This document shows positions 1 through 64,000 of a DNA stretch of 64,000 nucleotides, in pieces. The position numbers and the translations under genes were made by a program. The notes below the pieces were generated by a model, which ran no database searches, was not told where the DNA came from, and worked only from the letters and a program-made list of their open reading frames with translations. Origin of the DNA: Pavona decussata (Eukaryota); NCBI GenBank assembly GCA_977016875.1, contig CDRNST010000118.1, positions 1,674,001 through 1,738,000 on the forward strand, given 5' to 3'. Numbering within the stretch: the stretch's first letter is position 1; each line of letters starts with the position of its first letter.

Positions 1-3000
1 AACAACCTGATCGTACCATATTAGCTTACACAATTATACCTTTAAAAGGACACCAAACGATCTGAAAACAAAGGAGACAACATTTAAAGTGTTTTGCTTT
101 AACGATGTCGCGGGGTTGCCCTGTTCCATTTCAACACCCCAATCGGTTTCTAACTAAATCAGGTGGAAATCCTCGCCTCTTCGTCTAGGCCGTTAGTCAC
201 AAAGTCTGAAAGTCGTCACCTAAATTATGTTTCAAAACAGTTACAGCGATGAATTCCAATTATCTTTTCTTTGTAAATTCATCATACAGCTAGCAGGCCC
301 TTTACAAAGTGGCCTAGCGGGCCTGGTAAAGAGCCGAATTTGAGCCTGAGCGAGCTCCGAGAGGAAGACGAGGTTAGACCTCTTCCGCAATCTCTCCTCA
401 CTTATTTCAGCCTCTAGGAGTTAATGTCGTTCTCTTTAATAGCTCTCTTGTCCGACTATCCAGAAAGGCACTGCCAACTGTTTAATGTAAATTACGGTTT
501 TTGAACTTACCAGAAATAACAAATCTTCATCATCTTTAGTGTCACGTGGTCTTTCAAACATCAGTTCTGTATAGCCATCAACTTCAGATGCATTAAGGAG
601 TTTATAATCTTGGCTGGCATCAGGGAGAGGCTGCGAACGTCCTCGAGTAAAATAATCCTGTCAAATTTAAAGTAATTATACCACGTGAATCAAAGGAGCG
701 AATTGCGTGTCGCTTGGAACAGAAATGACTTCACTTCTATTTGAAGTTTGCAGATTGGATTTACAAAAAAAAATTCAAAAATAGTCTGGATTATTCAATA
801 AATCAAACTTCCATGGCTAAAAGGATCGTCTAAAATTCTTCTAACATTGGGAAATGAATGGGTTTTCTTTTTCTCAAACTGGATTGTTAATTACTTTCCT
901 TTATCTTTAATTCAGTTGAATTGCAATGACAAAGAGTAGTTTCACTCATGCTGTTTCATCCTGGAAAAAGACACACATAACGTTTAAAAGGTTTCGTAGA
1001 AAGTGAAACTCCCGCTTAATCTTCCACCACTTTGACAAGTGTTCGTTGGATCTTTCCGTTCGCATAATTAAATATTCATCAAAAATATCCAATAATTATA
1101 AGGTGAACGCTTGACAGTTTTATTTATAGAATTTAATCGAAATTCCATGACATGATTAGGAAAAAGACATGATTAGGAAAATACAACCACCAAAAGTTTA
1201 ACACTAGTTACACTTGAATATAGTGGCTCGATGAAAGTTGTATCAAATGCACTGTAAGCGATGAAAAAACCGCTTAAGGCCACTATTTTGCCTTCCCCAG
1301 TCACAGCTTCATTAAGCCTTGAAAAGAGCTAACGTTTAAAGCGTAGGCCGAGCAGAATCGCAAGTCATCGCACGGTTTGGAAATACCAACTTGCGCACGC
1401 AATCATCGAATCCGGTGCATGGGGAGTCAAACGGACTCGGAAGTATACACATGCAGATACAAGTTGCCAAAGCTGTCATTTCAGAGCAGCCTTAGTGGCC
1501 AAACCAAAGGAAACAGTGCAGACAAGAACTTGCGTTGATTGGTCAATGTCGGGTGGCCAACGAGTGCCACGAAGCCCACGAACATGAACTTGGTAAAAAG
1601 TGCACGTAGATCCTGCCCTACCGATTCACAAGCTAAAGCAATAAACTTGCGTTTCTATGGTAAATCGAGTCCTTTAGCTATAGGCTCCGTTACTAGCCCT
1701 ATTGGACCAGAGCGAAAGGCTTAGAATAAACTTACGTTCAAGTAACCTTTGCCGTTGCTGAACCCACCCACAATCACGTCGTAGTGCAACATGCCGTTTG
1801 GTGCTCCTTCAGCAAAACCAAATCCAACCCAACCAGTTGTCTTCACTCTCAGGTGATAAACCATCTTGTCAGACTGATCATCAAATTTCCACAAGAAGCG
1901 AAATTGGTCGTTGTCAATGTTATTGTTACCTACAAAAGTACGAAAAATAAAACAATTACACTGCATTCCGGCTCCTTTAACGACGACTTTGAGTAAGCGA
2001 TAGTGAATTTTCAATGTTCTTTTTCTTTGGTGAGGGGGGGGGGGGGGGGGGGAGTGGAGAGGGTTAAATCGCTCTATTTTGGATGTCATATTAAGTGACA
2101 ACATCTCCCAGACGTCCACCGATTTTCCTAGCTGAGCTTAACAGTTTGGGTGGTCACCTTAACCGAGAGATATTGTAGATTCATAGAAGTGGTTTTGTAA
2201 GCCTCCTCCGTTGTAAAAGCTTTCCCTCTCCATTGTAAAAGCGGTCGAGGTCAAGAATGTCAATTTTTCGGAATTGTGTAAGAGAATTACTAGATTCATT
2301 TTAAAATTCACTCGCCTACACTTACACTTCCCTATTTATTGCTAAATGTCATCCATCCCTAAACTTCCTGATACAATTCTCAGTACGTCACTTTCAAAAC
2401 AACCAATACCCATAAGAGCAGCTTCGTCACAAGAACAATCTCGTGACTTGAACCTCGCTTCCGAACAACAAGCTTGTGTTAAATCGGCATTGAGAAGTTA
2501 CTTTGCCGATTAGACCAGGTGATTCGATGGTCCTTTCGCTTTCCCATTACACCTGCACCTAATTTTATAACACTATCCTCTCCATCTCCATATGCAATAT
2601 GCGCATATCTACTGTGATGGACTACTTGCCCCTTTGTGCAATATAACTTTAAATCTGGATAGTAACAATAGCCCAGTTTACGCAACTTACTTGGTGCTGT
2701 TGGAGCAACAACTGTTGGTATACCTTTGACAAATGTAGGTGCTGCAGTGATGATGCCAGATGTGGTTGGCGCAATGATGTCATATGTGGCTGGTACAGTA
2801 CTGGGTGATGTGGTTGGCCCAATACTGGCAGATGTCATTGGTCCAATACTGGCAGAAGTGGTTGACGCCATACTGGTAGACATGGTTGGTGCAATGCTGT
2901 CAGTTGTGTTTGATGCGATCGATGTTGTAATGTTAGGTATTAGGATTACTTGATCAAAGCCTCTAGAAGTATGCTGTGAAAACAATTGAAACAAACCCAC

Positions 3001-4214
3001 TGATCGTCGTTTACGCGCCGGTATCTCTCCCAGTGATATCGATTGCACGTCTGTCGTAAAATGATAAGCCCAAACAATAAAAACTGGTATTCCTTGCTGA
3101 AAAAAACAAGAAAATTGGAAGAAATTTGAATTGAAGAAGAGGCCCCAAAATTGTATTGAAGAAGAAGCCCCGTCGGGATTAATCGGAAAAAAGTTTACAA
3201 CGATTTATGTTGAACTGCATTATTTTTTCCCCAGATATATGTGGTTAAAAATACGTCAGTTATCAGCAAAGAACTTATGATGCACCCCCACACCCACCCT
3301 GAGGGCAGGGAGTGGGGGGTGGGTGCTCAAGTTTCATAAGGGAAGACTCCCTCCAGCGTTCCCAGAAATGATACCCCTTTCAATTGTTAAAACCAAAAAA
3401 TTGTACCATATTCTTAATTTTGTTTATCGCTGAAAGATGATCTAAAGCAAGTAAAAGAAGTGTACCGCCTCAAATTTTACCGGCAGCAGTAAATCTTTTA
3501 TTTGTAATGTCTTCCATTCGTGCCCAGTGTTTGCTTCTCCTTTAAATACTCCAAACCTTTGCGGTTGCCCTTGCATATATAGTGCACCTTTGAGAACCTA
3601 TAAAATAGCAAAATTTTAAATCTCGCTACCCCATGGACTTAAAAGGCACCCCTCTCGGGTGTAGCCTCCTCATATAGCCTTTATATGGTATTCCTACTCC
3701 CACCCCAGCGCGATACACACAACTTGATCACCAGAAAGTAACAAATCAGTTATGTTTACCGGCAACCAAATTAAAGTTTAACTAAACTATTAATCGTTAG
3801 GAAGTCAGGCACGCAGTGAATATGTCCAAGAGCACAGTTTGCCCCGGGAAAAGACTTCCATTTCCGTGTTAGCTTGTCCAGTCCAGCTTGTCGAAGAACC
3901 GTAATACCCCGCGAGAGAGAAAGGCCAGACAATCTGCACACAGCCTAAGCATTAGTAAAATTATCAAATAGATAAGTACTACGGATCAGCTGGCATCAAG
4001 CTGCTTACCTCAATTGTCACATCAGTTTGTTGGTCCGTGGTGTTTCGCTTGCGATGAAATATTAATGTGGTTAGACCGTTCTCTTCTTTGGAGTAGCTCA
4101 GCATCCAGTCTTGTTTATAATCGGGTGTTGGTTGACGGTGGCCATTAGTGTAATAATCCTGTTGGAACAAATTAAGAGAAAAACTCACGTATTGTTCACC
4201 TTCAAAGAGGTTGA

Positions 4215-4345
4215 CTATGATGTGCCACATAAGAGAAAAAGAAGACACGTCTGAGAATTCAGTGTCCACCAGATGCTCCGATAGGGAATCGAACGTACGA
4301 TGCCCTTATCTCATGGAGGGTGCTCTAACCATTGAGCCACCAAGG
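4215..4345 (-). mobile_element. Decayed tRNA-derived SINE-like repeat
   Basis: Minus strand GGTGGCTCAATGGTTAGAGCA ... GTTCGATTCC. Confidence 0.5.
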
Positions 4346-5295
4346 CAACCGCAGTAAAATAATTGGCATGTTAGCGCAGGGGAGCAATGACGACCAGACA
4401 TTGCATGGCTGTCAGGTTTTCCCTGATTGTGAATTATATTACTTCTACTGGTCGCCAATACTTCTTCAGGTCAGTCTGAAGATGAACACGTGTTTGAAGT
4501 ATGCCATTTGACGTTTCGAGCGTTAGCACCTCTCGTCAGAGCAAATCGAGGAATTGTGGGTCTATACCTGACAAAAGGCTAACGCTCGAAACGTCAGCAC
4601 TCGAATCCTTACGGTACGTGGCCAAATTAATCATCAAGTCTTAATAAAACCAAAAATTCTCCCACTCCCGACCGACGCAGACGTTATTTTGAGCCTACAG
4701 TATTATTCTACCTTTAAGTAACCTGATCCACTCCTAACTCCACCAACGGCTACATCGTATCCAGTCATGTTGGTTGGTGCTTGAGTTGCAACACCAAATC
4801 CAACCCAGCCCGTGGCTCTCACCTCCACCATAAAGTGTAAAGTATCCGTGCTGCTATTGAATGACCAGGACGCGTTGTAGGTTCCATTGTTGAAAGACAG
4901 AAAGTTTGCAAAGTGTACAGGTTGAGCGTTGATTGTCGGCGTGACCACGGAGGGAGCTGCGGTCGTTTCTGCAATGTCTAAAAAGTTTCAAGGAAGAGTG
5001 ATTTTGTCTCGTGCAACTTCCTCTGGCACATTAAAACAATTTAGACACTATGGCCACTCGCTGCCTTTTACTACAACTGTTGTGACTTTTCTCAATTTAG
5101 GGAGGGTTACAGTGGAATTCCAGCAAGCCTTATTTGTTACTCATTTCAGCAGTTATACTTTTGCAATCTATTTGAGGTTTTACACAATCCCCAAAATGCA
5201 CCCAATTTGTTGAGAATATTTGGTGTTTTAAACAAAATAGAATTGGGAGGAACTAGAGAATAAAGAGAAGCGGAGAAAAATTACGATTTATGTAA

Positions 5296-5555
5296 TGGCC
5301 AGTGGTTGGATCGGGTACACCCTCAGCCGAGAAAACCAACAAGCAATGTCACCAGGCATGCACTGAGATGGAACCCACAGGGAAAGATAAGTCGTGGTCG
5401 CCCCATGGACGGCTGGAGGAGAACGATAGACGATGAGGCGGGCAAGGCAGGGTACACCTGGAGGGAGCTTGAAACGCTAGCCCAAAAAGATTGAGATGGC
5501 GGGCAGTTTTCCATGGACCTATGCTCCACTGGGAGAAGTAGGGAATAAGCATAAC
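5296..5555 (+). mobile_element. 5'-truncated RTE-clade LINE fragment
   Basis: Degenerate translation WIG.TL.RKPTSNVTRHALRWNPQGKISRGRP...WRRT...LAQ matches the typical RTE ORF C-terminus. Confidence 0.8.
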
Positions 5556-6429
5556 AAGTGGAAATTAAAGTTTGAAGTTGATTGATGAAGAGGAACATTG
5601 ACAGTCCATTATTAGACTGATCTGGGTTTGTTTATACATCTTCTTCTTTTATGCTGTTTCTCTTCTAAATTGGATAAGCTTTCAGAGAAATCAAATGTAA
5701 TCCCCGCCCGTTACGTCGTATTTATTCGTGCCTGTTACAGTTTGAATCAGCTCGACGCCATTTGTTTTGTCAGGATTGACGAAAGTGAAGCTGGGTTGTC
5801 CAAATACTGTTGACTGGAAATCGTGTTTTCGCATTAACTTCAGTAAGCGGGGCGCTCTTGAGCTCTGCCTAAGTAACTGGATGGTCTATGATTTAAGTAA
5901 TGATTTAGAAAGATCCCGGGGGAAGGTACCTTACTAGTTCCACGGAGCTAAATTCCTTCAAAGCCCATGTCATGCTAAAAACGATCGATGCAAATAACTT
6001 TGGAAGCAAACCTGGTGCTGTGTTGGTAGTTTCTCTGACTTACTTGGTGTTGGTGTAGTGGCAGGAATAAATGTAATGTTTACATTCCCTCTAAATGCTA
6101 TTGTTTGGCCCAGCTGCACGTCATCACTTGTAGAATTAAAAGAATACACAAAGATGGATGGCATTCCCTTCTGAAAAGTAAAATAACACCAATCATTTCC
6201 TTAATGTTCTTGTGTTATATTTTTTTCATCAAGTTTGTCTTGTTTTTTTTTTATGAAATACTAGTTCTTGAAAATTTGTTGGTAATTGCTTTTGGTGAAG
6301 TGAATCTGAAATGGAAAATATTGAAGTTTATTGTTACTTAGTTCATAAAACGTACTTTATAGTGGTGTGTTTTATATCCCTTCATAATCACTTTCTACGC
6401 CGCGCAAAAGTCTTATGACCATTGCTTTA

Positions 6430-6957
6430 AGCCTGGTTTACACGTACGACACAAGCATAAGAATAAGCACAAGCACAAGGATGTTTACACGTGCGATAAG
6501 CATAAGCATAACGTGACATACGCAAGCGCAGAAGCAAGCAAATTTGGCGCGATTGCGAAGCCGGGCTGCCTTTTGGCACGAGATTTGATTCCAACGTGGC
6601 GGAAAATGGCAACGCATGAGTAACTAGATTGTACGCTGACAACTTGTCACTGTTTTTCAGTTTCCTTTAATCGCGCAAATTCTTATGCTTGCGTCGTCCC
6701 GGTTTACACGTACAACGCAACGACGCAAGCATGAGCACAAGCACAAGAGAATGGAATGGAATGGAATCGTTCCATTCTCTTGTGTTTGGGCTTATGCTTG
6801 CGTCGTTGCGTCGTACGTGTAAACCAGGACGACGCAAACATAAGCACAAGCGCAAGCACAAGGCGCTTATGCTTGCGTCGCACCGATTTACACGTAGGTT
6901 TCTTGTGCTTACGCTTGTGCTTATGCTTATGCTTGCGTCGCACATGTAAACCAGGCT
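6430..6957. mobile_element. PIF/Harbinger-type MITE (TTA TSD) with subterminal hexamer repeats
   Basis: tta|AGCCTGGTTTACAC...ATGTAAACCAGGCT|tta, with GCACAA/GCATAA-type arrays on both arms. Confidence 0.8.
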
Positions 6958-6961
6958 TTAA

Positions 6962-7505
6962 GAACGGTGCCTACTTTTGTTACTGCACATACGCTCTGCG
7001 CGTCTAGTGATGCTCGGGTTTCCTATGGATAGTGCTTACTAATACAGGGATATTTTTGCGCCGCGGGTTAAAACTTTGCGGGAGAAAGCAGAACTTAGCA
7101 AGTGCTCTTGGTATCCCAAAAGAAAATTGGGGGTAATCATGCATTTTAAAGAGATGGGAAAGTTTCCATTTGAAAAAAAAACAACAACAACGCCATACGT
7201 TGCTTTGTATTTTACTGCTTTTTGAAATAAGTGTTTCTTAATTATCTCTAAAACAAATGCCCCGCTATCCCCAATTTTCTTTCTGGATTTCAGTAGCCCA
7301 TAGATCTGACTTTCCCGCCTAGTACAAAAATATTTAAAAAAAAATATATAAAAAGTCTGTACTGAGAGCGCAATTAAATTTTTTTTAAGTGGTATATTTC
7401 GTTTGGATCCACCAAACTTCGTCAGCCACAATGCAAATTCCAGAGCAGGAAAACAATATTTTTGATTCTGTATAAAAATACTTCTGTATTTATGAAGCAC
7501 CGTCC
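6962..7505. mobile_element. TTAA-flanked MITE (Kolobok-like)
   Basis: ttaa|GAACGGTGCCT...AAGCACCGTCC|ttaa. Confidence 0.7.
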
Positions 7506-8544
7506 TTAAATTTAAGAAAATCAAACGGAAATTCTACTTCTCCTTAGTTAAATCTCTTCAACGCAAACTCAATAGGTTCTACACACTCGGACTCATTGGT
7601 ATGGAGTTAGGGGTGAAGGTGGTGGGGGACAATGGTAGTTCTTCCGTGAATGTGTAGGGATAATGAAAAGTATAAGTTAGCTCAACAATTTAGTCAATCA
7701 TGGTAAATTCACTATGCTATGCTAAAAAATCATATCCAAGCAACTGTAACTACATCTTATACAAACCGCCTATTCGGGAAAAGCTCAAGATAGAATTATG
7801 CAACGAGACTCGGTGACTTTGAAATCATGACTGCTACTCAATTTTCGTCAATCGAACAACAAATGACAAAGAACATCCCTAGACCACCTTGAAAACAAAG
7901 CCTGGAGATGATCCTGATTTCAATGGATTAGCGATTCACATTGTTTACCTCAATTGCAATATCTTTAGCATCGCTGGTGTTTCGTTGGCGATAAAACTTT
8001 AACTTTGTTACGCCGTTCTCTTCACTTGAGTTGATCAACATCCAGTCCTGCTGGGAGTCCAGTGCTGCCTCGCTGTCTCCTTCAGAGACCGAATAATCCT
8101 AAGGGAATTAAGTTAAACTAAGAAACTTGCATTAATTTCAGTACCGTATATCATGTTGTTTGAAATGGCCTCGATCCATTGCCACTATGACAAAGTGTTT
8201 GGTAGGAATCTGGGTGTAATAATGCCGTCTTTTGTGTCAAATGGTTGGAAGAAAGCACAAGTTGGTTTTCAATTTTAAAAATGAGAATTCCGGTTAACCA
8301 AAAAAATGGTAAGTTGTGTTATGGAAGCAGAAAATACAACTTCACTTGGTCAGGAAAAAATTGGGATGTTGAAAGAACGTCTCACACTTCTAAACCAGCT
8401 TAATGTGGCTACTACGGCTTTTACTTCCGTGATTCATACCCGTTGATTGCGGTGCGGTCGATATAGGCGATCCATGCGCTACTGATTCTAGCGTTTCTTA
8501 TCGAACTGTCGCAAGTTTACGTAAAGATACGCTAAACGCTTTTG

Positions 8545-9045
8545 TTGTGCATGTTCTCTGCGAAGATTTGCGATCTGTCACGAAGGAAGCGGACCTGCCA
8601 CTCGCGAAACAGTTCTCCTCTTCGGGTTACACAACGGAAGACATGATCGTGTCCGTGGTGAGAGCAGGCCTCCGTAACAACACGGAAAGACGTCGTGCGG
8701 ACGGCTGCTCAATATTTGGCTGCCGAACGCGCGCGTTCCATGCGACATTAGGGACCGTCATATCAGAGTGCGAGTACGAGGTTGAGTACAAGTACGACTT
8801 TCAAAATTTTAAACAGGTTATATATCCCCAGAACTCTTGCTTCTTCCCGTTGTTCACCAGCAGATAAGGAGACCCTAGAAACAAGATTGGTGTGAGAAGC
8901 GGTTATCTAAACCACGCAAACTAGATTTGAAAACTCGTACTCGTAGTCAAATTTTAAGGTCAATATTTAAGTAACATCACGAGCGCTTCGTTCAATAGCT
9001 TATTTCACTGATGAAGGGACAGTAGTCCAGAAACATCTAAACTTT
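8545..9045 (+). mobile_element. Decayed Penelope-like element 3' end (GIY-YIG C-terminus), interrupted by a MITE at ~8750-8962
   Basis: EDLRSVTKEADLPLAKQFSSSGYTTEDMIVSVVRAG resembles the EH.R.....PVA.HF....H....M.V tail of PLE GIY-YIG. Downstream CTGATGA..GGAC-agta-GTCC.GAAAC is a hammerhead-like core. Confidence 0.6.
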
Positions 9046-10600
9046 TTACAATATTCCCAGCGTCCGACCCACCCTTTGGTTTTCTTCAAAACTATAGACA
9101 TAGACTTAGCCTACCTGTAGATAACCTGTACCATTACTGAACACTCCACCAACAGCCAAATCCACATAGTTCATTGCACTGTCAGGAACATGAAAAGCAA
9201 AACCAAACCCGACCCAACCTGTCACGCGTACTTCCACTAAGAACTCAAACGCGTCTGAGGTCTCGTTGAAATTGTACGACACATTGTAGATTCTGTTATG
9301 AAGTACAATCCTGTTGAAAACTCATCACTAGCTTTGGTGTAAAACACCGTGAACAGTGCCAAAAGATATAACTGATAAACAGCCATTGGGAAATGAACTG
9401 ACTTCTTGAGAACCAAAGGATTAAATGCTCCAAGTCCCTCGTATATCTTGCTTTTTACAAATACCGAAAGGCCAATATGTTTAATCAGTTTCTATTTGTT
9501 TATGATTTGCTTGGATATTGTGGTTAATGTTTTGACTGTTTAAGAGCTTAACTTGTTTAGATAGGTTCCAATATCACTTTGTGGGTAAACTTGAAAAACA
9601 TCAAAGACAAGGAAGTTAAACTCCTTTCAGCACTCTGAAGTCAGCCTTCGACCCGTCTGATGTGTTTTGAAAATCAAATAAATACACTATAGTGTGACCA
9701 TTCAAAGAAAGCTATTGAGTACTCTCCTGTATCGTGAATTCTTTATGCTGTACCAGATGGATCCCACTCGTGCGTCTTTGGATGAAATCCTAAAGTGTGA
9801 CCTCACAAATTTATAACGATATTTAGCATGTACAATCTAAAAGACTTATGTATATGTAATTTTTATAGACCCCTATGATCTCTGGCCGCGAAAGGTATGA
9901 CATGCACACTTCCAATCTAACTGATCAATGACATTGCCTGTCATGAATGCCGACAATGAGTAAGCACACTTTTATATTTTTCCCTTAAAATCAGTGGCTA
10001 GTACTGCCACAAGTGCTTAACGACCGAAAGATTCTATTAGCATAAAAGTTGTCTAATTTCAGAGCGGTCCTTTATAGGAATCCTAAGGCCCCTTATTTAG
10101 ATTTTAGAATAGGATTTTAGGTTTAACAGTTACACGTTCCCAGTTTTTCTTTATGTCAAACATTTGCAAAGTACCCTGCTCATACGAGAATTACTTTTAC
10201 GCCATTAAGGGTGCAATATCAAGTGTGCGTCTGTTTGGGAGACTAAACTATAGTTCCGCTATAAAAGGGTAAGCCCCTCCTTCCTCCCACATCTTTGTGA
10301 GCGTGAAATGGAAGTTTCGACGCCGTCCAGTCGTGGCACGTTGTTGACTCGAGCATCCTCTGAAAAAATATGCCTCAAATTTCATAATATCATCACAGTA
10401 ATGTAAGGCATCGGTTTCTAATTCGGTTAACGGGGTTTATTCCGAAAATTAACTCAATTTTATCAGTAAGGGTAAGTAGAAAACGATGCATGTTGTTTGT
10501 CAGTTGTTTACGCTCTGATGGTTGATTGACAACTGAAGGTAAAAATGGTCAGGACAGTCCTCTTTTATACCAAAATTTCCTGTTTAACATTGATGCCCAG

Positions 10601-10652
10601 GGCCCAGTTGCTCGAAGCATGGTTAGCGCTAACCCAGGTTAAATACCATGAC

Positions 10653-10684
<32 letters not shown>

Positions 10685-10719
10685 CCGTTAGCGCTAACCA
10701 TGCTTCGAGCAACTCAGCC
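10601..10719. mobile_element. ~119-bp palindromic Harbinger-type MITE (CAG TSD)
   Basis: cag|GGCCCAGTTGCTCGAAGCATGGTTAGCGCTAAC...GTTAGCGCTAACCATGCTTCGAGCAACTCAGCC|cag. Absent from the paralogous site at ~51040. Confidence 0.8.
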
Positions 10720-11271
10720 CAGATCGTTAAGAAGGATCGTTGAAATTTGTGGATGAGTAGACAAATTAGCGTAGAGCTAAATTGTGGATAAAGTGTCTGG
10801 GTAGTCCTGAAAATTGGATACAGACTGTCGCCTGTGTCCAGTTCCAGGGACTGAACAATTAATTCGAACTAGATCCTTGCAATTAAATATAAATATTTTT
10901 TAGAAGTTCTATGTGGGGATTTTATTGTTGTTAATATTGTAAGCTTTTTATGGTATTTTAGTGACATTTTTTAACTCTTTTATATTGTAACACACGACTA
11001 CTTCAGCTCTGCTACATTTTTCTCATCGTGTTTAACTAAATGGTAAATTCAGGGTCCGAGTAAAAGGGATATATCCTGTATACAGTCCCTCGCACTAGCG
11101 TATACTCGATTTTTGGTACGTAAGGTACTCATCAAAAGCCACATTCAAGTATAGTGACCGCCAGGTAGAGAGCCAGCCAACCTCTCAGGATACATTTCTA
11201 AAGCACCTATATAGCTACATATGCTACAGAAGGAATTGCACATAAAAACATGAGAGTGAAGTTAAAAATTC

Positions 11272-11286
11272 TTTATTCTATTTATT
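11272..11286 (-). terminator. Tandem AATAAA polyadenylation signals of gene B (equivalents: C 28924-28938, D 51885-51899)
   Basis: Two AATAAA ~650 nt after the stop codon, present in all three 3' segments. Confidence 0.5.
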
Positions 11287-11929
11287 GCAGGATTGCTATA
11301 CTTTGTCTACTTAATGCCAGGAAATCCCTCAAAGAAATCGAGGTTTTATAGAGGTAATCAGGGTTCAGAGTTAAACGATCTGGGTTTATATTAAGAAGGC
11401 CGCTACAGTAAAAAAAAAGTCTATGCCCTTATGTAAAAACATTAGAAACGTAGTGATAATTTTGAGGCAAACACATTTCAAAATCAGAGTATGTATTATC
11501 AAGCGAATGAGCGAAAAGCATATTCATGAATATCTTTTAAAAAAAAAAGAGTGGTCGATCATTTTATTCAGAACTGATCTGCCAGGAATAAAATCAGGAA
11601 TTCTCCTATCTAGTCCACCCTCAGATACGATAATTTCTGCCGCCGAAAGAGTGTTTATATGGTCGTATTGTACATTCGTTTGACCGGTTTCACAAGTTTA
11701 ATACAGCCACCATCTTGCCAACGCGTTCTCTTAAACCGCTTTGGGGTTTCCGCTGGAGTCATCCAGCATTTAGATTTGGCTTTTGCCGTAAATGTCTTAA
11801 GATTTAAGGGATTTGAGATCTACTGACTGAGAACAAGTTTGTTCTAAAAGTCCTCCGTTTGACTGTAAAAAAAAGTAGTCCTTTCTATTTCTTAGTCAAC
11901 TACATGTCCCCAATGACAGTTTCTTAGTT

Positions 11930-14900
11930 TTACAACAGCAAAACATTTAGCAATGTTATGGTTAGAGTAACAATCCCATAGATGCCTGAACACAGAATGG
12001 ACGCCGCTGAAGGACCTGTTGGAATAGGCTGCTCTGTTACCATGACAACTTTCTCGCTACTCCATCCCTGTTTAGAATGTACACGAAAGTTTCCTGGGTC
12101 ATTGGCGTCCGAAGCGCTATAGGCCCAAATTATATTCACTTCTCCGCCGGGCTGCAACAAAACCAGAAAAAAATAAAATCAGCCACATAAAAAAAGTATA
12201 GTTGTGCTTGTGGTGAGGGAAACCGAACATGCTTTTGGTATCGCTTTCTGTTTATCGAGAATCCTGGCTGAAAATCTGAATTGAATATCCAATTGACCGG
12301 ATGGGAAAAACTTCAGAACGATTGGCCCACCTTAAAATACGCTATTCCAAAATTTACCATTTTATTTGACTAAACCGATAAGCCGATTGTTTTTTTATAT
12401 TAAGTAGGGTAACTTTTGTCCAGTAGAGTTTCAAAACGCGCTAGGAATGTTATGCATTATTGGGGGAAATGGAAACTAGCTGTATTTATGTCAAATATCA
12501 ATTAAAAACGTGGAAGAGTGTCTCCTCCGATTTCCAAACACCGATAAGTGGGTTGAGAAAACGAGGCGTAGCCGAGTTTTTTTTTTAACCAACTCCAGTA
12601 GAAAATCCGTATCAGTGCAAAAAGATTTAAAAAAAGCTGGGGCAAAAAAGACAAAAAAAAAAAAAGAATCTGAACAGTCAAATAAATTGATAACGCATAT
12701 GAAAGCATATAGCGATGGAGCCCAAGAAATCCGAATCTGGAGTCTCAGTGAGGGAGTAACATTACGCCTCTGTGGATTACATAAATAAGACATATGCTTA
12801 CCGTAAAAGCTAGATCATCGTTGGTATCTTTAGTGTCAGTTCGTCTTTCAAACATCAGCTCTGTGTAGCCATCGACTTCAGATGCATTGAGAAGTTTGTA
12901 ATCCTGGCTTTCGTCAAGGGCAGGCCGCATGCGCCCTATAGTTTTGAAGTCCTGGGGAACAGACAGTTAATGGGGTTAATAAAGATAACATCAAAAAAAC
13001 AACCCTGGATAATCGTTTCCCGCAAGAATATCCTGGTCAGCATTCAAACAACAATTTATGTACAATTAACGTTAGGTTTAGGCCACCTTCATTGCAACCT
13101 TTATTGCAACATACAAATGAAGCGAACACCTATTTCAGTATTATCGATTTTGATCTTTCAGATGATGCACTTTCTACAGCCACGACATCGATATCCGAAA
13201 AGATTGACTGCATATTCTAGAATTAAAATTGACTTTACTGTTCTCTACTAATCAGTTGTTCAGTCATATCTGCACAAGCAGTTGTTGACATAAAATCTAC
13301 TGACGTGTATAAATACTTAGAATTTATTAAGTAGTTTACATTAGCTTCAAGACTCCAGTGCAAGGCGAGATCTGTTTCAATCACTGTTAATTGTTGTATT
13401 CCGTGTTTCTCAGTCTAAAGCACTGACTCAATGGAACGAACCTCTGAATGTCCCTCTCCTTTTCTTCGGCGGAAATTCACTGATGAAACAGCAACTCACC
13501 CATAAATATCCTTGGCCATTGCTATATCCGGCAACAATCACGTCATAGTCCATCATGTTGTTAGGAGCTTTCTCGGCAAAACCAAATCCAACCCAACCAG
13601 TTGTCTTCACTCTCAAGTGATAAAGCATCTTATCAGCCTGGTCATCAAATTCCCATGACAAAAGGAATCGATTGTCGTCATAAGCATGAATAAACTGTGG
13701 AACTACTGCAGAAAAACACCGAAATTATTTTTATTAAACACTTGGGTCCGGTTGTTTGAAAGCCGATTAGTGCTAATCCCCAATTACAAATTTACAGAGG
13801 TTTTCATCTTGCTTATTAAAACTGTTAGCAAAAGCTTGCTTTAAGCAAGTGGTAAAGAACAGGGCTGAGTTGCTCGAAGCATGGTTAGCGCTAACCATTG
13901 GTTAAGAGGTATTTAAAAACCTATAGGTTGTCATGGTATTTAACCCGGGCTAGCGCTAACCATGCTTTGAGCAACTGGGCCCAGTACGTCAAAACTGAGG
14001 AATAAAAATACTTTTGAAGCGTCTTCATTGATTAGTTATTATAGTAACTGTAATAAATATATAATCGGGCTTTGAACAACTGGGCCCAGTTTGGCATTCA
14101 CCCTCCAAGATCTAATTGTACTAGGCAGGTCTCCATAGTAGGAGCTGTGTCTAGTTAGCTATATTATCTTGATCGAATGAAAGGTCAAGTTGAATGCATT
14201 TGCAGGAACATTAAGTTAGTTGAAATCCACTATCAAACACGTTTAATTAACAGGAGGATCCCAGGGTGAATTCAATAAATAACCTCTTACCCTTCTAGTT
14301 TACAAGCTGGGCTAAGTGGTTTGACATACACGCAGCAAAGGAAACTCAACGAGAAGTTCAAAAACCAGTTCAACAGTCATCGTCGAAGACTTCTAACAAT
14401 GTTTGTTGAACTTTTTTTCTACATGAGGGAGTGACAACAAGAGCCCATTTTGTTGCAATTGGTTAAGGTTACGAACGTAAACGCTTTATTTAATTGGCCG
14501 CGATAACAAAAGTTATAGTTCAACACCAAATTTTCTCCAAGTCTGAAAAGGCTACCAGATTTGAGATGGAGAGAGATGCGACGAGAAAAAGAAGGACGAA
14601 AACAGACAAACAAACAAAATAAAAGGAGAAAATAAACATTGTACCTGTTGCCGAAGCTGGAGATGGAGTTGATGTCAGCGACGGTGCCATTGTTGGTGTT
14701 GCTGTTTTTATTGACAAGGATATCATCTCTTCCTTTGTTGGCGTTGCTGTCACCATTGACGACGAATTCATCGTTTCCTTTCTAGGTGTTGGTGTCACTA
14801 TCGTTGTCACTCCCCCCGCCGCCGTTGATGGTGCAGATGACCTTGTCTGCGGTCTCCGTGTTTCAGCAGGTATGAGTGTTACTAGCTGGTAACCTCGATG

Positions 14901-17900
14901 CTGATTGTGGAATGCATTCAGGCTTTGTTGCGCGTCAATGGTATCTTGATAAGCCCATATTAGGAAAATTGACATCCCTGCCTAAAAAATCGGATTAAAA
15001 AAAAAAAACGGATTCATGAACTATAGGGTCTCACAGATAGAACGAAAGCCTGAATATCACAACATTGCATACTTTTGTAGGCAGGAGTTTAATAGTCATA
15101 TCCTACACGTACTGTGCGTTTATTTGAATTAAACGAAGTTTAAACCGTGGCTAAGGAAAGTCGTGGTGCACATTCTGTAAAGCATCTCTTTCCTAGTACG
15201 GTATTTGCTCGTGGTTTTGGTGACTTAAACAAAGTTTATCCGCTTAGACTACCTTTAGACAGCGTCTAGCCGGCGGCCTAGATTTTGAACTTGTTAGTCG
15301 TTTGCAACAATGGGCAACTACCAACATAAACGGGGCGGAGTCTCCCCTCAACAATATTTGTCGCATACCTCCTAGGGGTGAAAGAATAAATTAAGTTTAC
15401 AAGATTCGTTGAAGTATGCTGCTCACTAGTTCCCTTTCAAAAGTTCTCTTAAACATACGCAAACTAACCTCAAGATGTAAATTATCATTTTAGTACTAGC
15501 ACTTTCGCATGATGAGCCCATCCTGGTGAAAAAAAAACAGTCCCCATTACAATGCTGCTTTTACTTTAAAATTTGGACATGTTCTTTTGCGATTGTTTCG
15601 GAGTAGGAATACACGCAATAGACAATAGATGTGTTTTTGGGACCTTTTCTGTTTTCGGGGATAAAACGAATAGTGTTCCGTTCATTCACAGTTTACATAG
15701 AATAAAAGAATTTGGTTCTTTTGGTAGGTTTCCAGTTAAAAGGGAATATACGGAATTGCGCTACTTCTTTTAGGATCTGATTTCTCTGTATTCTATTATT
15801 CCTCAACCGAAATACCAATTGTTCGAAAAGAATGTACCCTTAATTTTATCTATTTTTTGGTGTAGTGTATAGGGTGGTTAGCGCATGCTCTAATTAAATA
15901 GACAGGAAATGGCGTTATTCTTGTCAGTTGGCTTGCGCTTCTGCGTTTCATAAATTTACCTGAATAACAACATCGTTTTGTTGGTCGTTGGTGTTACGCT
16001 TGCGATAAAACCTTAGCGTCGTGACACCGTTCTCTTCTCCGGAGTAAATCAACCTCCAGTCCTGCTGAGAATCCACTCGTGGTAAGCTGTTACCGATGGT
16101 TATGTAGTCCTGGTTGGATAAAAAGAACGTAGTTAGTAACATGAGTAAAGAATTATTAAACCTTGACATTACATGTTTGTCTGAGAATCTGCTAGTGGTA
16201 ATCTGTTTCCGATGGTAAGGTAGTCCTGGCTAGATAAAAAGAAAACGTAGTTAGTCACATGAGTAAAAAATATTACAACTTGACATTACATGTTTGTTTT
16301 CTTTTGCTCTGGAAATTGAGAACCGAATTACAGATTACAAAAGGATATGCCTGTGTTACTGACTGAGAACTGAAATACAGCTGCAGTAGAACCACCAAAC
16401 AAAATCCGTCCCTTGATTTGGCCTTTTTTTAGCCATTTGCTATCATCGCCATTCAAATCCTAGCAGTATGTAGGATGTTTATTACATAAACCTAGCATAA
16501 TGGCCCAGCTTCCTGCTTGAAGAGTCCGGCTCTTGTACAGTAGTGGTACAGTGGTAGAGCATACGAACTAGCAATCAGAAGGTTCGTTTCCTTGGTTGTT
16601 TTCGACGTGCCAATGTTTGTCAAATTATGTGGCATTCTAAATAAAAATGTTGAGATTTTTGTGTAAAATTCGCTGTTTTGCACGTGTTTTTGTGCTATTT
16701 TACTTTTCTAGTATATTTTAGCAATCCTTCATCGTTTTACTTCATTTTCGCTCTTTTTTTTCGCGATAAAAATTCCAAGATGGTTGTCCCAATATGGCGG
16801 TTACATACATTATGACGTCATGGGATGCCCTCGTCTACCCATGATTATCTTGTCTTCTTGAAGACACTATGAGTTATTTATTAATGGTTGAAAGAGACTA
16901 GAATGATGTAACAGAACGAAAACCCAACAACAATGCACAATCTAATTACATTAAACGTATCTGTCAAAAATGTACAACGAAAAACATTTACCCTCAAGTA
17001 TCCTGATCCACTTGCTACTCCACCAACGGCCACGTCGTATCCTAGCATATATGGGATGGTCGGAGCTTGAGTTGCAAAACCAAACCCAATCCACCCCGTG
17101 GCTCTCACCTCCACCATAAAGTGTAAGGTATCCGTACTGCTACTGAACATCCAAGAAGCTTTGTATTTTCCACCATCGAGAGAAACTAAGTTTGCAAAGT
17201 GGGCTGGACGAACCGGGACTGTGAAATAGCAATTTTAAAACGTTTTAAAGTTACACGTTGTTGACTTAGTTCGCTCCAACTAGCTAAAATCAACACTGTG
17301 CACAATCTTCCAACTTTCCCTTAATTATAGGCTTCATGTTTTCGAATTAAATTTTAAAATGGACTTGATCGGTAACATTAATATATAATTTAAAAATTCT
17401 AGACGGAAAGACTGATCTTAAGTATTTTACTGATCCAGATTGGCAAAAGATCTCTCAAAGTCTTGTCACTGTGGTCTGCCATATTTAGAATTTTCATAAT
17501 TTTTAACGCTGCCTTAATTTCCCGGCCCCATACCTCACTTTCTTTAACTGGCTAGAAATTTGCACTAGTTAAAGAATTTGGCGGTCGCTTTTCATATTCA
17601 AATCTGGATCTCACAAAGGCTCCAGGTTACTTGTTTCGAAGGTTTTTGTTTAACGTCGTCATTAAACCAAAATATTATTCTTGACAAGTCTCAATCCAAA
17701 ACAAATAAGAAGAAGACTACCTAAAAGCTGGTTGAAAAAGTGAGATGTGGTCCCTCAAATTATTTCGAAACCCCTTCATTCTTGCATTGAATTTACCTTT
17801 CTAACTCAACAACAAATGGGTCGCTTTCGTTAAAGTAATTTCTTTCTCTTGTGTATTTATTTGTCTTCTTATTTCAACCTTTTGGTTTAAAAGTTTGAAT

Positions 17901-20900
17901 AAAGTAAAAGAGGAAGAGAGAAGGAGAGAAAACAAACAAACAAAGAANNNNNNNNNNNNNNNNNNNNNNNNNNNNNNNNNNNNNNNNNNNNNNNNNNNNN
18001 NNNNNNNNNNNNNNNNNNNNNNNNNNNNNNNNNNNNNNNNNNNNNNNNNNNNNNNNNNNNNNNNNNNNNNNNNNNNNNNNNNGAAAGATTAAGGTGGCCG
18101 AACACAGTTTGCGCACGCTTTACAGATTCTGTTAGTGATGCTATTAAGTGCGCGCTAGGGTTGTGGTACGCAAGTATGGCAGTTGATAAAGTGATCCCTC
18201 AATTCCATATGAAATGGATAATAAAGTTAAGTTTTGATCCTAAATAACTAAGTTTCTCGTTTCTGGACGCTATTTCTTTTCTTTCCTAGCAGAAAGTCAT
18301 TCACTAAGACCTTTTGCATGCTTTTCATCTTTGCCATGAAACCCAATCAATACCATGTATGCGCATTTGACCAAAAAAATTGTGACTGGTTGTTTTCGTG
18401 GAAATGAACTGTTTTCTAAGGAACCACTCATTAGAATTTCTTGACATTTGGCATGAAAATAGTTCCCTAAAAGCGTAACTCGCCTACAAAGAGAAACCTA
18501 AATCTAAGAGAGGGTATCTTCACAAGACATTAAAATGCAAAATTAATATTTACAGGAGATCTCTCTGTTAAAATTACATGAAAGTAGTGCAACTGTGTCA
18601 GTGTTTGTGAGTTTTTCTGGATACAAAAAAAGGGAAAAAATCTAATGAGAACATTTTCTAAAAATAGAGGAAACCTAATATTTATGGACGTTTAATAGCT
18701 CGCTGCGTTGCCATGGAAACGGTACTTTGCTCAACAAGACGTACGAAAATACATTATGTTTTAGTTAGTCTTACACCATACCAATTTTGGGCGTCCAGAA
18801 GTACAAAGTTTTCAAATGACGTCTTCTAACACCTGTACACTAAAAAACTATATTCGGCCACCTTAAATAAACCCACCTTCTGTTGGAGCTGGAGTCTCTG
18901 TCACTGTCGATGTCACCGTAACTGGTGCTGATGATGCAAATGTAATTGCTGGTGTGTTTGAATCATCAGGAATGAGCGTCACTTGTTTATAACCTTTATT
19001 TTGATTGTGGAATGAATTCAGGGCAATTTGAGCATCAATTGAATCCTGATAAGCCCATATGAGGAAAATTGGCGCTCCTTTCTGGAAATAAGATTAAATG
19101 AAACTGACAAATGAGCGAAAAGAAGCATCAACTGAGTCCAATAACCATTTTTGTAAGTGACACCAAAACATTTCAAACACGTTCTCTTACGGTATGGAGC
19201 TTGGCAAATCAACATCAGTACATTAGACTGACGACATTTTATTTGGCTTCGCGTTGTCGAATCCATCTCAGTGAACAATCAACATTTGTTTAATTTGTGC
19301 TTTGGTTTAATAAAAGTTCTCTTAAACATACGCAAATTAACCTCAAGATGTAAATTAACATTTTAGTACTAGCACTTTCGCATGATGAGCCCATCCTGGT
19401 GAAAAAAACAGTCCCCATTGCAATGCTGCTTTTACTCTAAAATTTGGACATGTTCTTTTGGGATTGTTTCGGAATAGGAATACACGCAATAGAAAATAGA
19501 TGTGTTTTTGGGACCTTTTCTGTTTTCGGGGATAAAAAAAATAGTGTTCCGTTCATTCACAGTTTACATAGAATAAGAGAATTTGGTTCTTTTGCCGGGT
19601 AGGTTTTCAGTTAAAAGGGAATATACGGAATTACGCTACTTCTTTTAGGATCTGATTTCTCTGTATTCTATTATTCCTCAACCGAAATACCAATTGTTCC
19701 AAAAGAATGTACCCTTAATTTTATCTATTTTTTGGTGTAGTGTCACGCTGGGGATTTTTTTAGTCAAATTCGGCCAAGAAGTTTCTTCTCCTTAGGGTTT
19801 TATTGTACGAATCTCAATTTGGCGCGAAATTTTTTTTAGAGCTTCGACATGGTCAATCACATTTTTTTAAATAAACATACCTTAAGGATTACAAAACTGA
19901 AAAAAGATTTGAAATATCTAAACTGAATCAAAAGTTTTGGGCTTGTAAGGTTTGAATTTTCCGCCATTTTGTTACTAAAAATAGCCTTAAATTAAACGCT
20001 TAACTTCCCATAACTCTTGACTCCAATGAGGTATTCCAAATTTTTTTTCAGATTTGTTATTCTCATTTCATGTTGTTTTTTATGTTAGGAACAACTGTGT
20101 CGTAGCTCCAAAAAAAACATTTCCCGCCAAATTGATGACGTCATTTTACCGTTAGAAAAATGAAATTCAAAAATCCGAATCGGACAAGTTGTAGAGAAAA
20201 TATTGTTTTGTCTAGTTGCAAAGTTTGAGGTTGCTACCACAAAACCCTAAGGAGGAGAAACTTTTTGGCCACATTTGACTAAAAAAATACCCAGCGTAGT
20301 ATAGGGTAGTTAGCGCATGCTCTAATTAAATAGACAGGAAATGGCGTTATTCTTGTCAGTGGGCTTGCGCTTCTGCGTTTCATAAATTTACCTGAATAAC
20401 AACATCGTTTTGTTGGTCGTTGGTGCTACGCTTGCGATAAAACCTTAGCGTCGTGACACCGTTCTCTTCTCCGGAGTAAATCAACCTCCAGTCCTGCTGA
20501 GAATCCACTCGCGGTAACCTGTTGCCGATGGTTATGTAGTCCTGGTTGGATAAAAAGAACGTAGTTAGTAACATGAGTAGAGAATTATTAAACCTTGACA
20601 TTACATGTTTGTCTGAGAATCTGCTCGTGGTAATCTGTTTTCGATGGTAAGGTAGTCCTGGCTAGATAAAAAAACGTAGTTAGTCACATGAGTAAAAAAT
20701 ATTACAAGTCAGTTGACATTACATGTTTGTTTTTTTTTGCTCTGGGAATTGAGAACCGAATTACAGATTACAAAAGGATATGCCTGTGTCACTGACAGAA
20801 CTGAAATACAGCTGCAGTAAAAGCACCAAACAAAATCCGTCCCTTGATTTGGCCTTTTTTTTAGCCATTTGCTATCATCAACATTCAAATCCTAGCAGTA

Positions 20901-22903
20901 TGTAGGATGTTTATTACATAAACCTAGCATAATGGCCCAGGCTTCCTGCTTGAAGAGTCTCTTGTACAGTAGTGGTACAGTGGTAGAGCATACGAACTAG
21001 CAATCAGAAGGTTCGTCTCCTGTTAGGAGAACTCGGATTTTCTTTTTCCGAGTTTGCCCTAAAAGAATGCGTCTGTAACGAGCTGACCGCAGTAAGGCGT
21101 ACAAGTGGGAAACGATTTACTGTGCAGTGTTGAGTTCTGGTTGATCGCGGGTTGGTAATAGCCGAGGTGATAGGTGTTAGCCGAGAGGGACTAAGCTCCT
21201 TGATCGATGGCTGGTTACAAAACCTCACAATTATTGCATTTATTGCTTAATAGTAAACGCCAGGCCGTTTACCATTTATTTTTTCAGCGAAAGATCTACA
21301 AACGTGTCAGGGTAGCATGATTTAAGCTTAGGTTTCACTTGAAGGGCTAGGGGCTCAGAAGGAAAGTGGACTATCCCAAAATATATAAAAAAATTATACA
21401 TCGCCTGTACTGCTGACAAAATGAGCAAAAATGCACCATCTACCCCCCCCCCCCCCCAAAAAAAAAAGACATTTATTTTTATTACTTTAATATCCTTTTT
21501 CTTTCGTCTTTTTTCCTTGGTTGTTTTCGACGTGCAATTGTTTGTCAAATTATGTGGCATTCTAAAAATAAAAATGTTGAGATTTTTGTGTAAAACTCGC
21601 TGTTTTGCACGTGTTTTTGGGCTAGTTTTACTTTTATAGTATATTTTAGCAATCCTTTATCGTTTTACTTCATTTTCGCTCTATTTTTTTGCGATAAAAA
21701 TTCCAAGATGGTTGTCCCAATATGGCCATTACATACATTATGACGTCATGGGATGCCCTTGTCTACCCATGACTATCTTGTCTTCTTGAAGACACTATGG
21801 GCTATTTATTAATGGTTGAAAGAGACTAGAATGATGTAACAGAACGAAAACCCAACAACAATGCACAATCTAATTACATTAAACGTATCTGTCAAAAATG
21901 TACGAAGAAAAACATTTACCCTCAAGTATCCTGATCCACTTGCTACTCCACCAACGGCCACGTCGTATCCTAGCATATATGGGATGGTCGGAGCTTGAGT
22001 TGCAAAACCAAACCCAATCCACCCCGTGGCTCTCACCTCCACCATAAAGTGTAAGGTATCCGTACTGCTACTGAACATCCAAGAAGCTTTGTATTTTCCA
22101 CCATCGAGAGAAACTAAGTTTGCAAAGTGGGCTGGACGAACCGGGACTGTGAAATAGCAATTTTAAAACGTTTTTAAGTTACACGTTGCTGACTTAGTTC
22201 GCTCCAACTAGCTAAAATCAACACTGTGCACAATCTTCCAACTTTCCCTTAATTATAGGCTTCATGTTTTCGAATTAAATTTTAAAATTGACTTGATCTG
22301 TAACATTAATATATAATTTAAAAATTCTAGACGGAAAGACTGATCTTAAGTATTTTACTGATCCAGATTGGTAAAAGATCTCTCAAAGTCTTATCACTGT
22401 GGTCTGCCATATTTAGAATTTTCATAATTTTTAACGCTGCCTTAATTTCCCGGCCCCATACCTCACTTTCTTTAACTGACTAGAAATTTGCACTAGTTAA
22501 AGAATTTGGTGGTCGCCTTTCATATCCAAATCTGGATCGCACAAAGGATCCAAGTTACTTGTTTCGAAGGTTTTTGTTTAACATCGTCATGGCAATGTAG
22601 ATTTCACCAAAATATTATTCTTGACAAGTTTCAATCCAAAACAAATAAGAAGAAGACTACCTGAAAGCTGGTTGAAAAAGTGAGATGTGGTCCCTCAAAA
22701 CTATTTCGAAACCCCTTCATTCTTGCATTTAATTTACCTTTCTAACTCAACAACAAATGGGTCGCTTTCGTTAAAGTATTTTCTTTCTCTTGTGTATTTA
22801 TTCGTCTTCTTATTTCAACCTTTTGGTTTAAAAGTTTTAATAAAGTAAAAGAGGAAGAGAGAGGGAGAGAAAACAAACAAACAATGAAATGACAAAAGCA
22901 TGA

Positions 22904-22955
<52 letters not shown>

Positions 22956-25900
22956 AACATACAAACAAACATAAAAGAAAGATTAAGGTGGCCGAACACA
23001 GTTTGCGCACGCTTTACAGATTCTGTTAGTGATGCTATTAAGCGCGCGCTAGGGTTGTGCTACGCAAATATGGCAGTTGATAAAGTGATCCCTCAATTCC
23101 ATATGAAATGGATAATAAAGTTAAGTTTTGATCCTAAATAACTAAGTTTCTCGTTTCTGGACTCTTTTTCTCTTCATTCCTAGCCAAAAGTCATTCACTA
23201 AGACCTTTTGCATGCTTTTCATCTTTGCCATGAAACCCAATCAATTCCACGCATGCGCATTTGACCAAAAAATTGTGACTGGTTGTTTTCGTGGAAATGA
23301 ACTGTTTTCTAAAGAACCGCTCATTAGAATTTCTTGACATTTGGCATGAAAATAGTTCCCTAAAAGCGTAACTCGCCTACAAAGAGAAACCTAAATCTAA
23401 CAGAGGGTATCTTCACAAGACATTAAAATGCAAAATTAATATTTACAGGAGATCTCTCTGTTAAAATTACATGAAAGTAGTGCAACTGTGTCAGTGTTTT
23501 GTGAGTTTATCTGGATACAAAAAAAAGGAAAAAATCTAATGAGAACATTTTCTAAAAATAGAGGAAACCTAATATTTATGGACGTTTAATAGCTCGCTGC
23601 GTTGCCATGGAAACGGTACTTTGCTCAAGAAGACGTACGAAAATACATTCCGTTTTAGTTAGTCTTACACCATACCAATTTTGGGCGTCCAGAAGTACAT
23701 AAATTGAAATGACGTCTTCTAACACCTGTACACTAAAAAACTATATTCGGCCACCTTAAATAAACCAACCTTCTGTTGGAGCTGGAGTCTCTGTCACTGT
23801 CGATGTCACCGTAACTGGTGCTGATGATGCAAATGTAATTGCTGGTGTGTTTGAATCATCAGGAATGAGCGTCACTTGTTTATAACCTTTATTTTGATTG
23901 TGGAATGAATTCAGGGCAATTTGAGCATCAATTGAATCCTGATAAGCCCATATGAGGAAAATTGGCGCTCCTTTCTGGAAATGAGATTAAACGAAACTGA
24001 CAAATGAGCGAAAAGAAGCATCAACTGAGTCCAATAACCATTTTTGTAAGTGACACCAAAACATTTCAAACACGTTCTCTTACGGTATGGAGCTTGGCAA
24101 ATCAATATCAGTACATCATAATTAGACTGACGACATTTTATTTGGCTTCGCGTTGTCGAATCCATCTCAGTGAACAATCAACATTTGTTTAATTTGTGCT
24201 TTGGTTTAATAAATAGTCTTCTGGTTCAAGTGTGAAGACATGTACAGTGAATGTTACTGTTCTTGTTTCACGACCATGTCTTACCTGGACAACAACATCA
24301 TTTTGCTGGTCCATGGTGTTTCGCCTGCGATAAAACCTTAACGTGGTGACACCATCCTCTTCTCTTGCGCTGGTCAACTTCCAGTCCTGCTGAGAATCCA
24401 GCCGTGGACTTTTATAACCGACAGTTAGGTAGTCCTAGTGTTAAGAAGTTATTAGCAATGAATCTGAAAATCTTGATCTAAGAACCAATTTACAACTGAC
24501 AAAGAAGCTTGAAAAAGATAACTGATAGAAGAGTTTCATTTGACATGAGCACAAAGTCATCGCAAGTTCTAAACCGCTAAGAGTAGAGATCGCTTTAATT
24601 GCTTTAATTTATACCTTGCCTAAGTATTAGTCTTTCTTTTTATTTCAGCCTTTGGCATTAATAATGCAAATTTGGTAAGCCGAGAACTAAAAACGGCTCT
24701 AAAATATTATTCTTTTTGTTGTTGATAATATTGTTATATGAGGCTTCCGATGAAAGAAATTAACCGAATTTTTGCAGACAGTTTTGTTTATTAACAACTA
24801 AGGCTCTATCGGGTCTATAGTAAAAGAACAGGTGATCTCTGCATATCTAGTGAAAATAAAAGCTCGTTACTGATCAAAATATTGTGTTAACAAAGCATTG
24901 ATAACATTATTGCCTGACGAGCGTACCAATTTAAAGAGCAAAATGTAAGGATTATAATTGTTCTTTATTGTTTAATTTTTGACTCTTTTCCTACTGTACT
25001 GGCTGTGGTGGCAAACTTAAGATAAACGTTTTCTGTATTTTCTCAAACTTAACTGAACGTAGAATAATTAAGGTCCTTCAGATTGAGTGCTTCAAATATG
25101 TTACGTAAATGTATGACGTCCGAATATCATAAAGTCCATGGTCTAGTAATCCAGGTTCCGGCATTTTTTTATACCAATTGCAACCGCAGCATGACTTGGC
25201 AAACATGTTACACACTGACGCACAGCCATTGCTACGTGGATATGTAAAAGAAACAACCCTCTACAGCTTTAATTGTATGCATCAATGATAGTTGAGTTAA
25301 GCAAACTGTGGCGATATTGAATCTGTAATAACAAAATAGTGGCTGGCTATCTTGTAAATATTACGATTTTTTTTTCAAGAAAAATAATTAACGGAGAATA
25401 GTTCAAGAAATCAATTTAATGTCAACCGTTGTCGCGGGCCGACATTTCACCACTAGATACATAAACATCGTAATTTAAATGCACGTCACAAACTGTCACC
25501 TGTAAACTAATAGAGGCTTTCAAGCGTGGTTGTTGGTAATTTTTAAGGAATTTTTCCGCTTGAATTAAGGTTTTGAACACTGGATACCTGCGATTCCCAA
25601 CAGTTCACCCCTTTACTGTTCTTTTGTGATCTTTGATTAGCAAAAGATTTCCATTTTATCATATCTTTTTTTACGTGCTATCTATTCAAAGTTTTGTCTA
25701 TTTCGATCTCAAAGCGAACTCTGTTGCTTGTTGCTTGTGTGGTTGACCGGTTGGTTCGCGTAATTTTTGCCAGAATTGACTCACATTCGACACGAGACTA
25801 AGCACGACATATAACTTGGGTCCAAGCGTACTATTGACAAGTAAATAAACTCGAACAGTATTCAAAACACCATTCAGTATCCAGAGCTCGTAGTATTCAT

Positions 25901-26244
25901 TAACAAACACCAAGTACACTTTGAATTTGCACAAGAGCGCTAAAAAGGCAAAATGCTGTTTATCTGGTTTCACATACCCGTATATAACCTGATCTATCAC
26001 TTGGAACTCCTCCAACTGCCACGTCGTAGTTCTCCATGTTGTTAGGAGCATTCAAAGCGAAACCAAACCCGACCCAACCTGTGGCACGAACTTCTACCAA
26101 AAATTCAAAAGTGTCTGTAGACTCACTGTAGTTGTGGGAAACATTGTAGTTTCCATTATCAAGAACAATGGTGTTAAAAAACGCACCACTAGTGCTTGGG
26201 TAAAACAAAAATAGTATTAACACATACAACTGAACATAACTCAT
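11930..26244 (-). CDS. Gene B: signal peptide + 4 DOMON domains + S/T/P linkers + GPI-like C-terminus (~831 aa, 12 coding exons)
   Basis: Exons 25978-26244, 24285-24434, 23770-23974, 21920-22146, 20392-20541, 18877-19081, 16992-17218, 15960-16109, 14645-14981, 13500-13705, 12802-12951, 11930-12151 join into one 2496-nt open frame. N-term MSYVQLYVLILFLFYPSTSG-AFF. Four GW[VI]GFGF...M..YDV.V.G blocks. C-term PTGPSAASILCSGIYGIVTLTITLLNVLLL*. An N gap falls inside one intron. Confidence 0.88.
13863..13981. mobile_element. Independent inverted insertion of the 119-bp MITE, nested in a larger Harbinger-type MITE (13745-14086)
   Basis: CAG TSDs; empty in gene C (~31480). Host ends GGTCCGGTTG...CAACTGGGCC. 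Confidence 0.78.
17948..18082. other. Assembly gap (N run)
   Basis: 135 N. Confidence 0.99.
18093..18862. mobile_element. ~770-bp TTAA-TSD non-autonomous DNA transposon (Kolobok-like)
   Basis: ttaa|GGTGGCCGAACACAGTTT...AAACTATATTCGGCCACC|ttaa. Confidence 0.8.
19744..20298. mobile_element. 555-bp MITE with ~55-bp TIR and 2-bp GT TSD (CAC end; possibly CMC/EnSpm-like)
   Basis: gt|CACGCTGGGATTTTTTTAGTCAAAT...ATTTGACTAAAAAAATACCCAGCGTA|gt. Empty sites at ~15865 and ~33385. Confidence 0.78.
22902..22957 (+). repeat. (GAAA)n microsatellite (shorter copy ~46053-46083)
   Basis: Directly visible. The two N gaps lie at the equivalent site in the other units. Confidence 0.9.
22987..23755. mobile_element. 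Same Kolobok-like element, copied by duplication
   Basis: Same TIR, TTAA and flanks. Confidence 0.8.
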
Positions 26245-26308
26245 TGAAAAATGAAGTGGATGGTTTCGAGTGAACAACAAATTTACCGAAGCATTTTTCG
26301 ATAAACCC

Positions 26309-26317
26309 TATATATAT
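26309..26317 (-). promoter_or_regulatory. Candidate TATA box of gene B
   Basis: ATATATATA followed by GGG, ~65 bp upstream of the ATG; identical in gene C. Confidence 0.5.
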
Positions 26318-26993
26318 CTTAGCATTCTTTTGAACGGATCACTGCTTGACCAATATCTTTTGTTTCAAGTTTTAACTTTGGGTGTTTACAAAATTTTAAG
26401 TAACACCGGTATGACTTTATTACGGCACGAAATAAAATATTTAGATCGCGCTAACGGCAGTTTCTATGGCAGTGTGGTTCCTCAAGAGAGAACCCGTGGG
26501 AAATACTCGTACCGGTTTGGTGGTCGCCCTGGTTATTATTTAATCACCCCATTATCATTAGGCGCAAACAAAGATGCCTGGTTTGTAATATAAGAGCTAG
26601 ACGTATTTCTACAAAGCGAGTCGGCGAAAATGTTTACTTGCTGCAACAAGTTTATTTAAGAAAGGACTGATCAGCGCTATGCGGTTGGTTTCTGGTATAT
26701 CATCATTCATCTTACAAGGCTTACTTCCTTCTGAATCCATTTGCCTGTATCAGATTTGCTATAATTCATAGTAAAGGTTGTTGTAAACTTGACATGAAAT
26801 AAGTAAATAACGATTGATTGATTGATTGCCAAGACGAAGAATTCGGGCCAATGATAAACCATACAAAAATGAACGAGGCTAGTGTCTTGCCATCTACACC
26901 AAACCAACTGGTTATGAGCTCGTCTTTACATCAGAAAACAAAATTAAGGGGAAGCCGGGATAATACTGCCTTTCTCAGGGCTGAGCATTTACA

Positions 26994-27160
26994 GGGGAGG
27001 TGGCGTGGTCGAGTGGTTAGAGACTCGGACTGGTAATCTGGAGACCCTAGGTTCGAGTGCCCTCTCTGTTTCGGGTGTAGTCCCCTCTTCAAATCCTCGG
27101 CCACACTTTGTAAATAGCCAGTTGGTAAACCTCCCTACCTGTTGGGATTTTTAAGGAGTT
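26994..27160 (+). mobile_element. tRNA-derived SINE (paralogous copy 50117-50285)
   Basis: A box GTGGTCGAGTGG, B box GGTTCGAGTGC, and body GTAAATAGCCAGTTGG...GTTGGGATTTTTAA. Confidence 0.65.
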
Positions 27161-27928
27161 TCTATTCTGCTTGTAATATTTTTTTGATAACAGGGCCCCA
27201 CGAGCTTCTAGCTTTAAATTTAACTGTGTATAAATGAATTAGCTTTACTTTTTAATCGTACTTTTACAGCTACAACGTTTATCAGAAACAAGGAAATAAT
27301 AAGGAACGAAAATATAGTAATTTAATAGTAAATTTCTTAACCCCTTTGTCCGCTCATTAATTTGTCTTCCTTTGTTCGTCGCTCATTCCTTGTTTGTTCA
27401 TTCATTATTAATAACACCATTTATTCATACTGTAAAATTTACTCACAAGGCCATCCGTTGTTTGTTTGGCTTGTTCTTTCGTTTCGTCACAACCTCGTTC
27501 TGAGGGTGTCTCTTCTTCACACGAAGAGGAGAGACCCTGGCAACGAGGTTGGTTCCGCCACTGCATTGGTACGAGACTGTAGTTGCGTAATAAAAGGGTA
27601 GGCCCCTACTTCCTGCCACATCTTGGTGAACGTGAAATGGAAATTTAGACGCCGTCCAGTCGTGGCACGTTGTTGACTTGAGCGTCCACTGAAAAAATAT
27701 GCTTCAAATTTCATAATACCACCTTAGTAATGTAAGGCATCGATTTCTAATTCGGTTAACGGGGTTTATTCCGAATTAAGTCCATTTTACCGGTAAGGGT
27801 AAGTAGAAAACGATGCATGTTGTTTGTCAGTTGTTTACGCTCTGATGGCTGATTGACAACTGAAGGTGAAAATGGTCAGGACAGTCCTCTTTTATACCGA
27901 AATTACCTGTTAAACGTTTGATGCCCAA

Positions 27929-27980
27929 GGACCAGTTGCTCGAAGCATGGTTGGCGCTAACCCAGGTTAAATACCATGAC

Positions 27981-28017
<37 letters not shown>

Positions 28018-28045
28018 CGCTAACCATGCTTCGAGCAACTCAGCC
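27929..28045. mobile_element. Same palindromic MITE at the paralogous site
   Basis: Same sequence and flanks as 10601-10719. Confidence 0.8.
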
Positions 28046-28538
28046 CAGATCGTTAAGAAGGATCGTTGAAATTTGTGGATGAGTAGACAAATTAGCGTAG
28101 AGCTAAATTGTGGATAAAGTGTCTGGGTAGTCCTGAAAATTGGATACAGACTGTCGCCTGTGTCCAGTTCCAAGAACGAACAATAAATTCGAACTGGATC
28201 CTTGTAATTAGATATAAATATTTTTAGAAGTTTTCTTTGTAGGGATTTTATTGTTGTTGATATTGTAAGCTTTTAATGGTATTTTAGTGACATTTTTTAA
28301 CTCTTTTATATTGTAACACACGACTACGTCAGCTCTGCTACATTTTTCTCATCGTGTTTAAATAAATGGTAAATTCAGGGCCCGAGTAAAAGGGATATAT
28401 CCTGCATACAGTCCCTTGCACTAGCGTATACTTGATTTTTGGTACGTAAGGTATTCATCAAAAGCCACATTCAAGTAAAGTGACCGCCAGGTACAGAGCC
28501 AGCCGACCTCTCAGTATACATTACAAAAGCCCCTATAT

Positions 28539-28864
28539 GTAATGTTTAAAACACGAGCAGCAGTTTTGTATCGTTTTTGTTTTTTTTTTTAACCACGAGG
28601 CGCAGCCAAGTAGTTTTAGACCCGATAAAACACGTGCTGCGAGGTTTTTGAACGGTTTCAAAAACATTCCTGGAAAAGCGTGTGTCAAGAGAGTTCATAA
28701 CAATGATGCTTTTGTGTACGTTGGAAATTAACATGCGAGAAAAACATTTAACACCGCATACTAATAAGGAAGAGGTTTTATCGGGTTTTAAAACCACTGC
28801 ACGTGATGTTTTATCGACCATTTGATAGGTCAATGGGCTTATGAATTATTAATGAGTTTTTGAA
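28539..28864. mobile_element. ~326-bp TSD-less insertion (also at ~51504-51826)
   Basis: Sits between cctatat and agctacat downstream of genes C and D, absent downstream of B (~11212). Internal inverted motif cccgataaaa/ttttatcggg and core ACGAGGCGCAGCC. Confidence 0.65.
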
Positions 28865-29577
28865 AGCTACATACGCCACAGAAGGAATTGCACATAAATA
28901 CACGAGAGTAAAGTTAAAAATTCTTTATTCTATTTATTGCAGTAGAGCTATACTTTGTCTACTTAATGCCAGGAAATCCCCCAAAGAAATCGAGGTTTTA
29001 TAGAGGTAATGGCTCAGAGTTAAACGATCTGGGTTTATATTAAGAAGGACGCTACAGTAAAAAAAAGTCTATGCCCTGATGTAAAAACATTACAAACGTA
29101 GTGATAATTTTGAGGTAAACACATTTCAAAATCGGAGTATGTATTATCAAGCGAATGAGCGAAAAGCATATTCATGAACTATCTTTTAAAAAAAAAGGGT
29201 GGTCGATCATTTTATTCAGAACTGATCTACCACGAATAAAATCATGGAATTCTCCTGTCTAATCCACCTCAGTTACGATAATTTCTGCCGCCGAAAGAGC
29301 GTTTATTTGGTCGTATTGTACATTCGTTTGACAGGTATCACAAGTTTAATACAGCCACCATCTTGCCAATGCGTTCTCTTAAACCGCTTTCGGGTTTCCG
29401 CTGGAGTCATCCAGCATTTAGATTTGGCTTTTGCCGTAAATGTCTTAAGATTTAAGGGATTTGAGATCTACTGACTGAGAACAAGTTTGTTCTAAAAGTC
29501 CTCCGTTTGACTGTAAAAAAAAGTAATCCTTTCTATTTCTCAGTCAACTACGTGTCCCAAATGACAGTTTCTTAGAT

Positions 29578-32500
29578 TTACAACAGGAAAACATTTAGCA
29601 ATGTTATGGTTAGAGTAACAATCCCATAGATGCCTGAACACAGAGTGGACGCCGCTGAAGGATCTGTTGGAATAGGCTGCTCTGTTACCATGACAAATTT
29701 ATCGCTACTCCATCCCTGTTTAGAATGTACAGGAAAGGTTCCTGGGTCATTGGCGTCCGAAGCGCTATAGGCCCAAATTATATTCACTTCTCCGCCGGGC
29801 TGCAACAAAACCAGAAAAAAATAAAATCAGCCACATAAAAAATAGTATAGTTGTGCTTGTGGGGAGGGAAACCGAACATGGTGGTTTTGGTATCGCTTTC
29901 TGTTTATCGAGAATCCTGGCTGAAAATCTGAATTGAATATCCAATTTGACCGGATGAGAAAAACTCCAGAACGATTGGCCCACCTTAAAATACGCTATTC
30001 GTTTACGGTGTTAGGCTGTTTGGGCAACATTTACCATTTTATTTGACTAAATCGATAAGCCGATTGTTTTTTATATTGAGTAAGGTAACTTTTGTCCAGT
30101 AGAGTTTCAAAACGCGCTAGGAATGTTGTGCATCGGGGGAAATGCAAACTAGCTGTATTTATGTCAAATATCAATTAAACACGTGGAAGAGTGTCTCCTC
30201 CGATTTCCAAACACCGAGAAGTGGATTGAATCCGTATCAGTGCAAATAGATTTACAAAAAGCTGGGGCGAAAAAGACAAAAAAAAAAAGACCCGAACAGT
30301 CAAATAAATTGATAACGCATATGAAAGCATATAGCGATGGAGCCCAAGAAATCCGAATCTGGAGTCTCAGCGGGGGAGTAACATTACGCCTCTGTGAATT
30401 ACTTATACTGAAGACATATGCTTACCGTAAAAGCTAGATCGTTGGTATCTTTAGTGTCAGTTCGTCTCTCAAACATCAGCTCTGTGTAGCCATCGACTTC
30501 AGATGTATTGAGAAGTTTGTAATCCTGGCTTTCGTCAAGGGCAGGCAGCGTGCGTCCTGTAGTTTTAAAGTCCTGGGGAACAGACAGTTAATGGGGTTAA
30601 TAAAGATAACATAAAAAAAAAACAACCCTGGATAATCGTTTCCCGCAAGAGTTCTCCTGGTTTCAAACAACAATTTACGTACAATTAACGTTAGGTTTAG
30701 GCTACCTTCATTGCAACCTTTATTGCAACATACAAATGAAGCGAACACCTATTTCAGTATTAACGATTTTGATCTTTCAGATGATGCACTTTCTACGGCC
30801 ACGACATCGATATCCGAAAAGATTGACTGCATATTCTGGAATGAAAATTGACTGTACTGTTCTCCACCAATCAGTTGTTCAGTCATATCTGCACAAGCAG
30901 TTGTTGACATAAAATCTACTGACGTATATAAGTACTTAGAATTTATCAAGTAGTGTACATTGGCTTCAAGACTCCAGCCGGCAGAGCGAGATCTGTTTCA
31001 ATCACTGTTAATTGTTGGATTCCGTGTTTCTCAGTCTAAAGCACATACTCAATGGAACGCACCTCTGAATAGCCCTCTACTTTACTTTGGCGGAAAATCA
31101 CTGCTGAAACAGCAACTCACCCATAAATATCCTTGGCCATTGCTATACCCGGCAACAATTACGTCATAGTCCACCATGTTGTTGGGAGCTTTCTCAGCAA
31201 AACCAAATCCAGCCCAACCAGTTGTCTTCACTCTCAAGTGATAAAGCATCTTGTCAGCCTGGTCATCAAATTCCCATGACAAAAGGAATCGATTATCGTC
31301 ATAAGCATGAATAAACTGTGGAACTACTGCAGAAAAACACCGAAATTATTTTTATTAAACACCTGGGTCCGGTTGTTCGAAAGCTGATTAGTGCTAATCC
31401 CCAATTACAAATTTACAGAGGTTTTCATCTTGCTTATTAAAACTGTTAGCAAAAGCTTACTTTAAGCAAGTGGTAAAGAAAAGTACGTCCAAACTGAGGA
31501 ATAAAAATACTTTTGAAGAGTCTTCATTGATTAGTTATTATAATAACTGTAATAAGTATATAATCGGGCTTTGAACAACTGGGCCCAGTTTGGCATTCAC
31601 CCTCCAAGATCTACTTGTACTAATACAGGTCTCCATAGTAGGAGCTGTGTCTAGTTAGCTATATTATCTTGATCGAATGAAAGGTCAAGTTGAATATTTG
31701 CAGGAACATTAAGTTAGTTGAAATCCACTATCAAACACGTTTAATTAACAGGAGGATCCCAGGGTGAATTCAATGAATAACCTCTTACTCTTCTAGTTTA
31801 CAAGCTGGGCTAAGTGGTTTGACATACACGCAGCAAAGGAAACTCAACGAGAAGTTCAAAAACAAGTTCAACAGTCATCGTCGAAGACTTCTAACAATGT
31901 TTGTTAAACTTTTTTTCTACATGAGGGTGTGACAACAAGAGCCCATTTTGTTGCAATTGGTTACGAACGTAAACGTTTTATTAAATTTGCCGCAGATAAC
32001 AAAAGTTATAGTTCAACACCAAATTTTCTACAACGCTACCAGATTTGAGATGGAGAGAGATGCCACGAGAAAAAGAAGGACGAAAACAGACAAACAAACA
32101 AAATAAAAGGAGAAAATAAACAATGTACCTGTTGTCGAAGCTGGAGATGGAGTTGATGTCAGCGACGGTGCCATTGTTGGTGTTGCTGTTTTTATTGACA
32201 AGGATATCATCTCTTCCGTTGTTGGCGTTGCTGTCACTATTGACGACGAATTCATCGTTTCCTTTCTTGGTGTTGGTGTCACTATCGTTGTTACTCCCCC
32301 CGCCGCCGTTGATGGTGCAGATGACTTTGTCTGCGGTCTCCGTGTTTCAGCAGGAATGAGTGTTACTAGCTGGTAACCTCGATGCTGATTGTGGAATGCA
32401 TTCAGGCTTTGTTGCGCGTCAATGTTATCTTGATAAGCCCATATTAGGAAAATTGACATCCCTGCCTAAAAAATCGGATTAAAAAAACAAAAAAACTGAT

Positions 32501-35500
32501 TCATGAAGTATAGGGTCTCACAGATAGAACGAAAGCCTGAATATCAAAACATTGCATAATTTTGTAGGCAGGATTTAATAGTCATATCCTACACGTAGGT
32601 GCGTTTATTTGAATTAAACGAAGTTTAAACCGTGGTTAAGGAAAGTCGTGGTGCACATTCTGTAAAGCAGCTCTTTCCTAGTAGGGTATTTGCTCGTGGT
32701 TTTGGTTACTTAAACAAAGTTTATCCGCTTAGACTACCTTTAGACAGCGTCTAGCCGCTGGCCTAAAGAAATTTAAGACATTTTAAAGCTTATTGTAAGT
32801 AGATGTTGAACTTGTTAGTCGTTTGCAACAATGGGCAACTGCCAACATAAACGGGACGGAGTCTCCCCTCAACAATATTTGTCGCATACCTCCCAGGGGT
32901 GAAAGAATAAATTAAGTTTACAACATTCGTTGAAGTATGCTAATCACTAGTTCCCTTTTAAAAGTTCTCTTAAACATACGCAAATTAACCTCAAGATGTA
33001 AATTAACATTTTAGTACTAGCACTTTCGCATGATGAGCCCATCCTGGTGAAAAAAACAGTCCCCATTACAATGCTGCTTTTACTCTAAAATTTGGACATG
33101 TTCTTTTGGGATTGTTTCGGAATAGGAATACACGCAATAGACAATAAATGTGTTTTTGGGACCCTTTCTGTTTTCGGGGATAAAAAGAATAGTGTTCCGT
33201 TCATTCACAGTTTACATAGAATAAGAGAATTTTGTTCTTTTGGTAGGTTTCCAGTTAAAAGGGAATATACGGAATTGCACTACTTCTTTTAGGATCTGAT
33301 TTCTCTGTATTCTATTATTCCTCAACCGAAATACCAATTGTTCCAAAAGAATGTACCCTTAATTTTATCTATTTTTTTGTGTAGTGTTTAGGGTGGTTAG
33401 CGCATGCTCTAATTAAATAGACAGGAAATGGCGTTATTCTTGTCAGTGGGCTTGCGCTTCTGCGTTTCATAAATTTACCTGAATAACAACATCGTTTTGT
33501 TGGTCGTTGGTGCTACGCTTGCGATAAAACCTTAGCGTCGTGACACCGTTCTCTTCTCCGGAGTAAATCAACCTCCAGTCCTTCTGAGAATCCACTCGTG
33601 GTAACCTGTTGCCGATGGTTATGTAGTCCTGGTTGGATAAAAAGAACGTAGTTAGTAACGTGAGTAGAGAATTATTAAACCTTGACATTACATGTTTGTC
33701 TGAGAATCTGCTCGTGGTAATCTGTTTCCGATGGTAGTCACATGAGTAAAAAATATTACAACTCAGTTGACATTAGATGTTTGTTATCTTTTGCTCTGGG
33801 AATTGAGAACCGAATTACAGATTACAAAAGGATACGCCTGTGTCACTGACAGAGAACTGAAATACAGCTGCAGTAGAACCACCAAACAAAATCCGTCCCT
33901 GGATTTGGCTTTTTTTTAGCCATTTGCTATCATCGACATTCAAATCCTAGCAGTATGTAGGATGTTTATTACATAAACCTAGCATAATGGCCCAGCTTCC
34001 TGCTTGAAGAGTCTCTTGTACAGTAGTGGTACAGTGGTAGAGCATACGAACTAGCAATCAGAAGGTTCGTCTCCTGTTAGGAGAACTCGGATTTTCTTTT
34101 TCCGAGTTTGCCCTAAAAGAATGCGTCTGTAACGAGCTGAACGCTCAAGAAAATTAAGAGTGCCTGACTGTAACTTTCGAGAATCGCTGGCCAAGCTTGA
34201 AAAATCGAAACTCCTGATAATTTGCCTGAAGTTTACTTTTGGGGAACTATCTTCGAAAATATTATTTGAATGTTCTGGAAATTTTTAGTTTTCGAGAATT
34301 TTGGAGAAAACGAAATAACGGGTTTTGCCTCATTAATTATGCAAAAATCTCACTCAAAATTAGCCAAGTTCAATACGCTTGTGTTGAAACAGTACGCAAC
34401 GCTAGAAAGCGAGGTCGGTTTTGAATAAGAGCATAACTCACCTACTTTCTATCAATGGGACCTATGTAAACTTTTGTAGAACTTTGGAGGGTTTTATGGC
34501 TCTTTGAAAAATTGACATTTTGAGGACTTCGCGATGAGGCGAAAATTGAGTAAGTTTGAAGGTTTAAAATGCATCTTGGTATGTCAGGTATCGACTCGAG
34601 AGGAACATTGTGATAAAGCTTGGGTCTTCGTCTTTAATAATACGAAATAAAAAATCTGGGCAATCAATGCACGCGCTGACGAAAACCAAAGTTAGCGAGG
34701 CTTCGTTAACAAATTTGCATAATTCGCAACTGTTGAGAAAATGCTATGTTGTGGCGACTCGGTGAAAACATTGACCCAGGCTATTTTCAAATGGTTATTT
34801 TACCCCACATTGCATTTGTCTGTTTCTCTTTCTTGTTTAATAACGTGGTAGAAAAGGTCTGGAAAAAAATGCGTGATCGGAAAAGAAAATATTCGTCAAA
34901 TTATGGTGGGAAATTTGCATAATTGTAAATCTTCCAATAAATCTGTGTGCAAAGGAATCTGATTGGGAAGGTTTCGTTAAGAGACCATTTGACCGAAACA
35001 CCCCACATAAAAGGAGTCAAAACAACGTTTAATAATTCGATTTTAACCAATTATTGTCGAATCATAACCTTTAAATTAATGGTGCAAAAACTGATACTCG
35101 CTATTGCGTTATCTGCGTCACGTCAGTAGCTGTCGATAAGTCTTAGAATATGATGCCCACAAACCAACTTGTGCTGCGAAATTGTCAATTACAACAACTA
35201 GAAAAAAGACCTTTAGTTACTGGCATATGAGTGGTTTTGATAAAAATAAAACGTTCACATGACACTTGAATCACGTTTAAAAGATACATGCTTGTCAAAT
35301 GAGATGCGAAAGTTGGACATAGGGTCGGTCAAAGTGAATATTTTTAATTAAATCAAGTTTGTTTACTGGAATGCATGCTTTTTCAAATAGCTAGTCCAAC
35401 CTTCTTCAGTGGCCTTCCAAATAATGATCACTCAGAATTGGGTCAGTCAAAAAAACTCTCTGTTCGTGTTGTTTGATACTGTACCTTCGCAAGTGACTGA

Positions 35501-38500
35501 AAAACAATGTCAGCTGGCACGCCATATTTTAACGTAATTACTGGTATGAAATATCACACATGCACGGATACACGCTTTAAAACCTGTGTGCCAATTTCTG
35601 TTTAACAAAATAATAACCTACCTACAGATTGGCTGTAGGGCATGCATTTATCTTTGTCGAATGTCAACAACAGAAACACGAGTATCTCAGTGACACTGTA
35701 TACACGCAATGTCTACTGCATATATCTCAGGTAGCCGAAGCTCTATGGCCTTTGTTTGACCTTTATATTTTGATGTCACGATGAGTGTTACGCAATGGCG
35801 TAAATCATTACGGTTTGTTTGGGAATTTACGAACGTGTTTTGGAGTCGAAAATAAAGGGCATAAATTGAACAAAAATTGCTTACCTTGTCTCCTTGATCT
35901 CTTGCCAGTGTTTGTGCGCCATATTTTGGCCATTTTAGTACGATTCCAGTGGGCATTTAAAGGTTTGCTGAACATTTTTCTCGCTCTATATCCTGCTATA
36001 TATGTCCCCAAAAGGTGAGTCACTTTAGTAGCAATAGTTTTCGTTGCAACGTCAACAATGAGGTCAGTATAAAGTCTGAGTCGCGGACAAAGGACTGCGG
36101 ACCACGGACTAGGTATAAAAGAGAAACTAAAGTAAGTGGAGGACTTCGGACTACGGACCACGGACTACGGACTACGGACTACGGACTGGGTTTAAAGGAC
36201 TGGGTTTAAAAGAAGTCTGAAAATCATATCGTTCTTGTATTCATTCTCAGTAAGTTTAATATGTATCAAATCAAGTTTTGGTAGTTGTTTTTGTCCCTTT
36301 ATTGTTTTTTTTTAGAAGCAAAACAAGGACTTGGAATAAAATAGTAGGGATCGACAGTGCAAACATAAATCTTGCTTTATCTCAGCAAAACAGCTGGATT
36401 TTTAATACGCGCTCAAGAGAGCTGTTATTTTAGTTTGAAGCATTTATCTCAGGGTTCGATATGGTGAAAACGCAAAAGGATGTTTGGTGATCATGATCCT
36501 GATCAGCCAATGAGCCCACGTGCACAATCATCTAGATGTCGTACATAGACATGTATGCAGTAGACATTTCGTGTATACAGTGTCACTGAGATACCCGTGT
36601 TTCTGTTGTTGACATTCGACAAAGATAAATGCATGCCCTACAGCCAATGTAAACTGTAGGGCGTGCAGTCAGTCCATAGTCCGTAGTCCATAGTCCTCCT
36701 ATCTTAATACGAACTTTATGCCCACCCCGTGGTCCGCAGTTCTTCGTTTGCGACTCGTGTTTTATTATGACCGCCTTGTTAACGTTGCAATTTATTTCAA
36801 AGAATACTATTGCTATCAAACTGACCACGATTTTGGGGATATATATCTATAGTGGGATATCGCATAGAGAGAGGAAAATTTTCAGCAAACCTTTAAATGC
36901 CCACTGGAATCTAAAATGGCCAAAATATGGCGCACAAACACTGGCAAGAGATCAAGGAGACAAGGTAAGCAATTTTTGTTCAATTTATGCCCTTTATTTT
37001 CGACTCCAAAACACGTTCGTAAATTCCCATACAAACCGTAATGATTTACGCCATTGCGTAACACTCATCGTGACATCAAAATATAAAGGTCAAACAAAGG
37101 TCATAGAGCTTCGGCTACCTGAGATGTATGCAGTAGACATTGCGTGTATACAGTGTCACTGAGATACTCGTGTTTCTGTTGTTGACATTCGACAAAGATA
37201 AATGCATGCCCTACAGCCAATCTGTAGGTAGGTTATTATTTTGTTAAACGGAAATTGGCACACAGCTTTTGAAGCGTGTATCCGTGCATGTGTGATAGTT
37301 CATACCAGTAATTACGTTAAAATATGGCGTGCCAGCTGACATTGTTTTTTAGTCACTTGCGAAGGTACAGTATCAAACAACACGAACAGAGAGTTTTTTT
37401 GACTGACCCAATTCTGAGTGATCATTATTTGGAAGGCCACTGAAGAAGGTTGGACTAGCTATTTGAAAAAGCATGCATTCCAGTAAACAAACTTGATTTA
37501 ATTAAAAATATTCACTTTGACCGACCCTATGTCCAACTTTCGCATCTCATTTGACAAGCATGTATCTTTTAAACGTGATTCAAGTGTTATGTGAACGTTT
37601 TATTTTTATCAAAACCACTCATATGCCAGTAACTAAAGGTCTTTTTTCTAGTTGTTGTAATTGACAATTTCGCAGCACAAGTTGGTTTGTGGGCATCATA
37701 TTCTAAGACTTATCGACAGCTACTGACGTGACGCAGATAACGCAATAGCGAGTATCAGCTTGGCACTATTAATTTAAAGGTTAAGATTCGACAATAATTG
37801 GTTAAAATCGAATTTTTAAACGTTGTTTTGACTCCTTTTATGTGGGGTGTTTCGGTCAAATGGTCTCTTAACGAAACCTTCCCAATCAGATTCCTTTGCA
37901 CACAGATTTATTGGAAGATTTGCAATTATGCAAATTTCCCACCATAATTTGACGAATATTTTCTTTTCCGATCACGCATTTTTTTCCAGACCTTTTCTAC
38001 CACGTTATTAAACAAGAAAGAGAAACAGACAAATGCAATGTGGGGTAAAATAACCATTTGAAAATAGCCTGGGTCAATGTTTTCACCGAGTCGCCACAAC
38101 ATAGCATTTTCTCAACAGTTGCGAATTATGCAAATTTGTTAACGAAGCCTCGCTAACTTTGGTTTTCGTCAGCGCGTGCATTGATTGCCCAGATTTTTTA
38201 TTTCGTATTATTAAAGACGAAGACCCAAGCTTTATCACAATGTTCCTCTCGAGTCGATACCTGACATACCAAGATGCATTTTAAACCTTCAAACTTACTC
38301 AATTTTCGCCTCATCGCGAAGTCCTCAAAATGTCAATTTTTCAAAGAGCCATAAAACCCTCCAAAGTTCTACAAAAGTTTACATAGGTCCCATTGATAGA
38401 AAGTAGGTGAGTTATGCTCTTATTCAAAACCGACCTCGCTTTCTAGCGTTGCGTACTGTTTCAACACAAGCGTATTGAACTTGGCTAATTTTGAGTGAGA

Positions 38501-41500
38501 TTTTTGCATAATTAATGAGGCAAAACCCGTTATTTCGTTTTCTCCAAAATTCTCGAAAACTAAAAATTTCCAGAACATTCAAATAATATTTTCGAAGATA
38601 GTTCCCCAAAAGTAAACTTCAGGCAAATTATCAGGAGTTTCGATTTTTCAAGCTTGGCCAGCGATTCTCGAAAGTTACAGTCAGGCACTCTTAAGGCATG
38701 GGTCTCTAGTTATTTACTCAAAAAAACAAGGGGGTGGTCAATCTTCTGAAAATTTAGCCGTAAAGTCGTGAGACTTTGGCAACATCATATGCTTACAAAT
38801 GTAAACATATTGACATACACAACTTATATAAATTAGGTCACGTGACCTTTTACGGATGCAAAATTCACGAAAACTTTTGAGCAAAAATGGCACCACTTTT
38901 TATTGCCTCCTGGGGGCTGCCTGTAGTTTTAAAACTTTACCACTGTTAGGAACTTCATTTCTGTGGCCGGGCCTTTTTAAATATAAATAAAAATAAACGG
39001 CTAATTTTACTTTGGAAGGACTGGGCACTAGTAAAAAATGCCGTTTATTTTCAAAATTAAAGAAATTTTCAAAAAGCCCGAGCACAGAAATTGGGTGCCT
39101 AACAGTGGCAAAGTTTTAAAACTACCGGCAGCCTTCAGGAGGCAATAAAAAGTGGTGCCATTTTTCCCCATATGTTTTCATAAATGTTTCGGCCGAAACA
39201 GGTCACGTGACCTAATTTGCATAAGTTGTATCGGTCAATATGTTGAAATTTTTTAAGCATATTATGCTGCGAAAGTCTTACGACGTTATGGCTAAATGTT
39301 CAGAAGATTGACCACCCCCTTGCTTTTTTGAGTAATTAACTAGAGACCCATGCCTTAATTTTCTTGAGCGCAGTAAGGCGTACAAGTGGGAAACGATTTA
39401 GTGTGCAGTGTTAAGTTCTGGTTGATCGCGGGTTGGTAATAACCGAGGTGATAGGTATTAGCCGAGAGGGACTAAGCTCCTTGATCGATGGCTGGTTACA
39501 AAACCTCACAATTATTGCATTTATTGCTTAATAGTAAACGCCAGGCCGTTTACCATTTATTTTTTCAGCGAAAGATCTACAAACGTGTCAGGGTAGCATG
39601 ATTTAAGCTTAGGTTTAACTTGAAGGGCTAGGGGCTCAAAAGCAATATGGACTATCCCAAAATATAAAAAAAAATTATACATCGCCTGTACTGCTGACAA
39701 AATGAGCAAAAATACACCATCTACCCCCCCCCCCCCCTCCCAAAAAAGGAAGTTTATTTGTATTACTTTAATATCCTTTTTCCTTCGTGTTTTTTCCTTG
39801 GTTGTTTTCGATGTGCCAATGTTTGTCAAACTATGCTGCTTTCTAAATAAAAATGTTGAGATGTTTGTGTAAAATTCGCTGTTTTGCACGTGTTTTTGTG
39901 CTATTTTTACTTTTCTAGTATATTTTAGCAATCCTTCATCCTTTTACTTCATTTTTGCTCTATTTTTTCGCGATAACAATTCAAAGATGGTTGTCCCAAT
40001 ATGGCGGTTACATACATTATGACGTCATGGGATGCCCTCGTCTACCCATGACTATCTTGTCTTCTTGAAGACACTATGGGTGATTTATTAATGGTTGAAA
40101 GAAACTAGAATGATGTAACAGAACGAAAACCCAACAACAATGCACAATCTAATTACATTAAACGTATCTGTCAAAAATGTACAAAGGAAAACATTTACCC
40201 TCAAGTATCCTGATCCACTTTCTACTCCACCAACGGCCACGTCGTATCCTAGCATATATGGGATGGTCGGAGCTTGAGTTGCAAAACCAAACCCAATCCA
40301 CCCCGTGGCTCTCACCTCCACCATAAAGTGTAAGGTATCCGTACTGCTACTGAACATCCAAGAAGCTTTGTATTTTCCACCATCGAGAGAAACTAAGTTT
40401 GCAAAGTGGGCTGGACGAACCGGGACTGTGAAATAGCAATTTTAAAACGTTTTAAAGTTACACGTGTACAATCAACACTGTGTACAATCTTCCAACTTTC
40501 CCTTAATTATAGGCTTCATGTTTTCGAATTAAATTTTAAAATTGACTTGATCTGTAACATTAATATATAATTTAAAAATTCTAGACGGCAAGACTGATCT
40601 TAAGTATTTTACTGATCCAGATTGGCAAAAGATCTCTCAAAGTCTTATCACTGTGGTCTGCCATATTTAGAATTTTCATAATTTTTAACGCTGCCTTAAT
40701 TTCCCGGCCCCATACCTCATTTTCTTTAACTGGCTAAAAATTTGCACTAGTTAAAGAATTTGGTGGTCGCTTTTCATATTCAAATCTGGATCGCACAAAG
40801 GCTCCAAGTTACTTGTTTCGAAGGTTTTTGTTTAACGTCGTCATGGCAATGTTGATTTCACTAAAATATTATTCTTGACAAGTCTCAATCCAAAACAAAT
40901 AAGAAGAAGACTACCTAAAAGCTGGTTGAAAAAGTGAGATGTGGTCCCTCAAAACTATTTCGAAACCCCTTCATTCTTGCATTTAATTTACCTTTCCAAC
41001 TCAACAACAAATGGGTCGCTTTCGTTAAAGTATTTTCTTTCTCTTGTGTATTTATTTGTCTTCTTATTTCAACCTTTTGGTTTAAAAGTTTGAATAAAGT
41101 AAAAGAGGNNNNNNNNNNNNNNNNNNNNNNNNNNNNNNNNNNNNNNNNNNNNNNNNNNNNNNNNNNNNNNNNNNNNNNNNNNNNNNNNNNNNNNNNNNNN
41201 NNNNNNNNNNNNNNNNNNNNNNNNNNNNNNNNNNNNNNNNNNNNNGAAAGATTAAGGTGGCCGAACACAGTTTGCGCACGCTTTACAGATTCTGTTAGTG
41301 ATGCTATTAAGCGCGCGCTAGGGTTGTGCTACGCAAATATGGCAGTTGATAAAGTGATCCCTCAATTCCATATGAAATGGATAATAAAGTTAAGTTTTGA
41401 TCCTAAATAACTAAGTTTCTCGTTTCTGGACGCTATTTCTTTTCTTTCTTAGCAAAAAGTCATTCACTAAGACCTTTTGCATGCTTTTCATCTTTGCCAT

Positions 41501-44500
41501 GAAACCCAATCAATTCCACGTATGCGCATTTGACCAAAAAAATTGTGACTGGTTGTTTTCGTGGAAATGAACTGTTTTCTAAGGAACCACTCATTAGAAT
41601 TTCTTGACATTTGGCATGAAAATAGTTCCCTAAAAGCGTAACTCGCCTACAAAGAGAAACCTAAATCTAACAGAGGGTATCTTCACATGACATTAAAATG
41701 CAAAATTAATATTTACAGGAGATCTCTCTGTTAAAATTACATGAAAGTAGTGCAACTGTGTCAGTGTTTGTGAGTTTTTCTGGATACAAAAAAAGGGAAA
41801 AAATCTAATGAGAACATTTTCTAAAAATAGAGGAAACCTACTATTTATGGACGTTTAATAGCTCGCTCCGTTGCCATGGAAACGGTACTTTGCTCAACAA
41901 GACGTACGAAAATACATTCTGTTTTAGTTAGTCTTACACCATACCAATTTCGGGCGTCCAGAAGTACAAAGTTTTCAAATGACGTCTTCTAACACTTGTA
42001 CACTAAAAAACTATATTCGGCTACCTTAAATAAACCCACCTTCTGTTGGAGCTGGAGTCTCTGTCGATGTCACCGTAACTGGTGCTGATGATGCAAATGT
42101 AATTGCTGGTGTGTTTGAATCATCAGGAATGAGCGTCACTTGTTTATACCCTTTATTTTGATTGTGGAATGAATTCAGGGCAATTTGAGCATCAATTGAA
42201 TCCTGATAAGCCCATATGAGGAAAATTGGCGCTCCTTTCTCGAAATAAGATTAAATGAAACTGACAAATGAGCGAAAAGAAGCATCAACTGAGTCCAATA
42301 ACCATTTTTGTAAGTGACACCAAAACATTTCAAACACGTTCTCTTACGGTATGGAGCTTGGCAAATCAACATCAGTACATTAGACTGACGACATTTTATT
42401 TGGCTTCGCGTTGTCGAATCCATCCCAGTGAACAATCAACATTTGTTTAATTTGTGCTTTGGTTTAATAAAAGTTCTCTTAAACATACGCAAATTAACCT
42501 CAAGATGTAAATTAACATTTTAGTACTAGCACTTTCGCATGATGAGCCCATCCTGGTGAAAAAAACAGTCCCCATTGCAATGCTGCTTTTACTCTAAAAT
42601 TTGGACATGTTCTTTTGGGATTGTTTCGGAATAGGAATACACGCAATAGAAAATAGATGTGTTTTTGGGACCTTTTCTGTTTTCGGGGATAAAAAAAATA
42701 GTGTTCCGTTCATTCACAGTTTACATAGAATAAGAGAATTTGGTTCTTTTGCCGGGTAGGTTTTCAGTTAAAAGGGAATATACGGAATTACGCTACTTCT
42801 TTTAGGATCTGATTTCTCTGTATTCTATTATTCCTCAACCGAAATACCAATTGTTCCAAAAGAATGTACCCTTAATTTTATCTATTTTTTGGTGTAGTGT
42901 CACGCTGGGGATTTTTTTAGTCAAATTCGGCCAAGAAGTTTCTTCTCCTTAGGGTTTTATTGTACGAATCTCAATTTGGCGCGAAATTTTTTTTAGAGCT
43001 TCGACATGGTCAATCACATTTTTTTAAATAAACATACCTTAAGGATTACAAAACTGAAAAAAGATTTGAAATATCTAAACTGAATCAAAAGTTTTGGGCT
43101 TGTGAAGTTTGAATTTTCCGCCATTTTGTTACTAAAAATAGCCTTAAATTGAACGCTTAACTTCCCATAACTCTTGACTCCAATGAGGTATTCCAAATTT
43201 TTTTTCAGATTTGTTATTCTCATTTCATGTTGTTTTTTATGTTAGGAACAACTGTGTCGTAGCTCCAAAAAAAACATTTCCCGCCAAATTGATGACGTCA
43301 TTTTACCGTTAGAAAAATGAAATTCAAAAATCCGAATCGGACAAGTTGTAGAGAAAATATTGTTTTGTCTAGTTGCAAAGTTTGAGGTTGCTACCACAAA
43401 ACCCTAAGGAGGAGAAACTTTTTGGCCACATTTGACTAAAAAAATACCCAGCGTAGTATAGGGTAGTTAGCGCATGCTCTAATTAAATAGACAGGAAATG
43501 GCGTTATTCTTGTCAGTGGGCTTGCGCTTCTGCGTTTCATAAATTTACCTGAATAACAACATCGTTTTGTTGGTCGTTGGTGCTACGCTTGCGATAAAAC
43601 CTTAGCGTCGTGACACCGTTCTCTTCTCCGGAGTAAATCAACCTCCAGTCCTGCTGAGAATCCACTCGTGGTAACCTGTTGCCGATGGTTATGTAGTCCT
43701 GGTTGGATAAAAAGAACGTAGTTAGTAACACGAGTAAAGAATTATTAAACCTTGACATTACATGTTTTTCTGAGAATCTACTCGTGGTAGTCTGTTTCCG
43801 ATGGTAAGGTAGTCCTGGCTAGATAAAAAAAACGTAGTTAGTCACATGAGAAAAAAAAATTAAGACTTGACATTACATGTTTGTTTTCTTTTGCTCTGGG
43901 AATTGAGAACCGAATTACAGATTACAAAAGGATATGCCTGTGTTACTGACTGAGAACTGAAATACAGTTGCAGTAGAACCACCAAACAAAATCCGTCCCT
44001 AGATTTGGCCTTTTATTAGCCATTTGCTATCATCGACATTCAAATCCTAGCAGTATGTAGGATGTTTATTACATAAACCTAGCATAATGGCCCAGCTTCC
44101 TGCTTGAAGAGTCTCTTGTACAGTAGTGGTACAGTGGTAGAGCATACGAACTAGCAATCAGAAGGTTCGTCTCCTGTTAGGAGAACTCGGATTTTCTTTT
44201 TCCGAGTTTGCCCTAAAAGAATGCGTCTGTAACGAGCTGAACGCAGTAAGGCGTACAAGTGGAAAACGATTTAGTGTGCAGTGTTGAGATCTGGTTGATC
44301 GCGGGTTGGTAATAGCCGAGGTGATAGGTGTTAGCCGAGAGGGACTAAGCTCCTTGATCGATGGCTGGTTACAAAACCTCACAACTATTGCATTTATTGC
44401 TTAATAGTAAACGCCAGGCCGTTTACCATTTATTTTTTCAGCGAAAGATCTACAAACGTGTCAGGGTAGCATGATTTAAGCTTAGGTTTAACGTGAAGGG

Positions 44501-47500
44501 CTAGGGGTTCAGAAGTAAAGTGGACTATCCCAAAATATAATAAAAAATTATACATCGCCTGTACTGCTGACAAAATGAGCAAAAATGCACCATCTACACC
44601 CCCCTCCTCCCAAAAAAAGGAAGTTTATTTGCATTATTTTAATATCCTTTTTCCTTCGTGTTTTTTCCTTGGTTGTTTTCGACGTGCAAATGTTTGTCAA
44701 ATTATATGGCATTTTAAATAAAAATGTTGAGTTGTTTGTGTAAAATTCGCTGTTTTGCACGTGTTTTTGTGCTATTTTTACTTTTCTAGTATATTTTAGC
44801 AATCCTTCATCGTTTTACTTCATTTTCGCTCTTTTTTTTCGCGATAAAAATTCCAAGATGGTTGTCCCAATATGGCGGTTACATACATTATGACGTCATG
44901 GGATGCCCTCGTCTACCCATGATTATCTTGTCTTCTTGAAGACACTATGGGTTATTTATTAATGGTTGAAAGAAACTAGAATGATGTAACAGAACGAAAA
45001 CCCAACAACAATGCACAATCTAATTACATTAAACGTATCTGTCAAAAATGTACAAAGAAAAACATTTACCCTCAAGTATCCTGATCCACTTGCTACTCCA
45101 CCAACGGCCACGTCGTATCCTAGCATATATGGGATGGTCGGAGCTTGAGTTGCAAAACCAAACCCAATCCACCCCGTGGCTCTCACCTCCACCATAAAGT
45201 GTAAGGTATCCGTACTGCTATTGAACATCCAAGAAGCTTTGTATTTTCCACCATCGAGAGAAACTAAGTTTGCAAAGTGGGCTGGACGAACCGGGACTGT
45301 GAAATAGCAATTTTAAAACGTTTTAAAGTTACACGTTGTTGACTTAGTTCGCTCCAACTAGCTAAAATCAACACTGTGCACAATCTTCCAACTTTCCCTT
45401 AATTATAGGCTTCATGTTTTCGAATTAAATTTTAAAATTGACTTGATCTGTCACATTAATATATAATTTAAAAATTCTATACGAAAAGACTGATCTTAAG
45501 TATTTTACTGATCCAGATTGGTAAAAGATCTCTCAAAGTCTTGTCACTGTGGTCTGCCATATTTAGAATTTTCATAATTTTTAACGCTGCCTTAATTTCC
45601 CGGCCCCATACCTCACTTTCTTTAACTGGATAGAAATTTGCACTAGTTAAAGAATTTGGTGGTCGCTTTTCATATTCAAATCTGGATCGCACAAAGGCTC
45701 CAAGTTACTTGTTTCGAAGGTTTTTGTTTAACGTCGTCATGGCAATGTAGATTTCACCAAAATATTATTCTTGACAAGTCTCAATCCAAAACAAATAAGA
45801 AGAAGACTACCTAAAAGCTGGTTGAAAAAGTGAGATGTGGTCCCTCAAAACTATTTCGAAACCCCTTCATTCTTGCATTTAATTTACCTTTCTAACTCAA
45901 CAACAAATGGGTCGCTTTCGTTAAAGTATTTTCTTTCTCTTGTGTATTTATTCGTCTTCTTATTTCAACCTTTTGGTTTAAAAGTTTGAATAAAGTAAAA
46001 GAGGAAGAGAGAAGGAGAGAAAACAACCAAACAATGAAATGCCAAAAGCATAAAAGAAAGAAAGAAAGAAAGAAAGAAAGAAACATAGAAACAACAAAAA
46101 AGAAAGATTAAGGTGGCCGAACACAGTTTGCGCACGCTTTACAGATTCTGTTAGTGATGCTATTAAGCGCGCGCTAGGGTTGTGCTACGCAAATATGGCA
46201 GTTGATAAAGTGATCCCTCAATTCCATATGAAATGGATAATAAAGTTAAGTTTTGATCCTAAATAACTAAGTTTCCCGTTTCTGGACTCTATTTCTTTTC
46301 TTTCTTAGCAAAAAGTCATTCACTAAGACCTTTCATGCTTTTCATCTTTGCCATGAAACCCAATCAATTCCACGTATGCGCATTTGACCAAAAAATTGTG
46401 ACTGGTTGTTTTCGTGGAAATGATCTGTTTTCTAAGGAACCGCTTATTAGAATTTCGTGACATTTGGCATGAAAATAGTTCCCTAAAAGCATAACTCGCC
46501 TACAAAGAGAAACCTAAATCTAACAGAGGGTATCTTCACAAGACATTAAAATGCAAAATTAATATTTACATGAGATCTCTCTGTTAAAATTACATGAAAG
46601 TAGTGCAACTGTATCACTGTTTTGTGAGTTTTTCTGGATACAAAAAAAGGGAAAAAATCTAATGAGAACATTTTCTAAAAATAGAGGAAACCTACTATTT
46701 ATGGACGTTTAATAGCTCGCTGCGTTGCCATGGAAACGGTACTTTGCTCAGCAAGACGTACGAAAATACATTCCGTTTTAGTTAGTCTTACACCATACCA
46801 ATTTTGGGCGTCCAGAAGTACATAGTTTTCAAATGACGTCTTCTAACACCTGTACACTAAAAAACTATATTCGGCCACCTTAAATAAACCCACCTTCTGT
46901 TGGAGCTGGAGTCTCTGTTACTGTTGATGTCACCGTAACTGGTGCTGATGATGCAAATGTAATTGCTGGTGTGTTTGAATCATCAGGAATGAGCGTCACT
47001 TGTTTATACCCTTTATTTTGATTGTGAAATGAATTCAGGGCAATTTGAGCATCAATTGAATCCTGATAAGCCCATATGAGGAAAATTGGCGCTCCTTTCT
47101 GGAAATGAGATTAAACGAAACTGACAAATGAGCGAAAAGAAGCATCAACTGAGTCCCATAATCATTTTTGTAAGTGACACCAAAACATTTCAAACACGTT
47201 CTCTTACGGTATGGAGCTTGGCAAATCAATATCAGTACATTATAATTAGACTGACGACATTTTATTTGGCTTCGCGTTGTCGAATCCATCTCAGTGAACA
47301 ATCAACATTTGTTTAATTTGTGCTTTGGTTTAATAAATAGTCTTCTGGTTCAAGTGTGAAGACATGTACAATGAATGTTACTGTTCTTGTTTCACGACCA
47401 TGTCTTACCTGGACAACAACATCATTTTGCTGGTCCATGGTGTTTCGCCTGCGATAAAACCTTAACGTGGTGACACCATCCTCTTCTGTTGCGCTGGTCA

Positions 47501-49364
47501 ACTTCCAGTCCTGCTGAGAATCCAGCCGTGGACTTTTATAACCGACAGTTAGGTAGTCCTAGTGTTAAGAAGTTATTAGCAAAGAATCTGAAAATCTTGA
47601 TCTAAGAACCAATTTACAAATGACAAAGAAGCTTGAGAAAGATAACTGATAAAAGAGTTTCATTTGACATGAGCACAAAGTCATCGCATGTTCTAATCCG
47701 CTAAGAGTAGAGATCGCTTTAATTGCTTTTATACCTTGCCTAAGTATTAGTCTTTCTTTTTATTTCAGCCTTTGGCATTAATAATGCAAATTTGGTAAGC
47801 CGAGAACTAAAAACGGCTCTAAAATATTATTCTTTTTGTTGTTGATAATATTGTTATATGAGGCTCCCGATGAAAGAAATTAACCGAATTTTTGCAGACA
47901 GTTTTGTTTATTAACAACTAAGGCTCTATCGGGTCTATAGTAAAAGGACAGGTGATCTCTGCATATCTAGTGAAAATAAAAGCTCGTTACTGAACAAAAT
48001 ATTGTGTTAACAAAGCATTGATAACATTATTGCCTGACGAGCGTACCAATTTAAAGAGCAAAATGTAAGGGTTATAATTGTTGTTTATTGTTTAATTTTT
48101 GACTCTTTTCCTACTGTACTGGCTGTGGTGGCAAACTTAAGATAAACGTTTTCTGAATTTTCTCAAACCTAACTGAACGTAGAATAATTAAGGTCCTTCA
48201 GATTGAGTGCTTCAAATATGTTACGTAAATGTATGACGTCCGAATATCATAAAGTCCATGGTCTAGTAATCCAGGTTCCGGCATTTTTTTATACCAATTG
48301 CAACCGCATCATGACTTGGCAAACATGTTACACACTGACGCACAGCCATTGCTACGTGGATAGGTAAAAGAAACAACCCTCTACAGCTTTAAACGTATGC
48401 ATCAATGATAGTTGAGTTAAGCAAACTGTGGCGATATTGAATCTGTAATAATGAAATAGAGGCTGGCTATCTTGTAAATATTACGATTTTTTTTTCAAGA
48501 AAAATAATTAACGGAAAATAGTTCAAGAAATCAATTTAATGTCAACCGTTGTCGCGAGCCGACATTTCACCACTAGATACATAAACATCGTAATTTAAAT
48601 GCACGTCACAAACTGTCACCTGTAAACTAATAGAGGCTTTCAAGCGTGGTTGTTGGTAATTTTTAAGGAATTTTTCCGCTTGAATTAAGGTTTTGAACAC
48701 TGGATACCTACGATTCCCAACAGTTCACCCCTTTACTGTTCTTTTGTGATCTTTGATTACCAAAAGATTTCAATTTTATCATATCTTTTTTTACGTGCCA
48801 TCTATTCGAAGTTTTGTCTATTTCGATCTCAAAGCGAACTCTGTTGCTTGTTGCTTGTGTGGTTGACCGGTTGGCTCGCGTAATTTTTGCCAGAATTGAC
48901 TCACATTCGACACGAGACTAAGCACGACATATAACTTGGGTCCAAGCGTACTATTGACAAGTAAATAAACTCGAACAGTATTCAAAACACCATTCAGTAT
49001 CCAGAGCTCGTAGTATTCATTAACAAACACCAAGTACACTTTGAATTTGCACAAGAGCGCTAAAAAGGCAAAATGCTGTTTATCTGGTTTCACATACCCG
49101 TATATAACCTGATCTATCACTTGGAACTCCTCCAACTGCCACGTCGTAGTTCTCCATGTTGTTAGGAGCATTCAAAGCGAAACCAAACCCGACCCAACCT
49201 GTGGCACGAACTTCTACCAAAAATTCAAAAGTGTCTGTAGACTCACTGTAGTTGTGGGAAACATTGTAGTTTCCATTATCAAGAACAATGGTGTTAAAAA
49301 ACGCACCACTAGTGCTTGGGTAAAACAAAAATAGTATTAACACATACAACTGAACATAACTCAT
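29578..49364 (-). CDS. Gene C: near-identical paralog of B; signal peptide + 4 DOMON + GPI-like C-terminus (~828 aa, 12 coding exons)
   Basis: Exons 49098-49364, 47409-47558, 46894-47098, 45070-45296, 43549-43698, 42040-42238, 40199-40425, 33479-33628, 32129-32465, 31121-31326, 30426-30572, 29578-29799 join into one 2487-nt open frame. Motifs as in B. Ends PTDPSAASTLCSGIYGIVTLTITLLNVFLL*. Confidence 0.88.
31366..31585. mobile_element. Harbinger-type MITE (uninterrupted host copy)
   Basis: ctg|GGTCCGGTTGTTCGAAAG...CTTTGAACAACTGGGCC|cag. Confidence 0.7.
34144..39368. mobile_element. ~690-bp hairpin MITE (34144-34157 + 38695-39368), interrupted by the foldback element
   Basis: Removing the inner element restores CTCAAGAAAATTAAGGCATGGGTCTCTAG...CTAGAGACCCATGCCTTAATTTTCTTGAG with ~300-bp imperfect TIRs. 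Empty site gagctgaacgcagtaagg at ~44234. Confidence 0.85.
34158..38690. mobile_element. 4.5-kb non-autonomous foldback DNA transposon with TTAA TSD (Kolobok-like termini)
   Basis: TTAA at 34154-34157 and 38691-38694. Ends GAGTGCCTGACTG...CAGTCAGGCACTC. Near-identical inverted arms 34158-~35972 and ~36881-38690. No transposase ORF. Confidence 0.88.
41109..41245. other. Assembly gap (N run)
   Basis: 137 N. Confidence 0.99.
41256..42025. mobile_element. Same Kolobok-like element, copied by duplication
   Basis: Same TIR (one mismatch), TTAA and flanks. Confidence 0.8.
42901..43455. mobile_element. Same 555-bp MITE in gene C
   Basis: Same termini and site as 19744-20298. Confidence 0.78.
46112..46879. 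mobile_element. Same Kolobok-like element, copied by duplication
   Basis: Same TIR, TTAA and flanks. Confidence 0.8.
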
Positions 49365-49428
49365 TGGAAAATGAAGTGGATGGTTTCGAGTGAACAACAA
49401 ATTTACCGAAGCATTTTTCGATAAACCC

Positions 49429-49437
49429 TATATATAT
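49429..49437 (-). promoter_or_regulatory. Candidate TATA box of gene C
   Basis: As for gene B. Confidence 0.5.
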
Positions 49438-52400
49438 CTTAGCATTCTTTTGAACGGATCACTGCTTGACCAATATCTTTTGTTTCAAGTATATATTAAC
49501 TTTGGGTGTTTACAAAATTTTAAGTAACACCGGTATGACTTTATTGTGGCACGAAATAAAATATTTAGATCGCGCTAACGGCAGTTTCTATGGCAGTGTG
49601 GTACCTCAAGAGAGAACCCGTGGGAAATACTCGTACCGGTTTGGTGGTCGCCCTGGTTATTATTTAATCACCCCATTATCATTAGGCGCAAACAAAGATG
49701 CCTGGTTTGTAATATAAGAGCTAGACGTATTTCTACAAAGCAAGCGGCGAAACTGTTTACTTGCTGCAACAAGTTTATTTAAGAAAGGACTGATCAGCGC
49801 TATGCGGTTGGTTTCTGGTATATCAGCATTCATCTTACAAGGCTTACTTCCTTCTGAATCCATTTGCCTGTATCAGATTTGCTATAATTCATAGTAAAGG
49901 TTGTTGTAAACTTGACATGAAGTAAGTAAATAACGATTGATTGATTGATTGCCAAGACGAAGAATTCGGGCCAATGATAAACCGTACAAAAATGAACGAG
50001 GCTAGTGTCTTGCCATCTACACCAAAGCAACTGGTCATGAGCTCGTCTTTACATCAGAAAACAAAATTAAGGGGAAGCCGGGATAATACTGCCTTTCTCA
50101 GGGCTGAGCATTTACAGGGGAGGTGGTGTGGTCGAGTGGTTAGAGACTCGGACTGGTAATCTGGAGACCCTAGGTTCGAGTGCCCTCTCTGTTTCGGGTG
50201 TAGTCCCCTCTTCAAATCCTCGGCCACACTTTGTAAATAGCCAGTTGGTAAACCTCCCTACCTGTTGGGATTTTTAAGGAGTTTCTATTCTGCTTGTAAT
50301 ATTTTTTTGATAACAGGGCCCCACGAGCTTCTAGCTTTAAATTTAACTGTGTATAAATGAATTAGCTTTACTTTTTAATCGTACTTTTACAGCTACAACG
50401 TTTATCAGAAACAAGGAAATAATAAGGAACGAAAATATAGTAATTTAATAGTAAATTCCTTAATCCCTTTGTCCGCTCATTAATTTGTCTTCCCTTGTTC
50501 GTCGTTCATTCCTTGTTTGTTCATTCATTTTTTATAACACCATTTATTCATACTGTTAAATTTACTCACAAGACCATCCGTTGGTTGTTTGGTTTGTTCT
50601 TTCGTTTCGTTACAACCTCGTTCTTCTTCACAGGAAGAGGAGAGACCCTGGGAACGAGGTTGGTTCCGCCACTGCATTGGTACGAGACTGTAGTTGCGCA
50701 ATAAAAGGGTAGGCCCCTACTTCCTGCCACATCTTGGTGAACGTGAAATGGAAATTTAGACGCCGTCCAGTCGTGGCACGTTGTTGACTTGAGCATCCTC
50801 TGAAAAAATATGCCTCAAATTTCATAATACCACCACAGTGATGTAAGGCATCGATTTCTAATTCGGTTAACGGGGTTTATTCCCAAAATTACTGAGTTAA
50901 TTTTATCGGTAAGGGTAAGTAGAAAACGATGCATGTTGTTTGTCAGTTGTTTATACTCTGATGGTTGATTGACAACTGAAGGTGAAAATGGTCAGGCCAG
51001 TCTCCTTTTATACCGAAATTACCTGTTAAACGTTTGATGCCCCAGATCGTTAAGAAGGATCGTTGAAATTTGTGCATGAGTAGACAAATTAGCGTAGAGC
51101 TAAATTGTGGATAAAGTGTCTGTGTAGTCCTGAAAATTGGATACAGACTGTCGCCTGTGTCCAGTTCCAAGGACGAACAATAAATTCGAACTGGATCCTT
51201 GTAATTAAATATAAATATTTTTAGAAGTTTTATGTGGGGATTTTATTGTTGTTATTATTGTAAGCTTTTTTATGGTATTTTAGTGACATTTTTTTTTAAC
51301 TCTTTTATACATTTTTCTCATCGTGTTTAAATAAATGGTAAATTCAGGGCCCGAGTAAAAGGGATATATCCTGCATATAGTCCCTTGCACTAGCGTATAC
51401 TCGATTTTTGGTAAGGTACTCATCAAAAGCCACATTCAAGTATAGTGACCGCCAGGTACAGAGCCAGCCGACCTCTCAGTATACATTACAAAAGCCCCTA
51501 TATGTAATGTTTAAAACACGAGCAGCAGTTTTGTATCATTTTTTTTTTTTAAACCACGAGGCGCAGCCGAGTAGTTTTAGACCCGATAAAACACGTGCTG
51601 CGAGGTTTTTGAACGGTTTCAAAAACATTCCTGGAAAAGCGTGTGTCAAGAGAGTTCATAACAATGATGCTTTTGTGAACGTTGGAAATTAGCATACGAG
51701 AAAAACATTGAACACCGCATACTAATAAGGAGGAGGTTTTATCGGGTTTTAAAACCACTGCACGTGATGTTTTATCGACCATTTGATAGGGCAATGGGCT
51801 TATGAATTATTAATGAGTTTTTGAAAGCTACATACGCCACAGAAGGAATTGCACATAAATACACGAGAGTGAAGTCAAAAATTCTTTATTCTATTTATTG
51901 CAGTAGGGCTATACTTTGTCTACTTAATGCCAGGAAATCCTCCAAAGAAATCGAGGTTTTATAGAGGTAATGGCTCAGAGTTAAACGATCTGGGTTTATA
52001 TTAAGAAGGACGCTACAGTAAAAAAAAGTCTATGCCCTTATGTAAAAACATTAGAAACGTAGTGATAATTTTGAGGCAAACACATTTCAAAATTAGAGTA
52101 TGTATTATCAAGCGAATGAGCGAAAAGCATATTCATGAACTACCTTTTAAAAAAAAGAGTGGTCGATCATTTTATTCAGAACTGATCTACCACGAATAAA
52201 ATCATGGAATTCTCCTGTCTAATCCATCTCAGTTACGATAATTTCTGCCGCCGAAAGAGCATTTATTTGGTCGTATTGTACATTCGTTTGACAGGTTTCA
52301 CAACTTTAATACAGCCACCATCTTGCCAACGCGTTCTCTTAAACCGCTTTGGGGTTTCCGCTGGAGTCATCCAGCATTTAGATTTGGCTTTTGCCGTAAA

Positions 52401-52536
52401 TGTCTTAAGATTTAAGGGATTTGAGATCTACTGACTGAGAACAAGTTTGTTCTAAAAGTCCTCCGTTTGACTGTAAAAAAAGTAGTCCTTTCTATTTCTT
52501 AGTCAACTACATGTCCCAAATGACAGTTTCTTAGAT

Positions 52537-55500
52537 TTACAACAGCAAAACATTTAGCAATGTTATGGTTAGAGTAACAATCCCATAGATGCCTGAACAC
52601 AGAGTGGACGCCGCTGAAGGATCTGTTGGAATAGGCTGCTCTGTTACCATGACAACTTTCTCCTCCCATCCTTTTTTAGAATGTTCACCAAACGTTCTTG
52701 GGTCATTGGCGTCCAAAGCGCTATAGGCCCAAACTATATTCACTTCTCCGCCGGGCTGCAACAAAACCAGAAAAAAATAAAATCAGCCACATAAAAAAGT
52801 ATAGTTGTGCTTGTGGTGAGGGAAACCGAACATGGTGGTTTTGGTATCGCTTTCTATTTATCGAGAATCCTGGCTGAAAATCTGAATTGAATATCCAATT
52901 TGAGCGGATGGGAAAAACTCCAGAACGATTGGCCCACCTTAAAATACGCTATTCGTTAACGGTGTTAGGCTGTTTGGACCAAAATTTACCATTTTATTTG
53001 ACTTAACCGATAAGCCGATTGTTTTTTATATTGAGTAAGGTAACGTTTGTTTAGTAGAGTTTCAAAACACGCTAGGAATATCATGCATTATTAGGGGAAA
53101 TGCAAACTAGCTGTATTTATGTCAAATTAAACACGTGGAAGAGTGTTTTCTGCCGATTTCCAAACACCGAGAAGTGGGTTGAGAAAACGAGGCGTAGCCG
53201 AGTTTTTTTTCTTTTAACCAACTCCAGTAGAAAATCCGTATCAGTGCAAATAGATTTACAAAAAGCTGGGGCGAAAAAGACAAAAAAAAAAAAAAGAACC
53301 TGAACAGTCAAATAAATTGATAACGCATATGAAAGCATATAGCGATGGAGCCCAAGAAATCCGAATCTGGAGTTTTAGTGAGGGATTAACATTAGGCCTC
53401 TGTGGATTACATATATAAGACATAGTGCTTACCGTAAAAGCTAGATCGTTGGGATCTTTGGTGTCAGTTCGTCTTTCAAACATCAGCTCTGTGTAGCCAT
53501 CGACTTCAGATGCATTGAGAAGTTTGTAATCCTGGCTTTCGTCAAGGGCAGGCCGCATACGCCCTATAGTTTTGAAGTCCTGGGGAACAGACAGTTAAAG
53601 GGGTTAATAAAGATAACATCAAAAAAACAACCCTGGATAATCGTTTCCCGCAAGAGTTCTCCTGGTCAGCATTCAAACAACAATTTATGTACAATTAACG
53701 TTAGGTTTAGGCCACCTTCATGGCAACCTTTATTGCAACATACAAATGAAGCGAACACCTATTTCAGTATTAACGATTTTGATCTTTCAGATCATGCACT
53801 TTCTACGGCCACGACATCGATATCCGAAAAGATTGACTGCATATTCTAGAATGAAAATTGACTTTACTGTTCTCCACTAATCAGTTGTTCAGTCATATCT
53901 GCACAAGCAGTTGTTGACATAAAATCTACTGACGTGTATAAGTACTTAGAATTTATCAAGTAGTTTACATTGGCTTCAAGACTCCAGCCAGCAAGGCGAG
54001 ATCTGTTTCAATCACTGTTGTATTCCCTGTTTCTCGGTCTAAAGCACTGACTCAATGGAACGAACCTCTGAATATCCCCTTCCTTTTCTTCGGGGGAAAT
54101 TCACTGATGAAACAGCAACTCACCCATAAATATCCTTGGCCATTGCTATACCCGGCAACGATCACGTCATAGTCCACCATGTCGTTAGGAGCTTTCTCAG
54201 CAAAACCAAATCCAACCCAACCAGTTGTCTTCACTCTCAAGTGAATATATATCATGTCAGTCTGATCATCAAAACGCCACAATAAAGCGAATCGATTCTC
54301 GTCAAAGCGGAGAGTGAATTGGGGCATTGCTGTAGAGAGGGTTAGGAATAGCAAATCATTATGATGACGAAAGCTGAACCCGATTAAGCCCATGGTAGTA
54401 AAGTTGCCCTTACGTCAAAGTTAATCACTGACTGCAATAACAAAGCAACTGTTCTTAACCAGTGAATTTTAATACGTTTCATGTTTTACTTGTATCAGAA
54501 CGACTGTTTATGTTTGTTTATGGCTAAATTTCTGCGTGTGTTAGCCTCCCAAGCAATCGTTTTGGAGGAGTCGTGGAACAAGAGTAATATGATTTCCCAA
54601 ACACGACCGCGTAGGCTGTTTGGTTTTATCAACAGAGTCGATTAGGCAATTTAGTCACCATAAAGCGATTTAAAACGTTTCAAGCGGTAGCCCTTCGTCA
54701 GAGTGAAATGACAAAGGGCTAATGCACGAAACGCAACTCTCGATACTCTTTACAGTGGACAAACTACCTTATTACCTCAGTTGATAAAACTGCCAAACAT
54801 TCGTTTCCCCTCCTCCATCGACGCAGAACCACAGTTCCTTTAAAAACTTTAAAAATCCCTTATGTACCCACAAGTAGATGTGTAACCTTATCTGGGCCAA
54901 CGTAGCTGATGTTTCCCTCCAATGACTTCAATCTAAATGCAATTGTTGTGACGTTATAGCATTTTGGTGTCGCATCTTTTTCTTCACGGAACTCTCTGTT
55001 TCCACGGTAGCCATGTATTGTCGGGCATGTGTACCCAAATTTAGAGACTTTTATGAAAACTAACTTTAACAATTGTAACGGCAATTTCCGAAGAAGTGCA
55101 TAGAAGAATCGTCAAGAATACTCTCGCGGAATTTCTCTTCGGAGGGTACCGGGGATTATTGTGCCACTACAGTAAACAATATTATCACAACCCCACATCT
55201 TGTCAGCGCCCAACGACAGTTTTCTCGCAAATCCTTTGCTTTTAAAGCACCTTAGGTTCATTTCAGGCCGCCCCATAATATTTTTATCTTTTCGGTCATT
55301 CTAGGGGAACTTGAGTCTTTTCGAAATTTTTAGGGCATAATGTCCATTTCCCGAAAACCTTATCGAACCTTAGGTCTTATTTCCTTTCCGAAAATCTTAG
55401 CTGACCTCTCTTCGGTACCTAAAATCACATTTTTTATCAATCCGAAAACACAAGATCTTAAATTTCCCATATCACGAACGTTCGAGGTGAAACTCCCTTT

Positions 55501-58500
55501 AGCAAATTGTAGGGGATTAAGGGCCTTCCGAAACGATCTGTTGGGTGCCCCTGATTGTGTGTGCAACCTGCAACGACTGGAACTGATTGCATATCACTGA
55601 CATACCTGGAATGAATGTAACTTCCGGCCGAACACCTGGAAGACTGTGCTTTAGGAACTGGCCTGGTTGTACGTCACTCGTAGAATGGTAAGCCCATATA
55701 AGGAACATTGGCATTCCTTGCTGAAAATACGATGAAATATAAATGAATGAAGGGAAAGCTAGAATAGTTAAGTGCCATTCCTTGCTGGAAATCAGATGAA
55801 ATAATTAACAATTGGCCTGATTATAGATAGGATACAATAGCGAAGCGCTATAATTGAGGATGAGGCATATCATGTGGAGACATTTCGAAAACCCCTACCA
55901 TCATGATCTGTCTACTTGTGTCAACAAGGTTGAAGATGGACATGACAAAACGTATTAAGTATATGTAGGACATTCAGATAAAAGTCTAAACAAGGTACCT
56001 AACAAAACTAGCGTAGAAAATTCCCAGCAAAAAACTATTCAAATTAGAAGAGAAGAAACAGAGCTTTAATTGACCGTAGGTCGTGTTTATGTTCTGAAAG
56101 AAATTTGTAGATATCCGGTCTCACTCTGGTCTCGTTGATATTCGAAAAGGTGAGGGGATAGGACCCTGGCAAAAAACTTCCAACTGACTTAAAAATCTCC
56201 ACATGTCTAGGAAAAATTAATTTAATATGGCTTCAGTACAATGGCTGTAACATTAAACTTTCACTACAGACTTTGCATTTCCGTGATCACTATTTACCAA
56301 GTACGGTTTTCAGTTTGCCTTATGCGCCGTTCTGAATATCCTCTAAAGGAACATAAAGCAACCAGTGATACATAATAATTCATTCTTATTTATTCACCAG
56401 GCTTAAAATATCCCATCAAATTTATTCCATTGCGCATATGCCACACGCTGACATTCAAATCCTAGCAATACGCAGGATGATTATACCATGAACCTAATTT
56501 AAGGCCTTAGCTCCCACGAGTCTCTTGTAGATCAGTGGTAGAGCATCCGAACTAGTAATTGGAAGGACTTAGATTCGACTCCTGATGAGAGCACTCGCAT
56601 TTCCTTTTTGCAAGTATGCCTCTGTCACTCACTGAATAACGCATCATTCTTAACTAACCTTTTTAAAGTAAAAAAAGAAAAAAAAAACGGGCGCAGCCTT
56701 TGTCAGAAAATTCCGTGTACAGCATTATCACGACGCGTTTTACCTGAATAACAACGTCCTTTTGTTGGTCGTTGGTGTCTCGCTTGCGATAAAACCTTAA
56801 TGTTGTTACACCGTTTTCTTCGCTAGAGTAACTCAGCATCCAGTCCTGTTGAGAGTCTTCTGGTGGTGCTCCAAAGCCACCGGTAAAGTAATCCTAACGA
56901 AATAACAAAAAGGAATATAGCCTTTACTATTTTGCTTAAATTGTCCATGATGGAAAGGAACAGTTCTGTCTTCCTCCGCGACCACTACAGACCATTAAGA
57001 TGTATTACCTTCGGATTGTTTAGAGGTCGGTATATTGGATATGGAAAACTAAATATAAGTCCTTTTTATGTTTTAGAACTTTTATTCTGATGAAAGTGGC
57101 AGGATGAAAACGGCGATTACAATCTATTTAGTGTAGCGATATAGAACAGCAAATTTCTAAACTAGCCATCAAGACCGTATTAACCTTCGTGCTTTATAAC
57201 ATTTTGATCGGTTCGATGCCATCAGATACAGGTAGGGAAATATTATGATTTATCAGGCAATCCACTGAAACCGGTCCGCCGTCTGCCATTGGATCTTTCT
57301 TTCTGCATCTGTATGACAAGGCGACTACAGACTTAACTTAGATTCCATTTAGGAAGCATTTGGAAAGACAAGCACGGATGTTCAAAGGAACCATCGTGTT
57401 TCTGTTGAAAACCTGCCGAGAACTAACCGGAAACCTTCAGTTAGCTTTCACGTTGAAACCTTCCAAATAGTCTTAAAATGAAACCCATGAGAATTTGCGA
57501 GTTAAACGGCAAAAACGTTTAGAAATAGAATACTTTTAGCTTGCCTTCAAATCAGGGAAAATCACCAGGTGCAGTTTTTTTATGGTAATGATCGCAGTGT
57601 CATGTTATTTTGCTGTATGACTGAAATGATCGTCACAAGGTTCAAGCACAAATTGTTATGAAACCACAGAAGCTAAACTAGTTACCTTTAAATATCCTGA
57701 TCCGCTTAAAACTCCACCAACAGCTACGTCGTATCCAACCATGCTGGTTGGTGCGTTAGTTGCAACACCAAAGCCGATCCAACCTGTGGCCCTCACTTGT
57801 ACCATAAAGTGTAAAGTGTCCGTACTGCTTTCAAACATCCAGGAAGCGTTATATTTGCCATTGTCGAGAGAAACAAAGTTTGAGAAATGTGCAGGTTTAA
57901 CAGGCGTAGGAGTGGCTGCTGTTGAAATATAATTTAAAGTTGTTGCTCGTCAATTGCGATCGACCAAGCAGGTGTTGGCGGTCTTTCAAAGAGATTGTAG
58001 TTAGGGCGATATACATATTACACAACGTTTCGGACCGAATTTGTCGCAGCAAAGGTCTACAGATGCGATACAGTCAAGACAAGACAAGACACTTTATTTA
58101 ACGTGGTGAACATGCTTAGCCATACGGCTAGTTTGTAGATCAGTATACAACGGTAAGAAAATGATGCTAAAATAAACATCAAAAACAAAAGTCAACGGAC
58201 TTTTGGCCCTCATCGAAGGGTTCCAGCAATTTGAAAAAGGAAAATTGTTAATCGAGAGTATAACCCACTCAGAAACTTTTTCGTCTTGCGTATGCCTCAG
58301 TTTTGCAGTGCAAGTTGTAAGTAAGTAAGTAAGTAAGTTTATTTTGCCACACCACAAATACAATGTAAACAAAAAAAAATAGAAAAAGATAGATTTAACG
58401 ATGGCGAGGAGACCTAAAGGAAACTATGAAGCTTATATTAATTAGGTCTCCTCAGTTATTATTTTACAAGATGAAATCAAAAAAGAAGATAAGAACACGA

Positions 58501-61500
58501 CGACGGATACAGTTACAATTTCATACAATTACAATGTCAAACGGAAGGATATATTACGAAAATAAAAGCTACAAGAAAATTAAAACTACTAATAGTTATT
58601 GTAGAAAAACGCCTTAAGTGCTTTTTTTAAAGGAGATAGAGGAGGACGAGAAACAATTTGCGAGAAACAATGACTAGTGAAACGCTGCCTTTAGTGCTGG
58701 CATTAATTACCTATCTGAAAGGTAGTCCATTTTACTCATGCCGTTTTTTTTTTTTTTTTTTTAATCTGTTGGGACGGATTCTCATTTCGTTATATCCAGA
58801 ACCTTTTAGTATGACAATAAAACTCGCAAGTCGTATAGAGATAGCAAACTAATTTTAACACCCTTAGTTTCACTGAATCTCTGAAGAAATGTATACAGGA
58901 ATCATCAAGAATTCCTGAGAGTAACTTCTCTTTGCCGAGTTATAATACTACTTGACAGAAGTGGCTTCTAAACTCCACATCCCACGCTTTTAAAATACCT
59001 CTTACTGACTGCATATCACTAACGTACCTGGTGTTGGCGTAGTAGCAGCAGCAATGAATGTAACTTCCCGAGAACCTGGATAACTGTGCTTTGCAAACTG
59101 GCCTGTTTGAACGTCACTCGTAGAATGGTAAGCCCATATAAGGAACATTGGCATTCCTTGCTGAAAATAAGATGAAATATAATAGTGTTTTACAACGCTA
59201 CTTTTGAGAACTTATCTTCGTTTAATGAAAGGAGTTTGGCACTGAAAGTGTTTCTAGGGGCTCCTTAACAAAAAAGGATCACTAAGTTGAATCTAAATTC
59301 TCCCTCATTTGAAATGCGAATTAATCTAAAATGGCTTTAGCTTCAGTTTGCCATCTTTCGAGACATTAGGTCGTAAGTCTTACATAAACTGTCGATTTTC
59401 TTTCCTTCAAAACGCAGATCCAGCCATAGTCAGAAAATCTCTGCGGGAATTTTGTCACGACGCATTTTACCTGAATAGCAACATCCTTTTGGTCCGTGGT
59501 GTTTCGTTTGCGATAAAACCTTAGCGTTGTTACACCGTTCTCCTCGCTAGAGTAACTCAGCATCCAGTCCTGCTGGGTGTCTTCTGGTGGTGCTCCGAAG
59601 CCACCGGTGAAGTAATCCTAACAAAAAGGAATATAGCCTTTATTATTTTTCTTAAGTAGTCCATGATGGAAAGGAACACTGTTCTGTCTTCCTCCCAGAC
59701 CGCTCCAGACCATTAAGATATATTACCTTCGGATTGCATGATTAAAGGTATGTTGGATATGGCAAACTAAATAGGAGCCTTTTTTATATTTTAGAACCTT
59801 TATTTTGGTGAGAGTAGCAGGATGAAAACAGCGATTACAATTTATTTAGTGTAGCGGTATAGAACAGCAAATTTGTAAACTAGCCTTCTCAAACTCATTA
59901 ATAATTCATCAAGAGATGAATTATTAACGAGACTACAGACTTAACTTAGATTCCCTTTAGGAAGCATTTCGAAAGACAAGCACGGATCTTCAAAAGAACC
60001 ATCGTGTTTCTGTTAAACCTTTCGAGAATAGCGGAAACCTTCAGTTAGCTTTCACGTTGAAACCTTCCAAATAGTCTAAAAATAAAACCCACGAGAAACT
60101 GCGAGTTAAACGGCAAAAAACGTTTTAAAAAGAATGCTTTAGCTTGCCTTCAATTCAGACAAAATCATCGCGCGCAGTTTTTTTATGGTAATGATCACTG
60201 TGCCATGTTATTTTGCTGTATGACTGAAATGTTAGTCACAAGGTTCAAGCACAAATTGTTATGAAACCACAGAAACTAAACTAGTTACCTTTAAGTATCC
60301 TGATCCGCTTAAAACTCCACCAACAGCTACGTCGTATCCAACCATGCTGGTTGGTGCGTTAGTTGCAACACCAAAGCCGATCCAACCCGTGGCCCTCACT
60401 TGTACCATAAAGTGTAAAGTGTCCGTACTGCTATCAAACATCCAGGAAGCGTTATATTTGCCATTGTCGAGAGAAACAAAGTTTGAGAAATGTACAGGTT
60501 TAACAGGCGTAGGAGTGGCTGCTGTTGAAATATAATTTAAAGTTGTTGCTCGTCAATTGCGATCGACCAAGCAGGTGTTGGCGGTCTTTCAAAGAGATTG
60601 TAGTTAGGGCGATATACATATTACACAACGTTTCGGACCGAATTTGTCGCAGCAAAGGTCTACAGATGCGATACAGTCAAGACAAGACAAGACAAGACAC
60701 TTTATTTAACGTGGTGAACATGCTTAGCCATACGGCTAGTTTGTAGACATACAACGGTGAGAAAATGATGCTAAAATAAACATCAAATACAAAAGTCAAC
60801 GGACTTTTGGCCTTCATCGAAGGGTTCCAGCAATTTGAAAAAGGAAAATTGTTAATTGCAGAGTATAACCCACTCAGAAACTTTTTCGTCTTGCGTATGC
60901 CTCAGTTTTGCAGTGCAAGTTGTAAGTAAGTAAGTAAGTAAGTAAGTTTATTTTGCCACACCACAAATACAATGTAGACAAAAACAAAAAAAATAGAAAA
61001 AGATAGATGTAACAATGGCGAGGAGACCTAAAGGAAACTATGAAGCTTATATTAATTAGGTCTCCTCAGTTCTTATTTTACAAGATGAAATCAAAAAAGA
61101 AGATAAGAACACGACGACGGATACAGTTACAATTTCATACAATTACAATGTCAAACGGAAGGATATATTACGAAAAGAAAAGCTACAAGAAAATTAAAAC
61201 TACTAATAGTTATTGTAGAAAACGCCTTAAGTGCTTTTTTTAAAGGAGATAGAGGAGGACGAGAAACAATTTGCGAGAAACAATGACTAGTGAAACGCTG
61301 CCTTTAGTGCTGGCATTAATTACGCATCTGAAAGGTAGTCCATTTTACTCATGCCGTTTTTTTTTTGTTTTTTTTTAATCTGTTGGGACGGATTCTCATT
61401 TCGTTATATCCAGAACCTCTTAGTATGACAATAAAACTCGCAAGTCGTATAGAGATAGCAAACTAATTTTAACACCCTTAGTTTCACTGAATCTCTGAAG

Positions 61501-64000
61501 AAATGTATACAGGAATCATCAAGAATTCCTGAGAGTAACTTCTCTTTGCCGAGTTATAATACTCCTTGACAGAAGTGGCTTCTAAACTCCACATCCCACG
61601 CTTTTAAAATACCTGTTACTAACTGCATATCACTAACGTACCTGGTGTTGGCGTAGTTGCAGCAGCAATGAATGTAACTTCCCGAGAACCTGGATAACTG
61701 TGCTTTGCAAACTGGCCTGTTTGAACGTCACTCGTAGAATGGTAAGCCCATATAAGGAACATTGGCATTCCTTGCTGAAAATAAGATGAAATATAATAGT
61801 GTTTTAGAATGCTACTTTTGAGAACTTATCTTCGTTTAATGAAAGGAGTTTGGCACTGAAAGTGTTTCTAGGGGCTCCTTAACAAAAAAGGATCACTAAG
61901 TTGAATCTAAATTCTCCCTCATTTGAAATGCGAATTAATCTAAAATGGCTTTAGCTTCAGTTTGCCATCTTTCGAGACATTAGGTCGTAAGTCTTACATA
62001 AACTGTCGATTTTCTTTCCTTCAAAACGCAGATCCAGCCATAGTCAGAAAATCTCTGCGGGAATTTTGTCACGACGCATTTTACCTGAATAGCAACATCC
62101 TTTTGGTCCGTGGTGTTTCGTTTGCGATAAAACCTTAGCGTTGTTACACCGTTCTCCTCGCTAGAGTAACTCAGCATCCAGTCCTGCTGGGTGTCTTCTG
62201 GTGGTGCTCCGAAGCCACCGGTGAAGTAATCCTAACAAAAAGGAATATAGCCTTTATTATTTTTCTTAAGTAGTCCATGATGGAAAGGAACACTGTTCTG
62301 TCTTCCTCCCAGACCGCTCCAGACCATTAAGATATATTACCTTCGGATTGCATGATTAAAGGTATGTTGGATATGGCAAACTAAATAGGAGCCTTTTTTA
62401 TATTTTAGAACCTTTATTTTGGTGAGAGTAGCGGGATGAAAACAGCGATTACAATTTACTTAGTGTAGCGGTATAGAACAGCAAATTTGTAAACTAGCCT
62501 TCTCAAACTCATTAATAATTCATCAAGAGATGAATTATTAACGAGACTACAGACTTAACTTAGATTCCCTTTAGGAAGCATTTCGAAAGACAAGCACGGA
62601 TCTTCAAAAGAACCATCGTGTTTCTGTTAAACCTTTCGAGAATAGCGGAAACCTTCAGTTAGCTTTCACGTTGAAACCTTCCAAATAGTCTAAAAATAAA
62701 ACCCACGAGAAACTGCGAGTTAAGCGGCAAAAAACGTTTAAAAGAGAATACTTTAACTTGCCTTCAATTCAGACAAAATCATCAAGTGCCGTTTTAATTT
62801 TTATGGTAATGATCACCTGGCTCTTTTGGCCACTACGCACTTCTTCCGTAGAATGTAAAATTACTAAATAAATTGCTTTGCACGTTTAATTTTTTTTTTC
62901 TTACTATAAATTATATTGTATTTCATTGTAATAAGTGTGAATAAAATTAAATTGAATTGAATTGAATTGTGCCATGTTATTTTGCTGTATGACTCAGTGA
63001 AATGTTAGTCACAAGGTTCAAGAACAAATTGTTATGAGACCACAGAAGCTAAACTAGTTACCTTTAAGTATCCTAATCCGCTTAAAACTCCACCAACAGC
63101 TACGTCGTATCCAACCATGCTGGTTGGTGCGTTAGTTGCAACACCAAATCCAACCCAACCCGTGGCTCTCACCTCCACCATAAAGTGTAAAGTGTCCGTG
63201 CTGCTATTGAACATCCAGGAAGCGTTATATTTGCCATTGTCGAGAGAAACAAAGTTTGCAAAATGTAGAGGTTTAACAGGCGTAGGAGTAGGCATGACTA
63301 CTGACGAGCTGGATGCTGTTGGAAGATAATTTTAAATTTTTGCTTGTCATTTGCGTTTGCCCAAGTAGGTGCGAGCAGTCTTGGAAGAGATTGTACTTAG
63401 GGCGATATATACATGTTACCGAATAAACAAAGCTCCGCACGTGGTACAGTAAAATCGCAAAATGTATATTTAAAGTTACACATTTTACTAAGGTTGACAG
63501 GTGCAATACACGTCAACGTACTTTTGCCCGCATTTTTGCTCGTTCATGGAAGAATTCCAGCAACGGCAAAAGGTAAAATTTACATTTGCCGGGTACAGTA
63601 AACTTTACAACTTTTTTGTCATACGTGTGTCGCAGTTTTGCTGCAATCCAACTTGCAATTGTGAGAAACGATGACTAGTGAAATAAAGCCTTTAGTGAAC
63701 ATTTTTTTTTTATGTTTAGCCGTGTAAGAGGTAGGTCCGCTTAATCTACTCATACCGGGTTCTTTTATGATCTTCTGAGACCGGTGGGGGCGGGCGGATT
63801 TCCACTCTGTTAAATCAAGTACCTAGCCTTTGACAGTTATGTGACAATGAAACTCAGAAGGCTTATTGAACGACCAAAGGACCCCACACTCACCTACAGG
63901 TGTCGTGGTCGACGGTCCAATAACAGATGTGGTCATCGCTGTCAAAGTTGATGTAGTAACTGCTGGCGGTGTTGATGCACTCATCGATGCCAATGTTGAC
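52537..64000 (-). CDS. Gene D (5' end outside window): S/T-rich linker + >=4 DOMON domains + GPI-like C-terminus
   Basis: Exons 63894-64000 (partial, STLASMSASTPPAVTTSTLTAMTTSVIGPSTTTPV), 63062-63315, 62085-62231, 61642-61774, 60289-60521, 59471-59617, 59028-59160, 57686-57918, 56744-56893, 55606-55720, 54124-54329, 53433-53579, 52537-52755. All GT-AG and in frame. Motifs TGW[VI]GFGVATNAPTSMVGYDVAVGG, QDWMLSYSSEENGVTTLRFYRKR, LIWAYHSTSDVQ..QF.KHS. Confidence 0.88.
56445..56640 (+). repeat. tRNA-like interspersed repeat (related copies at ~16440, ~20870, ~33925, ~44025)
   Basis: CAAATCCTAGCA...CAGTGGTAGAGCATCCGAACTAG...TTCGACTCCT; degenerate cloverleaf. Confidence 0.5.
58318..58653 (-). mobile_element. 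5'-truncated CR1/L2-clade LINE 3' end
   Basis: (TTAC)n tail, 3' stem-loop GAGGAGACCTA...TAGGTCTCCTC and ORF tail KKALKAFFYNNY*. Empty site at ~63655. Confidence 0.65.
60923..61266 (-). mobile_element. Duplicated copy of the same LINE 3' fragment
   Basis: Same sequence and flanks. Confidence 0.65.

Follow-up and report, generated by a model that had tools for sequence, protein, structure and literature searches.

A tandem array of DOMON-repeat genes in a stony coral encodes putative GPI-type surface proteins with a conserved Met/His pair

The DOMONs of cellobiose dehydrogenase (CDH), AIR12 and CYBDOM proteins hold heme b by Met/His axial ligands, and AIR12 is a plant GPI-anchored cytochrome b with a single DOMON. 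Heme that is six-coordinated by Met and His is usually a mark of electron transfer rather than of reversible capture. All characterised DOMON hemoproteins known to us (CDH/AA8, AIR12, CYBDOM, EBDH, NxrC) carry electrons and hold heme tightly. The DBH DOMON is free of heme and lacks axial ligands, and its conserved aspartates form a metal site (PMC4846438). The insect protein Knickkopf is extracellular and GPI-anchored, with DM13 domains and a DOMON but no catalytic domain (PMC4140639). In Acropora millepora, B5 (C_A005-G11), B12 and B93 are membrane-bound DOMON proteins induced at settlement, a finding of expression only; they were filed as ECM/adhesion proteins and are switched on in oral ectoderm (Hayward et al., 2011; PMC3204972).

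The window analysed here, a 64,000-nt stretch of the Pavona decussata genome, carries four paralogous genes (g1 to g4) head-to-tail on its minus strand (Table 1), an arrangement proposed by a sequence-only reading and borne out by the exon map and spliced models. Three exons (A, B and C) encode each DOMON, with the last strand and the linker on exon C. Using tblastn with representative exon peptides, we identified 15 copies of this triplet in the window and a sixteenth immediately upstream. The earlier count of 15 DOMONs stands for domains that touch the window, but the locus holds 16 once the flanks are added (five in g1, four in g2, four in g3 and three in g4). Gene g1 starts at L001:5585 in the upstream flank, where its signal peptide lies 5.6 kb outside the window; as a correction to the earlier reading, this off-window beginning brings g1 to five domains by adding DOMON 1. 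The g1, g2 and g3 models are open frames in which all introns are GT-AG. The g4 frame is open for 621 aa from 9318 on, also with GT-AG introns, and a 1-nt deletion in exon 1 puts the signal peptide (9386-9322) out of frame. The proposed check against Pfam PF03351 recovered DOMON exon by exon, counting matches above the curated cut-off: exon A matches profile positions 1-59 and exon B 56-116, with E 1e-8 to 4e-10 per exon. The four paralogous stony-coral genes form a young tandem array, built up by gene duplication and by lineage-specific copying of the middle domain.

Table 1. Coordinates of the DOMON array and of assembly gaps, in window positions unless prefixed with L001 (upstream flank) or L003 (downstream flank)
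Feature	Position	Strand	Exons	Remarks
g1, in-window part	52537..64000	-		domains 2-5 and end of domain-1 linker exon; full gene 15 exons, 982 aa
g1 signal peptide + DOMON 1			A L001:5313-5585, B L001:1435-1593, C from L001:299 to window 63894	mostly off-window
g1 DOMON 2	61642..63315	-	63315-63062, 62231-62085, 61774-61642	Met in TSMVGYD, His in FAKHS
g1 DOMON 3	59028..60518	-	60518-60289, 59617-59471, 59160-59028	
g1 DOMON 4	55606..57915	-	57915-57686, 56893-56744, 55720-55606	C exon 115 nt, without linker
g1 DOMON 5	52537..54329	-	54329-54124, 53579-53433, 52755-52537	terminal type, GPI-type tail
g2	29578..49364	-	12 exons	828 aa, 4 DOMONs; open frame, GT-AG introns throughout
g2 signal peptide + DOMON 1	46894..49364	-	49364-49098, 47558-47409, 47098-46894	
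g2 DOMON 2	42040..45296	-	45296-45070, 43698-43549, 42238-42040	
g2 DOMON 3	32129..40425	-	40425-40199, 33628-33479, 32465-32129	
g2 DOMON 4	29578..31326	-	31326-31121, 30572-30426, 29799-29578	terminal type, GPI-type tail
g3	11930..26244	-	12 exons	831 aa, 4 DOMONs; open frame, GT-AG introns throughout
g3 signal peptide + DOMON 1	23770..26244	-	26244-25978, 24434-24285, 23974-23770	
g3 DOMON 2	18877..22146	-	22146-21920, 20541-20392, 19081-18877	
g3 DOMON 3	14645..17218	-	17218-16992, 16109-15960, 14981-14645	with linker of ~72 aa
g3 DOMON 4	11930..13705	-	13705-13500, 12951-12802, 12151-11930	terminal type, GPI-type tail
g4, in-window part	511..9386	-		3 DOMONs; last exon off-window at L003:8784-9005
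g4 DOMON 1 (g4U1)	6044..9386	-	about 9386-9115, 8098-7949, 6170-6044	
g4 DOMON 2	2691..4977	-	4977-4712, 4158-4009, 3096-2691	with mucin-like linker of ~90 aa
g4 DOMON 3	511..1929	-	A 1929-1736, B 657-511	terminal type; C exon (His, hydrophobic tail) off-window
assembly gap (N)	41109..41245	.		g2 intron 6, between exon 6 end 42040 and exon 7 start 40425
assembly gap (N)	17948..18082	.		g3 intron 6, between exon 6 end 18877 and exon 7 start 17218

The spliced models show the anticipated order of signal peptide, repeats of DOMON plus mucin-like linker, and GPI-type tail. The signal peptides are MAVLRLHLLTLFAVYAKCSS in g1 (in L001, off-window) and MSYVQLYVLILFLFYPSTSG in g2 and g3. Most neighbouring domains are joined by linkers rich in S, T, P and A, the exception being the last two of g1, which have none. 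The C-termini of g1-g3 read ...P(T/G)(D/-)PSAAS(T/I)LCSGIYGIVTLTITLLNV(L/F)LL, with no charge in the last 25 aa; the g1 protein ends in DPSAASTLCSGIYGIVTLTITLLNVLLL, followed by the stop. Small residues, a short spacer and 17 hydrophobic residues up to the very end are the order of a GPI-type signal, and this C-terminal signal is putatively of GPI-anchor type, as called by rule rather than by a predictor. The expected PSAAS with a hydrophobic tail is present in g1-g3, but in g4, where the tail lies 1 kb downstream of the window, it is hydrophobic and lacks PSAAS. A GPI-type tail, uncharged over the last 20-25 aa, is kept in coral and anemone orthologues. The g1-g4 proteins have no transmembrane redox domain. 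The DOMON-only architecture also held when off-window catalytic exons were sought: the flanks encode only signal-peptide and first-DOMON exons upstream and a tail exon downstream (L003), and the contig has no Cu2_monooxygen exon. The true DBH-like genes of Pavona decussata sit on other contigs.

By sequence and fold, the nearest known systems are the DOMON domains of DBH, MOXD1 and tyramine beta-hydroxylase. Among solved structures, the DBH DOMON 4ZEL is the closest (E 1.2e-18 in a PDB profile search, Z 18.3, TM 0.72), and the residues of the DBH metal-site aspartate cluster (D54, D69, D81, D110, D114) are kept in 97-100% of 65 family domains. The coral domains descend from a DBH/MOXD1-type DOMON, with the aspartate cluster retained. 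Unlike DBH-like enzymes, the coral proteins have no copper monooxygenase, carry three to five DOMONs instead of one, and possess mucin-like linkers and a GPI-type tail. Human DBH has Leu at the Met column and no His, whereas the coral proteins keep both residues. AIR12 shares with these proteins an extracellular, DOMON-only make-up, a signal peptide and a GPI-type signal, as well as Met/His at the ligand positions. However, it is a plant protein with one DUF568-type domain, whereas the coral DOMONs are of DBH/MOXD lineage, in tandem and separated by linkers. An AIR12-type domain was ruled out, as the window exons matched neither DUF568 nor CDH-cyt in Pfam and the nearest solved relative is the DBH DOMON. 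The earlier designation as animal AIR12 analogues was therefore given up for the domains, and the AIR12 comparison is one of analogy, not family membership. Across the 65 family domains, CDH-cyt is also matched by eight and EB_dh by one.

Likeness to CDH/AA8 (1D7B, 6JT6) is one of fold (Z 14-15, rmsd 2.7-3.1 A over about 150 residues), with marginal sequence similarity to AA8 (E 0.009). Unlike heme-b DOMON cytochromes, the coral proteins lack a fused partner domain of the flavin, PQQ or cytochrome b561 kind. Knickkopf combines DM13 with a single DOMON, whereas only DOMON was detected in the coral proteins, in three to five repeats. Acropora B5, B12 and B93 are similar by description, with the same animal order of origin, an extracellular DOMON and a hydrophobic C-terminal segment, but the tail is described as a transmembrane helix, and domain repeats and the Met/His pair are unmentioned (PMC3204972). 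The window genes have orthologues in Acropora. Thus, the view that the family is uncharacterised stands for biochemistry, but not for description, as Acropora members were reported in 2011 (PMC3204972).

All 16 domains of the locus have the Met, and 15 have the His. The missing His is that of g4 DOMON 1, a degenerate domain with FVYSF in place of IWAY and a long branch in the tree; g4 DOMON 2 has an insertion before the His (SQHTSRG). Within the window, 13 domains have both residues, matching the earlier count. Over the 65 diverged family domains, where mean column identity is 32%, Met is kept in 97% and His in 95%: both residues occur in 62 domains, Met/Lys in one and neither of the pair in two, while no domain has one alone. 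The claimed conservation of the pair is thus upheld, as both residues rank within the twelve best-conserved positions and are retained or lost as a pair. Met is located just ahead of strand 5 and His just ahead of the last strand, at a spacing of 93 residues. This equals the spacing in CG8399 of Drosophila (PMC10691727) and compares with 98 in CDH and 99 in CcPDH. CG8399, like FRRS1/SDR2, is a CYBDOM protein. The pair probably occupies the axial ligand position of heme-b DOMON cytochromes (CDH/AA8, CYBDOM, AIR12), the equivalence of the His being based on spacing and alignment ranges, not on residue-level structural alignment. The PDB profile search places the family Met opposite residue 65 of chain 6JT6, a fungal cytochrome; that residue is the heme-ligand Met83 if the chain begins after an 18-residue signal peptide. 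The DOMON of P0082 that adjoins a cytochrome b561 domain can be aligned with the family from end to end, and its Met and His fall in the matching columns.

The pair is also present in the DOMONs of the DBH-like monooxygenases P0082 and P0135, and the Met in a DBH-like monooxygenase gene of the Pavona decussata genome. Since such monooxygenases have not, to our knowledge, been reported to contain heme, the pair may be ancestral, with another role. An orthologue domain modelled with AF2 (pLDDT 95) gave Z values of 14.8 (6JT6), 14.4 (1D7B), 12.7 (2IVF_C) and 12.1 (7B04_C) against heme-b DOMONs, versus 8.3-8.6 against sugar-binding CBM9; the modelled fold is thus nearer to heme-binding than to sugar-binding DOMONs. 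Because Met and His are kept, the Met is aligned with the fungal ligand Met and the fold is nearer to heme DOMONs, heme binding by the coral domains is plausible, at slightly less than an even chance.

In RNA-like runs from four studies, spliced contigs follow the exon order A-B-C-A-B-C(tail), and their joints coincide with predicted splice sites, including 12950/13499 and 12152/12817 of g3 DOMON 4. For g3 DOMON 3, the B donor 15960 was seen as a contig joint and the C donor 14645 is a prediction only. The suggested transcript check thus succeeded for the family, for which spliced transcripts exist, but the contigs are only 85-98% identical to g3, carry a B-exon variant missing from this assembly, and therefore speak for the family rather than for the g1-g4 copies themselves. 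A survey of Cnidaria, also suggested earlier, recovered orthologues in stony corals and sea anemones (Scleractinia and Actiniaria), with the architecture conserved, above all the terminal domain. Databases name them "uncharacterized" or, as a misnomer, "DBH-like monooxygenase".

Our best explanation of the whole, held tentatively and at slightly less than an even chance, is that DOMON-repeat surface proteins of GPI type serve as multi-heme redox chains. Each DOMON would hold one heme b, and each protein would present several b-hemes on glycosylated stalks at the outer surface of the ectoderm cells. Ascorbate, superoxide or a membrane cytochrome b561 could supply electrons, which would pass to extracellular acceptors (Fe3+, O2 or ROS), or the proteins could buffer heme. 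Electron relay through a "multi-heme chain" in the g1-g4 proteins is something we only infer; if heme is read correctly, these are possible surface redox proteins. A non-redox role in glycocalyx or adhesion is almost as probable. The DOMONs would then be ligand-binding (sugar, lipid, metal, protein) or spacer modules on mucin stalks, and Met/His would be pocket residues retained by descent, serving structure or some purpose other than heme. The top match by sequence and fold, the heme-free DBH DOMON (PMC4846438), favours this role, as do the retained aspartates, the same pair in P0082 and P0135 and the Met in the same-genome DBH-like gene. The Acropora relatives, as ECM/adhesion proteins of oral ectoderm at settlement (PMC3204972), and Knickkopf, which organises chitin with no electron relay (PMC4140639), point the same way. 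However, a spacer or adhesion role does not predict that Met and His rank among the most conserved positions and are lost together, and sugar-binding DOMONs lack the pair (PMC10691727) and score Z about 8.5 compared with about 14.

The ligand evidence for redox chains applies equally if the domains bind heme not for relay but to capture, buffer or pass on heme or iron at the surface or to symbionts. The large number of domains in each protein and of genes in each genome suits a stoichiometric binder, and no electron donor domain is present at the locus, but this role is unlikely given that characterised DOMON hemoproteins are electron carriers and that six-coordination is typical of electron transfer. 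That the array consists of decayed copies or fragments of a DBH-like monooxygenase, or of non-functional repeats, is highly improbable and already largely refuted. Several coral annotations name orthologues 'DBH-like monooxygenase protein 1', g4 has the exon 1 frameshift and degenerate first domain, and g2 and g3 differ by 24 nonsynonymous and 19 synonymous codons, so that no strong constraint is evident since duplication. Against this, three genes have full open frames, their own signal peptides and tails and canonical introns only, no Cu2_monooxygen exon occurs on the contig, the architecture and terminal domain are kept in Scleractinia and Actiniaria, and spliced family transcripts exist.

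The exons of g2 and g3 are 98.3% identical, and DOMONs 2 and 3 of g1 are 97% identical. As g2 DOMON 1 is placed among the middle domains in the tree, it is chimeric. Intron 7 of g2 is 6570 nt long and exceeds its g3 counterpart by about 5.7 kb. Both assembly gaps begin 795 nt past the intron 6 donor and are intronic, so no gap is crossed by any reading frame. The C exon of g1 DOMON 4 has the donor CAG|GTATGT at 55605, and its short length agrees with 140 unmatched letters in RNA-like contigs. The genome also has at least three further DOMON-only loci.

The four head-to-tail genes, g1 to g4, are built from three exon types (A, B and C) that together form one DOMON domain. DOMON-like open frames in the window occur on the minus strand only. 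Using tblastn with representative peptides, we located the A-B-C triplet, in strict order, 15 times in the window and once in the 10 kb upstream. The sequence-only reading had counted 15 DOMON domains in four genes, which is correct for the window; a 16th lies outside it, so that 15 of the 16 domains of the locus touch the window. Single exons match Pfam PF03351 over profile positions 1-59 (A) and 56-116 (B), with E-values of 1e-8 to 4e-10 and scores of 32.8-40.4 bits each, above the curated cut-off of 32.7. Exon C encodes the last strand (xGxPxFLIWAY...H..xG...LIP) and then the linker. Exon boundaries were set by motif anchoring; the A-to-B (GYLK/DY) and B-to-C junctions are in phase 0, and C-to-A junctions are in phase 1. 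The joined gene models were used for frame checks, alignment, a local HMM and the tree, and exon references or database proteins were used for database, fold and structure searches.

Locations of the DOMON genes and associated features. Plain numbers are window positions; L001 and L003 are the flanks upstream of g1 and beyond g4, and other C numbers are contigs of the same assembly (G000).
Feature	Location	Description
g1	N-terminus at L001:5585	15 exons, 982 aa, 5 DOMON; open frame complete, all introns GT-AG
g2		12 exons, 828 aa, 4 DOMON; open frame complete, all introns GT-AG
g3		12 exons, 831 aa, 4 DOMON; open frame complete, all introns GT-AG
g4	last exon L003:8784-9005	9 exons, 621 aa open from first DOMON to stop, 3 DOMON; frameshift in exon 1
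T run with 1-nt deletion, g4	9318-9330	relative to g1 and g3
Joints in RNA-like contigs	12950/13499 and 12152/12817	GT..AG
Unmatched letters, 1.7-kb contig	between 15960 and 13680	140 letters, equal in length to a 115-nt C exon plus 25 nt of next A exon
Acceptor matched by these letters	13705
B-exon start variant	16083/16996	junction letters; DYFTSGRST
Assembly gap, g3 intron 6	17948-18082	exon 6 ends at 18877, exon 7 starts at 17218
Assembly gap, g2 intron 6	41109-41245	between 42040 and 40425
g2 intron 7	33629-40198	6570 nt
Truncated B-exon starts	16172-16285 and 20604-20708	minus strand; DYLTI.NRLP.ADSQTNM, then stop
High-depth intronic stretches	12443-12623, 13710-14252, 16425-16605
Next gene past g4	L003:5383-6390	minus strand, intronless, 336 aa
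DOMON exons adjoining Cu2_monooxygen	C188, C486, C85, C4:1.55 Mb
Further DOMON-only arrays	C4:237-262 kb, C226:89-233 kb, C66	examined stretches L005 (C4:237000-246999) and L006 (C226:133000-142999)
Tandem DBH-like clusters	L004 (C188:11500-19500), C188:53-60 kb, C188:76-84 kb, C486:486-591 kb	DOMON plus Cu2_monooxygen exons

The encoded architecture is a signal peptide, DOMON repeats with linkers, and a tail. The N-terminus is MAVLRLHLLTLFAVYAKCSS in g1 and MSYVQLYVLILFLFYPSTSG in both g2 and g3. Regions rich in S, T, P and A separate most domains (about 95 aa after domain 1 of g1 and about 28 aa in g2 and g3), including one of about 72 aa before the last domain of g2 and g3 and about 90 aa in g4; domains 4 and 5 of g1 are joined without a linker. 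Cysteine is almost absent from the mature proteins. The proteins of g1 to g3 end in ...PSAAS-TLCSG-IYGIVTLTITLLNVLLL, with no charged residue in the last 25 aa. Judged by rule (SAAS, a 5-residue spacer and 17 hydrophobic residues with a mean Kyte-Doolittle hydropathy of 2.1-2.2), the tail is predicted to be a classical GPI signal, and orthologues from Montipora, Acropora, Pocillopora, Desmophyllum, Oculina, Actinia and Actinostola share its pattern. The small-residue site, hydrophobic tail and missing cytoplasmic segment that had been described from sequence fit this rule and recur in orthologues. In g4, the signal peptide in the first exon (MAVYQLYLLALFTVFYTKAS) is out of frame with the first DOMON. 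The single-nucleotide deletion responsible is either genuine, in which case it is pseudogenising, or an error in a homopolymer. Domain 1 of g4 also lacks the His and the IWAY motif, and the last exon of the gene bears both the His and the hydrophobic tail.

Two other arrangements were rejected. Terminal domains encoded as separate single-domain genes are ruled out by a strong phase-1 donor and acceptor between exon C of domain 4 and exon A of domain 5 in g1, and by a contig chain that supports one transcript. A second membrane tail was suggested by the long hydrophobic translation ending the open frame of the third C exon of g2 and g3; the sequence translated there is T-rich and lies past the predicted donor.

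The ends of g1 to g4 are set by the signal peptide and the tail. Genome-wide searches covered the 602-Mb eukaryote assembly that contains the window, and none of 25 exon matches to Cu2_monooxygen (PF01082) is on the contig of this locus, C118. No catalytic domains were found in off-window exons. DBH-like copper monooxygenases (DBH, MOXD1, TBH) have N- and C-terminal Cu2_monooxygen catalytic domains, whereas g1 to g4 do not; the loci at which such matches adjoin DOMON exons are true DBH-like genes. We did not identify a DOMON or other convincing coding frame in the 14 kb upstream of g1. The next gene past g4, 3.6-4.6 kb downstream of the window start, encodes a product that looks like a rhodopsin-type seven-helix receptor.

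Evidence for transcription comes from contigs of four runs (four studies under the same species label) that we presume to be RNA, none being recorded as such. These RNA-like contigs show spliced joints, and one of 1.7 kb chains A-B-C-A-B-C(tail). The length of its 140 unmatched letters is exactly that predicted from exon C of domain 4 in g1 (donor CAG/GTATGT) followed by the start of an A exon at the predicted acceptor. The contigs are only 85-98% identical to g3, and they carry a B-exon start variant that matches no gene in the window; a search of the assembly that allowed up to 2 mismatches did not find it either. Their source is either a paralogue or allele missing from the assembly or a divergent animal filed under that species label. 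Thus, the contigs show transcription and splicing as modelled for the family, and not specifically for these four copies. In each of the four RNA-like runs, three intronic stretches reach a contig depth of hundreds to thousands of units and have many loose ends, which is how dispersed, transcribed repeats behave and not parts of the gene.

Both assembly gaps lie inside an intron 6 and start 795 nt past the donor. No reading frame crosses either gap, and the flanking exons are in the expected order. At the estimated gap lengths intron 6 measures 1614 and 1658 nt, similar to the 1597-1623 nt of intron 3, its ungapped C-to-A counterpart one repeat unit earlier, and the two introns share 97.7% identity where they align. 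Continuity and the count of middle units are given as assembled. Intron 7 of g2 is about 5.7 kb longer than that of g3 (882 nt). The truncated B-exon starts, which occur 60-170 nt ahead of the genuine B exons in g3 domains 3 and 2, look like relics that unequal duplication left within the introns.

The exons of g2 and g3 are 98.3% identical and their introns 97.1%, with 19 synonymous and 24 nonsynonymous codon differences. Because of this near-identity, "expanding array", the term used in the sequence-only reading, is a fair description. In a tree of 52 domains, the tail-proximal domain is split from the rest with support of 100/100, identifying it as an old orthologous type. The middle domains of each species cluster together, suggesting that internal duplication took place independently or that the domains were homogenised. 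In both g2 and g3 the first domain falls with the gene's own middle domains and is thus chimeric.

A profile of 16 A exons matched 965 proteins at E <=1e-3. Among the best 150, many are shorter than about 200 aa, and those identical to the window are exon-sized fragments only. Full-length matches were identified in Montipora, Acropora, Porites, Pocillopora, Stylophora, Desmophyllum, Oculina and Actinostola, as were one protein from Actinia tenebrosa and Styela clava proteins with 3, 6 and 12 DOMONs. P0001, a database protein of 640 aa, has a signal peptide, three DOMONs, linkers and the tail. The DOMON-only family is conserved across stony corals and sea anemones, judging from full-length matches and tails, and has repeat-expanded relatives in a tunicate. 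Database names include "uncharacterized", "DOMON domain-containing", "mucin-12-like" and "DBH-like monooxygenase protein 1"; the last is a recurring misannotation, corrected here for genes without enzyme domains. A feature search of the ESM Atlas added only the name "DOMON domain-containing protein". In three Oculina patagonica proteins named DMBT1-like (P0120, P0173, P0176), the family DOMON is fused to CUB and other extracellular domains, and P0104 has, besides this DOMON, a MACPF match that is weak (E 5e-4) and falls short of the Pfam cut-off. The family DOMON appears to be shuffled among surface proteins.

All 65 domains of the family alignment match PF03351. Mean column identity is 32%, yet candidate heme-ligand columns Met50 and His143 are 97% and 95% conserved, and D54, D69, D81, D110 and D114 are conserved at 97-100%. 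Both Met and His are present in 62 of the 65 domains, Met with Lys in one and neither in two; none falls in the class with only one of the pair. Retention of the pair in most domains, as had been noticed from sequence, extends to the whole locus: the Met precedes strand 5 in all 16 domains (63 of 65 in the family), and the His, 93 residues after it, is present in 15. Reported Met-His spacings are 93 in Drosophila CG8399, 98 in CDH and 99 in CcPDH, and the pair is missing from sugar-binding DOMONs and DBH (PMC10691727).

Against the PDB, the alignment profile matched dopamine beta-hydroxylase (4ZEL, E 1.2e-18), the heme-b subunit NxrC (7B04_C, E 1.7e-5) and the AA8 cytochrome of Coprinopsis PDH (6JT6, E 0.009). 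In DBH a Leu occupies the position of the family Met, and the alignment stops short of the His; its DOMON is described as lacking both axial ligands and a pocket but having an aspartate-lined metal site (PMC4846438). On the side of this closest match stands the alternative that g1 to g4 encode non-heme surface glycoproteins, to which we give rather less than an even chance. On the other side, the family Met aligns with residue 65 of the 6JT6 chain. Heme ligands of that protein are Met83 and His182 (PMC6881789), and residue 65 would fit Met83, provided that the chain lacks an 18-residue leader. By its spacing and by the ranges aligned, the family His could correspond to His182 in 6JT6 and to His163 in 1D7B, the residue-level alignments ending before it. 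A DOMON adjoining a cytochrome b561 domain in P0082 aligns with the family (E 7e-34), and its Met and His fall in the corresponding columns. An A-exon-only profile found no PDB match at E up to 1, and phmmer against the PDB with a Styela domain that matches CDH-cyt found DBH only, with no residue-level bridge to the CDH His.

An AF2 model of an orthologue domain that groups with the window middle domains in the tree (P0001:274-440), made with the family alignment, has a pLDDT of 95.3 and ten strands, in agreement with the beta-sandwich of ten to eleven strands typical of the DOMON superfamily. Its Met immediately precedes strand 5, and its His the last strand. The top PDB matches of the model, ranked by Foldseek and VIA-align, are all DOMON folds: the DBH DOMON (4ZEL, Z 18.3), then the heme-b DOMONs 6JT6 (Z 14.8), 1D7B (Z 14.4), 2IVF_C (Z 12.7) and 7B04_C (Z 12.1), with sugar-binding CBM9 entries at Z 8.3-8.6. 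Judged from start and end offsets, the 6JT6 and 1D7B alignments are compatible with Met50 and His143 lying on ligand residues. From the pair and this fold, heme binding by the DOMON domains is a reasonable reading, with a little less than an even chance of being right.

The domains derive from the DBH/MOXD lineage. We did not detect CDH-cyt (PF16010) or DUF568 (PF04526) in window exons at E up to 1; among the 65 family domains, 8 also match CDH-cyt and one EB_dh, and none matches DUF568 at E 0.01. The Met/His pair also occurs in DOMONs attached to monooxygenase domains in P0082 and the protist protein P0135, and the Met in such a gene of the Pavona decussata genome. Thus, the pair may be ancestral to the lineage and lost in vertebrate DBH; invertebrate MOXD-type DOMONs keep a ligand pair absent from human DBH. 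A search with P0135:1-520 returned no named animal MOXD1 or TBH. The proposal that these are animal analogues of AIR12 does not extend to family membership: AIR12 is a single DUF568-type DOMON of the plant lineage, whereas the P. decussata proteins carry three to five DBH-type DOMONs in an animal. By architecture, the nearest anchored DOMON proteins are Knickkopf (PMC4140639) and plant AIR12, and neither is a family match. Knickkopf has DM13 domains N-terminal to its DOMON, whereas in window exons and full-length orthologues Pfam finds no domain other than DOMON.

In fungi (CDH/AA8), plants (AIR12, CYBDOM) and bacteria, DOMON cytochromes have an established role in carrying electrons; in animals, to our knowledge, heme has been attributed only to a single DOMON fused to cytochrome b561. 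If each DOMON of g1 to g4 held one heme b via Met and His, each protein would carry three to five b-type cytochromes in series on a GPI-anchored mucin stalk. Electrons might then pass between the cell surface and acceptors in seawater or mucus, with ferric reduction or the turnover of extracellular superoxide as possible uses. We consider the full scheme unlikely, in which animals have an extracellular multi-heme relay that corals have expanded into several arrays with dozens of domains. With its ligand residues intact, this DOMON-only, lipid-anchored, multi-domain family would represent a novel type of redox or heme-handling protein at the cell surface; if no heme is bound, the locus holds an ordinary family of surface glycoproteins that is duplicating rapidly. 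Corals make and control extracellular superoxide, and their symbionts need a supply of iron; the family proteins are thus testable candidates for both functions. In Acropora millepora, three membrane-bound DOMON proteins are induced after settlement, one of them in oral ectoderm, and heme or sugar binding was suggested (Hayward et al., 2011; PMC3204972). We found no biochemical reports on coral membrane-bound DOMON proteins in the literature searched.

Other DOMON loci are also present in this genome. The array on contig C4 consists of very regular units of about 1.65 kb, near-identical to each other, and that on C226, of a more divergent type, extends over about 140 kb; the Met is kept in both. 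True DBH-like monooxygenase genes also occur in tandem clusters, and their DOMON keeps the Met (GKMKGADIVIGWV).
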